A stretch of DNA of 64,000 nt. Origin: Chthoniobacterales bacterium (GTDB taxonomy: Bacteria > Verrucomicrobiota > Verrucomicrobiia > Chthoniobacterales > UBA6821). The notes under the pieces were generated by a model, which worked only from the letters and a program-made list of their open reading frames with translations, ran no database searches and was not told where the DNA came from. Shown here one piece after another: positions 1-64,000 of the stretch. The stretch spans positions 5,101-69,100 of the forward strand of contig JAIEQL010000014.1 in assembly GCA_019747735.1 (NCBI GenBank), given 5' to 3'. Both the position numbers and the translations under genes were made by a program. Within the stretch, counting starts at the first letter, position 1. Each line of letters starts with the position of its first letter.

Positions 1-62
1 CGAGGCCTGAATAATTTGGACTGGCGAGACGAGAGAGATCGGATGATTGGCCATAGTTCTTA

Positions 63-156
63 TATAGTGTATTAAATTGAAAAGGGCATGATAGAAGTGC
101 CGCTACTTTATGGCGGCATCTCCGCGGATGCGGGGATCCAGCTATTGTCGCTAAGA
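63..156. repeat. Composite intergenic repeat: family-C terminal repeat fused to family-D GC-hairpin module
   Basis: 63-90 tatagtgtattaaattgaaaagggcatg matches the termini of the element at 55163..55326. 97-156 (gtgccgctactttatggcggcatctccgcggatgcggggatccagctattgtcgc) is a diverged copy of 17244..17302. Confidence 0.6.
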
Positions 157-180
157 ATGTTTGTTTTTTATCCTTTTTCT

Positions 181-262
181 TCATCCCTTCTATGGCTTCC
201 ATCCCTGTTAATAGTTCTTCTATTTTTTTTTTTGAAATGAAACGACATTGGCAGTTGCAAAA
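181..262. repeat. Half copy of a family-F element end plus a tttttgaaat-type module
   Basis: tcatcccttctatggcttccatccctgttaat resembles the right ends at 25300..25331 and 47885..47915. The following tttttgaaatgaaacgacattggcagttgc resembles 25332..25365 and 33897..33930. Confidence 0.5.
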
Positions 263-266
263 CTAC

Positions 267-1421
267 TCACTTCAGCGCCTCTTCCAAATCTTTTTTGAGA
301 TCTTCGACCTCTTCTATTCCCACTGACAAGCGAACGAAGCCATCGCGAATGCCGAGTTGTTCTCGTTGCTCTTTAGGAACTGCCAAATGAGTCATGAGCG
401 CAGGATGCTCAATGAGGCTCTCTACGCCACCGAGGCTTTCAGCGAGAGTAAAGAGTTCTGTTTTTTGTAAGAAAGATTTGGTTTCTTCCAAGGTGTATTT
501 TAAATCAATGGAGATCATCCCTCCAAATCCACTCATCTGCTGGCAAGCAAGTGAGTGCTGAGGATGGCTCTTGAGCCCAGGGTAAATAACGCGAGCGACC
601 TTCGGATGCTTTTCTAACCAAGAGGCAAGTTCCATGGCATTGTGTTGATGCCGTTCCATTCTGATGGCCAATGTCTTCACGCCGCGCAATGCTAAGAAGC
701 TATCAAAAGCCCCCGCAATAGCACCGGTGCTATTTTGTAAAAAATGAAGTTGTTCTCCCAATTCTGGACGATCGCCAATAACGGCAACTCCGTTAACAAT
801 GTCAGAATGACCGTTGATATATTTTGTGGCTGAGTGCACAACGATGTCGAAGCCCCATTCTAAGGGACGCTGCACCATGGGCGTTGCAAAAGTATTATCA
901 GCCACTGCGAGAAGACGATGTTTTTTTGCAAAAGCTGCCACGGCTTTGAGATCAACCAACTTGAGCATCGGATTGCTCGGCGTTTCGACCCAAATCATTT
1001 TCGTGTTGGGACGGAGTGCTGCGGTTATCTTTTCAGGTTGTGTGAAATCGATGAAGCTCACTTCTAGTCCAGCAGAGCGTTTGCGGACACGTTCTAAAAT
1101 ACGATAGGTGCCACCATAGAGATCATCCATCGCGAGAATGTGATCACCCGGTTGAAGAAGCTCTAAGATTGTAGCTGTGGCGGCCATTCCAGAGGCAAAG
1201 GCAAATCCACGAGTGCCACTTTCTAAATCAGCAATGCATTTTTCGTAAGCATGACGTGTCGGATTACCTGTTCGTGAATATTCATAGCCGGAATGTTTGC
1301 CAGGACTTTCTTGTGCATAAGTCGAGCTAAGAAAAATAGGAGTCATGACAGCCCCTGTGATCGGCTCTGGGTGTTGCCCTGCGTGGATCACGCGTGTGTT
1401 GAGATGATGAGAAAAGTTCAT
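267..1421 (-). CDS. PLP-dependent Cys/Met-metabolism enzyme (cystathionine gamma-synthase / gamma-lyase family)
   Basis: ORF 267..1496. Family N-terminus NTRVIHAG and PLP-lysine motif SATKYINGHSD. The track start at 1496 is a TTG that abuts a repeat element. The first ATG (MNFSHH, 1421) gives the usual ~385 aa. Confidence 0.88.
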   Translation of the reverse strand: MNFSHHLNTRVIHAGQHPEPITGAVMTPIFLSSTYAQESPGKHSGYEYSRTGNPTRHAYEKCIADLESGTRGFAFASGMAATATILELLQPGDHILAMDDLYGGTYRILERVRKRSAGLEVSFIDFTQPEKITAALRPNTKMIWVETPSNPMLKLVDLKAVAAFAKKHRLLAVADNTFATPMVQRPLEWGFDIVVHSATKYINGHSDIVNGVAVIGDRPELGEQLHFLQNSTGAIAGAFDSFLALRGVKTLAIRMERHQHNAMELASWLEKHPKVARVIYPGLKSHPQHSLACQQMSGFGGMISIDLKYTLEETKSFLQKTELFTLAESLGGVESLIEHPALMTHLAVPKEQREQLGIRDGFVRLSVGIEEVEDLKKDLEEALK

Positions 1422-1498
1422 TGTTTTGTAATATAGAATGCTGTTTGAGAAATCGGGATCGTATCGGAGAGATTCATTAAGGGTATTTTCCTTCAACT

Positions 1499-1663
1499 TT
1501 AACCCGAGTTCCGCAGTTATGAATGGCGATCTTTCGCAATACCTTGGCCATTCATCTTTTCAAATCACTTATGTATGAAACATACACCTCATGCTTTTAA
1601 AAAACACCTTCAGACCAAGTTGTTACAAAATATCATCCACCCCAACTGCGGAACTCGGGTTAA
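1499..1663. mobile_element. MITE-like element, family E (20-bp perfect terminal inverted repeats)
   Basis: ttaacccgagttccgcagtt at 1499-1518 and its exact reverse complement aactgcggaactcgggttaa at 1644-1663. 165 bp, non-coding, between the PLP-enzyme gene and tRNA-Arg. Confidence 0.7.
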
Positions 1664-1704
1664 CTTTTCACTTCAACTGCGTTGTTGATTGATCCAACAA
1701 CGCC

Positions 1705-1776
1705 TGTCCCCGGCGGGAATCGAACCCACATCAAAGGTTTAGGAAACCTCTATTCTATCCGTTGAACTACGGGGAC
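1705..1776 (-). tRNA. tRNA-Arg (anticodon CCT)
   Basis: Reverse complement reads GTCCCCG..GAGGT-TTCCTAA-ACCTT..GTGGGTTCGATTCCCGC-CGGGGAC-A. It has a 7-bp acceptor stem, TTCGATT T-loop and CCT in the anticodon loop. CCA is not encoded. Confidence 0.9.
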
Positions 1777-1928
1777 GATCATCTCAATTTTTTCTGAAAA
1801 AATTGAGATGAGTTAAAGTTGAAAGATGAAGTTGAAGTAAATACTTTCCGTTTGTCAGCTCTATTCTTCAATACCACTTTTTATAACTTCAACTTCAACT
1901 AGATCTGTCCAAAATATTTTTGGAAGTT

Positions 1929-2852
1929 CTACTTGCTCCACTCCAACATACGCCTTAATGGTACTTCTGCACGTTGACGAAGCTCTTCAGGGAGCATGAC
2001 TTCTGGTTTTAAATCACGGAGGCAACGGTAGAGTTTTTCAAGTGTATTCATTTTCATAAAACGACATTCAGCGCAGGCACAGTGCTCCGTTGGTCCTGGG
2101 ATGAAGGTTTTATCGGGGATTTCACGGCGTAATCGATGGAGCATTCCTTCTTCGGTGACAATGATAAAAGTTTTGGCAGGTGATTCTTTGCAGTAAGAGA
2201 TCATCTTTTCGGTGGAACAAACTTCATCTGCTAAGAGCCTCACAGCATAAGAACATTCGGGGTGAGCGACGAGATTGGCTTCAAGATGTTGCTTGCGGAT
2301 GCGCTGAATGCTATCACGTGTGAACTCGAGATGAACGTGGCAGTTTCCTTTCCAGAGAGTCATCGAACGGCCTGTTTGTTCAGTGACCCAGGCTCCCAAA
2401 TTTTGATCAGGCACAAAGAGAATATTGCGATTTTCTGGGACTCTTTGAATGATTTTAACAGCATTGCCACTGGTACAAATCACATCCGAGAGAGCTTTCA
2501 CAGCAGCGCTGCAGTTGATGTAACTGACAACATAATAATTTTTTTCAGCATGCTTTTTTAGGAAGGCTTCTAGTTCTTCCGCGCGGCAGGATTCGGCGAG
2601 AGAGCAGCCGGCTTCCAGGTCAGGAAGAACGACCTTCTTGTGTGGATTGAAAATCTTGGCTGTCTCAGCCATGAAGTGAACGCCACAAAAAGCAATAACC
2701 TCAGCTTCTGTCTGAGCCGCTTGGATACTAAGTCCTAGCGAGTCACCGACGTAATCAGCCGCTTCTTGAATATCAGCATTCTGGTAATTGTGTGCAATGA
2801 TGACAGCATGGCGCTCTTTTTTGAGACGTTGAATTTCGGAGAAAAGATTCAC
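1929..2852 (-). CDS. nadA: Quinolinate synthase NadA
   Basis: 307 aa. N-terminus RLKKERHAVIIAHNYQNADIQEAADYVGDSLGLS and the conserved Cys-containing blocks typical of NadA. Confidence 0.93.
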   Translation of the reverse strand: MNLFSEIQRLKKERHAVIIAHNYQNADIQEAADYVGDSLGLSIQAAQTEAEVIAFCGVHFMAETAKIFNPHKKVVLPDLEAGCSLAESCRAEELEAFLKKHAEKNYYVVSYINCSAAVKALSDVICTSGNAVKIIQRVPENRNILFVPDQNLGAWVTEQTGRSMTLWKGNCHVHLEFTRDSIQRIRKQHLEANLVAHPECSYAVRLLADEVCSTEKMISYCKESPAKTFIIVTEEGMLHRLRREIPDKTFIPGPTEHCACAECRFMKMNTLEKLYRCLRDLKPEVMLPEELRQRAEVPLRRMLEWSK

Positions 2853-2965
2853 AAGGATGGAAGTGATAAACAGTACACCGTTATATTTTTTATTGAAGAG
2901 ATAGTAAAGTTATCTCAATTGATGGCGCACACTCATTGATTTCGAGATAGAGAGAGAAAACCCTC

Positions 2966-3108
2966 AGAGGGTGTCTTGAAAAGACTAAAATTGCGCATTA
3001 CGGCGTCGCTCCAGTGCTCGCGTCCTCGAGTATGTCCCTATACACTGCGGGTCTGTGCGCTTCGCTCCTGGTACTGCATCAATTTTATTCATTTTCAAGA
3101 AACCCTCT
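2966..3108. mobile_element. MITE-like element, family A, copy A1
   Basis: 143 bp bounded by agagggtgtcttgaaaag ... cattttcaagaaaccctct (inverted termini). It differs from copies at 12764..12906 and 17531..17672 (inverted) by only 2-3 nt. Confidence 0.8.
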
Positions 3109-3278
3109 CAGTCTCTTTTTCTAAAAAGATTTTTAAATCGTTTTATAGAATATGAGCTGCCACATTTTCATAAAGGATAAAAGGGGGGATAGCACAATAG
3201 CTGCTGAGACCAAAATGATACACGAAGCAAACTAATAACTTTCACTCTAGCGAGGTGATGAAGTAGGCTACCTTCTTT

Positions 3279-4373
3279 ATGGGAAAATATTTTATTATAG
3301 CCTGTGGTGGTACTGGAGGACACCTTTTTCCAGGGCTTGCCGTTGCTGAAGTGTTGCACGAACGAGGCAATGAGGTTTTATTGCTTGTTTCAGAAAAGGA
3401 GATTGATGCGCTTGCTTTGCGCAATCACCCTGAATTTCGGATTGAAAAACTTCCCTCTATTGGAATGCCATCGCTTCTTTCGCCTGCTTTTATAAGATTT
3501 CTAAGGCGAGGTTGGGAAAGTTTTACTCATTGTCGGCAACTCTATCGACGTTATCGTCCTGCAGCTGTTTTAGGGATGGGGGGATTTACCTCAGCAGCAC
3601 CCATTGTTGCAGCTCACTTTTTAAAAATCCCTTCTTATATTCATGAGTCAAATGCCATTGCTGGTAGGGCCAATAAACTCACTGCTCGTTGGGCAAGTAA
3701 GGTTTTGCTTGGGTTGGAAGAGTGTAAGATTTTTTTTCCTGCTAGTCTTTGCCAGGTGACCGGAACGCCTGTGCGGCATGATCTTGGAAAGCGCCTGCCT
3801 CGAGACACAGCTCTGACAGCTTTTAAATTTTCTCCTGAGTACCAAACAATTTTGATAATGGGAGGAAGTCAAGGTGCTAGCAAAATCAATCAATTATTGT
3901 TTCGATCAGCTCCTTTGTTGAAGGAGCTTTCTCTGCAGATAATTCATTTGACAGGAGAGAGAGATGATGATCTTGCTGCTGTCAATTATCAACGTGAAGG
4001 AATTCCTGCTCATGTGGCCTCTTTCCATCACAAAATGAATGAAGCTTATTCCGCTGCTGACCTTGTTATTTCAAGGGCTGGTGCAGCTAGTTTAAGTGAG
4101 ATTTCTCTTTTTGGACTCCCTTCCATCTTGATTCCTTTTCCTTTTGCAGCGGAGCGTCATCAACATTTTAACGCTGCCGTCTTTGAAAAAGCAGGTGCTG
4201 CTGCACTCTTAGAAGAATCGGAAATGACTCCGGAAGTTTTTGTGCGTCTCCTTGCCAATCTTTTAAAAGATCACCCTCGTCGTGAACGCATGGCTCATGC
4301 TGCTTCGATGATTTTACCTCGCCATGCAGCGGAGGCGGTTGCTGATGTGATGGAAGACTCTAGACTCTCATGA
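3279..4373 (+). CDS. murG: UDP-N-acetylglucosamine--N-acetylmuramyl-(pentapeptide) pyrophosphoryl-undecaprenol GlcNAc transferase MurG
   Basis: 364 aa. N-terminal GGTGGHLFPGLAVAEVL and C-terminal SRAGAASLSE..PFPFAAERHQ..NA motifs of MurG (GT28). Confidence 0.93.
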   Translation: MGKYFIIACGGTGGHLFPGLAVAEVLHERGNEVLLLVSEKEIDALALRNHPEFRIEKLPSIGMPSLLSPAFIRFLRRGWESFTHCRQLYRRYRPAAVLGMGGFTSAAPIVAAHFLKIPSYIHESNAIAGRANKLTARWASKVLLGLEECKIFFPASLCQVTGTPVRHDLGKRLPRDTALTAFKFSPEYQTILIMGGSQGASKINQLLFRSAPLLKELSLQIIHLTGERDDDLAAVNYQREGIPAHVASFHHKMNEAYSAADLVISRAGAASLSEISLFGLPSILIPFPFAAERHQHFNAAVFEKAGAAALLEESEMTPEVFVRLLANLLKDHPRRERMAHAASMILPRHAAEAVADVMEDSRLS

Positions 4374-6258
4374 TCCATGTAAAATCAATGATCTGAGATG
4401 CAGGAATAAAGAAATAATTGGGAGCATAGCTCATATTGCGGGAGAGCCAGCCAAAAAGAGCGCGCTGCCAACGCCTCATTTCTTTTCCCCTGTATTCGAC
4501 AATTGTTTCTCTTGGAAGTAGAAAAAATGTTTCTTCTTCTTTCATCTCGTAACCAAGTTGAGGCGCTGTGAGCTTGAGAATATGAGGCATATTGATTTCT
4601 TGCATATAACCATAATAAAAAATGATGTGCCACAAATGAGGTTCTATGGGAGTGACCTTGAGGCCTTCTTTCAAAGGGACGTAGCTTTGAGCAGTGCCTA
4701 CAGGTGTTAGGAGAATGACCTGCTTGCGCAGTGGTCCGCGAAGCCTTATCAGTTCAAGAGCATGAGCTGCTGCATAGTTAGGATGTGAGTTGAAATCAAT
4801 AATGACATCGGTACCAGGTAGTCCTTGCTGGCAAGTACTCATTATGGAAGCGAGTTTTTCAAGAGAGCAAGAGTCTATTTTTTTTCGAATAAGACATCTG
4901 CCTCGATGCCACGTGGTCATAATGCCTACTAGAACAGCTGCTATTAGCAAAGGAAAGCAACCACCATGGGCAAATTTAGTTAGTGATGAGAAAAGAAAGG
5001 GAAGCTCTAACATTAAGAGAGCGGCCATAGTACAAGCACCTATCCAGCGAGGGTAATTCCAAACACGCACGATGGTCACACTAAAGGCAATGGAAGTGAT
5101 GATCATTGTTCCAATCACAGCCAGTCCGTAGGCTGCAGCAAGATTGGTGCTAGAGCGAAAAGAAAAAACCAATAAAAGACAGATAATCGCTAAGAGCCAG
5201 TTAATAGTAGGAAGATAGACTTGACCTCTCTGCAGTCTATTGGTGTGGATGACCAAAAATCGAGGGAGACATCCTAAATCCCGGGCTTGTGCTGTGAGCG
5301 AAAAAACCCCTGAGATCAATGCTTGAGAAGCAATGACAGTAGCCACGGTTGCGAGCCCTACAAAAAGGAGGCTCAGAGGGCCATGAGGGATCAGTTCAAA
5401 AAAAACATTTTGTTTCCACGCAGAGGGATTGTTTTTAGCAATGGCAGCTTGCCCAAGGTAGTTGAGGATAAGGCAGGGTAGGACAATAAAGTTCCAAGCG
5501 CGCGCAATGGTTTTTCGTCCGAAATGCCCCATATCTGCGTAGAGTGCTTCCACGCCTGTGATGGCAAGGACAATAGAGCTGAGTAAAAAGATCGTTGTGA
5601 ATTTTGCTTCCTGAATAATTTTCCAAGCATAACAAGGGTTGAGTGCTGCTAAGACAGAAGGGGTGTGAACAATTTGGAAGGCACCCAAAATCCCAAGTGT
5701 GAGAAACCAGACCAGCATGATGCCTCCAAAAAAAATTCCTAAACGTCCTGTTCCCAAATGCTGTACTGAAAAAAGAACCACAAGAATCAAGGCCGTCAAT
5801 GGGAGAATAAAAAGAGTTAACGAAGGGTAAGAATTTTGTAACCCTTCTACAGAACTGAGCACGGAGATAGCAGGGGTAATGGCACCATCCCCATAAAGTA
5901 GGGCGGCTCCAAAAAGAATGAGGAGCGTTAAGAGAGGGAGGCGAAGATTGCTTGCCAGTGACTTTTTTCCTCCAATCAATGCCAGTAACGCAAAGAGGCC
6001 CCCCTCTCCGTGATAGTCAGCTCTCATGACTAAAAACACATACTTGCCAGTGACAATGGCCAGTAGACTCCAGATGATGAGTGAGGCTACACCTAAAGGA
6101 AAATCAGCAGTTTTGACAATGGGGGATTGTAAAGCTGTGTGAAAAGTATAGAGCGGACTCGTTCCAATATCTCCAAAGACGACCCCTAAGGCAGAGAGCG
6201 TAAGCCACCACGAGCGTTGGGAAGAAGGGTGGGGTGCTTTATTAGAATTGGTTTTCAT
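4360..6258 (-). CDS. kup: KUP/HAK/KT family potassium uptake transporter
   Basis: Hallmark GVVFGDIGTSPLYTF and many TM segments. The track start (6342) is a TTG inside a repeat (gaattcaccacaaagaac). ATG at 6258 (MKTNSNK) gives ~632 aa. The 3' end overlaps the murG 3' end by 14 bp (convergent). Confidence 0.9.
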   Translation of the reverse strand: MKTNSNKAPHPSSQRSWWLTLSALGVVFGDIGTSPLYTFHTALQSPIVKTADFPLGVASLIIWSLLAIVTGKYVFLVMRADYHGEGGLFALLALIGGKKSLASNLRLPLLTLLILFGAALLYGDGAITPAISVLSSVEGLQNSYPSLTLFILPLTALILVVLFSVQHLGTGRLGIFFGGIMLVWFLTLGILGAFQIVHTPSVLAALNPCYAWKIIQEAKFTTIFLLSSIVLAITGVEALYADMGHFGRKTIARAWNFIVLPCLILNYLGQAAIAKNNPSAWKQNVFFELIPHGPLSLLFVGLATVATVIASQALISGVFSLTAQARDLGCLPRFLVIHTNRLQRGQVYLPTINWLLAIICLLLVFSFRSSTNLAAAYGLAVIGTMIITSIAFSVTIVRVWNYPRWIGACTMAALLMLELPFLFSSLTKFAHGGCFPLLIAAVLVGIMTTWHRGRCLIRKKIDSCSLEKLASIMSTCQQGLPGTDVIIDFNSHPNYAAAHALELIRLRGPLRKQVILLTPVGTAQSYVPLKEGLKVTPIEPHLWHIIFYYGYMQEINMPHILKLTAPQLGYEMKEEETFFLLPRETIVEYRGKEMRRWQRALFGWLSRNMSYAPNYFFIPASQIIDFTWIMRV

Positions 6259-6369
6259 AAAAAAACAGTATTGACGCCAACATAATTTGATTTTCAAAAA
6301 GAATTCACCACAAAGAACAGAAGTATTAAGCAAAGAGCGCAAAAAAGATTTTTTTACAAAAAATCCTAA

Positions 6370-6390
6370 TTTTCAATTTAATCCACTATA
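6370..6390. repeat. Solo terminal fragment of family-C element
   Basis: ttttcaatttaatccactata matches the right terminus ttttcaatttaatacactata of 55163..55326 (1 mismatch). Confidence 0.5.
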
Positions 6391-6451
6391 AATAGGCTTG
6401 AAGATTCTAGATAAAGGGGAAATATTTAATTCCTTTTTTTTCGTAAAAACC

Positions 6452-9400
6452 ATGAAAAATCATTTACTATTACTACTCCTAAGCGCCTGTGCGCTGGCAC
6501 CCTTGCCCGTAAGCGCGATGATAGAAGCGGATAAAAAAGAGGAGCATAAAGAGTCGAGTGATTCAAAAAAAACCCTCGAAAAAAATACCTACGAAACATT
6601 GTTAGAGGCTCAGAAAGCAGCAGCTGAAAGAGTTAACAATCCTGCGGCTAACAACAATACAGAGATTAAGTTCGAAGCGTTTGTTGAGAAGGAAGAGATC
6701 ATCGATGATAACACTCTGAAACCGACTCCCACTGCTGATCCTCAGTCCAACTCGTCACTAGTTGACGCTGATGAAGAAAGTGAAAAGGAAGATCTTTTCG
6801 ATCTCACCACCCTGGAACAAAGAACCCAAGAGGCTCGAGAGATCGTTGCTGATTTAGGAGGAAAAGGACCAGCCATTTCAGAACAAGCACTCCGTGACCT
6901 TTATCACACTTGGTCACAACGCTACCAGCGTTACCAAAAAGCACTTCAAGATCTGCAACAGCAAAGTGAAATTGGTATTGCAGGTGAGCAAATTGAAGAT
7001 CGGCTTGGAGAGTTAGTGAAGGTTTCTCAAAAGGCTCAAGAGGCTCTTGAAACAAGCCTGCGAAGTATTACTCAGGAGCTGACACGTGCTGCTGGCACTA
7101 AAAAATGGGACCCTCTTATTGATGAGAAAAAAACAACTCAAAAAGAAAGAACTCAGGAACAAGAGAAAGAGCTTTTAGAACAAGAAAAAACAACAGCTCT
7201 TAAGCAATTTGAGAAACTTCTGAATGATGTTAATTCTTTGCTTTATGATGATAGGCCTCAGGTTTCCTTAACTTCTTACAAAGAAAAGCACCAACCCTTT
7301 TTTAAAGAGCTAAGAACAGTAGCAGAAAAACAAAAAAGAGCGTATCAGGATCAAGAGCAAAGAGAGGAAACCTCTTCCCTTCTTCATGCTTGGGAAAAAG
7401 TGCTCGAGATGATTCCTGAACTAGAAAAAAATCACAGGGAATGGAAAGAAACTTTTTCTGCTAAAGAAAAAGCCATTGTGGATGCCAATCTCATGATTGC
7501 TTGGAGCTCCTTTCAAGAAGGAATGGCTTACGCCAGAGGAGACAAAGAGAGTGCAGCGCTTTGGGAGAAGAGTGGAGATTTATTGGGGCAAGTGAAAACT
7601 GCTTGGAATCAAAATGAAAAAACAAAAGCAGAGCGATTAAAGAAACAAGCTTGTACCTTGGGCGGTTGGGGAAATTGGCCCGGAGCTGCTTATGCTCACG
7701 GAAAAGCTCGTGAGGCCAGAGCTCGGGGAGATGAGCTTGGAAACCAAGAAGCTGCTCTTTGGGAGAAATCAGCAGAGATTTGGCAAGAACAAGCAGCTGC
7801 CGTAAAAGAAAAAGGAGGTGAAAAACAACCAGACAAATTAATGAAACAAGCTTTTGCCTTGGGCGGTCGGGAAAAATGGCCCGGAGCTGCTTATGCTTAC
7901 GGAAAAGCTCGTGAGGCCAGAGCCTGGGGAGATGAGCTTGGAAACCAAGAAGCTGCTCTTTGGGAGAAATCAGCAGCGATTTATAAAAAACAAGCAGATC
8001 CTTTAGAAAGAGGAGGTGAAAAACAAGCAGCTGCCGTAAAAGAAAAAGATGAAAAACAAGCAGACAAATTAATAAAACAAGCTCTTGCCTTGGGCGGTTG
8101 GGAAGGACTGCCTGGAGCTGCTTATGCTTACGGAAAAGCTCGTGAGGCCAGAGCCCGGAAAGATGAGCTTGGAGACAAAGAAGCTGCTCTTTGGGAGAAG
8201 TCAGCAGAGATTTGGCAAGAACAAGCAGCTGCGTTAGAAAAAGGAGATGAAAAACAAGCAGCTGCCGTAAAAGGAAAAGATGAAAAACAAGCAGAGCTAT
8301 TAAAGAAACAAGCTCTTGCCTTGGGCGGTTCGGAAAATTGTCCCGGAGCTGCTTATGCTTACGGAAAAGCTCGTGAGGCCAGAGCCTGGAAAGATGAGCT
8401 TGGAGACAAAGAAGCCGTTCTTTGGGAGGAAGCAGCAGATCAATTGGCAGCTGGAGATGAAGAGCAAACAGAGCCATTAAAGAAACAAGTTAGTGCTTTA
8501 AATTTAAATAGCAGTTCGGATGGCAGCCCGTTTTATTTTTATAGAAAAGCTCGTGAGGCGAGAGCCTGGGGAGATGAGCTTGGAAAGCAAGAAGCTGCTC
8601 TTTGGGAGCAAGTAGTAGATAAATTGGCAGCTGCTTTACGAGAAGGAGATTCGACCAAAGCAAAGCTATTAAAGGAACAAGCTCTTGCCTTGGGCGGTTT
8701 TGAATGGATGCCCGGAGCTGCTTATGCTTACAGAAAAGCTCGTGAGGCCAAAGCCCAAGGAGATGAGCTTGGGGACAAAGAAGCTGCTCTTTGGGAAAAA
8801 TCAGCTGAGATTTGGAAAAAACAAGCAGCTGCGTTAGAAAAAGGAGATGAAAAACAAGCAGCTGCCGTAAAAGAAAAAGATGAAAAGCAAGCAGAGCTAT
8901 TAAAGAAACAAGCTCTTGCCTTGGGCGGTCACGCAGGCTGTCCCGGAGCTGCTTATGCTTACGGAAAAGCTCGTGAGGCCAGAGCCCGGAAAGATGAGCT
9001 TAGAAAGAAAAAAACTGCTCTTTGGGAGGAGTCAGCTGAGATTTATAAAGAACAAGCAGCTGCTTTAGCAAGAGGAGATGAGCAAAAAGCTATGCGGCTA
9101 TTTCTTCGAGCTGCTTATTTAGAAAATTCTGACTCTTTTATAAAGCACCTTGGAGAAAAAATAGAACAGCAGTTTACAGTGATTGATGAATGTCGCAAAA
9201 AATCTCAAGAAGCAATTGCTGCAGGAAATCAAGAAGAAGGAGGGTGCTGGAATAAGGCTGCTGATGCACTTAATGAAAGTGCAATGAGCTGGACTTATGA
9301 GTCGATTGACTATCATCGGAAGGCCAAGTCAGCAAACGAAAATCCTGCTCTAGTAGCGTTATACGAAAAAGCCATTTTCCAAACCGAAACTGTTGCAGGT

Positions 9401-12400
9401 TTATTAGATAAGTATGCCGAGGCTGTTGTAACCCAAAAGAGCATTCAAGAGTTAGATCAAAAACAAGAAACACTGACTCTCGAAAAAAAACGGTTCTGGG
9501 AATTAAAAGAGCAAATTGGAAAAGAAGAACAGTTAACGCAAGTAAGAGAACAGTTGAGATGGGAAGAGAGAGGTGGCTCGCTATTAGGAAAAGGCAAGGT
9601 AAAATCCAAACAGCATCAATTAAAGGAAGATTCCTACGTCACGAAGCTTCCAGCATCATCGGCAAACGAAGTAACAGATCAACAGGTTGACGAACACGAT
9701 ATCACTGAAAAAATCACGAAGGTAAATGAGGTGCTCTCGCGCTTGGATGGTGCTTATGGGCAAGCCATGACTCTTTATCAAAAAGCAAAACAGACTCGGA
9801 TCAATCGTCATGCTAAAGATCGCTGGAGTGAGGCTGTGTTTGCTTGGAAAGGCCTGCTGGATCAGCTCAACGATGTTGCACAGATGAATGAGGAGGTCAA
9901 AGAGCCCGTTGCTTCTTTGTTGCGCATGCAAGCGAACCAAAAGCGACAAACGAACATGGATGAGTTTTTAAAAAATGAAAAAAAGACTCAAGTGCGTTTG
10001 TTAGAAGCCCAGCTACGCCATGCAGAGAGTCAAGCGCAGGCTCATTTTTACGAGGCGCAGACTACGGTGTTGGATGAACAGAGGCTCCCTTTATTAGAAA
10101 AAGCCGTTCAAAATGCAAAGGAAACAACAGCAGCATGGGAGTTGTTAAAGAAGCATGACGGTTTAGAAATGCCCAACAATCTCATTAACAAAATAGAAGT
10201 AGAACAGCTTCCACATTGGTTGACGGTTCAGAAACCTTACTACGAAGCCCTCTATGCTCATGTTGCGTTTGAAATAGCCAAAACAGCCGCTCTCTTAGCG
10301 CCACTGCAGGAGAAAGAGCATCGTTGGAATGAGGCAATGAGGCAAGGGCAGGAGGCACACACTCTACTAGGTGATAGTGTTGCTCTTTTTCAAAATCAGC
10401 TAAGTCTCGTTGAGGAGACTACAAAGAAGCAGTGGCACTCTGCCTTAAAAAATGTAGAGGAAAAGAGTAATGCTTTAAAAACGTTTTTGAGCGAAGGTGA
10501 ACAGTTAAAAGAAAGTGATATTGCTCAAACAAAGATTCAGCAAGAGGCTTTAGCTCAACTTCCCACTCAGCTCTCCTCAACTGCTTTCGTTGAAAAAAAT
10601 AATCCAGAGCTTGAGGTTAAGGCTGCGACAGGAGCAAAAAAGTCCTCTATTTCTTCTCCACAAGGAGAAAGGACACCACAAAAATACAGTCCCCCACACT
10701 CTTCTCTCCTGCCGTTTTTTGATGAAGTGAAAAAGGACTATCCAGAGGCTGAACTCATTGATCAAAGGGAGTTTTGGCTAGATCCTTGGCAAAGAAAAAC
10801 AGTTTTAATTTTAAAAATTCCGACAGTAACTAAGCAAATTCCAGCATCACGATATCTCCGTGTAGAAAGAATACTCGATACATCTATCAATAGGGCTGAA
10901 CGAAGAGAGATGTATGCTGATGAATTAATTGTCAAACTCAAGGAGGATGAGAATCCTGAAGCGTTCTTAGCTGACATGAAGTCTGAAGTTGACGAGATTG
11001 AGCCTTTTTCTATTTTAAAAAATTCTTATCGTCTCTTGCTCAAAGAGCACTCTTTTGATTCCTTAGAAAAAACCCAAGCAAAAATAAAAGAAAAAAATTT
11101 GCCTGTCATCAGCTGTGCCCCAAATTATTTAGACAAAGAGTTAGTAAGCTTTAATGATCCACAATACCAACAAGGCCATCAGTGGAATCTTGAAAAAATT
11201 GATATGGAAACTGCTTGGGAGCATGTTAGGCCAAGGATGGAGCAGCTCTCTGAGGATCAGTTTCCTGTTGTAGGAATCTTAGATTCTGGAGCTCGTATTT
11301 ATCACGAGGATCTGGAAGGAAATTTTTATGAAGATAGCGAAGGGGGGATCGGTATTGATGGCTTTGATACAAGCGAGCATTGGCCCAGTGATGATCGTGG
11401 TCATGGAAGTATGTGCGCAGGTATCATTGGGGCTATTTGCGATAATGAGAGGGGGATAGCTGGTATTGCTTGGAAAGTAAAATTGATGATTTGTAAAATT
11501 GCTGAACCAAAAAGGCCAGGAGAAGTGGCAACAGTTGACTCAAAAGCACGCGACGATGCTCTACAATGGGCTCTTAACGAGTTTGTAAATAAGAGGCACA
11601 TCAACATTCCTGTTTTTAATTATAGCTATGGATTAAAAGAGCCAATGGCTTTTTATCAGTCAATAATAGACCAGGCTCCTCATGCAATCATTGTGAGGGC
11701 AGCTGGAAACCAAGGTTGTAATAATGACTTTAATTCATCTTGTATTGAAGAGAGCCAATTTCACAAAAATGTCTTAGTCGTTGCTGCCACAGATGAAGAG
11801 GATCAGTTGGCTGCTTTTTTAGACCAAAATGGTCTACCAGTTGGTTCTTCCCATTATGGGCCTGCAACTGTCCATTTGGCTGCGCCAGGGGTTCGTATTA
11901 CAGCTACTGGTGCAGAGAGCAATAATCACTATGATACTTCTCAAGGAACCTCCCTTGCTGCGCCTCATGTAGCAGCTGTATTGGCTTTGATGCAGCCACA
12001 ATTTTCTCATCTTCCTAATTTCAATAATGAATTTTTAATAGATCGCTTACTGGCAACTACTGATAAAATTGACTCTCTTAAAAATAAAACAATCGCAGGA
12101 CGTCTCAATGCTGAAAGGGCAGTAGACTTAAAGCTTCCGCCAGCTATTATTGGCTTTTGGAAAGGGGCAAGTAATGCTGGAACGGAGGCGTATAAAGCAT
12201 TCAACGAGATTCATAGAAAAGAGAGAGACATCTTTTGCGGAGAAAACAAGCTGCTTTTTAGCAATCTACAAGGAGATCAACTTGCTTTTGCTGAGGAACG
12301 CGTTCGCGTAAATGGGCTTTATCAAGAACTTGATCAGCTTTATGAAGAGGCTCTCGATAAAGCTGAGAAAGCAAAAGAAGCATGGGAAAAGTTTTCTCAT

Positions 12401-12718
12401 AATTCCCAGCAACAAGCATCTGCTAATTTGCAAGAACAGACTTATTGGGAGCGTGAACAATCGGATGCGGAGAAGTATATCAGAACTTGGGAAGACAATA
12501 TAAGTAATCAGGAGCTCTGGTATGAATGGGACCAAAGAAGAAGAGCACTAGAAACTCAAGCTCTAGCAATTAAAATGGGAGAGGTTCCCCAAGTATGGGA
12601 TAGAGTGTTAGAGCAGTATAAAACTCTTCAAGATGAGACTCCCCCTAGCATCGGTTCTTTCCATCCTTTTTTAAATGTTTTGCTTGAAAAAAAAGAAATT
12701 CTTCGCAGTGAACCCTAG
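6452..12718 (+). CDS. Giant secreted repeat protein with C-terminal subtilase (peptidase S8) module; paralog 1 of 3
   Basis: ATG at 6452 gives signal peptide MKNHLLLLLLSACALAPLPVSAM (the track TTG start is 6398). It has the shared head block LEQRTQEAREIVADLGGKGPAI, 67/77-aa repeats, an I9-like propeptide (ELIVKLKED..SCAPNYL) and an S8 triad (see domain feature). Confidence 0.9.
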   Translation: MKNHLLLLLLSACALAPLPVSAMIEADKKEEHKESSDSKKTLEKNTYETLLEAQKAAAERVNNPAANNNTEIKFEAFVEKEEIIDDNTLKPTPTADPQSNSSLVDADEESEKEDLFDLTTLEQRTQEAREIVADLGGKGPAISEQALRDLYHTWSQRYQRYQKALQDLQQQSEIGIAGEQIEDRLGELVKVSQKAQEALETSLRSITQELTRAAGTKKWDPLIDEKKTTQKERTQEQEKELLEQEKTTALKQFEKLLNDVNSLLYDDRPQVSLTSYKEKHQPFFKELRTVAEKQKRAYQDQEQREETSSLLHAWEKVLEMIPELEKNHREWKETFSAKEKAIVDANLMIAWSSFQEGMAYARGDKESAALWEKSGDLLGQVKTAWNQNEKTKAERLKKQACTLGGWGNWPGAAYAHGKAREARARGDELGNQEAALWEKSAEIWQEQAAAVKEKGGEKQPDKLMKQAFALGGREKWPGAAYAYGKAREARAWGDELGNQEAALWEKSAAIYKKQADPLERGGEKQAAAVKEKDEKQADKLIKQALALGGWEGLPGAAYAYGKAREARARKDELGDKEAALWEKSAEIWQEQAAALEKGDEKQAAAVKGKDEKQAELLKKQALALGGSENCPGAAYAYGKAREARAWKDELGDKEAVLWEEAADQLAAGDEEQTEPLKKQVSALNLNSSSDGSPFYFYRKAREARAWGDELGKQEAALWEQVVDKLAAALREGDSTKAKLLKEQALALGGFEWMPGAAYAYRKAREAKAQGDELGDKEAALWEKSAEIWKKQAAALEKGDEKQAAAVKEKDEKQAELLKKQALALGGHAGCPGAAYAYGKAREARARKDELRKKKTALWEESAEIYKEQAAALARGDEQKAMRLFLRAAYLENSDSFIKHLGEKIEQQFTVIDECRKKSQEAIAAGNQEEGGCWNKAADALNESAMSWTYESIDYHRKAKSANENPALVALYEKAIFQTETVAGLLDKYAEAVVTQKSIQELDQKQETLTLEKKRFWELKEQIGKEEQLTQVREQLRWEERGGSLLGKGKVKSKQHQLKEDSYVTKLPASSANEVTDQQVDEHDITEKITKVNEVLSRLDGAYGQAMTLYQKAKQTRINRHAKDRWSEAVFAWKGLLDQLNDVAQMNEEVKEPVASLLRMQANQKRQTNMDEFLKNEKKTQVRLLEAQLRHAESQAQAHFYEAQTTVLDEQRLPLLEKAVQNAKETTAAWELLKKHDGLEMPNNLINKIEVEQLPHWLTVQKPYYEALYAHVAFEIAKTAALLAPLQEKEHRWNEAMRQGQEAHTLLGDSVALFQNQLSLVEETTKKQWHSALKNVEEKSNALKTFLSEGEQLKESDIAQTKIQQEALAQLPTQLSSTAFVEKNNPELEVKAATGAKKSSISSPQGERTPQKYSPPHSSLLPFFDEVKKDYPEAELIDQREFWLDPWQRKTVLILKIPTVTKQIPASRYLRVERILDTSINRAERREMYADELIVKLKEDENPEAFLADMKSEVDEIEPFSILKNSYRLLLKEHSFDSLEKTQAKIKEKNLPVISCAPNYLDKELVSFNDPQYQQGHQWNLEKIDMETAWEHVRPRMEQLSEDQFPVVGILDSGARIYHEDLEGNFYEDSEGGIGIDGFDTSEHWPSDDRGHGSMCAGIIGAICDNERGIAGIAWKVKLMICKIAEPKRPGEVATVDSKARDDALQWALNEFVNKRHINIPVFNYSYGLKEPMAFYQSIIDQAPHAIIVRAAGNQGCNNDFNSSCIEESQFHKNVLVVAATDEEDQLAAFLDQNGLPVGSSHYGPATVHLAAPGVRITATGAESNNHYDTSQGTSLAAPHVAAVLALMQPQFSHLPNFNNEFLIDRLLATTDKIDSLKNKTIAGRLNAERAVDLKLPPAIIGFWKGASNAGTEAYKAFNEIHRKERDIFCGENKLLFSNLQGDQLAFAEERVRVNGLYQELDQLYEEALDKAEKAKEAWEKFSHNSQQQASANLQEQTYWEREQSDAEKYIRTWEDNISNQELWYEWDQRRRALETQALAIKMGEVPQVWDRVLEQYKTLQDETPPSIGSFHPFLNVLLEKKEILRSEP
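7540..9120 (+). repeat. In-frame tandem array of 201/231-bp (67/77-aa) repeats inside giant gene 1
   Basis: The landmark cc(c/t)ggagctgcttatgct recurs at 7679, 7880, 8111, 8342, 8711 and 8942. Unit: PGAAYAYGKAREARA.GDELG..EAALWEKSAEIW.EQAAA...GDEKQA..LKKQALALGGW. Confidence 0.9.
11180..12125 (+). other. Subtilase S8 catalytic domain of giant gene 1
   Basis: Asp VVGILDSGARIYHEDL, His DDRGHGSMCAGIIGA, oxyanion Asn VRAAGNQG and Ser SQGTSLAAPHVAAVLALM, all in canonical order. Confidence 0.88.
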
Positions 12719-12763
12719 TTAAGGCCTTGCTTGTAAGGTGGTGAAAGAAGTTTTTTTTGGCTG

Positions 12764-12906
12764 AGAGGGTGTCTTGAAAAGACTAAAATTGCGCATTACG
12801 GCGTCGCTCCAGTGCTCGTGTCCTCGAGTATGTCCATATACACTGCGGGTCTGTGCGCTTCGCTCCTGGTACTGCATCAATTTTATTCATTTTCAAGACA
12901 CCCTCT
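12764..12906. mobile_element. MITE-like element, family A, copy A2
   Basis: Same 143-bp element as 2966..3108 with 3 mismatches by eye. Termini agagggtgtcttgaaaag / cattttcaagacaccctct. Confidence 0.8.
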
Positions 12907-12970
12907 GAAGCAAGTTCAACTTTTGACCTCGACTCTTCTTTTTAAATTTTTAGAAAATTTAAAAAGAAGA

Positions 12971-13045
12971 TGGAGGCGGAGGTCGGAATCGAACCGACGA
13001 ATGGGGCTTTTGCAGAGCCCAGCCTTACCACTTGGCTACTCCGCC
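12971..13045 (-). tRNA. tRNA-Cys (anticodon GCA), CCA encoded
   Basis: Reverse complement GGCGGAG..GGGCT-CTGCAAA-AGCCC..GGTTCGATTCCGACC-TCCGCC-T-CCA. Acceptor and anticodon stems pair perfectly. Confidence 0.9.
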
Positions 13046-13074
13046 GTAAATTTAGTTCTAAAAAATCAGAAGAA

Positions 13075-13146
13075 TGGGCAGTGAGGGATTTGAACCCCCG
13101 ACCAACTCGGTGTAAACGAGCCGCTCTACCGCTGAGCTAACTGCCC
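13075..13146 (-). tRNA. tRNA-Val (anticodon TAC)
   Basis: Reverse complement GGGCAGTTAGCTCAGCGGTAGAGC-G-GCTCG-TTTACAC-CGAGT..GGGGGTTCAAATCCCTC-ACTGCCC-A. Confidence 0.9.
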
Positions 13147-13226
13147 TGAAAAGGAGCTGATAACGATCTCGTTCTTTTCGCAAGGAGGCAAGCTTTTTTT
13201 CTTAATTTAACCCCGACCTTGCAGGA

Positions 13227-13261
13227 TCTGCAGCCTGCAGCCTATAGTCTAGAGCCTACAG
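13227..13261 (+). repeat. Five degenerate heptanucleotide tandem repeats (consensus cctacag) in the glgP leader
   Basis: tctgcag cctgcag cctatag tctagag cctacag, ending 15 nt before the ATG at 13277. The same heptamer occurs in 4 perfect copies at 29742..29769. Confidence 0.75.
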
Positions 13262-13276
13262 CCTTTTCAATTTCTT

Positions 13277-15844
13277 ATGAATATTCCTGAACAGACTCTT
13301 TTGACTTTCAATGTCATTCCCAAACTCCCTTCTTCGCTGGAACCGTTACGGGAACTTGCTTACAACCTTTGGTGGAGTTGGGAACCTCAAGCACGGCGTT
13401 TATTTAGAGATCTTGATGTTACCTTGTGGGAACAAACGAATCATAATCCGGTGCGTGTCTTGCAACTCTGTCGCCAGTCGCGGTTAAGCGAAGTAGGAAC
13501 TGATGATCGTTATCTCTCAGAGCTAAAAAAAGTTTATCAAAATTTTCAGGATTATTTGTTGAGAGTTGATACCTATGGCTCTTCACGCCCCAATGCTGCC
13601 GTGGCTTATTTTTCTGCAGAGTATGGATTGCACGAATCATTCCCTAATTACTCGGGTGGGCTGGGTATTTTATCAGGAGATCATTGCAAGTCAGCATCTG
13701 ATCTTGGGCTTGATTTTACAGCAGTGGGACTGCTTTATCGCGATGGGTATTTCCGTCAAGAGATTGATAGCAATGGGCGGCAAGAAGCCAAGGAACTCAA
13801 TCAGGTATTTTATCACCTTCCTGTCAACGAAGTAAAAATAAATGGAGAGACTTTGAAGGTGAAAGTCGAGTTGCCCGGACGGTTGCTCTGGGCACGTATT
13901 TGGGAAGTTGCGGTGGGGCGTATCAAAATTTACCTACTCGATACAACCATTCCTGAAAATAGTGCTGCCGATCAACATATCTCCACGACACTTTATGGGG
14001 GAAATAATGAGTTGCGAGTGCAACAAGAAATAGTCCTTGGTATTGGAGGAATGCGGGCTTTAGAGGCTCTTGGAATCAAGCCTAGAGTTTTTCACATGAA
14101 TGAGGGGCACTCTGCCTTTCTCTCGTTAGAAAGAATTAGAAGATTTGTTCAAGATTCAGAACATAAAGTCGATTTTCATACCGCTTTTCAAGCAGTAGCG
14201 GCCTCTACGATTTTTACAACACACACGCCAGTTCCTGCTGGTAATGATGCTTTCAGTGAGGAGCTCATGAAAACTTATTTTTCCCATTATCCTGCAGAAG
14301 TAGGAATCACCTGGGAGGAGTTGATGCGTTTAGGACGAATAGAAAAAGATGCTAATGGGCTTTTTAGCATGACAATTTTGGCATTAAGAACAAGCCGCTT
14401 TACCAATGGAGTTAGTCAACTTCATGGCGCTGTGAGCCGTCAATTGTGGCAAGAGCTGTGGCATGATGTTCCTTTCGATGAAGTCCCTATTACAAGTATT
14501 ACTAATGGTGTTCATGCCAAGACGTGGGCTGCAGGAGAGTTTCGCGAACTTTATGAACGCTACTTAGGTAAGAATTGGGAGGATCGTCAGAATGATCCTG
14601 AGTTCTGGCGTGGAGTCATTGATATTCCCGATGAAGCTCTTTGGGGTACTCATCAGATGCTCAAAGAACGAACCATCGATTTTCTTCGTGAACGTGTGCG
14701 GCGCCAACGCTTGCGTAATGGGGAGTCCTCAGAAGAAGTGCGTTGTGTAAACCATATTCTGAATAAGGATGTATTGACCATTGGTTTTGCAAGACGCTTT
14801 GCGACCTACAAGCGCGGAAGCCTTATTTTTAGTGACCTTGAAAGGTTACAACGGATTGTGACAAACAAAGAGCGTCCTGTGCAATTTATCTTTGCAGGCA
14901 AAGCTCACCCTGCTGACGAGGAAGGAAAAAAAATTATTCAGGAAGTCTATCGTTATTCGCGGGACCCTCGTTTTGAAAACCGTATTGTCTTTGTTGAAGA
15001 TTATGACATCAACATCGGGCGTCGTCTTTATCAAGGATGTGATCTTTGGCTCAACAACCCCTTGCGGCCTTATGAGGCAAGTGGGACCAGTGGGATGAAA
15101 CTACCTCTCAATGGAGGTATCAATGTCAGTGTGTTGGATGGATGGTGGTTAGAAAGCTACAATGGGAAAAATGGATGGGCTATTGGAAGTGACCTTGTTG
15201 GGGAGAGCCCAGAGCATCAAAATAGTACTGATGTGGCCAGTCTGTTTCATCTTTTGGAGCAGCAAATTGTTCCACTCTACTACGCAAAACCAGATGGTAT
15301 CTTGCCAGTAGCCTGGATTCAGGCAATGCGCGAGTCGATGAGGACTATTATTCCACTCTTCAATACTAATCGTATGGTGGAAGAATATAGTCGTTTTCTT
15401 TATGAGCCTGCTGCTACTGCCTATGAAAAGATGGAAGCTGATCACTTTGCTAGGGCAAAAGAGCTTAGCCTTTGGAAAAATGAGATGATTGCGCTTTGGC
15501 CTCAGGTTCAAGTTCTAGAACATCAGATTCTCTGCACACCACATCACTGTTCTTTTTTTGTGGGAGAAAAAGTTCCCATCACCGCTTCCGTGCAACTTGG
15601 TAACATCAAGCCTGAATATGTTCGTGTTCAAGCTTGTTTTGGACCTATCGACAGAAATGTTATTTTAACTCCACACGTAGAAGAAATGAGACATGGAGCA
15701 CTTCTTTCCGAAGGTGTTTATGCCTATTCTGGAGAGTTACCAGCGGCAGAGAGCGGAGAATATGGTCTCAATATTCGTGTGATTCCAACACATCCATTGC
15801 TATTGCAGGCTCATGAGTTGAAGCTTATTAGCTGGGCAAAATAA
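13277..15844 (+). CDS. glgP: Alpha-glucan (glycogen/maltodextrin) phosphorylase, GT35, short bacterial GlgP type
   Basis: 855 aa. EYGLHESFPNYSGGLGILSGDHCKSASDLGL, and the PLP-lysine region EASGTSGMKLPLNGG. Confidence 0.92.
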   Translation: MNIPEQTLLTFNVIPKLPSSLEPLRELAYNLWWSWEPQARRLFRDLDVTLWEQTNHNPVRVLQLCRQSRLSEVGTDDRYLSELKKVYQNFQDYLLRVDTYGSSRPNAAVAYFSAEYGLHESFPNYSGGLGILSGDHCKSASDLGLDFTAVGLLYRDGYFRQEIDSNGRQEAKELNQVFYHLPVNEVKINGETLKVKVELPGRLLWARIWEVAVGRIKIYLLDTTIPENSAADQHISTTLYGGNNELRVQQEIVLGIGGMRALEALGIKPRVFHMNEGHSAFLSLERIRRFVQDSEHKVDFHTAFQAVAASTIFTTHTPVPAGNDAFSEELMKTYFSHYPAEVGITWEELMRLGRIEKDANGLFSMTILALRTSRFTNGVSQLHGAVSRQLWQELWHDVPFDEVPITSITNGVHAKTWAAGEFRELYERYLGKNWEDRQNDPEFWRGVIDIPDEALWGTHQMLKERTIDFLRERVRRQRLRNGESSEEVRCVNHILNKDVLTIGFARRFATYKRGSLIFSDLERLQRIVTNKERPVQFIFAGKAHPADEEGKKIIQEVYRYSRDPRFENRIVFVEDYDINIGRRLYQGCDLWLNNPLRPYEASGTSGMKLPLNGGINVSVLDGWWLESYNGKNGWAIGSDLVGESPEHQNSTDVASLFHLLEQQIVPLYYAKPDGILPVAWIQAMRESMRTIIPLFNTNRMVEEYSRFLYEPAATAYEKMEADHFARAKELSLWKNEMIALWPQVQVLEHQILCTPHHCSFFVGEKVPITASVQLGNIKPEYVRVQACFGPIDRNVILTPHVEEMRHGALLSEGVYAYSGELPAAESGEYGLNIRVIPTHPLLLQAHELKLISWAK

Positions 15845-15978
15845 ATCTGCTGCTCTTGCTGTTGCTTCAGTAACAGTAAGCTCTGAAGTCTGGTTAGCCC
15901 TAAAAAAATCCTGCTTAAAAAAACTTAAAATTCATCTGACAAAGCTATTGATTTGTAGTCTGGCATTTTTCTCTCTCC

Positions 15979-17241
15979 ATGATTTTTTTTATCAAAAATA
16001 TTCTTGAACCACTGATTTTCATTTTTATCGGTGGTGTTTTTATCCTTGCAGATGTTTGTCTGGGGATGAGGAAAGATCATGTTGAAAAAATCTTTTTTCT
16101 GCGCTCTTCACGACCTGCTTTGCGCTTCACAGCAGTCTTCTTTTTTGTTCTCGGTATTTTGTATGTTGGTGAAAACTTTCTCACTATTCCAAGCAGCACA
16201 ACTGCTCTAGAACATTTGTTAATCTTAGTTGTGCTCAGTGCGTTATTGGCACTTTTTCTTTCCTTGTTTGGTATTGCCTTGCCGCGAATAGTAGCAGAAT
16301 CATATTCTTCTTCATGGTTTGTCTATGGGCTCAGTTGTTTTGTTCAAGGAGCAACATGCTGGATGAGGCCGGTAATAGCAGTCTTTCATTTTTGTTTGCT
16401 TCCTATTTTAAAATGTTTGGGGCTTTCTTTGTATACTACGCCACCAACTTCCGATGAAGAGGTCATTCACATGATGGATGAAGGTCTTCACAGTGGGATT
16501 TTTAATGCTGCTGAAAAAGAAATGGTTGAAGGAGTTCTCGAGCTCGATGAGCAATGCGCTGCTTCTTTAATGACTCCTCGTTCTCAGGTCATTGCACTTA
16601 ATCTCGATGACAAAGATGAAGAAAACTGGCGGCATATCATTTCTAGTGGGCATTCCGAGTTTCCTGTATTTAAAACCACGCAAGACAATGTTGTCGGTAT
16701 GGTTTCTGTCAAAGCGCTGTGGGCTAATCTTTCGATGACTGGAGCTGTCAAATTAGCAGATGTTATTACCAAACCACTCTATCTTTCTTCGACGATGAGT
16801 CCTTCTGCAATTATTGAAGAGTTTCGCTCTAAGAAATGCCACATGGCTCTCGTCGTGAATGAATTTGGAATTGTTGTTGGCATTATCACCCTCAAAGATG
16901 TGATTGAGTCCATTGTAGGTGTTCTTCCAGAACGAGAAAATAAAATGCATTATCCTCAGATTGTCGTCCAAACTGATAAGAGTTGGCTTGTAGACGCCAT
17001 GATGAATTATAAAGAAGCCGCTGAAGAATTAGGAATGTCACCTCGTGATGAAGAGAATGAAGAAAATCGTTATCAAACAATGGGTGGTTTTTTTCTCCAT
17101 CATTTAGGTCATATTCCCCATGCAGGAGAGTCGGTCACTGTCGGAAATTTTTATTTTCAAGTTGTCTCGATGAAACAACATCGCATCGATAAACTTTCGG
17201 TTGCTGTGTTGCCTGCTTCGCAAGTTGAAGTGAAAAGTTGA
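15979..17241 (+). CDS. CNNM/TlyC-type membrane protein with CBS pair and CorC_HlyC domain (hemolysin-like / Mg-Co efflux family)
   Basis: 420 aa. N-terminal TM segments, EKEMVEGVLELDEQCAASLMTPRSQV, two CBS-like blocks and C-terminal GGFFLHHLGHIPHAGESV. Confidence 0.8.
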   Translation: MIFFIKNILEPLIFIFIGGVFILADVCLGMRKDHVEKIFFLRSSRPALRFTAVFFFVLGILYVGENFLTIPSSTTALEHLLILVVLSALLALFLSLFGIALPRIVAESYSSSWFVYGLSCFVQGATCWMRPVIAVFHFCLLPILKCLGLSLYTTPPTSDEEVIHMMDEGLHSGIFNAAEKEMVEGVLELDEQCAASLMTPRSQVIALNLDDKDEENWRHIISSGHSEFPVFKTTQDNVVGMVSVKALWANLSMTGAVKLADVITKPLYLSSTMSPSAIIEEFRSKKCHMALVVNEFGIVVGIITLKDVIESIVGVLPERENKMHYPQIVVQTDKSWLVDAMMNYKEAAEELGMSPRDEENEENRYQTMGGFFLHHLGHIPHAGESVTVGNFYFQVVSMKQHRIDKLSVAVLPASQVEVKS

Positions 17242-17243
17242 AA

Positions 17244-17302
17244 ATGCCGCCAATTTATAGCGGTATCCCCCGCGAAGGCGGGGATCCAGCTATCGTTGCG
17301 AT
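17244..17302. repeat. Family-D repeat with GC hairpin
   Basis: atgccgccaatttatagcggtatcccccgcgaaggcggggatccagctatcgttgcg. Hairpin ccccgc-gaag-gcgggg at 17268..17283. Diverged copy at 97..156. Confidence 0.6.
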
Positions 17303-17530
17303 GACTATTCACTCCAGCAGGTTGATAATTCGCTACCCTTCTTGTATGAGTGTCAATGAGAGAATATATAGTCAAATTACTTAGAAATTACACAAAATTG
17401 ACGTGATCTTTTCAGGAAAAGACTGCGTTCTCATTACTCCCGTTATAAGATATAGCGCTCGCTCTTCGGCCTTGCCTTTTCTAAAAACCTCTGCGTTCTT
17501 TCATGTAATTTTTAAGTAATTCGACTATAT

Positions 17531-17672
17531 GAGGGTGTCTTGAAAATGAATAAAATTGATGCAGTACCAGGAGCGAAGCGCACAGACCCGCAGTGTATAG
17601 GGACATACTCGAGGACGCGAGCACTGGAGCGACGCAGTAATGCGCAATTTTAGTCTTTTCAAGACACCCTCT
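17531..17672. mobile_element. MITE-like element, family A, copy A3 (inverted orientation)
   Basis: Its reverse complement matches A1 and A2 with about 2 mismatches. It sits 32 bp upstream of the Rpn-type nuclease gene. Confidence 0.8.
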
Positions 17673-17704
17673 AATCCCCACTTTAACACCTAGCCCTATT
17701 CATT

Positions 17705-18541
17705 ATGCCTCGCTATCTGGATCCCAAAAGTGATTTTGTTTTTAAAAAAATCTTTGGTCAACATCCCAGGTTGCTTCAAGATTTTCTCAATGCGATCTTA
17801 CCTTTACCTCCGGATTGCGTTATCGAAAGTCTGACTTATCTGCCATCAGAGAATGTTCCCGAGCTTGCTAGTTTTAAAAATTCAATTGTCGATGTTCGTT
17901 GCTTAGATAATCACCAGCGTCACTTTATTGTGGAGATGCAGTTACAGTGGACGAGTGATTTCATGAAGCGCATGTTATTTAATACTGCAGCTACGTATAC
18001 TCGCCAACTTAAGAGAGGAGAAGAATATGAGCAGCTCAGTCCTGTTTACGGAGTAGCGCTTCTTGACGCTACTTTTTCTAAAGAGCAAGAGTGGTTTCAT
18101 CACTATCGCATGACCAACGCTAATGACGGCAGTAAGAATCTAGAAGATATTCAGCTCGTCTTAATAGAACTTCCTAAATTAAAACCGACTAGTATTAGGG
18201 AAAAGAGACTAGCTATTTTGTGGCTCCGCTTTTTAAAAGAGATCAATGAAAAAACAGAGGTGGTTGATCCAAGTCTCTTAGAAGTTGATTCTATCAAGGA
18301 AGCGCTGTCACTTTTGGAAGTGGCTTCCTATAACGAAGCAGAATTGCTTGCTTATGATAAAGGTTGGGATGCTGTGAGTACCGAAAAAACGTTATTAAAT
18401 GGAAGATACAAGGAAGGTAAAGCTGAAGGTAAAGCTGAAATGATCCACAATCTTTATCGAATGGGAGTTCCTCTAGAGCAGATTGTCACAGCCGCTCAAC
18501 TCTCTCATTCGGAAGTGCAAATTATTTTGGAAAAAAAATAA
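17705..18541 (+). CDS. Rpn family recombination-promoting nuclease / putative transposase (PD-(D/E)XK, Transposase_31-like)
   Basis: 278 aa. N-terminus YLDPKSDFVFKKIFGQHPRLLQDFLNAIL and core IVDVRCLDNHQRHFIVEMQ (D...E.Q), typical of this family. Confidence 0.75.
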   Translation: MPRYLDPKSDFVFKKIFGQHPRLLQDFLNAILPLPPDCVIESLTYLPSENVPELASFKNSIVDVRCLDNHQRHFIVEMQLQWTSDFMKRMLFNTAATYTRQLKRGEEYEQLSPVYGVALLDATFSKEQEWFHHYRMTNANDGSKNLEDIQLVLIELPKLKPTSIREKRLAILWLRFLKEINEKTEVVDPSLLEVDSIKEALSLLEVASYNEAELLAYDKGWDAVSTEKTLLNGRYKEGKAEGKAEMIHNLYRMGVPLEQIVTAAQLSHSEVQIILEKK

Positions 18542-18631
18542 GTTTTCATTTTGTGCTGATCTTGACTCCTGTTTTTTATCTTCTATCTTCAATCTCCTAT
18601 ATTCTAATCCGTTCTGCTAAACGGATACAAA

Positions 18632-18716
18632 GCCGGTGTGGCGAAATGGCAGACGCAAGGGACTTAAAATCCCTTTTCGCGAAAGCGGAGTGTGGGTTCG
18701 AGTCCCGCCACCGGCA
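18632..18716 (+). tRNA. tRNA-Leu (anticodon TAA), long variable arm
   Basis: GCCGGTG..AGGGA-CTTAAAA-TCCCT-TTCGCGAAAGCGGA-GTGGGTTCGAGTCCCGC-CACCGGC-A. 85 nt, class II tRNA. Confidence 0.9.
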
Positions 18717-18812
18717 GGTTATTGCGTTGCAAGAAAAGTTTGAGTTGCAAGTTTGAGTTTGAGCTTAATAGGCGCTTCGCGCTTTAGGTTTTATAAAGCG
18801 TTGCGAAGAAAA

Positions 18813-18848
18813 GCCGGTGTGGCGAAATGGCAGACGCAAGGGACTTAA
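18813..18848 (+). pseudogene. Duplicated 5' half of tRNA-Leu(TAA) (truncated copy)
   Basis: gccggtgtggcgaaatggcagacgcaagggacttaa is identical to 18632..18667 and then diverges (tccaaag). No 3' half follows. Confidence 0.8.
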
Positions 18849-18915
18849 TCCAAAGTGAAGGGGAGGGCGTTTTGAGCCACGTTTTTTAAAATCTGTCTTC
18901 AAAGTTGCTAAGTTC

Positions 18916-21900
18916 TTACTTTTTTTGATTCTTAGCCAGAGCTAGAGCTTCTACCTGCCTTTGAAGCTCACTTGCTTCAGCTTCTTTTTTCTGAGCATCT
19001 TGCCGATAAGATTCAGCTTCTTTGGCGTAAACTTGATGCCACCACCAGGATGTAGCTTCTTTTTGCTTTCCGTTTTTCTCTGCCTCTGCAGCATAGCTGT
19101 AACAATAAGCTGCGTTACCTAATGCCTCTGCTATTTCTTCTTGCAACGCTGCTATAGCTTCATCTCCTTGATTCAATGCCTCTGCTTTTGCTTTCAATGC
19201 TTCTGCTTGAGCTTCGCGAGCTTTCCCAGCTTGAATGAAGAGGTCTCTTGCTTTTTGATCCTTATTTTTCTCTGCCTCTGCAGCATTGCGGTAACAATCA
19301 AGCGCGCAATTGCTCTCTACTAATACCTTTGCTATTTTTTCTTGCAGTGCTGCGGTAACTTCATCTTTTCGACTCAACGCTTCTGCTTGAGCTTCGCGAG
19401 CTTTCCCAGCTTGAATGAAGAGGTCTCTTGCTTTTTGATTTCCTTCTTTCTCTGCCTCTGCTGCAAGGTTATAATAATAGGCTGCCCTTCCTAATGCTTC
19501 TGCTATTTTTTCTTGCAACGCTGCAGTAGCTTTATCTCCTCTATCTAATGCTTCTGCTTGAGCCTCGCTGGCTTTTCCTGCTCGAACATAAAATTCAACT
19601 GCTTTTTCGTTTCCGTGCGATTGTGCTTTAGCGGCCTCAATATAGGCATCTAATGCCTTATCATTTTTCCCTGCTATTGCAGCTGCGATGAGTTCATGGA
19701 GTCTTTTGGCTTTTTCATCTCCCTGAGAGGGAGCTTTCAAGAACTCTTGAAGCTCACTTGCCTCCGCTTCTTTGGCTTGAGCTTTATGCCAGTAGTATTC
19801 AGTATTTCCCTCTGCTGCATATGTGGCTGCGCTGTCACTCCATGGTCCTAATGCCTCTGCTATTTTTTCTTGGATCGCTGCGGTAACTTGATCGCCTCTT
19901 TTCAACGCCTCTATCCGAGCTTCACAAGCCTCTCTCGCTTGCATGTAGAGTTTCGCTGCTTTTTGATTTCCTTTTTGCCCTTCCTTTGCGGCATAGCTGT
20001 AACAATAAACTGCGTTACCTAATGCCTCTGCTATTTCTTCTTGCAACGCTGCTATAGCTTCATCTCCTTGATTCAATGCCTCTGCTTTTGCTTTCAATGC
20101 TTCTGCTTGAGCTTCGCGAGCTTTCCCAGCTTGAATGAAGAGGTCTCTTGCTTTTTGATCCTTATTTTTCTCTGCCTCTGCAGCATTGCGGTAACAATCA
20201 AGCGCGCAATTGCTCTCTACTAATACGTTTGCTATTTTTTCTTGTAACAATGCGATGGTAATTTGCCCTTTTTTCAAGGTCTCTGCTTGAGCTTCACGAG
20301 CTTTTCCTGCTTGGAAGTACAGTTTAGCTACTTCTTGATTCCCTTCTTTCTCTGCCTTTGCGGCATATGTATAATAAGCAGCTGCACCAGCATCATTCCT
20401 GAAGCTGTCACTCCATCCTAATGCTCCAGCTATTCCTAATCCCATGGGTTCAGTAAAAGCATGTTTAGCTTGAGCATGCATTTCAGAAGCTCTTTGGCGA
20501 TATTTTTCCACTCTTTTAGAGCGCATCCATTTTTCTCGTAATTTTGAAAATTCTTCTGGCTGTTCAACACTCTTCGTTCCCCAATCCAAAATCTTTTGGC
20601 GCTCTTTTAATTTTTGAGAACGCTCCTCATAATAAGCGAGAGCTTGTGTTAGAAAGAAGCGAGATAAAAGTGGGCTGGTCTTTTTCTCTAACTCCTTTAA
20701 CGTCCCTTCAATCTTTTCCAAAAAACCTTCTTCGCTTGCTATTGCTTCCTTGTAGGGCTGATCTTCTTCTTCTACTTTTTCATGGTATCTCTCTTGCTCT
20801 GCTAAAGAGAGTTTTTTCCAAGCATTTGAATCTCCACCATGATGCTCTTCTGCTGCTTGATGAATTTTTTGAAAATTCTCTTCCTCAATTCCTTTTTCAA
20901 TATTCTTCCAGATTTGTTCGATACGATTTAAACGCCTATTTTCTTTTTTAAAAAGTTTAAAGGCTTCTTCTTCTCCTTGTAAGACTCCCTGGAGTTGAGC
21001 CTGGTGGCCATGCAAAACAGCTTGGTCTTTAATATAATTTTTTGGATCTTGAAAAATTGCCAATTGCTTTTCAAGTTGTTCTTTACTTGCTTGAACACGT
21101 ACCTCCCAAGCCTTTTCTGCTCCTGGAATTTTTTCTCGAGCAGCACGGAGAGCTTCTTCATAGACTGTTTTTTTATACTCTTGAGCAGCGAGGACTGTTG
21201 TCAGGTTTTCTTCGGAGAAGGCAAATGCATTTTTTGCTTTCTCATCTAATAGTTGCTTTAAGGAGTAACGATAAGGTTCGAGCTGTCTATCGGCTTTTTG
21301 CTCAGGGCTTAAATTCTTCTCTTCTTCAAATCGCTTCCAACGCGTGAGCACAGCACTATCATTTTCTGCTAATTGCTCTAATACTTTTTGAAGGCTTTTT
21401 TCTGGTAGATCCAAGCGAGAGAGAGAATAGCTCTGCTTAGCTTTTTCTCTCCATCGTTTTTCTATCTTTTCTATTTCTTCTTGTTGGCTCTTAAAGTCTG
21501 ATTCAGAAAGTCCTTTCTTTTCTTTAAGAGCCTCTAGGGAGTTTTCCACTTGATTTCGTGCTTCTAGACGTTTCATGAAATCATTCCAATGTGTTTTCAT
21601 GAGCGTAGGATCGACGTAGCTCTTCATTACTTCTTTTTGCTGCTCTTGGAGTGAGAGGTCATCAGCTACTTCTAAAATTTTGAAGATCATCTCTTTTGCT
21701 GAAATGCCAAAGGCTTTTCCTTCTTGTAGAGCTAGCACTTGCCATTCTTCGGTAAGGTTTTTTTCTTCGTAAAAAGTTTTTTGAAATTGTTGCTGAAGGC
21801 TTTCTAAAGTTACTGGCTGGCTCTCTATTGCTCTTTTACTTTTCTGAGTGCCTTGGCTCAGAAAGCTTAAAAAACTTCTTGTTGTAACATCAGTAGGAGT

Positions 21901-23988
21901 TTTTTCTTTTGTCAATGTTGAGTGAGAAAGAATACTTCCTTCCCCTTGCTCTTCAGCAGTTATTTCATGGATGATAAGACGTGCTAAGCGATCTGATTCG
22001 TGGCGGAGTTGTTGTATTTCTTTTCGTTTTTCCCAACGGGATTGTTGCTTCTTAGCCAGCGCTGGATCAGCCAATTGCTGATGCGTCCAGTCTTGATAGG
22101 AAAGATTTCTTTTATTAGGAGTGTCAAAAAGATGTTCGATCTCTTCTTGAGCTTCCCATTGGCGGGCTATTCCAAGCTCTGCTAATTTGCGTTTTGGCCA
22201 CATCGGTTCACGAGAAATCATTACCTGGGAAGTCAAATCATTCTTCTCTTCTTTTGCAAAAAGAAGAGGCCAGTCTTGAAAAGAAGCGTAAGTTAGAAAA
22301 AAAGGAGTACGATCCAGCCTTGTAAAAAGAGGCTCAGGGTAGAGCATGTTGAGTACTGCTTCATCGTGAGAAGGGCCTTCTAGTTCAAGCTCTTCTCCGT
22401 GAACTTGAGTGTCATCTAGCTTAAGGCATTCTTCTTTCCATTGAGCAGCTTCTTCTTTTCTTGAGGCATCTTGATAAGCTTTAAAAATGTAGTAATTGAC
22501 TACTCTCGCTGCCTCATTCAGTAAATCATAATGCTCGTTCCATCCATCTAATCTGGGAAGATATTTTATTTGTGATTTCTTTTCTCGAATTTTGTTAGGA
22601 CTAACTGCTTTTTCTACTTGGTTCAAGTAAAGGTGCCTTATTACCGTGCAAAGCTCATCCCAGCTTTCAAGGATGGCAGCAGTTTCTTGAATGTAGTTGT
22701 GAAGAATAGGTTCTTTAAAATTTTTTTCTAATGATTGAAGTTTTTTTTGAGACACTGAAAGTGTTTCTTTAGTTATTAAAAGAAATTCTCTGGTGTTGCT
22801 CTCAGTAAAATCATTTGCTCTGGCTATGCTATTCCAGGCTTCTTCTACTGGCTTTAGGGTCGCTAGGAGTGCATTAAGCTTGGCACGATTTTCTTTTAAT
22901 AGTTTTTGTTCTTCTTGAGAAAGAGGATCTTCTAGATTACGCTTAAGGATTTCTTGGCTTAAAAAAACAGAAGGATTGTTTCTTAACGCAGGCTTTTCTA
23001 TAAGATGGTAAATGGAACGAGGGTCTTTTTTATCTAGGATAAAGGCCACAACATGTCCTGACACTTCCTGAACAAATTTTTGAGAAGCATAACGCCATAA
23101 CTCAGTAGCATCAGATGCTTCATAAAAAGAAGTGGGTTTATAAAGCCCATGCTCTTTATCTAGCCAGATTCCTCCTGTAGTCATTTCTAAGGTTTTTTTC
23201 TTTCTTTTTGCTGCGTACTTTTTTGCTGCATCACAATTTCCCTCGTAATAACCAGTCCAAAAAACAGCTTCATCAGGGAGCGTCTTAAAATCTTGCTCAT
23301 TCATTTTCTCCTGCCATGTTGGCTCAGGGTGATCGTTTTTTTGTTCTCTGTTGCTACTGCTGTCTTGGTCAACATGAGTAACACGTGTTGCTCCATTTTG
23401 AGTAAGGCTCTCTAAACTTTTCTCGAGCGTCTGTACAAGCTGAAAAGAAGCTTGTACAAGCTCTTTTAGCCGCTCTTCGATTTGCTGCCCTGCAATTGTT
23501 TCAATGTTATTTGATCGTTCAAGAATATCTGCCTCCTCTTTGTAGTGTTCGTATCGATTACTCCATTTTTGATAAAGACTAAGTAATGCTACTTCCTCTA
23601 TTGCTGGCCCTTTTCCACCCAAATCAGTGATGACCTTCTGAGCCTCTTGGATTCTTTGTTCCAGGATGTCTAGGTTCGAAAGATCTTCTTCCATTTCAAA
23701 GGGGGCAGTCTCTTTATCCAGATATTCTGAGGCTGGCTCTTTTATCGAGGTTGATTCCTCTGAGGAGATAGTGCCTTCACTCTTCCAGAGAGCCTTTGTG
23801 GTGCCACCACCATAACTGGGCCCAACATTTTCAATAAGAGCTTTCTCTTCTTGCTGCTTGCTATACTCAGTCTCTTGTTTTTTTGATTCTTCCTTTTTTG
23901 GATCTTCTTCTCTTTCCATCGCGCTCACGCGCAGGGGAGCAAACGCAAGCGCGCTCAGGAGCAAAAGAAGAGGGAATTTTTTCATCAC
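18916..23988 (-). CDS. Giant secreted repeat protein, paralog 3 (shared head module, CD38-like block, C-terminal 60-aa repeats, no protease)
   Basis: 1690 aa. Signal peptide MMKKFPLLLLLSALAFAPLRVSAM, head block LEQRIQEAQKVITDLGGKGPAIEEVALLSLYQKWSNRY, and a C-terminal array of AEAEK..QKA..LFIQAGKAREAQAEAL units. Confidence 0.88.
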   Translation of the reverse strand: MMKKFPLLLLLSALAFAPLRVSAMEREEDPKKEESKKQETEYSKQQEEKALIENVGPSYGGGTTKALWKSEGTISSEESTSIKEPASEYLDKETAPFEMEEDLSNLDILEQRIQEAQKVITDLGGKGPAIEEVALLSLYQKWSNRYEHYKEEADILERSNNIETIAGQQIEERLKELVQASFQLVQTLEKSLESLTQNGATRVTHVDQDSSSNREQKNDHPEPTWQEKMNEQDFKTLPDEAVFWTGYYEGNCDAAKKYAAKRKKKTLEMTTGGIWLDKEHGLYKPTSFYEASDATELWRYASQKFVQEVSGHVVAFILDKKDPRSIYHLIEKPALRNNPSVFLSQEILKRNLEDPLSQEEQKLLKENRAKLNALLATLKPVEEAWNSIARANDFTESNTREFLLITKETLSVSQKKLQSLEKNFKEPILHNYIQETAAILESWDELCTVIRHLYLNQVEKAVSPNKIREKKSQIKYLPRLDGWNEHYDLLNEAARVVNYYIFKAYQDASRKEEAAQWKEECLKLDDTQVHGEELELEGPSHDEAVLNMLYPEPLFTRLDRTPFFLTYASFQDWPLLFAKEEKNDLTSQVMISREPMWPKRKLAELGIARQWEAQEEIEHLFDTPNKRNLSYQDWTHQQLADPALAKKQQSRWEKRKEIQQLRHESDRLARLIIHEITAEEQGEGSILSHSTLTKEKTPTDVTTRSFLSFLSQGTQKSKRAIESQPVTLESLQQQFQKTFYEEKNLTEEWQVLALQEGKAFGISAKEMIFKILEVADDLSLQEQQKEVMKSYVDPTLMKTHWNDFMKRLEARNQVENSLEALKEKKGLSESDFKSQQEEIEKIEKRWREKAKQSYSLSRLDLPEKSLQKVLEQLAENDSAVLTRWKRFEEEKNLSPEQKADRQLEPYRYSLKQLLDEKAKNAFAFSEENLTTVLAAQEYKKTVYEEALRAAREKIPGAEKAWEVRVQASKEQLEKQLAIFQDPKNYIKDQAVLHGHQAQLQGVLQGEEEAFKLFKKENRRLNRIEQIWKNIEKGIEEENFQKIHQAAEEHHGGDSNAWKKLSLAEQERYHEKVEEEDQPYKEAIASEEGFLEKIEGTLKELEKKTSPLLSRFFLTQALAYYEERSQKLKERQKILDWGTKSVEQPEEFSKLREKWMRSKRVEKYRQRASEMHAQAKHAFTEPMGLGIAGALGWSDSFRNDAGAAAYYTYAAKAEKEGNQEVAKLYFQAGKAREAQAETLKKGQITIALLQEKIANVLVESNCALDCYRNAAEAEKNKDQKARDLFIQAGKAREAQAEALKAKAEALNQGDEAIAALQEEIAEALGNAVYCYSYAAKEGQKGNQKAAKLYMQAREACEARIEALKRGDQVTAAIQEKIAEALGPWSDSAATYAAEGNTEYYWHKAQAKEAEASELQEFLKAPSQGDEKAKRLHELIAAAIAGKNDKALDAYIEAAKAQSHGNEKAVEFYVRAGKASEAQAEALDRGDKATAALQEKIAEALGRAAYYYNLAAEAEKEGNQKARDLFIQAGKAREAQAEALSRKDEVTAALQEKIAKVLVESNCALDCYRNAAEAEKNKDQKARDLFIQAGKAREAQAEALKAKAEALNQGDEAIAALQEEIAEALGNAAYCYSYAAEAEKNGKQKEATSWWWHQVYAKEAESYRQDAQKKEAEASELQRQVEALALAKNQKK
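18990..20460 (-). repeat. In-frame array of ~180-bp (about 57-64-aa) repeats at the 3' end of giant gene 3
   Basis: gcttgagcttcgcgagctttcccagcttgaatgaagaggtctcttgc recurs at about 19203, 19383 and 20103. A 255-bp block at 19091..19345 repeats at 19991..20245. Confidence 0.85.
22954..23316 (-). other. Candidate ADP-ribosyl cyclase / CD38-like (NAD glycohydrolase fold) motif block within giant gene 3
   Basis: aa ~237-335: LPDEAVFWTGYYEG..KKKTLEMTTGGIWLD..TELWRYASQKFVQEVSGHVVAFILD..SIYHLIEKPAL. This parallels Aplysia cyclase VMFWSGVYDE..ITLEDTLPGYML..ESFWGMASSSYAHSAEGEVTYMVDG..FFGKYELPNL, which I recalled from memory. Confidence 0.45.
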
Positions 23989-24067
23989 TGGGTTTTTATG
24001 GGAAGTCAGAAAAAACTAAAACTTAGTTGCTCACTTCAAAACAAGTTTTTTTTAGAGGTAAGTTACA

Positions 24068-25159
24068 TTACATAAAAATTTCCCCAACTACATCCGCTAG
24101 CAACTTTCCTCGGCGTGTCAGGAGCCAACGATCCGAAGTGCGGTAGAGCAAGCCATGCTGTTCCATCTCTTCCATCGCTTTTTGCCAGGGGCGCGCTTTT
24201 TCAAAAAGGAGACCATGATAAGTGCGTAAGCCAAAAGCAGCTCGTTCGATGGCAAGTAGTTGTGGGGAGAGTTGTTCTTCAAAATCAATAGCCGTCTTGC
24301 CACTCATCGTGCTGGAGCTGTAGAGACCAGTCTCACAAATATTACGCCAGCGGCGTCCTGCTACCGTAGAAAAAGCACTTGGGCCTAATCCCAAATAATC
24401 CCTCCCTAGCCAGTAGGCCATATTGTGGGCGCTTTCACGGCTTTGTTTTGCATAATTAGAAATTTCGTAGTGCCGATATCCGTGTTGTTCTAAAAGATCA
24501 GTGGCAAGTTCAAACTGGTCTGCTTCCAGATGCTCATTTGCTTTCATGATGCCTTGCTTGCGAAGGCGAAAAAATTCCGTCCCTTCTTCATAGGTCAACC
24601 CATAAGCAGAGATGTGCTCTGGATTAAGGCGCAGAGTGTGTTCTAGGGTCGCTTGCCATGATGCCAATGATTGATTGGGGATTCCAAAAATGAGATCGAG
24701 AGAGATATTTTGAAATCCTGCTTCTCTAAGTAAGTGAAATGATTCTTCTGCTTTTGCTGCAGAGTGAGTTCTTCCCAGCGCTTTGAGTAGAGTGTCATCC
24801 CAGGATTGAACTCCCATGCTAATGCGATTGATCCCGGCAGCAAGGAGCAAGTGAGCTTTGTCAAGAGCCACCGTTGCAGGATTCATTTCTATCGTCCACT
24901 CTTCCACCGCCGAGAGGTTCAGGCAGGCATGAAGCCCTTCCAGGAGCCGCTCCATTTGAGAGAAAGAGAGGGCGCTGGGAGTTCCTCCTCCAAAAAAAAG
25001 AGTGCGAGGACGCAGCGTTGGTGCATGAAATTTTGCTTCTACCAGCAGTGCATCAATGAAGGCTTCTACACGTTCTCGACCTGCAGACTCTTTATAAAAA
25101 GCACAGTAGGGACAGATATTGGGACAAAAAGGGATGTGAATGTAGAGATGCTCGATCAT
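24068..25159 (-). CDS. hemW: Radical SAM HemW/HemN-like protein (heme chaperone / oxygen-independent coproporphyrinogen oxidase family)
   Basis: 363 aa. LYIHIPFCPNICPYCAF (CxxxCxxC radical-SAM cluster motif) and family-typical length. Confidence 0.88.
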   Translation of the reverse strand: MIEHLYIHIPFCPNICPYCAFYKESAGRERVEAFIDALLVEAKFHAPTLRPRTLFFGGGTPSALSFSQMERLLEGLHACLNLSAVEEWTIEMNPATVALDKAHLLLAAGINRISMGVQSWDDTLLKALGRTHSAAKAEESFHLLREAGFQNISLDLIFGIPNQSLASWQATLEHTLRLNPEHISAYGLTYEEGTEFFRLRKQGIMKANEHLEADQFELATDLLEQHGYRHYEISNYAKQSRESAHNMAYWLGRDYLGLGPSAFSTVAGRRWRNICETGLYSSSTMSGKTAIDFEEQLSPQLLAIERAAFGLRTYHGLLFEKARPWQKAMEEMEQHGLLYRTSDRWLLTRRGKLLADVVGEIFM

Positions 25160-25185
25160 GAAAAGGAAGGAAAAACAGAAGAACT

Positions 25186-25331
25186 ATTAACAGGGATGGA
25201 AGCGATAGAAGGGATAAAAAAAGATTTTTAAAAAGCGAAATAAAATTTTGAAAAATGCCATCAAAATTTATTGGAAAGATCTAAATTTATTTTTTGTCTC
25301 TATCGCTTTTATCGCTTCCATCCCTGTTAAT
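25186..25331. mobile_element. MITE-like element, family F, copy F1
   Basis: attaacagggatggaagcgata at 25186 and its exact reverse complement tatcgcttccatccctgttaat ending at 25331 (22-bp perfect TIR). 146 bp. Confidence 0.7.
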
Positions 25332-25467
25332 TTTTTTGAAATAAAATGACGTTGGTGGTTACGATTTTTTTAAAAAAATTCTTTTTTGTGTTCTTTGTGT
25401 AATTTGTGTGTTCTTTGTGGTGAATTCTTTTTTGGAAAAATGACTTCGTAAACTCTCAAAAACTACC

Positions 25468-27381
25468 ATGAAATTCTTTACAAAAGCTGCCTTCGTTTTT
25501 TTATTTGTTTTCAGCTTTTTTTCTACTGCTCATCGAGTGAGAGGTGCTTCTTCAGAGCTAGATCAAAACGTTACGCCCTATCTTATTACTGCCACAGATG
25601 CCATCAAGCCTGATGAGTCATTTGAGGTTTATATTCTGCTTCATTTGGAAAAAGGATGGCATGTTTACTGGCGTATTCCTGGGGGAGTTGGGTTTCCTCC
25701 CTCGATGAAATGGGATTTGCCACAGGGTTGGAGTGCAAGTGTCTTAGAGTTTTCTCTGCCGCAGCAGTTCACAGGACCAGACGGGAAGCCTTTCTATGGC
25801 TATGAAAAACAAGCGCTGCTCCGCGTTCATATCACGCCAAAAGGAGATTTGACAAAAAAGAACTCCTGGAAAATTGGAGGCACTCTTTCGTGGTTGGCTT
25901 GTAATGCAGCAAGCTGTGTTCCTGGAAGAGCCTTTTTATCAACTTCCATAGGGGAGAGCGTTTCGCCAGAAATAAAAAATCAGTTTTTAAAAATAGAAAA
26001 AGAGTTTGTGCCTGATGATGCTTTTTTGAAGCCTCATTCTCTCGATAAGCCAACTGTGACTTCAAGTGATACACATATTGTCAATAATCAAACCCTGACC
26101 CCAAATTTCTTTCTGCTGCTGCTTGCCCTTGCTTCTGGAATGTTGGGAGGTTTTATTTTGAATCTTATGCCGTGTGTCTTGCCAGTCATCTCACTCAAAA
26201 TTTTTGGTTTTATCAGTCAAGCTGGAGAGAGTCGTTCTAACATAATGAGGCATGGATTGGCTTTTGTGGCAGGGATTTATGTTTGGTTTGTGATGCTGGG
26301 AGTACTTGTTCTTTTTTTAAAAGCCGCTGGAAATCAGGTGACATGGGCTTTTCAGTTCCAAAGCCCACCCTTTCTTGTCGCTCTCAGCCTTCTTGTCTTT
26401 GCTTTTGCACTCCATCTTTTTGGCGTTTTTGAAATAGCCCTTCCAGGCAAGACCAGTTCTTCCCTGGATCGTATTGCCTCTCAGAGCGGCTATCGCGGTT
26501 CTTTTTTTCAAGGTCTCTTTGCCACCCTCTTAGCAACACCATGCACAGCTCCTTTTTTAGGAAGTGCTCTTGGGTTTGCTTTTGCACAATCGGGAAGTGT
26601 GATCATGGCGATGTTTGTGGCTATTGCAACAGGGATGGCTTTCCCTTATTTGCTCCTTTCCATGCGGCCAGGATGGATGAAATGGCTGCCACGGCCAGGA
26701 GCTTGGATGGAACGGGTGAAACAATTGATGGGTTTTCCTTTACTAGCTACCAACCTCTGGTTGCTTTCAGTTTTGAGCACCATGCGTGGTATGCAGAGTC
26801 TGCTCATGATGCTCGTGCTGCTGCTTCTCTTGGGCTTTAGTTGCTGGATCTATGGTTCTTGTTTTTCTTTGAGACCATTAGTGCGTACGCTGCTTGTCAG
26901 TTTAAGCTTTCTTCTTGTTGGAATTGCTAGCTGGTATCTGATCCCAAAAATTGTCACTCTGCCAACTGCTTTAGCCTCTGTTAATCAGCTTTCCAGGACT
27001 AGTGATGCTGCTGTGGTGGAAGATAAAATAAACTGGGTTCCTTATTCTGCAATGCGTTTGGAAAAATTGAGATGTGCTGGCAAGGCTGTTTTTCTCGACT
27101 TCACAGCAGCATGGTGCCTCACCTGTCAGTTCAATGAACGAACGGCAATTGACACTCATGCAGTCAAAGAACTGCTACAAACAAAAAGCATTGTGCCGAT
27201 GAAAGCCGACTGGACAAATCCTAATCCGGAAATCACTGACGCGCTGAAAAGCTTTGGGCGAGTCGGAGTTCCTTTTTATGTTTTCTATCCAGCGAGCCAA
27301 TCGGGGATAGAATCAAAGCCAATTACTTTTTCTGAGTTGCTGACGGAGTCGCAGCTTTTAAAGGTTTTTTCTACCAATTAA
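25468..27381 (+). CDS. dsbD: Thiol:disulfide interchange protein DsbD-like (N-terminal periplasmic domain, CcdA-type TM core, C-terminal thioredoxin)
   Basis: 637 aa. Signal peptide, TM-core cysteines NLMPCVLPV and ATPCTAPFLG, and a C-terminal thioredoxin motif AAWCLTCQ. Confidence 0.85.
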   Translation: MKFFTKAAFVFLFVFSFFSTAHRVRGASSELDQNVTPYLITATDAIKPDESFEVYILLHLEKGWHVYWRIPGGVGFPPSMKWDLPQGWSASVLEFSLPQQFTGPDGKPFYGYEKQALLRVHITPKGDLTKKNSWKIGGTLSWLACNAASCVPGRAFLSTSIGESVSPEIKNQFLKIEKEFVPDDAFLKPHSLDKPTVTSSDTHIVNNQTLTPNFFLLLLALASGMLGGFILNLMPCVLPVISLKIFGFISQAGESRSNIMRHGLAFVAGIYVWFVMLGVLVLFLKAAGNQVTWAFQFQSPPFLVALSLLVFAFALHLFGVFEIALPGKTSSSLDRIASQSGYRGSFFQGLFATLLATPCTAPFLGSALGFAFAQSGSVIMAMFVAIATGMAFPYLLLSMRPGWMKWLPRPGAWMERVKQLMGFPLLATNLWLLSVLSTMRGMQSLLMMLVLLLLLGFSCWIYGSCFSLRPLVRTLLVSLSFLLVGIASWYLIPKIVTLPTALASVNQLSRTSDAAVVEDKINWVPYSAMRLEKLRCAGKAVFLDFTAAWCLTCQFNERTAIDTHAVKELLQTKSIVPMKADWTNPNPEITDALKSFGRVGVPFYVFYPASQSGIESKPITFSELLTESQLLKVFSTN

Positions 27382-27448
27382 GTCACCTCTGCTTTGCAAA
27401 ATCAGAAAATTTCTGCAACCTGAGCCCCTACAACTTATAACCTGATTT

Positions 27449-28354
27449 ATGAACTCCCATCTTTTAAAAAAATTTTCTATTCCTAACAAAATTACTCTTT
27501 CTCAAGATGCACACGGCTTTTGGAGAGCAGCTGTCACAACGCCTCTGAGTACTGCTGAAATTTACTTACAGGGAGCCCATGTGACGGCTTTTCAAAAAAA
27601 GGGAGAAGAGCCGCTTCTTTTTATGAGTGCTTCTCATCGGATGGACCGCGCTCATATGTTGCATGGCGGCATTCCACTTTGTTTCCCCTGGTTTGGTAAT
27701 CGTGAGGCAGAGCTACTCTCTCATGGTTTTGCTCGCATCAACTTGTGGGATTTAGTGGAAACTAAAGAGCTTTCTGAAAACGAAGTGTCGCTCCGTTTTC
27801 AACTTCCTCATGCTGTGCTAATAGCTGCTGGTTGGCCTCCTCTCACTGCGGAGCTCACGGTTATTGTTGGTGGAGCATTGACGCTCGAACTCAGGGTCCA
27901 TAACACAACCGAGGAACATTTTCTCTACGAAGAGTGCTTTCATTCTTATTTTTTGGTAAGCGACATTAGCAAAGCCACTATCCATGGGCTTTGCGGACTG
28001 ACTTATCTCGACAAAGTAGAAGACCTTGTGGCAAAGGTGGAGTCTTTTGAAGCGCTTCCCATCAAAGGAGAAATCAATCGTATTTATCTCAATTCAACAG
28101 GGTCCCTTGAGATTCATGATGCCGGCTTCCAGCGGATCATTCGTATTGAGAAAACTAACTCTCGTTCCACGGTGGTTTGGAATCCATGGAAGGAAAAAGC
28201 AAGAACCATTCCTGATTTTGAGGCCAATGATTATCAAAAGATGCTTTGTGTTGAGTCAGGAAACATCAGGGAGTTTGGATGCAAACTGGCTCCTGGAGAG
28301 GCAGCGACGATGCAAGCTAGGCTGAGCACTTTGAGGCTTATAACATCTTATTAG
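27449..28354 (+). CDS. D-hexose-6-phosphate mutarotase (aldose 1-epimerase family, YeaD-like)
   Basis: 301 aa. HGGIPLCFPWFG, VVWNPW and CVESGN blocks typical of glucose-6-phosphate 1-epimerases. Confidence 0.82.
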   Translation: MNSHLLKKFSIPNKITLSQDAHGFWRAAVTTPLSTAEIYLQGAHVTAFQKKGEEPLLFMSASHRMDRAHMLHGGIPLCFPWFGNREAELLSHGFARINLWDLVETKELSENEVSLRFQLPHAVLIAAGWPPLTAELTVIVGGALTLELRVHNTTEEHFLYEECFHSYFLVSDISKATIHGLCGLTYLDKVEDLVAKVESFEALPIKGEINRIYLNSTGSLEIHDAGFQRIIRIEKTNSRSTVVWNPWKEKARTIPDFEANDYQKMLCVESGNIREFGCKLAPGEAATMQARLSTLRLITSY

Positions 28355-28442
28355 AGCATTTTAAATAAAACTACAGCCATTTTAGAGCATCATTAAAAAT
28401 TTTTGTAGTCGATGCAGTGCCAGGAGCTGAGGCTCTCAGATA
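28351..28442. mobile_element. MITE-like element, family B, truncated copy B1
   Basis: The first ~92 nt are identical to B2 (35825..) up to caggagctgaggc, then unrelated sequence. The mutarotase stop codon TAG (28352-28354) lies inside the element terminus ttagagcat. Confidence 0.75.
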
Positions 28443-28518
28443 GAGAAGAAAAGAGTGATTTCACAGCTTGCCAGCGGAGGCTGCTGACGTTAGCTTTTTC
28501 TTCTTTTTTATCTATCTT

Positions 28519-29514
28519 ATGAAGAACGCTTCTGCTCCCATTTCTGCCTTTATCAATCATCATTTCCGCCATTTCAATGCTGCTACATTGAAAGATGCCG
28601 CTCATGGCTATCAGGCACATCTAACTCAAGGAGGAAAAATGTTTCTCACCTTGGCAGGGGCCATGAGTACAGCGGAGTTGGGGCTCTCGCTGGCAGAGAT
28701 GATTCGGCAGGGTAAAGTCCATGCGATTTGTTGCACCGGGGCTAATTTGGAAGAGGATATTTTTAACCTAGTAGCCCACGATTATTACGAGCGCGTTCCG
28801 CATTATCGCGATCTTACCCCAGCTGATGAGCAACGACTTCTTGAGCGCCACATGAATCGCGTCACCGATACCTGCATTCCCGAGATGGAAGCAATGCGTC
28901 GCATTGAGAGCGCTGTGCTGGAAGAGTGGGTGAAGGCGGATCAAGCAGGGGAGCGCTATTTTCCTCATGAGTTTATGTACAAAATTCTGCTCAGTGAAAA
29001 ATTAAAAGAGAGTTATCAAATTGATCCGGCCAACAGTTGGATGCTTGCTGCCGCCCAGCAGAATCTTCCACTCTTTGTTCCTGGTTGGGAAGATGCCACT
29101 CTGGGAAATATGTATGCGGGGCATTGCATGAGTGGTGATGTGAAAAATGTCCATACTGTGCGCACCGGCATTGAATATATGATGGCGCTGGCACAATGGT
29201 ATACACACCAAGCAAAACCAATCGGAGAAAATGGATCTATCGGATTTTTCCAAATCGGCGGGGGCATCGCTGGTGACTTTCCTATTTGTGTGGTGCCGAT
29301 GCTCCATCAAGATCTTCAAAGAACGGAAGTTCCGCTTTGGGGTTACTTCTGCCAGATTAGCGACTCCACCACGAGCTACGGAAGCTATTCGGGCGCGGTT
29401 CCTAATGAAAAAATTACTTGGGGAAAATTGGGCGTTAGCACCCCAAAATACATCATTGAATCAGATGCCTCGATTGTGGCGCCACTTATCTTTGCCATGA
29501 TTCTTGGATGGTAG
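28519..29514 (+). CDS. Deoxyhypusine synthase-like protein (homospermidine synthase-like family)
   Basis: LTLAGAMSTAELG, CTGANLEEDIFNLV and ISDSTTSYGSYSGA..EKITWGK blocks. The track start 28468 is a TTG. ATG at 28519 (MKNASAP) gives 331 aa. Confidence 0.85.
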   Translation: MKNASAPISAFINHHFRHFNAATLKDAAHGYQAHLTQGGKMFLTLAGAMSTAELGLSLAEMIRQGKVHAICCTGANLEEDIFNLVAHDYYERVPHYRDLTPADEQRLLERHMNRVTDTCIPEMEAMRRIESAVLEEWVKADQAGERYFPHEFMYKILLSEKLKESYQIDPANSWMLAAAQQNLPLFVPGWEDATLGNMYAGHCMSGDVKNVHTVRTGIEYMMALAQWYTHQAKPIGENGSIGFFQIGGGIAGDFPICVVPMLHQDLQRTEVPLWGYFCQISDSTTSYGSYSGAVPNEKITWGKLGVSTPKYIIESDASIVAPLIFAMILGW

Positions 29515-29659
29515 GAAGAGGGGCTCAAATTCTACTGATGCAGCGCAGAACTGTGTCGCGTCGGTGCTCGCACCCTCGAGTATTTCCATATACACTCAGT
29601 TGCTGCGCGCCGCCGCTCTTTGTTCTTCATCTGCCTTAGCGAATTTTAACACCCTCTTC
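29515..29659. mobile_element. MITE-like element, diverged family-A relative (A4)
   Basis: Termini gaagaggggctcaaattc / gaattttaacaccctcttc are imperfect inverted repeats. The core gtgctcgcaccctcgagtatttccatatacact aligns with the family A core. It starts 1 nt after the DHS-like stop codon. Confidence 0.65.
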
Positions 29660-29702
29660 ATCTTCATTGTCGAAAAGAGTTTTTTCGCGGTGATCTCAAT
29701 TC

Positions 29703-29769
29703 TGACAACCGACAACTGACAACCTTTCCTTCAATCGTGCTCCTACAGCCTACAGCCTACAGCCTACAG
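29703..29769 (+). repeat. Two heptanucleotide tandem arrays in the murC-murB leader: (t/c)gacaac x3 and cctacag x4
   Basis: tgacaac cgacaac tgacaac at 29703-29723, and cctacag x4 (perfect) at 29742-29769. The second array is inside the GTG-started ORF but upstream of the alternative TTG start at 29776. Confidence 0.8.
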
Positions 29770-32046
29770 CCTCTCTTGCTCGACAACGGCCCGCTTACCA
29801 TTCATCTGATCGGTGTTGCTGGTTCAGGGATGAGTGGGCTAGCTTCTTTGCTCTTAGCCTTGGGGCATCGTGTGACTGGCTCTGATCGTGTGACCAGTGA
29901 AGAGGTAGAGCGGTTGTGTAAATTGGGATTAAAGTTTTCAATGTCTCATTCTGCAAGTGATGCCGCAGAAGCAGATCTTGTAGTTTATTCTTCGGCGATT
30001 CATGCAGGGAATGCGACTTTTGATGAAGCAAAGCGTCTTGAAAAAAAAATGGCACGACGTGCGGAGGTCCTTGCAGCTTTGATGATGAGGAAAAAAGGGA
30101 TTCTTGTCTGTGGGATGCATGGAAAAACCACAACTTCTTCGCTCTTAGCACACGTTCTCAATGAAGGCGGCCTCCATCCTTCTCACTATGTGGGAGCGGA
30201 GATTCCGATCTTGGGGACTAATGCTCGTTGGAACACTCAAGGAGACTATTTTGTAGCAGAAGGGGATGAGAGTGATGGGACTTTAGTAAACTACCTTCCT
30301 GAGCAGGCGATTGTTCTGAACATTGAGCCCGAGCATCTCGATTTTTATAAAAACTTAGAAGCTATTGATGCTGTCTATTCGCGCTTGGTGACTCAAACGA
30401 AAGGTCCCGTTTTTTATTGGCTTGACGATCCAGGTGCAGCTAGGGTTTGTGCTGATCATCCTAAAGCTATCCCTGTTGGAAAAAGCGAAGGAGCTCTTTA
30501 TCGCTATGAAAGTTTAAAGCAGGAGCGTTACGCTTCTAGCTTTGAGGTCATTGCAAAAAATAAAGTTATCGGCTCTGTGAAGTTGAATATTCCCGGTGTT
30601 CACAATGTACATAATGCCCTTCTTGTTATTGCACTTGCTTTGGAGCTTGGAGTCCCTTTTGAATTTATTCAAGTAGCTCTTAAAAAATTTTGCGGAGCTA
30701 AGCGACGCTTTGAGCTCAAGTACGAGGGCGAAGAATTTTTGCTTTTCGATGATTATGGGCATCATCCCACAGAGATTGCAGCAACCTTGGCAACCGCTCG
30801 TACTTTATTGGAAGAAAGAGGCTTAGCAGGACGTCTCGTTGTGCTTTTCCAGCCACATCGTTACTCGCGCACAGCGGCTTTTTGTCAGGAGTTTGGGAAG
30901 GTGTTGTTAAATGCAGATCTTGTATTTGTAACCGATATTTATCCTGCAAGCGAAGAGCCATTGCCAGGAGTTACCGGAGCCTCCATTGTCCAAGCAGCAG
31001 AATCACAGGGACACTTAGCCATTTTTTATTACCCCTTGGTAGAAGGGCTTAGAAAGCGGGTTGCGCCTCTATTGAAAGCAGGGGATATCATCCTCTCACT
31101 GGGAGCAGGAAATATTCACGAAGAAGGAACGCGTTTGGTGACTGATTTCAAAAAACGAGAGGAATTACTCTCCGTGATGGGTCCAGGCTCTATTGCCCTC
31201 TACGAGCCGCTGTCCCGCCATACGACATTACGTGTTGGTGGTCTTGCCCAATTTTGGGTGGAGCCAGAAACCGAAGAAGGATTTGCAAGGTTAGTGAAAT
31301 ATTGTACTGAGGAAAAAATACCACTCATGGTCATCGGACGTGGTTCGAACTTGCTCGTGCGCGATGGTGGCTTCTCTGGAGTTGTTGTCCATTTAGCTCG
31401 TGGGTGCTTTGCCAACTGTAGTGTGAAGGGAACGCATATTTATGCTGGTGTTGGGGTAAAATTAAAACAACTTAGTGGCGTTGCCCGTCAGGCCGAATTG
31501 GGAGGGTTTGAATGGATGGAAGGGATTCCAGGAAACGTTGGAGGAAGCCTTCGCATGAATGCAGGAGCTATGGGGCAGGAGACGATGGCCCAAGTAACCA
31601 TGATTCGTTATGTGACAACACAAGGTGAAATTAAGGAATGGCTTCCTCCTTTTGCCGATATTCATTACCGTGATGTTTCTTTTTTTAAAAACAACTATGC
31701 TCTCGCAGCTACCTTTCAAGGGTATCCCGAAAAGCTTAACAAAATAGAAGCAGCTTTAGAACAGTCGTGGAAGCATCGCCGTGAGACGCAGCCTATTGCC
31801 GCGAGTGCAGGGTGTATTTTTAAAAATCCTAGGAAAATTTCTGCAGGACGCCTCATTGAAGAGCTAGGGCTCAAAAACCATACTGTTGGCAAAGCTCGTG
31901 TTTCTGAGATTCATGGAAATTTTATTGTCAATGATGGAGGGGCAACGGCTCGAGAAGTGCTTCAGGTAATAGAGGATGTCAAGCGTGTCGCCCTGCAAGA
32001 ACGCGGTATTGTTTTAGAAACAGAAGTGCAGATTGTGGGAGAGTAA
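29737..32046 (+). CDS. murC: Fused UDP-N-acetylmuramate--L-alanine ligase (MurC) / UDP-N-acetylenolpyruvoylglucosamine reductase (MurB)
   Basis: 769 aa. MurC part IHLIGVAGSGMSGLA, Mur-ligase P-loop GMHGKTTTSS, DDYGHHPTEI. MurB part from about 31160: LSRHTTLRVGG, GRGSNLLV, AGCIFKNP. The start is uncertain (GTG 29737 or TTG 29776). Confidence 0.9.
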   Translation: MLLQPTAYSLQPLLLDNGPLTIHLIGVAGSGMSGLASLLLALGHRVTGSDRVTSEEVERLCKLGLKFSMSHSASDAAEADLVVYSSAIHAGNATFDEAKRLEKKMARRAEVLAALMMRKKGILVCGMHGKTTTSSLLAHVLNEGGLHPSHYVGAEIPILGTNARWNTQGDYFVAEGDESDGTLVNYLPEQAIVLNIEPEHLDFYKNLEAIDAVYSRLVTQTKGPVFYWLDDPGAARVCADHPKAIPVGKSEGALYRYESLKQERYASSFEVIAKNKVIGSVKLNIPGVHNVHNALLVIALALELGVPFEFIQVALKKFCGAKRRFELKYEGEEFLLFDDYGHHPTEIAATLATARTLLEERGLAGRLVVLFQPHRYSRTAAFCQEFGKVLLNADLVFVTDIYPASEEPLPGVTGASIVQAAESQGHLAIFYYPLVEGLRKRVAPLLKAGDIILSLGAGNIHEEGTRLVTDFKKREELLSVMGPGSIALYEPLSRHTTLRVGGLAQFWVEPETEEGFARLVKYCTEEKIPLMVIGRGSNLLVRDGGFSGVVVHLARGCFANCSVKGTHIYAGVGVKLKQLSGVARQAELGGFEWMEGIPGNVGGSLRMNAGAMGQETMAQVTMIRYVTTQGEIKEWLPPFADIHYRDVSFFKNNYALAATFQGYPEKLNKIEAALEQSWKHRRETQPIAASAGCIFKNPRKISAGRLIEELGLKNHTVGKARVSEIHGNFIVNDGGATAREVLQVIEDVKRVALQERGIVLETEVQIVGE

Positions 32047-32109
32047 GCTTTGTAAAGCAAAGCCAGTTGGCGGTTGCTTCGCGGTGAGGTTTTTCGTGAG
32101 CAAAGTGTG

Positions 32110-32205
32110 CAAAGGGGTCAGTTCCGTTATTTGGATAATTTGGTGCCAGTCTGGATATAGCTGAACTGGCACCAAATTATCCAAATAACGGAACTGACCC
32201 CTTTG
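32110..32205. repeat. 96-bp perfect palindromic element (41-bp arms, 14-nt loop) between convergent murC-murB and the L,D-transpeptidase gene
   Basis: caaaggggtcagttccgttatttggataatttggtgccagt (32110-32150) and its exact reverse complement (32165-32205). It is followed by the partial direct repeat ctgacccctttg. Confidence 0.85.
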
Positions 32206-32223
32206 TCTGACCCCTTTGTCTTC

Positions 32224-32778
32224 TTATTGGGATATCCCTTGGACTTTTTTAACAACCTCCACCTCGGCGCCTTTTCCCACTTTTTCATAGAGCGCAATGA
32301 CGTCAGTAGAGCTCATGCGAATGCATCCAAAGCTTGCTGGTTTTCCAAGGGAGTGCTCTTGAGTGGTCCCATGAATGTAGATGTAACGGGCAAAAGCATT
32401 TTTATTTTGAGGCTCTTTTCCATGCAGCCATAAAAGACGGGTTACTATGGGGTCACGGCCAGGAGTATTTGGTAGGAGAATCTCACCTGTTGGCTTGCGG
32501 TCTTTGAAAGCCATTCCAAGGGGCATTCCTGTTCCTATTTTTTTAGCGATGTAAAGATGACCCAGTGGAGTTTTGTAACTACCCATCTCATCTCCCACGC
32601 CATACTTAGAAGTAGAGATAGGATAAACAGCGATCTGGTTTCCATCTTCAAAGAAGATCATTTTTTGATCTGCAATACTCACCAGCAATTTGTGATGCAT
32701 ATCGGGAGCGCAAGCAACGAGGAGGAAGCAGAACGCAGTAAAGAGTGAAGAGTAAAGAGTGAAGGGTGATTTAGTCAT
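32224..32778 (-). CDS. L,D-transpeptidase (YkuD domain) lipoprotein
   Basis: Catalytic motif YIHGTTQEHSLGKPASFGCIRM. ATG at 32778 gives MTKSPFTLYSSLFTAFCFLLVACAP (lipobox LVAC). The track GTG start 32808 lies in a heptamer repeat tract. Confidence 0.88.
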   Translation of the reverse strand: MTKSPFTLYSSLFTAFCFLLVACAPDMHHKLLVSIADQKMIFFEDGNQIAVYPISTSKYGVGDEMGSYKTPLGHLYIAKKIGTGMPLGMAFKDRKPTGEILLPNTPGRDPIVTRLLWLHGKEPQNKNAFARYIYIHGTTQEHSLGKPASFGCIRMSSTDVIALYEKVGKGAEVEVVKKVQGISQ

Positions 32779-32907
32779 GGCGTTGTGATGACAGTTGTCG
32801 GTTGTCACTTAAAAAATCTCGCCGTTGGCCAAAAAATGAAAATAAAACGCAAGCAACGCAGTGTAAACTGATAGCTTAAACTCAAATTTTCACTACGAAG
32901 CATCTCT

Positions 32908-33717
32908 TCACTCTTCACTGTCATTATCATTCCCCAAATACGCACTGATCACGGCAGGATTTGTTTTGATTTGGGAAGGAGCTCCATCAGCGATCAGAGA
33001 GCCAAAATTGAGCACTAGCAATCGGTTGCACAGCTCCATGATGAAGGGAAGATGATGCTCTATAATGAGTAGTGTGGAGGAAAATTCTTTTTGAATCCAA
33101 CGAAGGAGTTCCATTATTTTTGCCGCTTCTGTGCTGTTCATGCCTGCTACTGGCTCATCAAGCAAAAGAAGGCGAGGGTTCAAGGCAAGAGCACGTGCTA
33201 TTTCAAGACGACGCTGAAAACCGTATGGCAGGCTACTTGCGGGTTCATGAGCTACGTCGGTCATTTCAAACATAGCGAGCAAATCCATGGCTGCTGCTAT
33301 TGATTTTTTTTCTTGGAGGTTTTTTTGAGAAAAAGAAAACAAGGATCCCAATACGCTATAAGTTAGCTGAGAATCATAAGCAATCTGGATATTTTCTAAG
33401 ACGCTGAGTTGCTTAAAGAGTCTTATGTTTTGAAAAGTACGAGCAATGCCTAAACGGGCCAACTGTGCCCCACTTTTTTTCTCAATGGGATGACCTTGCC
33501 ACAAAATGATTCCTGAGCTTGCTGGAACCATGCCTGTAATCAAATTAAACAAGGTTGTCTTACCAGCTCCGTTGGGACCGATAATGCCAAGGCATTCCTT
33601 CTCATTAATATGAAATGAGAGGTCAATGATACTTTGCTGACCTCCAAAATTTTTATGGAGATGACAGGCTTGGAGAAGGGGTTGAGGAAAATTCACAAGG
33701 ATAGAAGTAACTGCCAA
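32908..33717 (-). CDS. livG: Branched-chain amino acid ABC transporter ATP-binding protein LivG-like
   Basis: Walker A GPNGAGKTT, signature LPYGFQRRLEIARAL and Walker B LLLLDEP. The TTG start (33717) and alternative GTG (33696) both lie inside the terminal repeat of the element at 33688..33949. Confidence 0.88.
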   Translation of the reverse strand: MAVTSILVNFPQPLLQACHLHKNFGGQQSIIDLSFHINEKECLGIIGPNGAGKTTLFNLITGMVPASSGIILWQGHPIEKKSGAQLARLGIARTFQNIRLFKQLSVLENIQIAYDSQLTYSVLGSLFSFSQKNLQEKKSIAAAMDLLAMFEMTDVAHEPASSLPYGFQRRLEIARALALNPRLLLLDEPVAGMNSTEAAKIMELLRWIQKEFSSTLLIIEHHLPFIMELCNRLLVLNFGSLIADGAPSQIKTNPAVISAYLGNDNDSEE

Positions 33718-33949
33718 CGTAATCGAAGCAGGAAGGAATTCACCACAAAGATCACAAAGCCGCTAAAGCGGCACACAAAGAACACAAGAATAAAATTTTT
33801 TATAAAACACCTTAACGTTCTTAGCATTACAAGAGCAGATAAAATTGAAAGTTCGGAAAATGATAAGTGCAGGAAATTAAAAGAAGATATGGTGAATTCT
33901 TTTTTGAAATAAAATGACGTTAGTGGTCACTTCTATCCCTGTGAATTTT
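33688..33949. mobile_element. MITE-like element, family F relative (F2), inserted at the livM-livG junction
   Basis: aaaattcacaaggatagaagtaac (33688-33711) against the reverse complement of gtcacttctatccctgtgaatttt (33926-33949): 22/24 match. The interior carries the nested inverted repeat gaattcacc / ggtgaattc. Confidence 0.7.
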
Positions 33950-34792
33950 TACCCAGGACCACTCTCGAAAGCCCATGATTCCTCGTGGGCGAAAGAGCAT
34001 CAATAAAACAAGCAAGAATGGCATGACGACCATCCGCCAAATACCGAGTGGTTGCAATAGTTGATTAAGAAGGGTGAAAATAGTTGCCCCAGCCAAAGAG
34101 CCAGAGAGTGAGGCAACACCACCAAGATAAACCATGACTAAAATATCTGTGGATTTTAAAATATCAAAGGAGCTGGGATTGATGAATTGAAGCTGATGTG
34201 CAAAGAGGGCCCCTGCAACTCCTGCAACAAAAGAGGAAATCATAAAGGTCATCATTTTGGCAGAGCGTGTTGCCACTCCCATTGCTTCTGCTGCTATTTC
34301 ATCTTCACGAATAGCCATGATGCAGCGTCCCCATTTGGAATAAATAAAGTTGCGAAGACATAGAAAGCAAACCACTCCCCAAAAGAGAGTCCATGGTAAG
34401 TTGGTGAGGTGGGGTATTCCTAAAAATCCTCGAGAAGCACCCACATAGGAAATATTTTCTAAACCTGATTTAACAATCATTAAAAAAGCTAATGTAATGA
34501 TAGCAAGATAATCTCCGCGTGTTTTAAAAGATAAAAAAGCGAGAGGAATACCAGCAAGCGCTGCCGTGGCACCACCGATGAGCACTGCCATTGGAAAAAG
34601 AAAAAGTGGGGGAAGAGTGGGTGCTATTTTTACCGTGATGATCGCGGAGCTATAAGCGCCAAGGGCCATAAAAGCAGCGTGGCCCACTGAAAATTCCCCC
34701 ATGTATCCATTCACTAAATTGAGGCTCAAACAAAGAATCGCATTAATGATGAGGGTAATGAGAATGAAAATGAGGTAGTCATTGAGAATCAT
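33920..34792 (-). CDS. livM: Branched-chain amino acid ABC transporter permease LivM-like
   Basis: 290 aa polytopic membrane protein with family-typical GYMGEFSVGHAAFMALGAY. The last ~9 codons (KIHRDRSDH-stop) are read from the element terminal repeat. Confidence 0.85.
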   Translation of the reverse strand: MILNDYLIFILITLIINAILCLSLNLVNGYMGEFSVGHAAFMALGAYSSAIITVKIAPTLPPLFLFPMAVLIGGATAALAGIPLAFLSFKTRGDYLAIITLAFLMIVKSGLENISYVGASRGFLGIPHLTNLPWTLFWGVVCFLCLRNFIYSKWGRCIMAIREDEIAAEAMGVATRSAKMMTFMISSFVAGVAGALFAHQLQFINPSSFDILKSTDILVMVYLGGVASLSGSLAGATIFTLLNQLLQPLGIWRMVVMPFLLVLLMLFRPRGIMGFREWSWVKIHRDRSDH

Positions 34793-34814
34793 GGCAGTTA
34801 GAGAAAGGTATATC

Positions 34815-35690
34815 TTAACTTCTCACCACTTGGGGTTGGCCCAAAATGCCATAGGGTTTGAATACCAAGACAAGAAGCAAGAGTGAGTAGGCAACAAGAT
34901 CTCGATACGTCGAAGGAAGTAAGGAGACGGTAATGATTTCAGTGGCGCCGAGAAGGTAGGCTCCCAGGAGGGCTCCACGGATATTACCAATCCCACCAAT
35001 CACTGCTGCTACAAAGGCTTTCCAGCCGATGAGCATCCCCATTGAAGAAGAAATGACCGGATATGAGAGAGCGTATAGAAGCCCAGCAGCCCCTCCTAAG
35101 GCGGCTCCGAGAGCAAAGGTCATAGAAATAATTCTATTAGCAGGAATGCCTAGAAGAGAAACCATTAAGCGATCTGAGGAGAGAGCACGCATGGCAATGC
35201 CAAAGCGAGTAAAGCGAATAATAAAATCAAGAAGGATCATCAGCAAAAGAGAGATTCCAATCACAACAAGCTGCAATGAGGAAATAGTAATCCCATGAAA
35301 AGAAGTGATGCTGTTTTTTATCAAAGTTGGCATGTGGCGAGGGTAGGGACTTAAGGCTAGTGTGATGTTTTCAATAATAAGTCCACAACCAAGAGCTGTG
35401 ATCATTGCCGAAACACGAGGAGCATGACGAATAGGGCGGTAAGCACATAATTCGAGCAACACTCCTAACAAACTAGTTCCAAGCATGGTTAGTAACAGGG
35501 CCAGCCAAAAAGGGACGCGAATCATTTTTTCTAATAAAAAACAAAAAAAAGCCCCCACCATAAAAAGATCGCCATGGGCAAAATTGATCATCGTAAGCAC
35601 TCCATAGACCAAGCTGTATCCTAGTGCGATGAGGGCATAGATGGAGCCTAGTTGAAGAGCGTTGATGGCTTGTTGAGCAAAGTAATCCAT
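34815..35690 (-). CDS. livH: Branched-chain amino acid ABC transporter permease LivH-like
   Basis: MDYFAQQAINALQLGSIYALIALGYSLVYG is the canonical LivH N-terminus (ATG 35690). The track start 35711 is an upstream TTG. Confidence 0.88.
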   Translation of the reverse strand: MDYFAQQAINALQLGSIYALIALGYSLVYGVLTMINFAHGDLFMVGAFFCFLLEKMIRVPFWLALLLTMLGTSLLGVLLELCAYRPIRHAPRVSAMITALGCGLIIENITLALSPYPRHMPTLIKNSITSFHGITISSLQLVVIGISLLLMILLDFIIRFTRFGIAMRALSSDRLMVSLLGIPANRIISMTFALGAALGGAAGLLYALSYPVISSSMGMLIGWKAFVAAVIGGIGNIRGALLGAYLLGATEIITVSLLPSTYRDLVAYSLLLLVLVFKPYGILGQPQVVRS

Positions 35691-35824
35691 GGAGAAGAGT
35701 GTTAGTTGCAAGCGTTCCCGCTGTTGGGCAGAGCGATAAAAAGAACCAGTAAAAATTTCTAAAATTTATTTGAAAAAGGTATAAAGTTACAGGCTTCCTT
35801 CATGTATCAGCTGCGTAGACTTAC

Positions 35825-36000
35825 TTAGAGCATTTTAAATAAAACTACAGCCATTTTAGAGCATCATTAAAAATTTTTGTAGTCGATGCAGTGCCAGGAG
35901 CTGAGGCGCACAGCGAGGGAGTGTATAGCCAATACTCGATGGAGCGAGCACCGAAGCGACGACGCAATGAGCGGCTACAGAATTTTTTAATATGCTCTAA
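35825..36000. mobile_element. MITE-like element, family B, copy B2
   Basis: 176 bp. Termini ttagagcattttaaataaaactacagcc / ggctacagaattttttaatatgctctaa (imperfect TIR). It differs from B3 (53618..53793) at 2 positions by eye. Confidence 0.8.
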
Positions 36001-36233
36001 AATAAACTGTTACTTTTTTTCAGTCGTCCTGCATAGCAGGGGGACTGAAAGCTTGCAATGCTTTAGGTTTAAGAAACGAAAAGATCGTCAAATTTTTATT
36101 TCACTCCCATTTAACAAAATCTTACATTGAGATGCTGAATTGAGTTAGAAACGGGGCATCGAATATGGACAAAAAATTTGAATAGACCTCAACTTTTTGA
36201 ATCTCATTTCCAACCAACTCTAAAAAACCAATT

Positions 36234-39200
36234 ATGAAAAAGCTTCCTCTTCTTTTGCTCCTGAGCGCCTGTGCGCTCGCTCCCCTGCGCGTAAGCGCGA
36301 TGATAGAAGGAGATGAAAAAGAGGGGTATAAAGAGTCGAGTGATTTAAAAAAAACCCTCCAAAAAAATACGAACGAAACATTGTTAGAGGATCAGAAAGC
36401 AGCAGCAGAAAGAGTTAACAATCCTGCGGCTAACAACAATACAGAGATTAAGTTCGAAGCGTTTGTTAAGAAGGAAGAGATCATCCAGGATTCGACTATG
36501 AAATCGTCTCCCAATGCTGATCCTCAACCCAACTCGTCACTAGTTGACGCTGATGAAGAAAGTGAAAACGAAAAGGAAAATCTTTGGGATCTAGACATAC
36601 TAGAACAAAGAACCCAAGAGGCTCGAGAGATCGTTGCTGATTTAGGAGGAAAAGGACCAGCCATTTCAGAACAAGCACTCCGTGACCTTTATCACACTTG
36701 GTCACAACGCTACCAGCGTTACCAAAAAGCACTTCAAGATCTGCAACAGCAAAGTGAAATTGGTATTGCAGGTGAGCAAATTGAAGATCGGCTTGGAGAG
36801 TTAGTGAAGGTTTCTCAAAAGGCTCAAGAGGCTCTTGAAACAAGCCTGCGAAGTATTACTCAGGAGCTGACACGTGCTGCTGGCACTAAAAAATGGGACC
36901 CTCTTATTGATGAGAAAAAAACAACTCAAAAAGAAAGAACTCAGGAGCAAGAGAAAGAACTTTTAGAACAAGAAACAACAACAGCTCTTAAGCAATTTGA
37001 GAAACTTCTGAATGATGGTAGTTCTTTGCTTTATCGTGATAGACCTCAGGTTTCCTTAACTTCTTACCAAGAAAAGTACCAATCCTTTTTTAACGAGTTA
37101 AGAACAGTAGCAGAAAAACAAAAAAAAACGTGTAAGGATCAAGAGCAAAGAGAGGAAACCCCTTCCGTTCTTCATGCTTGGGAAAAAGTGCTCGAGATGA
37201 TTCCTTCACTAGAAAAAAATCATCGGGAATGGAAAGAGACTTTTTCTGCTAAAGAAAAAGCCATTGTAGATGCCAATCTCATGATTGCTTGGAGCTCCTT
37301 TCAAGAAGGAATGGCTTACGCCAGAGGAGAAAAAGAAGCGGCTCTTTGGGAGGAGTCAGCAGAGATTTCGAAACATCGAGCTGCTGCTTTACGAGCAGGA
37401 GATGAAGAGCAAGCAGAGCGATTAAAGAAACCAGCTTATTCCTTGGGCGGTTGGGAAAAATGGCCCGGAGCTGCTTATGCTTACGGAAAAGCTCGTGAGG
37501 CCAGAGCCTGGGGAGATGAGCTTGGGAACCAAGAAGCTGCTCTTTGGGAGGAATCAGCTGCGATTTTGAAAGAGTACGCAGCTGCGTTAGGAAGAGGAGA
37601 TGAGACCCAAGCAGAACGATTAGGCAAACAAGCTTATACCTTGGGCGGTTGGGAAAATTGGCCCGGAGCTGCTTATGCTTACGGAAAAGCTCGTGAGGCC
37701 AGAGCCCAGGGAGATGAGCTTGGAAACAAAGAAGCTGCTCTTTGGGAGGAATCAGCTGCGATTTGGAAAGAACAATCAGCTGCGTTAGCAAAAGGAGATG
37801 AGCCCCAAGCAGAACGATTAAAGAAACAAGCTTATGCCTTGGGCGGTTACGCAGACTGGCCCGGAGCTGCTTATGCTTACGGAAAAGCTCGTGAGGCCAG
37901 AGCTCGAGGAGATGAACTTGGGAATAAAGAAGCCGCTCTTTGGGAGGAGTCAGCAGAGATTTCGAAACATCGAGCTGCTGCTTTACGAGCAGGAGATGAA
38001 GAGCAAGCAGAGAGATTAAAGAAACAAGCTTATGCCTTGGGCGGTTGGAAAAATTGTCCCGGAGCTGCTTATGCTTACGGAAAAGCTCGTGAGGCCAGAG
38101 CTCGAGGAGATGAACTTGGGAATAAAGAAGCCGCTCTTTGGGAGGAGTCAGCTGCGATTTGGAAAGAACAAGCTGCTGCTTTACGAGAAGGAGATGAAAA
38201 GCAAGCAGAGCTATTAAGTAAACAAGCTAATGCTTTAAGTAATAGTACTTCTACTGTGAGTCCGCTTTATTCCTATGAAAAAGCTCGTGAGGCCAGAGCT
38301 CAAGGAGATGAGCTTGGGAACAAAGAAGCTACTCTTTGGGAAGATATAGCAGAGATTTATAAAAAACAAGCTGCTGCCGTAAAAGGAAAAGATGAAAAGC
38401 AAGCAGAGCTATTAAGTAAACAAGCTAATGCTTTAAGTAATAGTACTTCTACTGTGAGTCCGCTTTATTCCTATGAAAAAGCTCGTGAGGCTAGGGCCAA
38501 AGAAGATGAGCTTGGAGAAAAAGAAGCTGCTCTTTGGGAGAAATCAGCAGAGATTTGGAGAGAACGATCAGCTGCGTTAGGAAGAGGAGATGAAGAGCAA
38601 GCAGTCAAATTAAGAAAACAAGCTTATGCCTTAGGTGGTTGGGACAGTTCTAAAGGAGCTGCTTATGCTTATGGAAAAGCTCGTGAGGCTAGAGCCCGGA
38701 AAGATGAGCTTGGAAAAAAAGAAGCTGCTCTTTGGGAAGAGTCAGCTGCGATTTATAAAGAGCAAGCATCTGCGTTAGCAAAAGGAGATGAAAAGCAAGC
38801 AGGGCGATTAAGTAAACAAGCTTATGCTTTAAGTAATAGTACTTCTACTGTGAGTCCGCTTTATTGCTATGGAAAAGCTCGTGAGGCCAAAGCCCAAGGA
38901 GATGAGCTTGGAGAAAAAGAAGCTGCTCTTTGGGAGGAGGCAGCAGAGATTTCGAAAGAGTACGCAGCTGCGTTAGGAAGAGAAGATGGTACTCCCCGAG
39001 CAGAGCAACTAGAGAAACAAACTCTTGCCTTGGGCGGTGGGGCAGATTCGCCTGGAGCCGCTTATGCTTACGGAAAAGCTCGTGAGGCCAGGGCCCGAGG
39101 AGATGAGCTTGGGGAAAAAGAAGCCGCTCTTTGGGAGGAGTCAGCTGCGATTTTGAAAGAGCACGCAGCTGCGTTAGCAAGAGGAGATGGCTCCGAAGCA

Positions 39201-42200
39201 GAGCAATTAAAGAAACAAGCTTATGCCTTGGGCGGTTGTGGAGGATGGCCCGGAGCTGCTTATGCTCACGGAAAAGCTCGTGAGGCGAGAGCCAAAGGAG
39301 ATGAGTTTGGAGAGAAAGAAGCTGCTGCTCTTTGGGAGGAGTTAGCTGCGATTTATAAAGAACAAGCAGCTGTTTTACGAGCAGGAGATGAAAAGCAAGC
39401 AGGGCGATTAGAGAAACAAGCTCTTGCCTTGGGCGGTTGGGGGAAATCGCCCGGAGCTGCTTATGCTTACAGAAAAGCTCGCGAGGCCAGAGCCCAAGGA
39501 GATGAGCTTGGAGAAAAAGAAGCTGCTCTTTGGGAGAAGTCAGCAGAGATTTGGCAAGATCAAGCAGCTGCCGTAAAAGGAAAAGATGAAAAGCAAGCAG
39601 GGCGATTAGAGAAACAAGCTCTTGCCTTGGGCGGTTGGGGAAATTGGCCTGGAGCTGCTTATGCTTACAGAAAAGCTCGTGAGGCCAGGGCCCGGGGAGA
39701 TGAGCTTGGAGACAAAGAAGCTGCTCTTTGGGAGGAGTCAGCAGAGATTTGGAAAGAGTACGCAGCTGCGTTAGGAAGAGGAGATGAAAATCAAGCAGAG
39801 CGGTTAAAGAAACAAGCTTATGCCTTGGGCTGCGGTTGGGCAGATTTGCCCGGAGCCGCTTATGCTTACGGAAAAGCTCGTGAGGCCAGGGCCCGGGGAG
39901 ATGAGCTTGGGGAAAAAGAAGCCGCTCTTTGGGAGGAGTCAGCTGCGATTTTGAAAGAGCACGCAGCTGCGTTAGGAAGAGGAGATGAAAATCAAGCAGA
40001 GCGGTTAAAGAAACAAGCTTATGCCTTGGGCTACGGTTGGGCAGATTTGCTCGGAGCCGCTTATGCTTACGGAAAAGCTCGTGAGGCGAGAGCCAAAGGA
40101 GATGAGTTTGGAGAGAAAGAAGCTGCTGCTCTTTGGGAGGAGGCAGCAGAGATTTGGAAAGAGTACGCAGCTGCGTTAGGAAGAGGAGATGAAAATCAAG
40201 CAGAGCGATTAAAGAAACAAGCTTATGTCTTGGGCGGCGGTTGGGCAAATTCGCCTGGAGCCGCTTATGCTTACGGAAACGCTCGTGAGGCCAGGGCCCG
40301 GAAAGATGAGCTTGGGGACAAAGAAGCTGCTCTTTGGGAGGAGTCAGCAGAGATTTGGAAAGAGCAAGCATCTGTGTTAGCAAAAGGAGATGAAAATCAA
40401 GCAGTGCGATTAAAGAAACAAGCTCTGAAAATAGAAGAGCAAATATATCTGTTGAAACAACATCAGTTAGAGAAAGATGTTGCTATTTTTAAGGCTGCTA
40501 GTGCTGCTAAGGCTTATTACGATGCGAATGAAGAGATTGGAAAGGCTCTTTATTCTACAGAGCCTCATAAACGTGACAGCCTTGAGGAGCATCTTAAAGT
40601 GGCACTTGATGCGCAAAACATTGAAACAAACTCTCAAGGAGACTCAGCTTCAGAACTTAATCTTAAAGAGGAGCTGTATCGTCTTCAAAATGAGGCTGCT
40701 AAAAAAACTAGTAGTGCTATGACTGCTTACCGTCAAGCGTTAGAAACTGGTGAGGAAGGTGACTTATTGGAAGCTTTCAAAAAAGCTGTTGCAACATATG
40801 ATAGTTGGGAAGAGGTTAAAAACTATTGCAATGAACTTAATCATTTAGGAAGTCTTTGGAAAGACTCGCTGGAAGTCGCAAAATGTGAGCTAGCTGCCTG
40901 GACCAGGGCTCTTAACCAGTTTGACCCTCAGCACTCAGAATCACTTAGATTGCCTCCAGAAAGAGATTTGCAAGAATTTCCATTCTCTACTCTTTGTAAA
41001 ACATTTAATACATCTGAATCAGGAATACAAAAAGAGATAAGAATATTAAATACTATGTTCAAATATCCGCTGATTCGAGCAGAAGAAAAATTAAATCGAC
41101 CCATTACTTATATGGTTGCTAATCAGCTGCGGTTAATACAAGGAAAAGAAAACTTAGAAAAATTTTGCAATAATGAAGAAGTTAAAAAATTAGGTAAGCC
41201 AATCAGAAAATCAGAGGACAGCTATTTGTTTGAATTTAATAATGAATTAATCGGATCTCAATTTCCTCCAGATTCACTAGAACGTTTATTAATTGAGCAT
41301 CAGGTGGATTATGTTCCTAATTATATGGTAAGTTTAGAGATGGATTCTGGATCTAACTCTCAAAAAAAAATAAATTTTGGAAATATATTTAAGAATTTTG
41401 TTGATAATCTTTCTGTTGATTCGAAAGAGAAGGCCAGAAGTGCAAATAATACAAAAAAGGAACTTATGGCAAGTGAGTCAAAAGAAAAAAAGCTTCCTCT
41501 ATTAGAGAAAGGGGAGGAAGAGCCTTGGAATCTAAAACATATTCATGCTCCTGAGGCTTGGGAGATTTTAAAAAAAGCAGAAGAAGAAGGGCGTTTAAAT
41601 AATGATGAGATCACTATTGCTTTTATTGATTCGGGAGTTGACATCAGTAAATTCGAGAGGCCAGGGCAAGAAGGTGGAAAAATAATTTATCGCTGTAACT
41701 ATACTGATAAAAAATTAAATGATGATGTATCTGATGGAGCAGGGCATGGTACTGCTTGTATTGAAATAGCTAGCTCTGTTCTTGGACATCAAAAAAATCT
41801 TTCAAAAAAAGTTAATTTTATAGCCTGCAAAATCACTAAGGATCGTTCTTTTGATACTGACAGTTTTTTACAAGCTCTTCAGTGGGCTTGTGAAAAAGGA
41901 GCAAAGATTATTAATATTAGCGCTGGCTGGCATAGGGATAGTACCTTAAATAAGAAAGAACGACATGATAATTTAAAAGAAAAACTTAATAATCTCCCAG
42001 ATAGTCAATATGATGATAAAGACATTGAAGAGGCAATAGAAGAGAATGATAAGAAATGGAATAAAGATGATAAAGAGTTGGATAAAGTATTATTTAATTC
42101 TCTTAATAAAAAAATTATCATTGTTAATTCGGCAGGGAATTTAGGCTTAGATATTAGTCAAGCTAACAATCAACATTACCCTTCTCATTATGAATACAAA

Positions 42201-42818
42201 TATGAAAATATAATAGTTGTTGGAGCTACTACAAAAGAGGGAAAACTATTACGCAGAAGCAATTATGGAAGAAAAGTTCATTTAGGAGCTCCTGGAGCAG
42301 AAGTTTTTTCTAGGCTCCTAGAAAGGAATGTATCTGGAACATCGTATGCAACACCTCATGTTTCTGGCAGCATAGGAGTAATGGAGCAGTTAAAAGAACT
42401 TAATCCTAAAACCAGTCTTGTGAACTCAACAGATCCTATTGAAGATGATCAAGAAAGGTACATTTTTGGTGGAGCCCTTAATCTTGAAGATGCTTTACTA
42501 GGAAAAACTACCAAATGGCCAGAACGTTATAAGAAAAAAACTCATAAACAAATAGAAGACACCTTAAAGAATAATTGTACTGAAACGGACGACACTTATC
42601 AAAACATGATGCAGATAGCTACGGTGGGTCAGCAGTTTAACAATGGGTGCCATGCCCATTCTGATAAAAATAATGTTTTTACTTCAGTACCAGCAGTAGC
42701 TTCCACTGCTGCTCAAAATTTTCAAGAAGTCGCTTCCGCTGTTGCTCAAGATTTCAAAGCTTTATTTGTTGATGCATTTTCTTCTCGTGCTCCTATAGAA
42801 AAAGGAGGAACAGACTAA
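36234..42818 (+). CDS. Giant secreted repeat protein with C-terminal subtilase (peptidase S8) module; paralog 2 of 3
   Basis: 2194 aa. Signal peptide MKKLPLLLLLSACALAPLRVSAM. The head is nearly identical to gene 1. About 15 units of 66-67 aa are followed by a helical region, propeptide-like segment (..VDYVPNYMV) and S8 triad. Confidence 0.9.
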   Translation: MKKLPLLLLLSACALAPLRVSAMIEGDEKEGYKESSDLKKTLQKNTNETLLEDQKAAAERVNNPAANNNTEIKFEAFVKKEEIIQDSTMKSSPNADPQPNSSLVDADEESENEKENLWDLDILEQRTQEAREIVADLGGKGPAISEQALRDLYHTWSQRYQRYQKALQDLQQQSEIGIAGEQIEDRLGELVKVSQKAQEALETSLRSITQELTRAAGTKKWDPLIDEKKTTQKERTQEQEKELLEQETTTALKQFEKLLNDGSSLLYRDRPQVSLTSYQEKYQSFFNELRTVAEKQKKTCKDQEQREETPSVLHAWEKVLEMIPSLEKNHREWKETFSAKEKAIVDANLMIAWSSFQEGMAYARGEKEAALWEESAEISKHRAAALRAGDEEQAERLKKPAYSLGGWEKWPGAAYAYGKAREARAWGDELGNQEAALWEESAAILKEYAAALGRGDETQAERLGKQAYTLGGWENWPGAAYAYGKAREARAQGDELGNKEAALWEESAAIWKEQSAALAKGDEPQAERLKKQAYALGGYADWPGAAYAYGKAREARARGDELGNKEAALWEESAEISKHRAAALRAGDEEQAERLKKQAYALGGWKNCPGAAYAYGKAREARARGDELGNKEAALWEESAAIWKEQAAALREGDEKQAELLSKQANALSNSTSTVSPLYSYEKAREARAQGDELGNKEATLWEDIAEIYKKQAAAVKGKDEKQAELLSKQANALSNSTSTVSPLYSYEKAREARAKEDELGEKEAALWEKSAEIWRERSAALGRGDEEQAVKLRKQAYALGGWDSSKGAAYAYGKAREARARKDELGKKEAALWEESAAIYKEQASALAKGDEKQAGRLSKQAYALSNSTSTVSPLYCYGKAREAKAQGDELGEKEAALWEEAAEISKEYAAALGREDGTPRAEQLEKQTLALGGGADSPGAAYAYGKAREARARGDELGEKEAALWEESAAILKEHAAALARGDGSEAEQLKKQAYALGGCGGWPGAAYAHGKAREARAKGDEFGEKEAAALWEELAAIYKEQAAVLRAGDEKQAGRLEKQALALGGWGKSPGAAYAYRKAREARAQGDELGEKEAALWEKSAEIWQDQAAAVKGKDEKQAGRLEKQALALGGWGNWPGAAYAYRKAREARARGDELGDKEAALWEESAEIWKEYAAALGRGDENQAERLKKQAYALGCGWADLPGAAYAYGKAREARARGDELGEKEAALWEESAAILKEHAAALGRGDENQAERLKKQAYALGYGWADLLGAAYAYGKAREARAKGDEFGEKEAAALWEEAAEIWKEYAAALGRGDENQAERLKKQAYVLGGGWANSPGAAYAYGNAREARARKDELGDKEAALWEESAEIWKEQASVLAKGDENQAVRLKKQALKIEEQIYLLKQHQLEKDVAIFKAASAAKAYYDANEEIGKALYSTEPHKRDSLEEHLKVALDAQNIETNSQGDSASELNLKEELYRLQNEAAKKTSSAMTAYRQALETGEEGDLLEAFKKAVATYDSWEEVKNYCNELNHLGSLWKDSLEVAKCELAAWTRALNQFDPQHSESLRLPPERDLQEFPFSTLCKTFNTSESGIQKEIRILNTMFKYPLIRAEEKLNRPITYMVANQLRLIQGKENLEKFCNNEEVKKLGKPIRKSEDSYLFEFNNELIGSQFPPDSLERLLIEHQVDYVPNYMVSLEMDSGSNSQKKINFGNIFKNFVDNLSVDSKEKARSANNTKKELMASESKEKKLPLLEKGEEEPWNLKHIHAPEAWEILKKAEEEGRLNNDEITIAFIDSGVDISKFERPGQEGGKIIYRCNYTDKKLNDDVSDGAGHGTACIEIASSVLGHQKNLSKKVNFIACKITKDRSFDTDSFLQALQWACEKGAKIINISAGWHRDSTLNKKERHDNLKEKLNNLPDSQYDDKDIEEAIEENDKKWNKDDKELDKVLFNSLNKKIIIVNSAGNLGLDISQANNQHYPSHYEYKYENIIVVGATTKEGKLLRRSNYGRKVHLGAPGAEVFSRLLERNVSGTSYATPHVSGSIGVMEQLKELNPKTSLVNSTDPIEDDQERYIFGGALNLEDALLGKTTKWPERYKKKTHKQIEDTLKNNCTETDDTYQNMMQIATVGQQFNNGCHAHSDKNNVFTSVPAVASTAAQNFQEVASAVAQDFKALFVDAFSSRAPIEKGGTD
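37325..40430 (+). repeat. In-frame tandem array of about 15 units of 198-201 bp (66-67 aa) inside giant gene 2
   Basis: The landmark cccggagctgcttatgct recurs at 37464, 37662, 37860, 38058, ..., 39249, 39450, 39648 and 39849. Unit: PGAAYAYGKAREARA.GDELG.KEAALWEESA.I.KE.AAAL..GDE.QAE.LKKQAYALGGW..W. Confidence 0.92.
41523..42500 (+). other. Subtilase S8 catalytic domain of giant gene 2 (with a large Lys/Asp/Asn-rich insertion)
   Basis: Asp ITIAFIDSGVDIS, His DGAGHGTACIEIASS, Asn VNSAGNLG and Ser VSGTSYATPHVSGSIGVM. There is an insert between the His and Asn blocks (RDSTLNKKERHDNLKEKLNN...DKELDKV). Confidence 0.85.
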
Positions 42819-42843
42819 AAAATAATGATGAGAATTAGCTAAC

Positions 42844-44916
42844 TTATCCCCCCCTCGAAGAAACCAAAATAACAATCGAGCGAGGCTCTACAGTGTAGCT
42901 ATCAGCCGTAATAGAGGGAGCATCTTTCCATGGGAGAATATCGTTGGGAGAATCTAAAAAAGTGTTGATACAACAACGCCATGGTTCTTTAGGATCGTTG
43001 AAGGTAGGGATCTTGAAATTTAATTTTTCCCAATAAGCATTCAGCATGATATGTAGCATAACCCCTTCATCAAAATGCCTAATGGTGGCTGCTAAAGAGT
43101 GAGAGTCAGGCCCAAAATCTGGTTTGCCCAGAGAGACACCATGCCACTCTATGGCTCTTGAGATGAGGATTTCTCGAAGGGTTTTATTTTCATCACAGGA
43201 GAGGCAATTTTTGTTGAGTCGAAAATTAATGAGCTGTTTTGTGAAGCGATAAATGTCCTTGTTTTTTTCTAAAAGAGACCAATCAAACCAGCTTAGTTCG
43301 TTGTCTTGGCAATAAGCATTGTTGTTTCCATGTTGTGTGCGACGTATTTCGTCCCCAGCTAAAATCATCGGAGTTCCCACAGAGAAAAAAAGAATGGTCA
43401 GAAAATTTTTTACTTGGCGATTTCTCAGTTGTTCAATAGCGGCGTCTTGCGTTGGTCCTTCCCACCCGCAATTCCAGCTCTGATTATCGTTAGTACCATC
43501 TTGGTTGTTTTCTTTATTAGGTTCGTTGTGCTTTTGATTGTAAGAAACAAGGTCGTTGAGTGTGAATCCATCGTGACAGGTAACAAAATTGATGCTTTGC
43601 CAAGGTTCTCGCTCTTCATGTTGGTAAATATCAGGGCTGCCGGTCATGCGAAAACCTAGGCTTCGCACACTCTCTCGATTTCCTTTAATAAAGGAGCGTA
43701 CATCATCTCGAAAGCGCCCATTCCACTCATTCCAAGAATCACCTGGAAAACTACCCACTTGATAAAGCCCAGCAGCATCCCATGCTTCTGCAAAGAGTTT
43801 GACATTGGATAAAATAGGATCTGTTTCAATATCCCAGAGGCTTGGTGGATAGGCCATGGGGACGCCTTGTGCATCACGTGAAAGAATCGAAGCAAGATCA
43901 AAACGAAATCCATCGACATGCATCTCTTGCACCCAATAACGAAGCGAATCTAAAATAAGCCTCCGTACCACAGACTCGTTAGCATCAAAGGTATTACCAC
44001 ATCCGGTAAAATCAGCATAAGTCGATTGATCCGAACCAAGAATATAATAAGTATTATTAGCTAAACCTCGAAAGGAAATGGTAGGGCCAGTGGCACCTCC
44101 CTCTGCCGTATGATTAAAAACAACATCGAGGATGACTTCGATATTGGCTTTATGAAGAGCCTTCACCATGTTTCTAAATTCATCAAGGACTGCCGTCGGT
44201 TTTTGTTGTGAAGAATATTGAGGGTGAGGGGCAAAAAAAGAAAGAGGCTGATATCCCCAGGCATTAGTGAGACCCTCAGGAGCATCCTGTTCATCAAAAG
44301 CAAAGACTGGAAGCAGTTCCACTGCAGTGACCCCTAGATCTTTGAGATAAGGGATTTTTTCAATGACTCCAGCATAGGTTCCCCGTTTTTCTACTGGCAC
44401 AGCGGAGTTAGGATGACGGGTAAATCCTCTCACATTCATTTCATAAATCACCGTTTGATTCAGGGAGTGGAGAGGTGGTTTGTCGTCCTCCCAATCATAT
44501 GCTTGAGAGTTAACCACTACATTTTTTAATGCTCTAGCAGTGTTCTCTCCCATCGAGGCGGCTGCTTTTCGAGAGCGGGCTGCGGGGCGTGCGATGCATT
44601 TTCCGTAAGGATCTAAGAGTAGCTTTGTCGGATCAAAACGAAAGCCACGACTGGGATCAAAAGGACCATCAATGCGCCATGCATAAATCTGCCCTTCTCC
44701 GAGTCCTGGAACAAAAATATGCCAATAGTGATACGATCTGTTATAAGCCGGATCGAGGGTGAGAACGCGTGATGGCTTAGTGGCATCAGGAGCGTCAAAA
44801 AAAAGCAGCTCTGCCCCAGTGCTATGTTTTGAAAAAACACTAAAATTAACTCCACCTGGAAAAATAGTTGCTCCTAGTGGGAAGCTGTTTCCTGAGGTGA
44901 GAGAGGTTTTTTGCAT
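42844..44916 (-). CDS. glgX: Glycogen debranching enzyme GlgX (GH13)
   Basis: 690 aa. N-terminus GNSFPLGATIFPGGVNFSVFS and GH13 regions DVVFNHT, DGFRFDLASIL, EAWD and VTCHDGFTLNDLV. Confidence 0.93.
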   Translation of the reverse strand: MQKTSLTSGNSFPLGATIFPGGVNFSVFSKHSTGAELLFFDAPDATKPSRVLTLDPAYNRSYHYWHIFVPGLGEGQIYAWRIDGPFDPSRGFRFDPTKLLLDPYGKCIARPAARSRKAAASMGENTARALKNVVVNSQAYDWEDDKPPLHSLNQTVIYEMNVRGFTRHPNSAVPVEKRGTYAGVIEKIPYLKDLGVTAVELLPVFAFDEQDAPEGLTNAWGYQPLSFFAPHPQYSSQQKPTAVLDEFRNMVKALHKANIEVILDVVFNHTAEGGATGPTISFRGLANNTYYILGSDQSTYADFTGCGNTFDANESVVRRLILDSLRYWVQEMHVDGFRFDLASILSRDAQGVPMAYPPSLWDIETDPILSNVKLFAEAWDAAGLYQVGSFPGDSWNEWNGRFRDDVRSFIKGNRESVRSLGFRMTGSPDIYQHEEREPWQSINFVTCHDGFTLNDLVSYNQKHNEPNKENNQDGTNDNQSWNCGWEGPTQDAAIEQLRNRQVKNFLTILFFSVGTPMILAGDEIRRTQHGNNNAYCQDNELSWFDWSLLEKNKDIYRFTKQLINFRLNKNCLSCDENKTLREILISRAIEWHGVSLGKPDFGPDSHSLAATIRHFDEGVMLHIMLNAYWEKLNFKIPTFNDPKEPWRCCINTFLDSPNDILPWKDAPSITADSYTVEPRSIVILVSSRGG

Positions 44917-44933
44917 AACTAAAAAAAAGAATT

Positions 44934-45108
44934 AATAGCCACAAAAGAACGCAGAGAAAGCAAAGAGCAAAGAAAAATACATAACATTACCGAATTAATT
45001 TTTTCTCACTTAAGTTAATCAGAATGTGCTTGTAGATGTCTTGAAGAGGCAACTAGCGACTCCAGAAAGAATTTTTTATTTATTTTTTTGCGTTCTTTTG
45101 TGGCTATT
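44934..45108. mobile_element. MITE-like element, family H (20-bp perfect terminal inverted repeats)
   Basis: aatagccacaaaagaacgca (44934-44953) and its exact reverse complement tgcgttcttttgtggctatt (45089-45108). It fills the gap between the pgl-rpiB stop (45111) and the glgX start (44916). Confidence 0.75.
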
Positions 45109-45110
45109 TT

Positions 45111-46265
45111 TCAATCTCCAGTTTTTTTCAACCGACGCAAATGACGCTCTACATGACTGTAGTTGCTTTGCAGAAATCGTTGAACAAGATCCCAAGCTAC
45201 TTCCTGACCGACAGTTCTTCCTCCAAGGCAAAGAATATTCATATGATCGTCTTCTACTCCTTGCTGGGCGGAAAAATGATCATGAATGAGAGCTGCGCGA
45301 GCTCCAGGGACTTTGTTAGCACAAATCGAAGCGCCAACTCCACTGCCACAGATGGCAATACCGCGCTCTACTTTTTTTGAAGCAACTGCCTTGGCGAGAG
45401 GAATGACATAGTCAGGGTAGTCATCTCCTTGAGCAAGCGAAGGGGCCCCAAAATCAATAACCTCATACCCCAAAAAAGAGAGACGTTTGATTAATTCTCT
45501 CTTGAGTTCAAAACCGCCATGATCGGAAGCGATGCCTACTTTCCATAAATTTTTATTCCATAAAGAGAGATCGATTGTCCCAACAGCTGCTTGATCGACA
45601 AAGAGGGTCGCTTGCCTTTGCTCAAGGAGCCCTGCAGGGACGCAGGCATCACCATTGAGCAGATAATTGAGTGCTGTTGTCTTTTCGGCCCCTGTGGCTA
45701 CCCAGAAAAGATTCCTGGCTCGATTAATCACGGGATAAGTAAGTGTCATCCTCTGGTGATTTTGGTAAACTCCCGTAATAGCCACATCAGCTGTCGTGAC
45801 CTCAAGCACAGGATCATTGGGAATGAGCGATGCGGTGTGCCCATCGGGACCAAGTCCAAGATGAATCAGGTCAAAAACAGGAGGAGAGCCAATAACATGA
45901 CGGAGTAATTCGGCATATTTACCAGCGGCCGCAGCCGAGTCTGATTCTTCCACAGGCATGGCGTAAATTTGTTCTGGTTTGATAGCAGAGCAAGAAGACA
46001 AATTTGCTTGAAGGTGAGTTAAATTGCGATCAGGGGAACCCGCGGGAGCAATGCGTTCATCAACTTGAAAGATGTGGACATGTTCCCAAGGAAGATCCTC
46101 TTTTGTTAATTGATCAAACATCATCCAAGTCGCTTTACCACTTCCTCCACTCACAGCAATTGTAAAACGCCCTCGTTGAGCAACACTCAGGCGAGCTTCA
46201 TTGGCTATTGCTGCAGCAGCAGCACGAGCAACTGTTTCAGGATTGGGGAGCGTATTGATGTTCAT
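45111..46265 (-). CDS. Fused 6-phosphogluconolactonase (N-terminal) / ribose-5-phosphate isomerase B (C-terminal)
   Basis: Pgl part RGRFTIAVSGGS, VHIFQVDERI, HLGLGPDGHTASL. RpiB part from about aa 277 of the track ORF: KVGIASDHGGFELK, GIAICGSGVGASICANK. ATG at 46265 (MNINTLP); the track start 46373 is further upstream. Confidence 0.85.
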   Translation of the reverse strand: MNINTLPNPETVARAAAAAIANEARLSVAQRGRFTIAVSGGSGKATWMMFDQLTKEDLPWEHVHIFQVDERIAPAGSPDRNLTHLQANLSSCSAIKPEQIYAMPVEESDSAAAAGKYAELLRHVIGSPPVFDLIHLGLGPDGHTASLIPNDPVLEVTTADVAITGVYQNHQRMTLTYPVINRARNLFWVATGAEKTTALNYLLNGDACVPAGLLEQRQATLFVDQAAVGTIDLSLWNKNLWKVGIASDHGGFELKRELIKRLSFLGYEVIDFGAPSLAQGDDYPDYVIPLAKAVASKKVERGIAICGSGVGASICANKVPGARAALIHDHFSAQQGVEDDHMNILCLGGRTVGQEVAWDLVQRFLQSNYSHVERHLRRLKKTGD

Positions 46266-46419
46266 AAGGCTTAGATAGGGCTTGTCGGGAAGTAATTTGA
46301 CTATAAACGATTTTTGAAAATGAATATTTATTGTTGTTTGATGGCTGTTCCAACTACACCCATTTATTATCAAGCTTTCAGAGCAATAGCTTTAATAAAA
46401 GGCATGTCCGGGAGAAGCT

Positions 46420-47790
46420 CTAGATAGGATTATGCCATCCCCCCGGAGGACAAATCATCTCCTCCGTATGAGAAGGTCCCCAACTGTGAATTTCGTAGGG
46501 ATAAATGGGAGTGTTGGCTTTAATCACTGGATCCACAATTCTCCAGGCCTCCTCCACATAATCTTCACGCGCAAAAAGAGTAGGATCTCCAGCAAGAGCA
46601 TCTCTTAAAACACGTTCGTAAGGAGCCATCTCTTTCTCGTCAGGTTTGTGGCTGGTTACTAATTCAACTGGGTTACTTTGCGTTTCATTATCAGGCTTGA
46701 TAGCATTCATCCCCATCACAATGGTGACCTCAGGACTAATGCGCATGCGGATATAATTTTGTTTGATGGGATAACCCGTATACATTGTAGGAGCAGGCTT
46801 CAATCGAAGTAAAATTTCGGTGCACTCTACAGGAAGATTTTTTCCTGCTCTTAAATAAATAGGAACATCTTTCCAACGCCAAGAATCTACTTTGAGTTGG
46901 AGTGCCGCAAATGTTTCTGTTGTGGAGTTCTCTGCGACGCCTGGCTCTTGGAGGTAACCTTGAAATTGTCCACGAACGACTTGCGTTGGTGAAAGCTCAT
47001 GCATTGCTTTGAGCACTTTTACCTTTTCATCTCGAATCGACTCGCTATCAAGGCGGGCAGGGGATTCCATGAGTAGATTGGTGAGAAGTTGAAAAAGATG
47101 GTTCTCCATCACATCTCGGATAGTCCCTGTTTTGTCATAAAAGCTACCACGGCCTTGAACGCCGAAATCCTCAGCCATCGTGATTTGAATACTCTCAATA
47201 AATTCACGATTCCAAAAAGATTCAGGGATCATATTTGAAAAACGGAAAAAAAGCATGTTGTGGACAACGGGCTTTCCTAGGTAATGATCAATGCGAAAAA
47301 TACGAGATTCATCAAAGGCCTGAAGCAAAATGGTATTTAATTTTTTAGCTGAGGCTAAATCCGTTCCAAATGGCTTTTCAACGACAACCCGAGCATTCTC
47401 ATTGGCACAACCTGAGGTGCTTAGTTTTTGGACGACTAGTCCGAAGAGGAGAGGAGGGATAGCAAGATAATGAGCGGGTGAAACGCAGCTCCCAAGTTCC
47501 TTGCGTAGGGCTTGGTAAGTAGAATCGTCATTGTAATCTCCATCGACATAGCGCAAGAGGCTGCTGAGTTTCTGCCAAGCCTCAGGATCCAATCCTCCAT
47601 GTTTTTCTAGGCTATCTTTGGCACGTGCTTTGAGTTGCTCTAAGTTCCATCCTGCCTTGGCAACGCCGATAACAGGAATAGTGAGATAACCTCGTTTTAC
47701 CATCGCTTGGAGTGATGGAAAAATTTTCTTGTAAGCTAAATCACCAGTAGCTCCAAAAAAGACTAGTGCATCGGAAGGTTGGTTTTTCAT
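46420..47790 (-). CDS. zwf: Glucose-6-phosphate 1-dehydrogenase
   Basis: 456 aa. FGATGDLAYKKIFPSL dinucleotide-binding motif and the signature RIDHYLGK. Confidence 0.93.
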   Translation of the reverse strand: MKNQPSDALVFFGATGDLAYKKIFPSLQAMVKRGYLTIPVIGVAKAGWNLEQLKARAKDSLEKHGGLDPEAWQKLSSLLRYVDGDYNDDSTYQALRKELGSCVSPAHYLAIPPLLFGLVVQKLSTSGCANENARVVVEKPFGTDLASAKKLNTILLQAFDESRIFRIDHYLGKPVVHNMLFFRFSNMIPESFWNREFIESIQITMAEDFGVQGRGSFYDKTGTIRDVMENHLFQLLTNLLMESPARLDSESIRDEKVKVLKAMHELSPTQVVRGQFQGYLQEPGVAENSTTETFAALQLKVDSWRWKDVPIYLRAGKNLPVECTEILLRLKPAPTMYTGYPIKQNYIRMRISPEVTIVMGMNAIKPDNETQSNPVELVTSHKPDEKEMAPYERVLRDALAGDPTLFAREDYVEEAWRIVDPVIKANTPIYPYEIHSWGPSHTEEMICPPGGWHNPI

Positions 47791-47836
47791 AAAATTAGAA
47801 ATGATTTACAGAGATGGAAGAAGGTTAAAAAATTTT

Positions 47837-47915
47837 ATTCACAGTGATAGAAGCAATCTAAAGTCTAAATTTATTTTTTGTCTCTATCCCTTTCATCGCT
47901 TCCACCCCTGTTAAT
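47837..47915. mobile_element. Short family-F-like element (F3) between gnd and zwf
   Basis: attcacagtgatagaagc ... gcttccacccctgttaat (imperfect inverted termini). The right half tctaaatttattttttgtctctatc..atcgcttcca.ccctgttaat matches 25280..25331. It ends 4 nt before the gnd stop codon. Confidence 0.6.
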
Positions 47916-47919
47916 CTCT

Positions 47920-48951
47920 TCAGTCTTTTTTCTCCAAATGCCCACCAAACCCGAAGCGCATTGCGGAAAGAATTCTGTTCTGAAACTCTGCCTCACCTCG
48001 TGAAGAAAAGCGTTCATAAAGAGAAGCGGTCAGCACAGGTGCTGGTACACCCTCATCAATGGCAGCTTTGATCGTCCAGCGACCTTCTCCTGAATCAGAA
48101 ACACGGCCCGCAAAATTGGAGAGTGTTGGGTTTTGAGAGAAAGCGTCTGCTGTCAGGTCCAATAACCAGGATGCAATCACACTACCACGACGCCAGACCT
48201 CAGTAATTTCTGTGAGATCCATGTCATATTGATAATGCTCTGGATCGCGCAGCGGGGTGGTCTCGGCATCAATCTCGTGTGTGTTTTTGCCAACATTAGC
48301 ATGCTTGATGATATTCAAGCCTTCTGCATAAGCAGCCATAATTCCATACTCAATGCCGTTATGAACCATTTTGACAAAGTGACCGGCACCATTAGGACCA
48401 CAATGAAGATATCCTTGTTCGGCAGTTCCTTTGTTAGCAGGACGCTGAGCAGTGCGTGGAATAGTACCGACGCCAGGAGCCAGAGTTGCAAAAATGGGAT
48501 CGAGATGTTGCACAATATTTTTTTCTCCACCAATCATCATGCAATAGCCCCGTTCCAATCCCCAGACGCCACCACTGGTGCCGACATCGACATAGTGGAT
48601 GTTTTTTGCTGAAAGCTCCTTAGCGCGACGGATGTCATCGATGTAGTAGGAGTTACCACCATCAATGATGATGTCCTCTTTGCTTAAATGCGGTACTAAT
48701 TCTGCAATGGTTTCATCAACGACGGCAGCTGGAACCATCAGCCAAATAGCACGAGGGCCGCTGAGTTTTGAAGCCATATCACTGAGCGATGTGGCGCCGG
48801 TTGCTCCTTCTTTTGCTAAGGTGGCAACACTTTCTTGGGCCCGGTCAAAGACGACACACTGATGCCCATCGCGCATGAGACGACGCACCATGTTAGCGCC
48901 CATCCGCCCAAGGCCGATCATTCCAAGTTGCATTGATTTAGGATTATTCAT
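47920..48951 (-). CDS. gnd: 6-phosphogluconate dehydrogenase, decarboxylating (short GntZ/YqeC-like form)
   Basis: 343 aa. [19 protein letters not shown] Rossmann motif and [33 protein letters not shown] blocks. Confidence 0.9.
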
Positions 48952-48970
48952 GTTGTTATTTTTTGATTTA

Positions 48971-49636
48971 TTATGATTCTAAGAGCGTTTGCATAGCAGC
49001 AGCAATTCCTTGAGGAGATTTGAAAACAGAAGTTCCTGCTACAAGAACAGTAGCCCCTGCATCAAGGGCTAAAGGAGCTGAAATAGAATTGATCCCGCCA
49101 TCAACTTCGATTTCGCAGTTAAGATGACGCTCTGCGATCATTTGGGAGATTTTTTTAATCTTTTCTAATGTAAAAGGAAGAAAATGCTGATTTCCATAAC
49201 CAGGGTTAACCGTCATGACCAAGACCAAGTCAATTTCAGAAAGGATCGCATCAAGCACGCAAGCTGACGTTGCTGGATTAATCGCGACGCCGATTTTTTT
49301 TTCAAGCTGCTTTGCTTTTTGAATCGTACGATGCAAATTATTATTTCCCTCATAATGGACAATAAAACTATCAGCTCCTGCTGCTGCAAACTCCTCCATG
49401 ATGACATCAGGATTGCTGATCATCAGATGCACCTCTAGAGGAAGCTTAGTGACTGGACGGAGTGATCGAATAACCGGTTCTCCCATTGAGAGATTAGGGA
49501 CAAAATGCCCATCCATCACATCGATGTGAATGCGATCAGCGCCCTTCATTTCAACAGCCTGCACTTGCTTTCCTAAACAAGAAAAATCAGCAGCTAGGAT
49601 GGAGGGAGCAAGCTTGGGTAAAAAAGATCGCTTCAT
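48971..49636 (-). CDS. rpe: Ribulose-phosphate 3-epimerase
   Basis: 221 aa. [29 protein letters not shown] and [11 protein letters not shown] motifs. It overlaps the pgi stop by 4 bp. Confidence 0.93.
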
Positions 49637-51270
49637 TTATTCTTTCGGTAAAGGGAGATTAGATGATTCGTCGAGCTATCGTGATTGAGAGCAGGAGATG
49701 TGCTCTCTTCCAATTCAGGAATAATAGCTTGAGCCAAAACCTTGCCTAATTCGACTCCCCATTGATCAAAGGAGTTGATCTGCCAAATGGCTCCTTGCGT
49801 AAAGACGCTGTGTTCATAAAGGGAGACCAGTTTTCCAAGAATGGCAGGGGTAAGGCGCTCTGCCAGGATAATATTGGAAGGGCGATTTCCTTCAAAAGTA
49901 CGATGAGCAATGAGCTCTTCAGGCGTTCCTTCAGCTCGTACTTGATCTGCTGTTTTTCCAAAGGCAAGAGCTTCAGCTTGAGCAAAGACATTGGAGACTA
50001 AAAGATCATGATGTCTTCCAAGTGGATTGAGCCCTTTATAAAAAGTAATAAAATCACAGGGAATGAGCCTGGTTCCTTGATGGATCAGCTGGTAAAAAGA
50101 ATGCTGACCATTGGTACCTGGTTCTCCCCAATAAATAGGGCCTGTATTAGTCGAAACTCGGTCACCCTTTAATGTGATATGTTTTCCATTGCTCTCCATC
50201 GTGAGCTGCTGCAAATAAGCTGGAAAGCGCTTGAGATATTGATCGTAGGGCAATACAGCAACGGTTTGAGCATTAAAAAAATCGTTATACCAAACTGCCA
50301 GTAGTCCTAAAAGAACAGGTAAATTTTTTTCAAAAGGAGCTGTGTGAAAATGCTCATCCATCTCATGAAAGCCAGCCAACATTTCTAGGAAGTGATCAGG
50401 GCCGATAGCCAACATCGTGGAAAGTCCAATGGCAGAGTCCATCGAATAGCGGCCTCCGACCCAATCCCAGAATCCAAACATATTTGCCGTATCAATACCA
50501 AATTCAGCGACTTTTTGAGTGTTTGTCGAAACAGCGACAAAGTGCTTGCTAACGGCTTTTTCATTTCCACCAAAACCTGCTACCAGCCAATCGCGAGCGC
50601 TCTGCGCATTGGTCATCGTTTCTAATGTAGTGAATGTTTTGGAAGAGATAATAAAAAGTGTCTCCTGAGGATCGAGGTCTCGTGTTGCCTCGACAAAATC
50701 GGTGCTATCCACATTGGAAACAAAACGAAAGGTTATCGAACGCTCCGTGTAATAACGAAGTGCTTCGTAAGCCATCACTGGACCAAGGTCAGAGCCACCA
50801 ATACCAATGTTAATAATGTTTTTAATCCGCTTACCGTTGTATCCCTTCCAGTCACCAGAACGAACACGATTGGAAAAAGAGCTCATTTTATCCAGGACTA
50901 GGTGAACATCTGGGACAACATCATGTCCATCGACAAGGATTTTTTGTTCTTTGGGAGCGCGCAAGGCCACATGCAGTACCGCTCTTTTTTCTGTAGTATT
51001 AATCTTTTCACCACAAAACATGGCATCAATCCGCTGGCGAAGTCCCGATTCTTTAGCCAATTGAAACAGCAGTAGAAGTGTTTCTTCTGTGATTCTGTTT
51101 TTAGAATAATCGAGAAAAAGCCCCGTTGCTTCGAGGGTCATTTTTTCACCACGATTTGCGTCTTCTGCAAAAAGCTTTTTGAGCGTCTGTTGATCGAATA
51201 GTGCCCGGTGTGCTTGCAATGCTTTCCAAGCGGGAAGTTCTGTTGTCGGAAGGAGAGTCGCAGTAGACAT
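49633..51270 (-). CDS. pgi: Glucose-6-phosphate isomerase
   Basis: 545 aa. [20 protein letters not shown] and [18 protein letters not shown] signature blocks. Confidence 0.93.
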
Positions 51271-51287
51271 TGTTGGTTTTTGAGAGG

Positions 51288-52010
51288 TTATTTCTTCTTA
51301 GAAAAGAGGCTGTTATGAAGGAAAAAGTGATTGGCAAGAGTGTGTTTCCAAAGAAGAAACCCTCCCAGAAAAGCATTGGAATTTGCAGCAGCAGAGACGC
51401 CAGGGGGCAGTTTTTTAAGATAAACATTATCTCCACCACCAAGGATCACTTTTTCTGGTTCTAGAGCTTGTTGGAGAAGTTCGATGATTTTAAAAACATG
51501 TTTGCGCCATTTCTTTTTCCCAAGTTTTTCTAAAGCATGACGTCCTGTATAATCTTCAATGGTTCCTTTTTTGTAAGGAAAATGGCCTAACTCCATCGGT
51601 ATGATATTTCCATGGTCGATCATCGTGGTTCCCAATCCTGTTCCAAGACCAAGAAAAAGCACTCGTCCACCAGCGTAATCTCCCAGAGCCTGCATAGCTG
51701 CATCGTTGATCACTTTTATAGGACAACCAAAAGCAGCATTAAAGTTAAAGCCAACCCATCCTTTACCAAGATTAGCTGGCTCTTTAAGCAGTCTGCTATT
51801 CTTAGAGATAACCGCAGGAAACCCAATAGAGATGACATCATAATGCCAGTCTCTAGTCAGATCCTTGACTCCATCGACCATCATTTGAGGAGTCATGGTT
51901 GGGCCTGAAGGAAATTTTCGCTCTTCTTTGCGGCCTGTGATTTTTACTTTGACGTGAGTTCCACCGACATCAATGACCAAGATTGAAAAAAGGTTTTGTT
52001 TTTTTTTCAT
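51288..52010 (-). CDS. ROK-family glucokinase (polyphosphate/ATP glucokinase-like)
   Basis: 240 aa. [12 protein letters not shown]-terminal ATPase motif, [11 protein letters not shown] and LGLGTGLGT. Confidence 0.75.
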
Positions 52011-52015
52011 TTAAT

Positions 52016-53092
52016 TTAAACCAAAGTGGAACTTTTCGAAGCAATCACTTGCATCAGATCTTTCCATGAGGTTACAAAAGCTTGAGCTCCTTCTTGTTGA
52101 AGTTGTTCTGCCAAGGCGGTAAGATCGATGCCTGCTTGAGCAATAGCAGCCAAAGTAGTGGCCACTTTGGGATCTTGAGCACTTATCATTTCCTTGAGAA
52201 CTCCATGATCAGCGAAGGCAAGAAGAGTTGCTTCTGGCATTGTATTGATGGTATAGGGAGCAGCTAACCCGGAGATATAAAGCGTGTCGGAAGCTTGTGG
52301 ATCTTTTGTTCCTGTGCTGGCTTGGAGCAAACGTTGTACTGAAGCTCCTTCATTGAGTATTTTTAAATAGCGTGGTGATTGAATAAGCTTGCAATAGGCT
52401 TGGTAGCTCTCTTGTCCAATGGCAAGTCCAAGCTGATTTTTCAATGTTGGAGGAAGCTTGGAAGCAGTTGCCACATCCCAGCGACTTATAAAGAGGGAAG
52501 CGACAGAATGAACATTAGGGTTCAAATTGGCTTCAATACGACGCTCAATAGCACGTAGGTAAGCTTCAGCGGCTGCCAAGTACTGCTCACAGGAAAAAAG
52601 CAAAGTGACGTTAATAGGAATGCCAGCAAAAATGGATTCTTCAATGGCAGGCAAGCCTTCTTTGGTTCCTGGGATTTTTATAAAAAGATTAGGGCGTCCT
52701 GCTCGGCGATGAAGTTCCTGGGCCACCTTGATGGTTGTTTGGGTGTCGTAAGCAAGGAGAGGGGAGACCTCGAGAGAGACCCAACCATCAACTCCATTGG
52801 TGCGATCATAAGTGGGGCGAAAAAGATCAGCAGCAGTAGTGATATCCTCTAATGCTAAATCAAAAAAGAGCTCTTCTCCTTGGCGCCCTTTTTGAAGACC
52901 AGCTTTTATGGCATTATCGTAGGAGAGACTATTTTTAATGGCATGATTAAAAATAGTTGGGTTAGAAGTGAGTCCTGTAACAGAAAGCTCGTCAATATAT
53001 TTTTTTAACGTTCCATTATTGAGAAGGTCTCGAGTGATGTTATCAAGCCAAAGGCTTTGTCCTAAGTGATGGAGTTGTTGAGTTGCTTTCAT
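52016..53092 (-). CDS. tal: Transaldolase
   Basis: 358 aa. LGQSLWLDNITRDLL, TGLTSNPTIF and the Schiff-base lysine region NLFIKIPGT. Confidence 0.92.
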   Translation of the reverse strand: MKATQQLHHLGQSLWLDNITRDLLNNGTLKKYIDELSVTGLTSNPTIFNHAIKNSLSYDNAIKAGLQKGRQGEELFFDLALEDITTAADLFRPTYDRTNGVDGWVSLEVSPLLAYDTQTTIKVAQELHRRAGRPNLFIKIPGTKEGLPAIEESIFAGIPINVTLLFSCEQYLAAAEAYLRAIERRIEANLNPNVHSVASLFISRWDVATASKLPPTLKNQLGLAIGQESYQAYCKLIQSPRYLKILNEGASVQRLLQASTGTKDPQASDTLYISGLAAPYTINTMPEATLLAFADHGVLKEMISAQDPKVATTLAAIAQAGIDLTALAEQLQQEGAQAFVTSWKDLMQVIASKSSTLV

Positions 53093-53271
53093 AAATATGG
53101 GAATTGGTGTGGAAGGTTTTTGAAAAAGAGGGAGGCTTTCAATGCCTACGCCTTGGGCAGCCTTTTATCTACCTCTAAAATGGAAGTAGTGTCTATTCTT
53201 AATTGCGATTTTTTTATTTCATGTATTAAAAAAAAATTGATCTCTTCTCTCATCTCAGGCATAAGAGCGGC

Positions 53272-53532
53272 ATGGATAAAAAATCAAATACAAAGCCAAT
53301 TGCTCCATCACCTGAAAAGAATAACAAAGCTCCCAGCAAAACTACTAAAACAGTAGAACTTGCTTCCCCCCAAAACAAGCAAGCAATTTCTCTTTCAGAA
53401 ATCTCTCACGATGAGATAGCCCTGAGGGCCTATTTTATTAGTGAACGTCGGCGAGAAAAAGGATTGGAGGGAAATCCTAAAAGCGATTGGGTGGAGGCAG
53501 AGAAGCAGTTGCGTGCAGAAAGTGTCCAATAG
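53272..53532 (+). CDS. Small DUF2934-like protein
   Basis: 86 aa. Lys/Pro-rich N-terminus followed by HDEIALRAYFISERRREKGLEGNPKSDWVEAEKQL, the DUF2934 pattern. Confidence 0.6.
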   Translation: MDKKSNTKPIAPSPEKNNKAPSKTTKTVELASPQNKQAISLSEISHDEIALRAYFISERRREKGLEGNPKSDWVEAEKQLRAESVQ

Positions 53533-53617
53533 AAAACGAAAAGTTGAAGTTGAAGTTTTTTGTCTTTGCCTTCGGTGAAAATCTTAAAAGAGAAAAGCCT
53601 CGATGCTTCTTTGAACC

Positions 53618-53793
53618 TTAAAGCATTTTAAATAAAACTACAGCTATTTTAGAGCATCATTAAAAATTTTTGTAGTCGATGCAGTGCCAGGAGCTGAGGC
53701 GCACAGCGAGGGAGTGTATAGCCAATACTCGATGGAGCGAGCACCGAAGCGACGACGCAATGAGCGGCTACAGAATTTTTTAATATGCTCTAA
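53618..53793. mobile_element. MITE-like element, family B, copy B3
   Basis: 176 bp with 2 mismatches to B2 by eye. It lies in the leader of the transporter gene at 53856. Confidence 0.8.
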
Positions 53794-53855
53794 AAGGTCG
53801 CACACTCTGCTTGCATTGTTGATTTACTTAATAATGCTCTTAAATAAGTTACCAT

Positions 53856-55112
53856 ATGGAAACAACCTTATTGCTCCCCTTTGTATTAATGCTGCTCTCG
53901 ATTGTCCTCATGCCTTTTATTCATCGAGTTTGGTGGGAGGTTCATTTTCGTAAAGTTTCCCTCGTATTAGCCGGAATAACGCTGGGTTATTATTTATTTG
54001 CGCTGCGTGACCTTCCTCGAGTCTCCCTTTTTTTTAAGGAATATCTGAGTTTTATTATTCTGATTGGATCACTTTTTGTAGTAGCAGGAGGCATCCATCT
54101 TCGAGTGCAAGGGGAATCAACTCCCTTAAGCAATACTCTTTTTTTGTTCATAGGATCGCTTGTTGCTATTTTTATCGGGACAACAGGAGCCTCCATGCTT
54201 CTGATTCGTCCCTGGATCCATAGCAATCGCTATCGGGTGACAGCATTTCATCTTGTTTTTTTTATTTTTATTGTTAGCAATATCGGTGGCTGTTTAAGCC
54301 CCATTGGGGATCCTCCTCTATTTCTAGGATACTTGCGCGGTGTTCCCTTCTTCTGGTTGCTGCAGCACCTCTGGTCAGCATGGTTGTTAGCAATAGTGTT
54401 ACTTCTTGGGATTTTTTATTTTTTGGATAGGAAGAACTTTCTTCAAGCCCCTAAGTGCATTAGAGAAATGGAAACGATGGATGAAGAATGGAGTCTTTCG
54501 GGTTTTTTTAATTTCTTCTTTCTTATGGTGATTATCTTGGCGGTTTTTGCACCAAGTCCCTGGAGAGAAGTTACCATGATCCTTACAGCGCTACTCTCTT
54601 ATTTTTTAACACCTCAAAAAATCTTTGAGGCAAACAAATTCAGCTTTCATCCGATTGAAGAAGTGGCATGGCTCTTTTTTGGAATTTTTGCCACGATGAT
54701 TCCGCTCTTGGAGCTTCTTGAAAAAAAGACAGCGCTTCTTGGAAGTTACGCCAGGCTTACTCCCTCTCAATTTTATTATTTGACAGGCAGCCTCTCTGCT
54801 TTTTTGGACAACGCCCCAACCTATCTTACTTTTATGCAACTTCACCTTGGAACACAGGGGCTTAGTATTGAATCAGTAACAGACGTTGCTTTTGCAGCCA
54901 CCCATGAGCCACAATCGCTGATTGCCATTTCTCTGGGAGCTGTCTGTTTTGGAGGAATGACCTACATTGGCAATGGTCCCAATTTTATGGTCAAGAGCAT
55001 TGCCGAGGAATCCAACATCCGCATGCCCAATTTTCTTAACTACATGCTTTATTACTCATTACCAATCCTTGCTCCCGTTCTTTTATTAGTAGGGTGGTTT
55101 TATTGTCGCTAA
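53856..55112 (+). CDS. Polytopic membrane transporter, ArsB/NhaD-type permease superfamily (sodium:proton antiporter-like)
   Basis: 418 aa with about 10-12 hydrophobic segments. The block GGCLSPIGDPPLFLGYLRGVPFFW is one I associate with this permease family. The substrate is unknown. Confidence 0.55.
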   Translation: METTLLLPFVLMLLSIVLMPFIHRVWWEVHFRKVSLVLAGITLGYYLFALRDLPRVSLFFKEYLSFIILIGSLFVVAGGIHLRVQGESTPLSNTLFLFIGSLVAIFIGTTGASMLLIRPWIHSNRYRVTAFHLVFFIFIVSNIGGCLSPIGDPPLFLGYLRGVPFFWLLQHLWSAWLLAIVLLLGIFYFLDRKNFLQAPKCIREMETMDEEWSLSGFFNFFFLMVIILAVFAPSPWREVTMILTALLSYFLTPQKIFEANKFSFHPIEEVAWLFFGIFATMIPLLELLEKKTALLGSYARLTPSQFYYLTGSLSAFLDNAPTYLTFMQLHLGTQGLSIESVTDVAFAATHEPQSLIAISLGAVCFGGMTYIGNGPNFMVKSIAEESNIRMPNFLNYMLYYSLPILAPVLLLVGWFYCR

Positions 55113-55162
55113 AGAAGAGGGCTCTCTTTTTGAAAAAAGAGAGCTAGGTTTCTGGACTCTTT

Positions 55163-55326
55163 TATAGTGTATTAAATTGAAAAGTGCACGCCATAAGCTG
55201 GCTCTTTTTCCTCAGGACTGCGTTCTCAGATCTCACATTATCTTAGGATAGCGCTCGTTCTTCGGCCTTATCCTAAGAAAAAATTTCTGCACTTCTACCA
55301 TGCCCTTTTCAATTTAATACACTATA
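55163..55326. mobile_element. MITE-like element, family C, full copy
   Basis: 164 bp. Termini tatagtgtattaaattgaaaagtgca / tgcccttttcaatttaatacactata (inverted). The interior aggactgcgttctca..tagcgctcg.tcttcggcctt also occurs at about 17410..17470. Confidence 0.75.
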
Positions 55327-55331
55327 ATTTC

Positions 55332-56177
55332 ATGAATCGTCTCTATCTCCCTTGCTTGTTCTTTCTTTTAGTTGGAGAAATCTGTTTAAGCCCATCGCTT
55401 CTTGCCCAGCTGCCAGAAGGGTATCAAACCACTCTTAAGAGTACCCCTTCTTCTAGCATCCCAGAACTTTCTAACCATTTTTTTAAAAAATATGCTGAGG
55501 AGGTTGTTTACCTTGACTTGAGGTTAATTGGTTATGATGTTACCCAAAACCTCATTATTGGAACTCCTCCAGCAGAGGGTTCTGTCTTACAAAAAGAAGA
55601 TGAGCTAGCCAGGGAGGCTATTTCAACACAAGCCACTTTAGATGAAAAGATAGCAGCTCTTAGTGCGATAGATAATGTTTTTGCTTTTTCTGTAATTCTT
55701 GGAAATCAATTCAATTATAAGCTCCTCAAAGATACAGAAGCTTTTTTTCAAGCAGTAGATAGCGAGGTTGGAGGGGCTGTTGCGGCTTCAAAAAAGACCT
55801 TCCGCCGCCCACGTCCTATGAAGAGCAATGGTTTTGCGTATCCTAGTGGTCACTCTACAAGAGCTTTTGTAAGAGAGGAGCTGCTTTCAGAAATTTTCCC
55901 ACAGTGTCGAGAGGCCTTGTATAATCAAGCGCGACAATTTGCCCAAAATCGTGTCATTATAGGACGTCATTATCCAAGAGATATTGCCGCAGGAGAAATT
56001 TATGGAAAATACTTAGCAGATCAATTTCGTAAAAATCCTGACTTTAAAAAAAAATGGAATAAAGTTAAAAAAGAAATTGCAGTTCACTTTCAGGATCCTT
56101 GTGATCTTAACCCCATCCTCATTCCTATTGTAACTCCTGCCATTGTACCAGTAACACCACCGATTATCTCAGAGTAA
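55332..56177 (+). CDS. Class A (PAP2-type) nonspecific acid phosphatase, secreted
   Basis: Signal peptide and the complete PAP2 motif set: KKTFRRPRP, YPSGHSTRA and NRVIIGRHYPRDIAAG (K..RP / PSGH / R.....H...D). Confidence 0.8.
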   Translation: MNRLYLPCLFFLLVGEICLSPSLLAQLPEGYQTTLKSTPSSSIPELSNHFFKKYAEEVVYLDLRLIGYDVTQNLIIGTPPAEGSVLQKEDELAREAISTQATLDEKIAALSAIDNVFAFSVILGNQFNYKLLKDTEAFFQAVDSEVGGAVAASKKTFRRPRPMKSNGFAYPSGHSTRAFVREELLSEIFPQCREALYNQARQFAQNRVIIGRHYPRDIAAGEIYGKYLADQFRKNPDFKKKWNKVKKEIAVHFQDPCDLNPILIPIVTPAIVPVTPPIISE

Positions 56178-56192
56178 CTTTTTTACTTGAAT

Positions 56193-64000: not shown

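Follow-up and report, generated by a model that had tools for sequence, protein, structure and literature searches.

The three giant open reading frames (ORFs) of the window, by which we mean the whole 64,000-nucleotide stretch of DNA that was analysed, share one signal peptide, linker and head domain before they diverge, and they belong to a family that is restricted to its lineage and has at least 19 paralogues in one MAG of an uncultured Chthoniobacterales bacterium (Verrucomicrobiota). Recombination or gene conversion maintains a uniform leader across the family, while the downstream modules are shuffled. We consider it probable that the proteins of this lineage-restricted family, the three ORFs among them, are giant modular effectors exported through Sec, in which the head would couple to a post-Sec step. 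The family is a new example of a known toxin/effector design, and the head itself is new.

Table 1. Features of the three ORFs (positions in the window; codon ranges as aa)
Feature	Position	Strand	Details
Gene 1	6452..12718	+	2088 aa; MBX9742486.1; annotation 'S8 family serine peptidase'; leader, 66-77-aa repeats, orphan helical region, S8, C-terminal tail
Gene 1 signal peptide, aa 1-22	6452..6517	+	predicted SPase-I site VSA↓M; from sequence reading and family N-terminus alignment
Gene 1 acidic linker, aa 23-112	6518..6787	+	low hydrophobicity; D+E 26%, K+R 13%
Gene 1 head, aa 113-220	6788..7111	+	predicted three-helix bundle
344-bp tract, exact identity gene 1 vs gene 3	6815..7158	+	= 36603-36946; covers head
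Gene 1 tandem repeat array	7636..9081	+	periods 201/231 bp (TRF); 60-77-aa units ending ...GAAYAYGKAREARA
Gene 1 S8 catalytic domain, aa 1605-1862	11264..12037	+	PF00082 E 1.5e-34; D/H/S triad
Middle gene	18916..23985	-	1689 aa; leader, ARC module, ~840-aa orphan helical region, ~60-aa repeat array
Middle gene C-terminal helical repeat array	19006..20415	-	~57-64-aa units, …AGKAREAQAEAL…
Middle gene ARC module, aa ~225-345	22951..23313	-	CD38-like; ADP-ribosyl cyclase / NAD(P)+ glycohydrolase
Middle gene head, aa 100-208	23362..23688	-	
Middle gene signal peptide, aa 1-22	23920..23985	-	LSAL, without Cys
Gene 3	36234..42818	+	2194 aa; MBX9742500.1; leader, 15.6 x 66-aa repeats, orphan region, S8, tail
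Gene 3 signal peptide, aa 1-22	36234..36299	+	
Gene 3 head, aa 115-222	36576..36899	+	
Gene 3 tandem repeat array	37326..40424	+	period 198 bp x 15.6 copies (TRF); 66-67-aa units
Gene 3 S8 catalytic domain, aa 1791-2054	41604..42395	+	PF00082 E 1.1e-26; D/H/S triad

The family alignment favours ATG 6452 as the start of gene 1 over the upstream TTG 6398. It likewise corrects the middle gene, for which the first-pass annotation had given a span of 18916..23988: the ORF is present, and the alignment favours ATG 23985 over GTG 23988 as its start. All three ORFs open with the near-identical signal peptide that had been described, MK..LLLLLSA(C/L)A(L/F)APL(P/R)VSA↓M, which is of the Sec/SPase-I type and strongly conserved throughout the family (…APLRVSA↓M). 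A reading of LSAC as a lipobox had also been raised; since only 3 of ~21 family N-termini have the Cys, and it is the (R/P)VSA↓M SPase-I site that is conserved, this reading is unsupported for the family. The stretch that follows the signal peptide (76-91 residues in the three ORFs) contains 24-26% D+E against 13-14% K+R and is therefore net acidic, as had been claimed; across the family this linker is 75-90 aa long, acidic, weakly conserved and poor in hydrophobic residues.

Beyond the linker lies the head (~100-108 aa), after which similarity among the three ORFs collapses. The heads of genes 1 and 3 are 96% identical, and that of the middle gene is 50% identical to either. BLASTP with the head only, the signal peptide being left out, gave E 6e-22, so that the proposed likeness is neither due to chance nor limited to the signal peptide. 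Over 17 paralogue N-termini, mean pairwise identity falls from 60% (signal peptide) to 25% (linker), rises to 46% within the head and drops to 11% beyond it, and homology stops at a semi-conserved x-T-R junction at the head end. Searches of Pfam, NCBIfam and PDB sequences found nothing that matches the head (a Pfam match to WXG100, at E 0.21, is noise), and the three-helix bundle predicted by AlphaFold2 (pLDDT 82.8, pTM 0.70) retrieved nothing from the PDB with Foldseek at E<=0.001. The head, which had not been recognised as any named domain, is thus a new domain, predicted to fold as a three-helix bundle.

A profile of the head was searched with hmmsearch over 1.84 billion representative proteins and gave 23 matches, two of them doubtful, which leaves 21 credible head-bearing clusters. 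The head is present in single copy in these proteins, always close to the N-terminus and ahead of differing modules, which bears out the proposal of a common head with exchangeable payloads. Cluster look-ups showed that 19 different proteins with the head come from the MAG to which the window belongs (Chthoniobacterales, locus tags K2W99_), and a few more came from Logan assemblies and the MAG K2W97_; relatives whose PGI is 80-90% identical are unremarkable Verrucomicrobia MAGs from the environment. Among the family members examined, eight carry an ARC module, three (gene 1, gene 3 and P0027) an S8 domain and the remainder orphan sequence. Since most downstream sequence of the family is without a recognisable toxin domain, to call its members effectors is to extrapolate from ARC and S8.

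A CD38-like block had been suspected immediately C-terminal to the head of the middle gene, and comparison with the PDB confirmed it (9ouf_A, E 1.1e-9; 9ro8_A, 'ADP-ribosylcyclase toxin', E 2.1e-6). Its catalytic W, E, W and E lie within FWTG, TLEMT, ELWRY and IEKP, and the TLE glutamate is the equivalent of CD38 E146. All four catalytic residues of ARCtox (W273, E299, W323 and E356; PMC12605009) are kept in the middle gene and in five paralogues, and by residue conservation the module is predicted to be catalytically intact. In Nac1 the TLE glutamate is lost and cADPR is produced (PMC12356396, PMC12605009); because the middle gene keeps this glutamate, its ARC is predicted to be of the hydrolase type. 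No immunity-like ORF was found downstream of the ARC gene, where there are only tRNA-Leu, a convergent gene that resembles PD-(D/E)XK transposases and a TTG ORF of 45 codons.

The complete S8 subtilases claimed for genes 1 and 3 are borne out by their PF00082 matches, with the oxyanion Asn visible beside the triad, which is also found in the S8 domain of P0027. The domains of genes 1 and 3 are a mere 25% identical to each other, their best PDB sequence matches are deseasin MCP-01 and thermitase, and they do not reach NCBIfam equivalog cut-offs. The I9-like propeptide reported with them was undetected by Pfam even at E<=10. Since Table 1 of PMC3482391 names subtilisin among the proteases that release Sec-dependent polymorphic toxins, the S8 domain may, by analogy, be a processing module and not a payload.

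The helical repeats reported in genes 1 and 3 were recovered by TRF, and the related array of the middle gene lies at its C-terminus, its units being distant relatives of those in genes 1 and 3. In gene 3 the array is a predicted alpha-solenoid in which each 66-aa unit forms three helices. The ~800 aa of helical sequence thought to be unique to the middle gene have paralogues in P0016 (40% identity, full length) and P0008 (partial). Residues 223-883 of genes 1 and 3 are 66-70% identical to residues 1335-1964 of P0021, whereas the heads are only 41-45% identical; by such alignments the modules are demonstrably shuffled among paralogues, the downstream parts being mosaic. Homology between genes 1 and 3 begins at the ATG, the DNA upstream being unrelated, and their 344-bp exact tract is centred on the head with flanks that are 83-92% identical, a pattern that reads as a signature of gene conversion.

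The design of a constant N-terminus with variable payload was published in 2012 (Zhang et al., PMC3482391 section 37), together with lineage-specific N-terminal domains that follow the signal peptide in Sec/T2SS toxins and effectors (MAFB-N, Microscilla-N and APD1/APD2). Our best reading is that the head family parallels Neisseria MAFB-N and Amoebophilus APD1/APD2 by analogy and not by homology. MAFB-N, proposed to serve surface anchoring or a novel secretion step (PMC3482391 section 37), is likewise a lineage-restricted globular domain directly after the signal peptide, highly conserved among Sec-dependent MafB toxin paralogues that are otherwise polymorphic. However, the two are without sequence kinship (Pfam, which holds DUF1020, gave the head no match), and the head family, from Verrucomicrobiota and not Neisseria, is without an upstream MafA-like conserved lipoprotein gene or immunity genes, does not have its toxin module at the C-terminus and consists of proteins 5-10 times larger. 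Amoebophilus asiaticus, an amoeba endosymbiont, similarly has many paralogues per genome with a conserved N-terminus after the signal peptide, diverse downstream domains, repeats (Sel1/TPR/ankyrin, against an orphan alpha-solenoid in the head family), no immunity genes and an inferred parallel deployment against a eukaryote. In contrast to the head family, in which the Cys is not conserved, APD1/APD2 follow a lipobox; the Amoebophilus payloads are ubiquitin-system enzymes instead of ARC and S8, and any host association of the MAG is putative. The head profile matched no Amoebophilus protein among the 1.84 billion representatives, and the head and APD1/APD2 are therefore not detectably homologous.

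The modules themselves also have known counterparts. The ARC of the middle gene has counterparts in bacterial toxins such as Tac1 and ARCtox and aligns with solved ARC toxins (PDB 9ro8, 9ouf), including the W/E/W/E residues, and the gene resembles that of Nac1, a Sec-exported non-toxin, in encoding a Sec signal peptide and in lacking an immunity gene next to it; but known ARC toxins are C-terminal on T6SS, T7SS, CDI and other carriers (PMC12356396, PMC12605009), whereas here the predicted ARC comes first after the head and is followed by >1300 aa. The S8 domains resemble subtilases of the thermitase/subtilisin/deseasin type, with PF00082 well above threshold, D/H/S and the oxyanion Asn, but lie far towards the C-terminus of proteins of 2100-2200 aa, preceded by a new leader and by repeat arrays. 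LXG/WXG T7SS toxins, too, have an all-helical constant N-terminal module ahead of variable toxin domains, ARC included; LXG proteins, however, are without a Sec signal peptide and need T7SSb and Lap partners (Firmicutes), whereas the head family has a canonical signal peptide ahead of the head.

We infer that the head is a targeting, anchoring or secretion-recognition module, and the best reading of its constancy is that of a trafficking or anchoring module of exported effectors. Sec would export the proteins and SPase I would then cleave them; the head, first to emerge, would couple every member to one post-Sec step, either recognition by an outer-membrane export route (e.g. T2SS-type) or anchoring/clustering at the cell surface. 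The variable modules would act on non-self targets, the ARC module being expected to deplete NAD(P)+ and the subtilases serving as effectors or as releasing proteases. The neighbours of the window genes are housekeeping genes: no immunity gene, transporter or conserved partner was found near the three genes, nor any neighbour conserved between these loci and two more from a related organism, and none of the members adjoins a gene for a secretion system, an anchor partner or a receptor. Since immunity genes do not accompany the many coexisting paralogues, the set would most likely be used in parallel, with a eukaryotic host, eukaryotic prey or extracellular substrates as its targets rather than sibling bacteria. 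Counter to this explanation, the ARC is head-adjacent and not C-terminal as in canonical polymorphic toxins, and proteins of >200 kDa might never leave the periplasm.

That the proteins are instead classical antibacterial polymorphic toxins, with the head as the trafficking domain of a weapon, contact-dependent or diffusible, whose ARC and other domains kill competing bacteria, seems unlikely to us. ARC domains are established antibacterial toxins on many trafficking domains (PMC12605009, PMC12356396), and the constant N-terminus, variable remainder and recombination signatures would fit; but the ARC gene has no downstream immunity gene, its ARC is N-proximal, T5/T6/T7 and Rhs/PAAR/TPS elements are absent from the three proteins and the window, and many paralogues coexist where one locus with orphan cassettes would be expected. 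Somewhat less improbable is a variable surface coat or set of adhesins, in which the head would anchor long helical fibres, repeats and shuffling would vary antigen or adhesion and the enzymes would be accessory. The great length and predicted mostly helical nature of the proteins, tandem arrays with two unit variants, the conserved signal peptide and N-terminus with gene conversion, and the anchoring proposed for MAFB-N and APD1/2 (PMC3482391) all favour it, yet there is no conserved lipobox, the three C-termini have no sorting signal, beta-barrel or hydrophobic anchor, and the intact ARC and S8 catalytic sites favour enzymatic action on targets.

The x-T-R junction, the S8 paralogues within the same family and the processing role of subtilisin in Sec-dependent polymorphic toxins (PMC3482391 Table 1) would also suit a head that is a removable pro-region, acting as intramolecular chaperone or inhibitor and cut at the junction, possibly by the family's own S8. 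However, this one head stands in front of modules as unlike as ARC, repeats and orphan regions, which makes a fold-specific role unlikely, and we regard this explanation as doubtful. Finally, since the source is a MAG assembly, assembly collapse could affect the repeat copy numbers and the 344-bp identity tract; mis-assembly is a risk where tandem repeats are long and where 344 bp are duplicated exactly, and the repeat-rich ORFs might be chimeras or, as the first-pass annotation had itself raised, decaying pseudogenes. We consider this very improbable: the three ORFs are uninterrupted (1689-2194 codons) and dN/dS between genes 1 and 3 is below 1 (0.32 in the head to 0.75), which together argue against pseudogenes; paralogue pairs are 40% identical over their full length; and two other public assemblies independently contain the N-terminus of the middle gene at 99% identity, with family members present in independent Logan assemblies.

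The first-pass annotation described three giant open reading frames with near-identical signal peptides, and all three were found in place and intact, encoding proteins of 2088 aa (gene 1), 1689 aa (middle gene) and 2194 aa (gene 3). An exact-sequence look-up identified gene 1 as MBX9742486.1 and gene 3 as MBX9742500.1, both on a 144-kb contig of a Chthoniobacterales MAG with K2W99_ locus tags. In all three proteins the near-identical signal peptide occupies the first ~22 residues and is followed by a linker of 76-91 residues, which contains few hydrophobic residues and is acidic (D+E 24-26% vs K+R 13-14%), as had been noted, and then by a block of ~108 aa (henceforth referred to as the head). 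The heads of genes 1 and 3 are 96% identical, and either is 50% identical to that of the middle gene. BLASTP with the head alone returned E 6e-22, and the similarity is therefore real and extends beyond the signal peptide, as the annotation had supposed. When the six-frame translation of the window was searched with a head HMM, matches were obtained in the three genes only, one in each. Among 17 paralogue N-termini, mean pairwise identity was 60% in the signal peptide, 25% in the linker, 46% in the head and 11% beyond it, in keeping with the proposed picture of a conserved block followed by divergence. The head alignment ends at a semi-conserved x-T-R motif, (A/M/I)-T-R, with R/K in ~15 and T in ~10 of 18 sequences; it could be a site of processing or a junction of recombination, and its position is analogous to that of VENN in CdiA. 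The sequence LSAC in the signal peptide had also been offered as a possible lipobox. Only 3 of the ~21 family N-termini have its Cys (those of gene 1, gene 3 and the paralogue P0021), so that the signal peptides do not share a lipobox ([LVI][ASTVI][GAS]C) at their end; what is conserved is (R/P)VSA|M, ~9 residues past this Cys. The lipoprotein reading was rejected, and judging by sequence the family signal peptides are of the SPase-I type.

The head was said to correspond to no named domain, and this held throughout: no match was found in Pfam (E<=10), NCBIfam or PDB sequences. AlphaFold2, given an alignment of 19 sequences, modelled the head as a three-helix bundle (helices 10-28, 36-62 and 69-108; pLDDT 82.8, pTM 0.70), for which Foldseek against the PDB returned nothing at E<=0.001, only generic bundles. 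A resemblance to designed PPR repeats, obtained with a 19-sequence head profile against the PDB, was discarded as spurious, being a sum of sub-threshold 17-residue matches with E ~2e3 for each stretch. No homology to MAFB-N (DUF1020) or APD1/APD2 was detected, either as a Pfam match or in the profile search described below, whose hits included no Neisseria or Amoebophilus protein. Helix 1 of the head and its GKG turn resemble a PPR/TPR-type helix-turn.

A census of head-bearing proteins, called for by the first-pass annotation, was made by searching 1.84 billion representative proteins with a head profile. This gave 23 hits, two of them doubtful (P0022, a spurious repeat protein, and P0023, which is short and divergent). 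The remaining proteins each carry one head at about residues 85-250, except for P0005 (K2W99_03345), which lies outside the window on the same contig. Its annotated start falls directly at the head, with neither signal peptide nor linker, and it adjoins the full member P0020 (K2W99_03350); P0005 may have a wrongly called start, be truncated, or represent an orphan cassette. Look-ups, the middle gene included, placed 19 distinct head-bearing proteins in the MAG of the window, six of them on the window's own contig. The few further members were traced to Logan assemblies (SRR124179xx runs) and to another MAG (K2W97_). An exhaustive profile search was needed for this result, as a word-index homology search with the three heads recovered only a middle-gene fragment and one partial paralogue. 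No true relative was found by a contig scan of 185,579 species-representative genomes or in JGI metagenome contigs. The latter yielded one false positive (Ga0247727_10106316, 982-2583), a high-GC TPR protein that has only an 'ELEQRIQEA..II' helix motif in common with the head. This motif and the PPR/TPR-like helix-turn may hint at a remote helical-repeat origin of the head, a likeness that is not significant. Since many environmental Verrucomicrobia MAGs contain relatives of the window's PGI that are 80-90% identical to it, the head family is far narrower than the lineage. A signal peptide followed by a narrowly confined, expanded domain is the arrangement of Sec-dependent effectors of the MAFB-N, Microscilla-N and APD1-2 type, and the head family shares it.

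Behind this constant leader the proteins differ. Eight of the members examined carry a CD38-like ADP-ribosyl cyclase (ARC) module and three an S8 subtilase domain, the rest having no Pfam match; the idea of a common head with an exchangeable payload is thereby upheld. In the middle gene, the CD38-like block reported directly behind the head was recovered at aa ~225-345 of 1689, with PDB matches to the solved bacterial ARC toxins 9ouf_A (E 1.1e-9) and 9ro8_A ('ADP-ribosylcyclase toxin', E 2.1e-6). Pfam Rib_hydrolayse matched below threshold only (window gene E 0.015, paralogues 4.7e-5 to 1.2e-4), and a word-index homology search with the ARC gave no match. The catalytic residues of ARCtox, defined by mutagenesis as W273, E299, W323 and E356 (PMC12605009), align with FWTG, TLEMT, ELW and IEKP in the middle gene and are kept in five further paralogues, where the conserved columns read FW(T/S)G, T(L/I)E, xW and (I/V)E(K/R/L)P; in the paralogues P0014 and P0019, Phe replaces the second catalytic Trp. 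In Nac1, loss of the TLE glutamate accompanies cADPR production (PMC12356396). Because this glutamate is present in the middle gene, its ARC is expected to act as an NAD(P)+ glycohydrolase. A PDB sequence search with the 1339 aa past the ARC, and with the middle region of gene 1, returned no known domain.

In agreement with the earlier description, genes 1 and 3 each encode a complete S8 domain (PF00082, 120.1 and 94.3 bits, gathering cut-off 21.8), in which D(S)G, GHG(S/T), GTS(L/Y)A(A/T)PH and the Asn of (A)GN align, so that the catalytic Asp/His/Ser and the oxyanion Asn are present. The two domains are only 25% identical. The I9-like propeptide that had been assigned to these proteins was not recovered, there being no I9 match at E<=10 in the segments upstream of S8 in gene 1, gene 3 or the paralogue P0027. 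The ~80-120 aa upstream of S8 are conserved among S8 paralogues, and for this reason some prodomain may exist. The claimed tandem repeats were all found: gene 3 has 15.6 copies of a 198-bp unit, the periods in gene 1 are 201/231 bp, and the middle gene carries units of ~60 aa at its C-terminus. An AF2 model of three 66-aa repeats (pLDDT 92) is an alpha-solenoid with three helices per unit, and its fold matches are weak (best E 0.011) and to de novo designed helical repeats only. TPR/Sel1-like repeats, considered for the 60-77-aa units, were rejected on the lack of a TPR/Sel1 Pfam match at E<=0.1 in the full proteins. RNase or BECR-type toxin C-termini, of which P0005, P0018 and P0011 ('HALERM') had been reminiscent, were likewise dropped (Pfam at E<=1 was empty) and no claim is made. 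The repeats of gene 3 alternate between two unit variants, '...ALGGWxxWPGAAYAYGKAREARA' and '...ALSNSTSTVSPLYSYEKAREARA'. Both variants are also found in P0021, and they are therefore older than the paralogue split or have been exchanged between loci.

Four properties of polymorphic toxins (Zhang et al. 2012) bear on how the family is to be classed. A conserved N-terminal region does precede differing ARC, S8 or orphan modules. Module shuffling between loci is evident from module-specific identities and from a 344-bp tract that is exactly identical in genes 1 and 3. Thus the stretch aa 223-883 of genes 1 and 3, made up of a pre-repeat module and repeats, has a counterpart with 66-70% identity at aa 1335-1964 of P0021; the P0021 head, which is followed by an ARC, is only 41-45% identical to the heads of genes 1 and 3. 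The middle gene and the paralogue P0016 are collinear at 40% identity. Homology between genes 1 and 3 starts at the ATG, the DNA upstream being unrelated. The 344-bp tract spans the head-coding region and has flanks that are 83-92% identical, a pattern that points to gene conversion centred on the head or, the sequence being a MAG assembly, to assembly collapse. The third property, an extreme C-terminal toxin with an immunity gene directly downstream, was not found: the ARC is N-proximal, and downstream of its gene there is no immunity-like ORF, only a tRNA-Leu, a 45-codon TTG ORF and a convergent transposase-like gene. Nor does the window contain a dedicated secretion apparatus or signature neighbours of the kind used to recognise polymorphic toxins.

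Across five loci no neighbour gene of the family is conserved. The surroundings in the window are of the housekeeping type and include MurG, Kup, glycogen phosphorylase, a CBS/CorC protein, a radical-SAM enzyme and DsbD, as well as a MurC-MurB fusion, Liv ABC transporter components and pentose-phosphate genes. Gene 1 is followed by tRNAs and gene 3 by a convergent glycogen-debranching-type gene. The tRNAs and the PF12784 gene at gene ends could mark insertion or recombination hot spots, or could be coincidental. In a related organism a T2SS-F gene was seen ~6.5 kb away from a family member; it is neither adjacent nor specific.

Coordinates of the head-bearing genes and of other features of the window
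Feature	Position	Strand	Remark
Gene 1	6452-12718	+	
Middle gene	18916-23985	-	
Gene 3	36234-42818	+	
(A/M/I)-T-R motif	gene 1 aa ~211-212; middle gene aa ~199-201		C-terminal boundary of head alignment, where paralogue homology stops
(T)AAAAACC upstream motif	6441-6451; 36220-36233; 23986-24001 (- strand)		
344-bp identical tract	6815-7158 = 36603-36946		
Gene 3 repeats	37326-40424		
Antisense ORFs	7491-8477; 37279-37791; 38845-40383	-	opposite gene 1/3 repeat arrays
tRNA-Cys + tRNA-Val	12971-13146	-	abut 3' end of gene 1
PD-(D/E)XK 'transposase' family gene (PF12784)	17705-18541	+	adjoins tRNA-Leu/3' end of middle gene
tRNA-Leu	18632-18716	+	abuts 3' end of middle gene
MurC-MurB fusion, 769-aa ORF	29737-32046	+	Mur ligase N/M/C domains; FAD_binding_4 + MurB_C
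6-phosphogluconolactonase-type domain (Glucosamine_iso) fused to RpiB (LacAB_rpiB)	45111-46373	-	
Pentose-phosphate/glycolysis cluster	45111-53092		
Eukaryotic-type Ser/Thr protein kinase domain protein, 554 aa	60306-61970	+	unrelated to head family
TPR protein, 673 aa	61975-63996	-	window end; unrelated to head family

Intact frames, a dN/dS of 0.32 for the head region and 0.57 overall (gene 1 against gene 3) and the independent recovery of family fragments in other assemblies together exclude that the genes are decaying pseudogenes. The best-supported reading is that the family would consist of Sec-exported effectors deployed in parallel, the constant leader tying all members to one post-Sec step, be it export recognition or surface anchoring/clustering, and the shuffled modules acting on non-self targets; the part of the head in this is inferred. 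The principle of a constant leader is that described for MAFB-N (Neisseria), Microscilla-N and APD1/APD2 (Amoebophilus) by Zhang et al. 2012 (PMC3482391, section 37), to which the head is alike in design and not homologous. Canonical polymorphic toxins have a C-terminal toxin, an adjacent immunity gene and a signature secretion gene, whereas none of the three was found for the genes of the window. On these grounds we file it as working like the polymorphic-toxin/Sec-effector class, but belonging to no named family.

Within the reading as Sec-exported effectors, the lack of immunity genes and the many coexisting paralogues make targets that are eukaryotic or extracellular likelier than sibling bacteria. 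Subtilisin is among the releasing proteases of Sec-dependent polymorphic toxins (PMC3482391, Table 1) and, by analogy, the S8 domain may process rather than attack. A bolder proposal, which we think improbable, is that the leader, with its unusually invariant signal peptide and its three-helix head, is the recognition signal for an undescribed post-Sec export or host-delivery route in Verrucomicrobiota, one that would carry effectors of >200 kDa, an NADase included, through the outer membrane and perhaps on into eukaryotic cells, and that the MAG represents an unrecognised host-associated or predatory lineage with this arsenal as its main genomic investment.

The novelty lies in a new domain, a new phylum and an atypical module order and size; the design principle is already known. 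The family would be the fourth, phylogenetically distant, of the Sec-dependent effector families with a lineage-specific constant N-terminal domain (the others being MAFB-N, Microscilla-N and APD1/2), and comes from Verrucomicrobiota. The role of such N-terminal domains has been hypothesised since 2012, and we found no resolution in the literature. With a short, confidently modelled head, an ARC NADase with an easy read-out and about 20 natural fusions, the family offers a clean test bed. For bacterial CD38-like enzymes both the carrier and the position are new, the ARC lying N-proximally in a giant protein with no immunity gene beside it; an orphan repeat, predicted to be an alpha-solenoid, is also defined. 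At least 77 kb of coding sequence goes to the family in a MAG that seems to be small, and this points to an interaction-centred lifestyle.

Some minor features of the window deserve mention. A (T)AAAAACC motif lies 0-6 nt 5' of the ATG in all three genes (gtaaaaaccATG; ctaaaaaaccaattATG; cataaaaacccagtgATG), and no obvious Shine-Dalgarno sequence is seen upstream of these ATGs; the motif may reflect a common context for translation initiation, or no more than the border of the recombining unit. The antisense ORFs that face the repeat arrays of genes 1 and 3 reach 512 aa and are most likely a by-product of purine-skewed, stop-poor repeats and not genes. A MurC-MurB fusion has been reported for Verrucomicrobium spinosum, and the one in the window fits the verrucomicrobial assignment. 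The Glucosamine_iso-RpiB fusion lies inside a compact pentose-phosphate/glycolysis cluster that also contains G6PD, a 6PGD-like gene, Rpe, PGI, a ROK kinase and transaldolase.

Follow-up and report, generated by a model that had tools for sequence, protein, structure and literature searches.

The Tox-ARC domain, a minimal bacterial counterpart of the ADP-ribosyl cyclase (ARC) enzymes, was predicted in 2012 (Zhang et al., 2012) and has been characterised in two papers published in the Journal of Biological Chemistry in 2025 (PMC12356396; PMC12605009). The first describes Tac1, an LXG toxin of the T7SSb of Streptococcus parasanguinis (PDB 9OUF; Colautti, Kim and Whitney, 2025; PMC12356396), in which the ARC domain is C-terminal (aa 458-602), follows the LXG trafficking domain and is counteracted by Tci1, an Imm74-family protein encoded next to it. 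The second describes PAAR-ARCtox, the Pantoea ananatis protein PANA_2924 (PDB 9RO8; Martinkus et al., 2025; PMC12605009). This T6SS protein fuses PAAR to a toxin at its C terminus, is paired with the immunity protein PANA_2923, and poisons both bacteria and yeast by depleting NAD(P)+. A different kind of bacterial ARC enzyme is Nac1 of Actinophytocola oryzae, a small standalone "non-toxic ARC" that releases cADPR, a property linked to an Ala at the position of the second active-site Glu (PMC12356396). The metazoan enzymes CD38, BST-1 and Aplysia cyclase (Pfam PF02267) are about 250 aa long; their helical N-lobe is larger, they continue in a C-terminal extension and they contain conserved disulfides. 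An NADase domain internal to a giant secreted bacterial protein is known from MARTX RDTND of Vibrio vulnificus (PDB 8KA1; PMC11266601), an effector domain of a toxin that targets eukaryotic cells.

In this work we analysed a stretch of 64,000 nucleotides, here called the window, from the genome of an uncultured Chthoniobacterales bacterium (GCA_019747735.1, contig JAIEQL010000014.1, positions 5,101-69,100, forward strand; sample runs SRR15085119-128). A previous sequence-only reading had proposed a CD38-like NADase block at positions 22954-23316, which correspond to aa 225-345 of an ORF of 1690 aa. The ORF exists, the peptide strings quoted from it were found at the residues given, and both its giant size and its Sec-type signal, seen by eye and in the alignment, are borne out. 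It opens with GTG, and the true start is more likely to be the adjacent ATG at 23985, since the paralogs begin with MKKL. Residues 1-23 have the features of a Sec-type signal peptide (MMKK / FPLLLLLSALAFAPL / RVSA-M); such a signal is kept in the alignment of eight leader-bearing proteins, and reading the sequence of the 1690-aa protein by eye showed no lipobox Cys in it. The order of domains is given in Table 1. The ARC domain lies near the N terminus, with 1345 residues after it. The conserved module that directly follows it is marked by FLSQ/E, W385, W443, NYxIFKAY and W517, and neither this module nor the C-terminal repeats matched any Pfam family or gave more than noise in sequence searches of the PDB. 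The central region is presumably helical or coiled-coil, judging by its composition, and the repeat array contains a duplicated segment of 290 nt (19055-19344 versus 19955-20244; 97% identity, 900-nt spacing).

Table 1. Positions in the window of the 1690-aa protein, its domains and active-site codons, and the two related subtilase proteins.
Feature	Positions	Strand	Basis or correspondence
Whole ORF, 1690 aa	18916..23988	-	start codon GTG
Putative Sec-type signal peptide, aa 1-23	23920..23988	-	read by eye and alignment
Conserved N-terminal leader domain, aa ~84-197 (~110 aa)	23398..23739	-	alignment
Minimal ADP-ribosyl cyclase / NAD(P)+ glycohydrolase (CD38-like, Tox-ARC) domain, aa 232-345	22954..23295	-	homology, profile, model
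W244 codon	23257..23259	-	CD38 W125, Aplysia W77, ARCtox W273 (alignment; PMC12605009)
E268 codon, second active-site Glu	23185..23187	-	Tac1 E516, CD38 E146, Aplysia E98 (alignment; PMC12356396)
W298 codon	23095..23097	-	Tac1 W540, CD38 W189
S302 codon	23083-23085	-	position of CD38 S193
E331 codon, catalytic Glu	22996..22998	-	Tac1 E573, CD38 E226, Aplysia E179 (alignment; PMC12356396)
Conserved post-ARC helical module, aa 346-527 (~180 aa)	22408..22953	-	alignment of relatives
Central E/K/Q/L-rich region, aa 528-1200	20389..22407	-	composition
C-terminal array of 7-9 Ala-rich ~60-aa repeats, aa 1203-1658	19015..20382	-	
Related giant, 2106 aa, same leader and repeats, Peptidase_S8 instead of ARC	6398..12718	+	
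Related giant, 2194 aa, same leader and repeats, Peptidase_S8 instead of ARC	36234..42818	+	

A phmmer search with aa 197-373 against all PDB sequences returned only two matches, both of them bacterial ARC enzymes: Tac1 (9OUF, chain A; E=1.7e-11) and, second, Pantoea ARCtox (9RO8, chain A; E=1.9e-6). An exhaustive phmmer search of 1.84 billion representatives yielded 472 homologs at E<=1e-3, of which 58 were at E<=1e-10; a word-indexed protein search found no match for the domain and very few for the family alignments, and no relatives turned up when GTDB representative genomes or JGI metagenomes were scanned. Among 149 sequences, the ARC domains of giant type group together as a clade of 10 with no other members. 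A family profile of 40 sequences, headed by the window domain, recognised Tac1 (E=1.1e-16) and ARCtox (E=1.2e-14) and extended to Aplysia cyclase (E=9e-9, over residues 65-191 only) and bovine CD38 (E=9e-7). The blocks that it aligned with the last two enzymes (FWSG, TLEDT, W..AS, G.V and YELPNL) reproduce the signature order given in the sequence-only reading. The proposed HMMER check came out in two parts: homology to the metazoan enzymes was recovered by the family profile, while Pfam PF02267 (Rib_hydrolase) itself stayed below its gathering score of 25 bits, at 15.7-16 bits (E~0.01; 0.0099) over profile positions 49-102 of 241. This shortfall reflects the scope of the model and not an absence of homology, because PF02267 is built on metazoan enzymes and is about twice as long as the bacterial core; 33 of the 40 family members match it at E<=0.01.

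An AlphaFold2 model of the domain computed from the multiple alignment reached a pLDDT of 93.3 and a pTM of 0.87, with four strands plus helices (a single-sequence AlphaFold2 model, with a pLDDT of 50, was set aside), and predicts the two-lobed alpha/beta ARC fold with its four-stranded sheet. When this model was compared with the PDB by Foldseek the first 21 matches were all ARC enzymes (query-normalised TM 0.56-0.73), the best being 9ouf, 9ro8, CD38 and Aplysia cyclase; similarity to MARTX 8KA1 was weak (E~5e-3) and far below that to Tac1 and CD38. The agreement of phmmer, profile and predicted structure supports aa ~232-345 as a minimal bacterial ARC (CD38-like) domain of the Tox-ARC/Tac1 family, as had been proposed from the letters.

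Active-site residues W244, E268, W298, S302 and E331 map onto residues that are experimentally essential in the characterised enzymes (PMC12356396; PMC12605009), and the earlier assignments of E331 as the catalytic Glu and of E268 as its partner both hold in the alignment (Table 1). Glu occupies the E331 column in 150 of 152 homologs and the E268 column in 142 of 152. All five residues are invariant in nine giant-type relatives which are only 31-50% identical, a sign of purifying selection on the active site. Every position that is near-invariant in the family is also kept, and the domain is probably catalytically competent. The features first noted as caveats, namely the missing disulfide cysteines, N-terminal helical subdomain and C-terminal part of about 70 aa, turn out to be traits of the minimal-core ARC enzymes such as Tac1 (PMC12356396). 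Tac1 is the best match in both sequence and structure, and the two domains share a two-lobed core devoid of the extra helices and disulfides of the metazoan enzymes; at ~115 aa, with a single Cys, the window domain is far smaller than those enzymes and is homologous to their catalytic core and active-site residues. ARCtox likewise agrees with the window domain in fold and in its catalytic tetrad (W273/E299/W323/E356 in ARCtox).

The enzyme family is thus already known, and it is the architecture around the domain that is unusual. The 1690-aa protein belongs to a modular family of giant proteins in which a signal peptide, leader and Ala-rich repeats are constant and the enzymatic payloads differ. 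Its leader is 48-53% identical to those of both subtilase giants of the window and of the ARC paralogs. Within this genome the combination of ARC domain and post-ARC module occurs in at least six proteins of the family (at least five besides the one described here), and the S8 subtilase in at least two. The post-ARC module accompanies the ARC domain in every giant-type relative. The C-terminal regions vary among the giant ARC paralogs. The same cassette of ARC domain and module also heads proteins of ~3000 aa in an unrelated low-GC organism. That both kinds of giant, ARC and subtilase, carry this leader suggests a module for delivery or anchoring that has not been described before.

The genes around the 1690-aa gene encode HemW (upstream), DsbD, a tRNA-Leu, an Rpn nuclease and housekeeping functions. 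Immediately downstream there are only the tRNA-Leu and the Rpn nuclease on the opposite strand, and no ORF there reaches 60 aa. No immunity gene, of the Imm74 or Imm63 families or any other, lies beside the gene within the window; this search covered the window locus only. Neither was a secretion system found near the gene within the window, and a promoter and terminator scan gave no useful excess over the shuffled expectation. In a diderm bacterium a Sec signal carries a protein only as far as the periplasm, and for the 1690-aa protein no outer-membrane export route was identified. A gene for an immunity protein may lie elsewhere in the genome; Sec-secreted NADases sometimes still require one, as with SPN and IFS of S. 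pyogenes.

The explanation that we consider probable is that the domain is an exported NAD(P)+ glycohydrolase, carried as payload by the modular giant family and acting outside the producer cell in the absence of an immunity partner. Its activity, product, target and export route beyond Sec are what we infer in the following scheme. By analogy with Tac1 and CD38, NAD(P)+ would be held in the cleft between the two lobes by the substrate-stacking Trp residues W244 and W298, the nicotinamide-ribosyl bond would be cleaved via E331, and the intermediate would be resolved with the help of E268, chiefly to linear ADP-ribose. The choice between ADPR and cADPR is not safely predictable, because Aplysia cyclase has E98 and yet is mainly a cyclase, and because the position of CD38 T221 and Aplysia F174 is occupied by I326 in the window domain. 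The ARC domain would act as the N-proximal payload of a largely helical, Sec-exported protein and not as a C-terminal warhead. If the chain is exported unfolded, the enzyme would not gain access to the cytoplasmic NAD pool of the producer, which would explain the missing immunity gene, and degradation of NAD(P)+ would then take place at the producer surface, or on or in another cell. An ARC enzyme with a Sec signal and free of an immunity partner has a precedent in Nac1 (PMC12356396).

This explanation may be taken further, if only tentatively: the ARC domain could be an interchangeable payload of an undescribed family of Sec-dependent giant effectors directed at eukaryotic (protist) cells; the post-ARC module would then regulate the enzyme in cis or help to translocate it, in place of a separate immunity protein. 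The internal position of the NADase domain in a giant protein recalls MARTX RDTND, although MARTX toxins are secreted by a T1SS and contain RTX repeats together with a cysteine-protease autoprocessing domain (CPD), whereas the Pfam scan of the 1690-aa protein found neither and its N terminus carries a Sec-type signal.

The precedent of Nac1 also suggests a non-toxic extracellular enzyme, displayed or released, either converting environmental NAD(P)+ to a cADPR or ADPR signal or serving the salvage of nicotinamide and ADP-ribose. Like Nac1, the window protein combines a Sec signal with surroundings that lack an immunity gene and any toxin system (PMC12356396), but Nac1 is small and has Ala where the window domain, set within 1690 aa, retains the E268 that is invariant throughout the giant clade. 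The salvage variant is down-weighted by the presence of NadA in the same window, which gives no suggestion of NAD auxotrophy, and salvage has no obvious need for a set of at least six giant paralogs whose C-terminal regions vary and whose leader also occurs in subtilase giants. We regard a Nac-like role as unlikely.

Compared with these readings a classical polymorphic toxin, with its immunity gene and dedicated secretion partner elsewhere in the genome, is highly improbable. Most homologs do carry the domain at their extreme C terminus within longer proteins (66 among the matches listed, several of them annotated as RHS), and the usual partners of such domains are Imm74 and Imm63 (PMC3482391). 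In the window protein, however, the domain is N-proximal, a Pfam scan found no LXG, PAAR, VgrG, RHS or TPS/CdiA domain, the downstream region offers no candidate ORF and the giant-type domains fall in a clade of their own. Tac1, exported by T7SSb, and the T6SS fusion ARCtox both differ in these respects from a Sec-type protein of a diderm verrucomicrobium, and both the architecture and the gene neighbourhood speak for rejecting a classical toxin-immunity pair. A decayed ARC domain without catalytic function, kept as a structural or binding module would agree with the frequency of decayed domains in giant repetitive proteins and with the sub-threshold PF02267 score, but is just as improbable and is rejected on active-site conservation, given that all four experimentally essential residues are retained, that the active-site positions are invariant among divergent relatives and that the model is of high confidence. 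Chance similarity to the ARC/CD38 enzymes is rejected on the phmmer and profile E-values (1.7e-11 and 9e-9).

Up to now bacterial ARC domains have been known as C-terminal warheads of T6SS, T7SS and CDI toxins with their immunity proteins, and as small standalone Nac enzymes, with the characterisation of bacterial CD38-like enzymes dating only from 2025. The window protein represents a third setting, in which an ARC core with an intact active site sits near the N terminus of giant, helical, Sec-exported proteins. A conserved module without a Pfam or PDB match invariably comes after it, at least six such paralogs occur in a single verrucomicrobial genome, and no immunity gene lies beside the gene in the window. 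Should the domain prove active, the Verrucomicrobiota would join the groups with NAD(P)+-depleting weaponry, or cADPR/ADPR chemistry, an ARC core would be seen to work with no immunity gene next to it, and the family would provide a natural system for studying how a dangerous NADase stays silent before export.

The sequence-only reading had proposed that the 1690-aa protein carries an ADP-ribosyl cyclase (ARC), CD38-like domain, and the phmmer, profile, AlphaFold2 and Foldseek evidence taken together is decisive in favour of this assignment. Pfam taken alone was equivocal: the domain did match PF02267 (E=0.0099), but at 15.7 bits it fell below the gathering score of 25, and the match spans only profile positions 49-102 of 241. 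When aa 197-373 were searched with phmmer against all PDB sequences there were two matches in total, 9ouf_A (E=1.7e-11), which is residues 458-602 of the Streptococcus parasanguinis T7SSb toxin Tac1 (PMC12356396), and 9ro8_A, the Pantoea ananatis 'ADP-ribosylcyclase toxin' (E=1.9e-6). It should be noted that the molecule name of 9OUF in the PDB sequence file is 'Ribonuclease' and the entry title ADP-ribosyl hydrolase; annotation transfer by name from this entry would mislead. An exhaustive phmmer search of 1.84 billion cluster representatives found 472 homologs at E<=1e-3. A profile from a 40-sequence family alignment headed by the window domain, 33 members of which individually match PF02267, gave whole-domain matches to Tac1 (1e-16), the P. 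ananatis T6SS PAAR toxin ARCtox (1e-14), Aplysia ADP-ribosyl cyclase (9e-9), porcine CD38 (1.7e-7) and bovine CD38 (9e-7). With the same alignment AlphaFold2 reached a mean pLDDT of 93.3 and a pTM of 0.87 (the single sequence gave a poor model, pLDDT 50), and the best 21 Foldseek matches of the model in the PDB were all ARC-fold enzymes: 9ouf (1.7e-6), 9ro8 (2.8e-6), bovine CD38 (3e-5) and Aplysia cyclase (1e-4), then porcine CD38, human CD38 and BST-1, with the Vibrio MARTX NADase domain 8ka1 (4.5e-3) below the 21. Chance similarity to ARC enzymes is excluded. The N-terminal helices, C-terminal ~70 aa and disulfides, whose absence had been noted as a caveat, are lacking as a family trait of the bacterial minimal core.

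Translation of the ORF returned the peptides of the sequence-only reading at their residues, and the interval it had flagged, 22954-23316, is aa 225-345. HMMER alignments place E331, as had been claimed, at the catalytic Glu position (Tac1 E573, Aplysia E179), and pair E268 with Tac1 E516 and Aplysia E98, W298 with Tac1 W540, and W244 with Aplysia W77. In Tac1, E573 (CD38 E226) is essential, E516 (CD38 E146) favours hydrolysis of the cADPR intermediate and the tryptophans have a role in substrate binding (PMC12356396); the counterpart tetrad of ARCtox, W273/E299/W323/E356, is likewise essential (PMC12605009). All near-invariant positions of a 152-sequence alignment are kept in the window (T236, G246, E268, T270, G272, G273, L276, W298, S302, G311, E331, P333, L335 and N338), and because the same residues are fixed in nine giant-type relatives (long proteins with an N-proximal ARC) at a mere 31-50% identity, this argues for a predicted working enzyme. 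In keeping E268 the domain is like the hydrolase Tac1 and unlike Nac1, a cADPR-releasing, non-toxic ARC enzyme with Ala at this position; Aplysia cyclase, too, has the Glu. I326 occupies the position of Aplysia F174 and CD38 T221, a cyclase/hydrolase determinant in the CD38 literature. Between a hydrolase- and a cyclase-type product, these residues allow no confident call.

Features of the 1690-aa protein and of its genomic surroundings
Feature	Nucleotides	Strand	Residues	Remark
Quinolinate synthase NadA	1929-2852	minus
Giant ORF, 2106 aa	6398-12718	plus		Peptidase_S8
Rpn-family PD-(D/E)XK recombination-promoting nuclease/transposase	17705-18541	plus		directly downstream of giant gene, opposite strand
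tRNA-Leu(UAA)	18632-18716	plus		directly downstream of giant gene
Giant ORF, 1690 aa	18916..23988	minus		
Sec-type signal			1-23	MMKK, hydrophobic core, RVSA|M; judged by eye
Acidic region			24-223	conserved leader at ~84-197
ARC domain			232-345
E268 codon	23187-23185	minus
E331 codon	22998-22996	minus
Conserved helical post-ARC module	22408-22953	minus	346-527
E/K/Q/L-rich region			528-1200
Ala-rich ~60-aa repeats			1203-1658	seven to nine
Fused MurC (Mur ligase) and MurB (UDP-N-acetylenolpyruvoylglucosamine reductase)	29737-32046	plus		single 769-aa ORF
Giant ORF, 2194 aa	36234-42818	plus		Peptidase_S8

The ORF opens with GTG-ATG (MMKK...), and since paralogs begin MKKL..., translation probably starts at the ATG at 23985. 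In every giant-type relative the ARC domain has the post-ARC module behind it, with W385, W443, Y499 and W517 among the invariant residues of the module; it has no match in Pfam or the PDB and may act in cis to regulate or inhibit, or may serve in translocation. Within the C-terminal repeat array a 290-nt segment occurs twice (19055-19344 and 19955-20244, 97% identical, 900-nt spacing), which indicates that part of the gene was recently duplicated; the assembly may be collapsed or expanded here. Pfam finds no LXG, PAAR, VgrG, RHS, TPS, RTX or autotransporter domain in the protein.

Among the matches listed, 66 are longer proteins with ARC at their very C-terminal end, as in polymorphic toxins (some are annotated RHS), 64 are short ARC proteins, and the eight closest (40-55% identity) are proteins of 805-3078 aa with an N-proximal ARC. 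Five of these eight (P0006, P0009, P0010, P0011 and P0012) come from the window's own MAG (locus tags K2W99_*), which brings the ARC giants of this genome to at least six; the five share aa 1-527 with the 1690-aa protein, and P0006 is co-linear with it end to end. In the other three (P0007, P0008 and P0013) the similarity is limited to the ARC and post-ARC cassette, aa 224-529. P0007 and P0008 are carried by 34%-GC contigs from other samples, represented by the loci L001 (ENA ERZ27313536, 8.3 kb, GC 34%) and L002 (Logan SRR23086387, 11.5 kb, GC 34%); the L001 copy is frameshifted, its split into four frames pointing to either a pseudogene or sequencing error. At these loci the cassette heads a ~3078-aa protein with no visible signal peptide, in an unrelated low-GC organism. 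Neighbour joining of ARC-core sequences places the giant-type domains in an exclusive clade (10 of 149 sequences), and a second Chthoniobacterales MAG (ACH346_*) has ARC proteins in other layouts. Some members of P0096, a 90%-identity ARC protein cluster, derive from eukaryotic transcriptome resources (MMETSP, EukProt), which suggests genuine protist genes or protist-associated bacteria.

The giant gene is surrounded by housekeeping genes, with HemW upstream on the same strand and DsbD, aldose epimerase, deoxyhypusine synthase, MurC-MurB, glycogen phosphorylase and CorC nearby, and no neighbouring ORF is a candidate immunity gene. The adjoining Rpn and tRNA-Leu(UAA) genes are a setting typical of integration or rearrangement hotspots. 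Neighbouring proteins are identical to MBX9742489, MBX9742491 and MBX9742492 (Chthoniobacterales MAG, 144-kb contig). The two subtilase giants, 70% identical to each other over ~900 aa, share with the ARC giant a signal peptide, a ~110-aa leader (48-53% identity) and Ala-rich repeats, and have Peptidase_S8 near the C-terminus in place of ARC; the TTG start of the 2106-aa ORF is probably an over-extension, the likely true start being MKNHLLLL at about 6452. One further leader-bearing fragment (P0178) is present in the same MAG. The ARC and subtilase giants make up a modular family, in which the N-terminal leader is constant and the enzymatic payload varies, similar in logic to polymorphic toxins but without any known trafficking domain.

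We propose that the chain would leave unfolded via Sec and that ARC would fold only outside the cytoplasm, so that no immunity protein would be needed; there, or at the surface or in the interior of a target cell, the domain would degrade NAD(P)+ by the CD38/Tac1 mechanism. The analysis establishes homology, fold, an intact active site, the architecture and the absence of an immunity gene from the neighbourhood, whereas activity, product, target, any export step past the inner membrane and a function for the post-ARC module are inferred. A Nac-like ecto-enzyme that serves signalling or salvage would also fit the Sec signal and the lack of an immunity gene, but is weakened by the presence of E268, by the paralog expansion and by NadA, which makes de novo NAD synthesis by this organism probable. 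A classical toxin with a distant immunity gene is contradicted by architecture and neighbourhood, and a dead domain by the residue conservation.

The enzyme belongs to an already known family, since Tox-ARC was already predicted in 2012 as a domain of polymorphic toxins, with immunity by Imm74/Imm63, in listed phyla that do not include Verrucomicrobia (PMC3482391), and the family's biochemistry and structure were described in 2025 (PMC12356396, PMC12605009). What is new is the placement of the domain, N-proximal, Sec-dependent, immunity-free and joined to a conserved module without database match, together with the expansion of ARC giants and the leader that they have in common with subtilase giants.

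Follow-up and report, generated by a model that had tools for sequence, protein, structure and literature searches.

The window, that is the whole 64-kb stretch of DNA analysed here, holds six full palindromic MITE copies, one truncated copy and one fragment. Family A occurs three times, family B twice plus the truncated copy, and a further relative, C, once. An HMM search found exactly 7 core-bearing copies in the 64 kb, and 7/7 are intergenic. The elements measure 141–145 bp, or 176 bp in the case of composite family B, and their terminal motifs number 7 and 9 in the window, where 1.2 and 1.5 would be expected (0/100 shuffles as high). All copies of A, B and the third relative that a preliminary description of this DNA had listed were found in place by direct reading, repeat finding and HMM. 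Moreover, a covariance model, R1, recovers 6/6 full copies at 58–77 bits. The features, with their surroundings and R1 scores, are as follows.

2967..3107 (-), family A copy 1: 141 bp, GAGGG..CCCTC; TCA, as read on the + strand, duplicated as 3-bp flanks (2964-2966 and 3108-3110); ORFs 1929-2852 (-) and 3279-4373 (+) diverge on either side; R1 58.6 bits at the central domain, 2994-3078
12765..12905 (-), family A copy 2: TGA on both sides (12762-12764 and 12906-12908); 47 nt past the stop of ORF 6398-12718 and upstream of two - strand tRNA genes; R1 59.3 bits at 12792-12876
17531..17671 (+), family A copy 3: imperfect duplication, with TAT on one side and TAA on the other; neighbouring ORFs 15979-17241 (+) and 17705-18541 (+); R1 58.7 bits at 17560-17644
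28351..28442 (+), family B copy 3: truncated in the core after ..CCAGGAGCTGAGGC, hairpin lost; left terminus contains the stop codon TAG of ORF 27449-28354
29515..29659 (-), relative C: 145 bp, GAAGAGGGTG..CCCCTCTTC; directly after the TAG stop of ORF 28468-29514 and antisense to that ORF; R1 76.5 bits at 29544-29629, the best in the window
35825..35855 (+), solo left end of another subfamily: terminal repeat and P2; outer part of the composite family B
35856..36000 (+), family B copy 1, complete inner element: TTA-GAGCAT..ATGCTC-TAA; between divergent ORFs 34815-35711 (-) and 36234-42818 (+); R1 72.5 bits at 35887-35971
53618..53793 (+), family B copy 2: 31-nt solo end and complete element 53649-53793; between divergent ORFs; R1 72.5 bits at 53680-53764
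59704..59734 (-), family A 5′ fragment: terminal repeat and start of P2, breaking off after ..AAAATTGAT

Copies within a family are nearly identical. The family A element proper (141 bp, GAGGG..CCCTC) differs between copies at 3–4 positions and the two 176-bp copies of family B (35825-36000 and 53618-53793) at 2. Family B had been described as a single 176-bp unit. The 176-bp copies are real; however, the family is a composite, in which a 31-nt solo left end of another subfamily abuts a complete 145-nt element. By hand count the solo left end at 35825..35855 is about 74% identical to the left end of the L002-type element, and the inner element of copy 1 spans 139 bp between its TA dinucleotides.

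Other repeats were also noticed in the window. Two giant ORFs (6398-12718 and 36234-42818; 2106 and 2194 aa) are made of 198–231-nt tandem repeats, and their 5′ regions (6452-7075 and 36234-36863) share 87–96% identity, with family B copy 1 just upstream of the second. Within the 1690-aa ORF 18916-23988 (-) there are repeats of 180 nt, and a segment of 290 nt occurs twice (19055-19344 and 19955-20244; 97% identity). About five units of the heptamer CCTACAG run from 29742 to 29772, where ORF 29737-32046 begins a short way downstream of element C, and a related stretch lies at 13234-13264. An exact repeat of the first 39 nt of the tRNA gene 18632-18716 lies 181 nt further downstream (18629-18667 and 18810-18848) and may be the scar of an integration or duplication.

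Core identity is 76% between A and B, 74% between A and C and 72% between B and C, with the ends merely 31–54% identical. Therefore, the earlier estimate of roughly three quarters between A and B was right, and it extends over the families (72–76%). The alternation of conserved and variable blocks noted at the same time was also borne out. Entropy is low (0–0.3 bits) in GCGCNCAG, GA-GTGTAT, ATACTC-GA and CGAGCAC, and rises to 1.0–1.5 bits in the loop, in the x and y blocks and in the terminal stem, P1. No other part varies as much as P1 (1.5 bits), yet the complementarity of this stem is kept: across 66 copies 83.8% of cells are paired, and compensatory changes occur at 9/9 pairs. Terminal inverted repeats are present (GAGGGTGTCTTGAAAA/TTTTCAAGACACCCTC and TTAGAGCAT../..ATGCTCTAA). 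The termini of the families had been called different, which is true of their identity; however, they are not unrelated, since the inverted repeats that end A, B and C are homologous, evolve fast and grade into one another, with the form GAGnnTGTnnnAAAA. More than 10 end variants exist within one genome, and a consensus, GAGnnTGT..AAAA, is recognisable among the variants.

Each element of ~141 bp folds into one long irregular hairpin, consisting of stems P1, P2 and P3 and an 85-nt central domain. The 5′ half of this domain reads CAAGG(A/C)(G/A) - P4 - GCGC(A/G)CAG - P6 - GA - GUGUAU or GCGUAU - loop, and the 3′ half after the loop reads AUACUC or AUACGU - GA - P6′ - CGAGCAC - P4′ - (C/U)(A/G)ACGC. 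As RNA, the window copies have predicted folds of -55 to -57 kcal/mol (z = -4.9 and -6.8), with family A copy 3 at -56.8 kcal/mol (z = -6.75). RNAalifold on 66 copies predicted 37 pairs, 26 of them with compensatory changes. In the full hairpin model of 58 pairs 76.8% of cells are paired and both sides have changed in 499 cells, compared with 173 in shuffles; its covariation score is 0.342 against 0.05–0.09 with slid partners, and 0/500 shuffles score as high. A second alignment, of 55 diverse central domains with metagenome and Verrucomicrobiota types mixed, is 86.2% paired with a covariation score of 0.461 against 0.06–0.09 in slid controls. Here, P3, P4 and P6 vary freely, one pair being GC in 28 domains, CG in 16, UA in 6 and AU in 3. 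All helices of the hairpin show compensatory changes. Compensatory change on the covariance structure, which the preliminary description had named as the check to make, is therefore present far above slid and shuffled controls. Moreover, several non-Watson-Crick elements are conserved, namely two tandem G.A/A.G motifs, one U.U pair and two G.U pairs.

The central hairpin was tested in metagenome sequences by demanding a non-T at one side of the U.U pair of P7 and leaving its partner free. The pair had switched to C-G in 100/108 metagenome copies (p = 2e-21), and therefore the central hairpin is a real paired structure. The pair next to this C-G is G.U in 80, A-U in 9, G-C in 13 and A.C in 0, and the constraint at this position is strand-specific. 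The strand carrying GTGTATA, on which the G.A and G.U pairs occur, is the more stable of the two in 60/65 elements (mean -64.3 versus -56.6 kcal/mol). The excess of G.U over A.C is confined to a few positions (89 versus 50 overall; 8 versus 11 columns). In four orthologous pairs of copies, evolution in place was not consistently slower than that of the flanks, and one pair, L013/L064, has diverged as fast as its flanks with pairs broken.

We also compared the fold with described RNAs. Searches of the window, the Verrucomicrobiota loci and the metagenome loci against Rfam at gathering/E-value thresholds found only tRNA and rRNA, and the best chance matches were miRNA models at 12–20 bits. A self-cleaving ribozyme and a box C/D-like k-turn were considered and rejected, as the CUGA/GAUG tandem G.A motif is without the 3-nt bulge and has no Rfam match.

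The same central domain is found well outside the window. A genome scan with the core pattern, one genome per species, listed at least 78 loci, and among the matches listed nearly all come from Chthoniobacterales/Verrucomicrobiota MAGs. The Chthoniobacterales MAGs carry hundreds of core copies in total and dozens per MAG, and by HMM the window and the listed genome loci together hold at least 108 copies. Among the listed loci there is also a short contig whose MAG carries the label Planctomycetota. Two Kangiella loci (L056:3463-3542 and L076:5707-5782) represent a single orthologous intergenic site with outer arms of its own; between the two species a U.G has become G-C via changes on both sides, and an A.C mismatch has become A-U. 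A metagenome scan with core variants that differ at one base of the central hairpin gave 103 loci from marine, freshwater and sediment samples. These elements have outer arms unrelated to those of the window around the same central domain, and total 140–147 nt. Plasmid and viral contig collections gave no match to the elements. A cyanobacterial origin with Nostoc-type MITEs or SDRs was a first guess that we dropped, because the window genes match genes of Chthoniobacterales MAGs (74–78% nt and 72–75% aa identity), which places the window in a Chthoniobacterales-like bacterium; the exact GlgP protein of the window was found only in two metagenome runs.

The preliminary description had named, as the outcome that would refute it, a shared core that is simply common descent decaying neutrally. 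Under such a history the families would be young, their ends would have diverged faster by chance or recombination and the core would be unconstrained. The near-identity of copies within a family and the chimeras described below, which show module recombination, are what it would predict. However, it fails against the covariation and block-wise conservation seen across Verrucomicrobiota, Kangiella and metagenomes. Different phyla share the core, as do many metagenomes whose elements have unrelated arms, compensatory changes far exceed slid and shuffled controls, and invariant blocks adjoin saturated ones; we regard plain descent as very improbable. Taken together, block-wise conservation across taxa, strongly covarying helices and compensatory switches in the central hairpin support, as had been proposed, a constraint on the core at the nucleic-acid level, whether as RNA or as single-stranded DNA.

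The elements have the hallmarks of MITEs: small size without transposase coding, terminal inverted repeats, target duplication together with polymorphism, and many dispersed copies. Comparison of a filled site in L041 with the empty site in L003 reveals a clean TA duplication, and a family-A-type copy nested in L071 has a clean TTA duplication; several further filled/empty pairs were not clean. Presence or absence of an element is polymorphic between closely related MAGs. Most families duplicate TA at the target site and family A duplicates TNA, and these two lengths fit different transposases serving different ends. The earlier suggestion that one core is carried and mobilised by different ends thus gains from the contrast between the 3-bp TNA of family A and the 2-bp TA of the others. 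Moreover, the chimera L060 is joined inside the core, and an orthologous site in L022/L043 has a swapped core; therefore copies recombine through the conserved centre.

We searched for an autonomous partner with matching ends, using terminal 16-18-mers on ~1.2 Mb of DNA around copies. None was found in the window, the listed genome loci (at least 78) or the 103 metagenome loci, where the 16-18-mers returned just further copies and fragments. An all-against-all megablast of the loci for long repeated segments gave orthologous regions only.

We propose, with a probability of roughly 60%, that the elements are non-autonomous palindromic MITEs of one very large superfamily, related to ERIC/IRU and RPE-like in behaviour. 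Insertion generates the TA duplication, or TNA in family A. The elements would be moved in trans by DDE transposases, presumably IS630/Tc1-like for TA and IS5/Harbinger-like for TNA. The central domain would be kept since only elements with a folded single-stranded form propagate or are tolerated. Several observations sit awkwardly with this scheme. No autonomous partner turned up in the DNA around the copies, the better-folding strand is usually antisense to the neighbouring genes, the G.U excess is confined to a few positions, the four orthologous pairs did not change consistently more slowly than their flanks, and the match to ERIC (19.8 bits) is little above that of an unrelated hairpin (17.5 bits). 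Moreover, a DDE transposase normally requires conserved ends, whereas in these elements variability peaks at the ends (1.5 bits) and conservation in the interior, the opposite of what is expected.

That inversion would be explained if some other enzyme recognised the folded single strand of the central domain, as ssDNA or RNA, and cut at the hairpin base, so that P1 needed only to pair. The core at 0–0.3 bits beside ends at 1.5 bits that are still 83.8% paired, the >10 end variants in one genome, a length that stays at 140–147 nt even with unrelated outer arms, non-Watson-Crick pairs kept on one strand only and the failure to find an autonomous partner in ~1.2 Mb around copies are all consistent with it. 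However, TA and TNA duplications are a hallmark of DDE transposition, the end variants form a continuum with the consensus GAGnnTGT..AAAA, recombination in the core (L060; L022/L043) can shuffle ends without a special enzyme, and the partner search spanned only ~1.2 Mb around copies. We therefore consider such an enzyme quite unlikely and retain transposition in trans by DDE enzymes as the preferred mechanism.

In related genomes the elements are also found inside genes. Approximately 20 of the 90 MAG-locus copies lie in frame inside long ORFs, in both orientations, the host genes encoding Ffh, RibD, a TPP enzyme, NadE, Nnr, PEP carboxylase, Rho/CoaE and HolA. The net insert of ~144 nt corresponds to 48 codons, and such copies survive in frame inside housekeeping genes. 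The GlgP of the window is an empty allele, compared with which the GlgP of L014 has a 47-residue insertion exactly at the element; among GlgP orthologues there have been three independent insertions at three positions, two of them read in sense and one in antisense. A peptide word search gave 2 matches and an exhaustive phmmer search was needed. With the 53-aa ORF encoded by the element, phmmer found the peptide embedded in 20-odd unrelated protein clusters, including prephenate dehydrogenase (TyrA-like), dehydroquinase (AroD), RsmE, an AddB-type nuclease and a metallo-beta-lactamase. The recurrent peptides are ..SVYxILDDxSTGAT.. in the sense frame and ..NSTxDANCGVAPVLASSSIxYTLSRCAPEAPGTSS.. 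in the antisense frame, and the elements contain 1.4 open frames each compared with 0.75 in shuffles.

These figures raise the question of whether the core is kept as a peptide module, selected when an element sits in a gene. Two recurrent frames giving recognisable peptides in many unrelated proteins, and the surplus of open frames, are what such selection would leave. However, the majority of copies, including every one in the window, are intergenic, both strands are used and differences in loop length shift the frame of the 5′ half between families. Moreover, the core variation is without 3-nt periodicity, and therefore the encoded peptide is a by-product and not the constraint. We find a peptide module barely credible. 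The preliminary description had likewise dismissed a conserved peptide, a verdict that holds with the caveat that the elements are translated in frame within genes of relatives.

Intergenic copies are not placed at random with respect to genes. Between co-directional genes the GTGTATA strand is antisense in 27/33 cases at the MAG loci (p = 3e-4), and in an independent metagenome sample in 37/42 (p = 4e-7). The element starts exactly at the upstream stop codon in 17 antisense and 0 sense copies, where the TA and the element's first base together restore a TAG or TAA. A single sense-oriented copy was seen at a stop codon, the truncated family B copy 3 of the window. The intergenic copies that survive thus occupy the TA of the upstream stop codon and prefer one orientation, and convergent contexts outnumber divergent ones (11 versus 3). 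Consensus sites for a promoter (sigma-70-like) or terminator function are absent from the elements. By strand the window copies divide 4:3, and a replication-strand bias is inseparable from gene-strand composition. The closest precedent for the orientation bias is the orientation-dependent effect of RNase E on mRNAs upstream of ERIC (PMC3184786, PMC10969869). Under the DDE scheme the bias may result from co-transcription with the upstream gene and different folding of the two strands, and co-transcription with strand-dependent folding has been reported for ERIC in Yersinia. Against this, the better-folding strand is usually antisense to the neighbouring genes.

These positions could also be read as those of a host-functional structured RNA, for example a stability or processing module at mRNA 3′ ends after stops. 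Here, the mobile hairpin would only spread the central domain, and copies would be retained by host selection. Such a role would account for the RNA-like covariation of the helices with conserved tandem G.A and G.U pairs, the strong placement at gene 3′ ends and stop codons with its orientation bias and the 11 versus 3 convergent and divergent contexts. A sense copy in a 23S rRNA gene resembles an intervening sequence, the Kangiella locus is conserved in two species with compensatory change, and there is the precedent of ERIC acting on mRNA decay (PMC3184786). However, copies run to dozens or hundreds in a genome, close relatives differ in which ones they have, and many lie in coding regions in both orientations. 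Moreover, the L013/L064 pair is as diverged as its flanks with pairs broken, the strand usually in the mRNA is the worse-folding one, and neither an Rfam family nor a promoter- or terminator-like signal was found. We therefore consider host function an unlikely reason for the retention of the copies.

The 23S rRNA copy, from a metagenome, lies at L136:529-770 (-) in sense orientation, at about model position 583, like a helix-25 intervening sequence.

Lastly, we compared the elements with known repeat families, of which ERIC/IRU (~127 bp) is suggested by sequence to be the closest described relative. ERIC has terminal inverted repeats and flanking TA, lies mostly downstream of genes and is co-transcribed (PMC3184786, PMC10969869), and it affects mRNA decay (PMC3184786). 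Like the elements here, it is an imperfect palindrome, similar in size, whose centre holds a conserved inverted repeat; terminal inverted repeats, TA flanks and the location at gene 3′ ends are also found for the elements here. The sequence of the ERIC core was confirmed in all 5426 E. coli genomes, and E. coli ERIC copies share with R1, in the same order, AAGGCG, CGCAG, GA-hairpin-GA, CGAG and CAACGCA. However, ERIC has an extra CCCCAG/CUGGGG helix, is without GCGCNCAG..CGAGCAC as such, has been reported only from Enterobacteriaceae and Vibrionaceae and is not known to enter housekeeping genes often in frame. R1 gave 19.8, 15.3 and 12.1 bits on three copies of ERIC from E. coli. The link between R1 and ERIC is only suggestive because ERIC scores 15–20 bits, nhmmer against ERIC gave no match and an unrelated hairpin of the window reaches 17.5 bits. 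This control hairpin, an A+T-rich palindrome at 32124-32191, scores ~17 bits with R1 on both strands and sits between the convergent ORFs 29737-32046 (+) and 32224-32808 (-). We know of no transposase for ERIC and, to our knowledge, both the mobilising enzyme of ERIC-type repeats and the reason for their conserved centre are unknown more than 30 years after their description.

The in-frame copies recall RPE, palindromic repeats of ~105–150 bp that lie in frame in many unrelated metabolic genes and add a recurring peptide; there are several families, with no known transposase (PMC10969869, PMC3184786). Palindromic in-frame insertions in unrelated genes are found here in related genomes, outside the window, with Ffh, RibD, NadE, Nnr, Ppc, HolA, TyrA-like, AroD, RsmE, AddB-like and GlgP (three sites) as RPE-like hosts. 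The hosts here differ, however, in being free-living and of another phylum, and most copies are intergenic at stop codons. The resemblance claimed is functional only. Correia terminal inverted repeats begin TA-TAGTG... The Correia/NEMIS repeats of Neisseria have a TA duplication and hairpin transcripts cut by RNase III, with no known transposase (PMC10969869). Compared by description, they share TA duplication, terminal inverted repeats and a hairpin with our elements; unlike them, they carry promoters and an IHF site, a sigma-70-like promoter being absent here. The CORE-SINEs of vertebrates have different heads and tails around one conserved central core, which is an analogy only, as these are unrelated eukaryotic retrotransposons moving through RNA. 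REP/BIME (RAYT-mobilised, with a 20–40 bp palindrome, a GTAG/CGTC head and no target duplication) were rejected, the elements being ~141 bp with a TA/TNA duplication; the GTAG 3′ of stem P2 has the opposite polarity to the REP head. We class the elements as new palindromic MITEs of the ERIC/RPE kind, with a structured core that crosses phyla.

A bolder proposal, which we regard as possible though doubtful, is that the 85-nt central domain represents an undescribed pan-bacterial structured module, whose folded single strand would be read by end-independent mobilisation or by RNA processing at gene 3′ ends. ERIC, the Verrucomicrobiota elements and those of marine, freshwater and sediment samples would then form one ancient superfamily that also remodels housekeeping proteins through in-frame insertions of 48 codons. 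A superfamily with hundreds of diverged members, covariation and non-Watson-Crick motifs offers a defined structure for mutagenesis, RNA-seq and pull-downs, and the orientation bias together with stop-codon placement suggests a testable link between element strand and mRNA fate. Moreover, protein-coding palindromes in frame have so far been treated mainly as a feature of Rickettsia, and here they occur in essential genes of free-living Verrucomicrobiota. The insertions in Ffh, Ppc, NadE and GlgP point to a general route by which protein insertions evolve, and to a source of annotation errors.

Some loci hold more than one repeat. Four element copies form a head-to-tail tandem array with a 147-nt period at L086:1500-2000, and tandem pairs lie 138 nt apart in L139:1270-1450 and 121 nt apart in L153:1519-1680. 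A second repeat of ~80 nt, rich in G+C (..TGCGGCGTGGCAGCCGCTGGATCGACTGCCGAAGGCAGCCCCAAAGGGGCGAGCCTCGCGGGAGCGAGCGAGTTGCA...), occurs inside MITE cores of different subfamilies at fixed points (L026, L046, L061, L065, L062, L069 and L172) and also outside MITEs (L006, L025, L057, twice in L073, and L075). It belongs to no Rfam family (best 13.9 bits, AaHKsRNA22) and looks like an even smaller mobile element.
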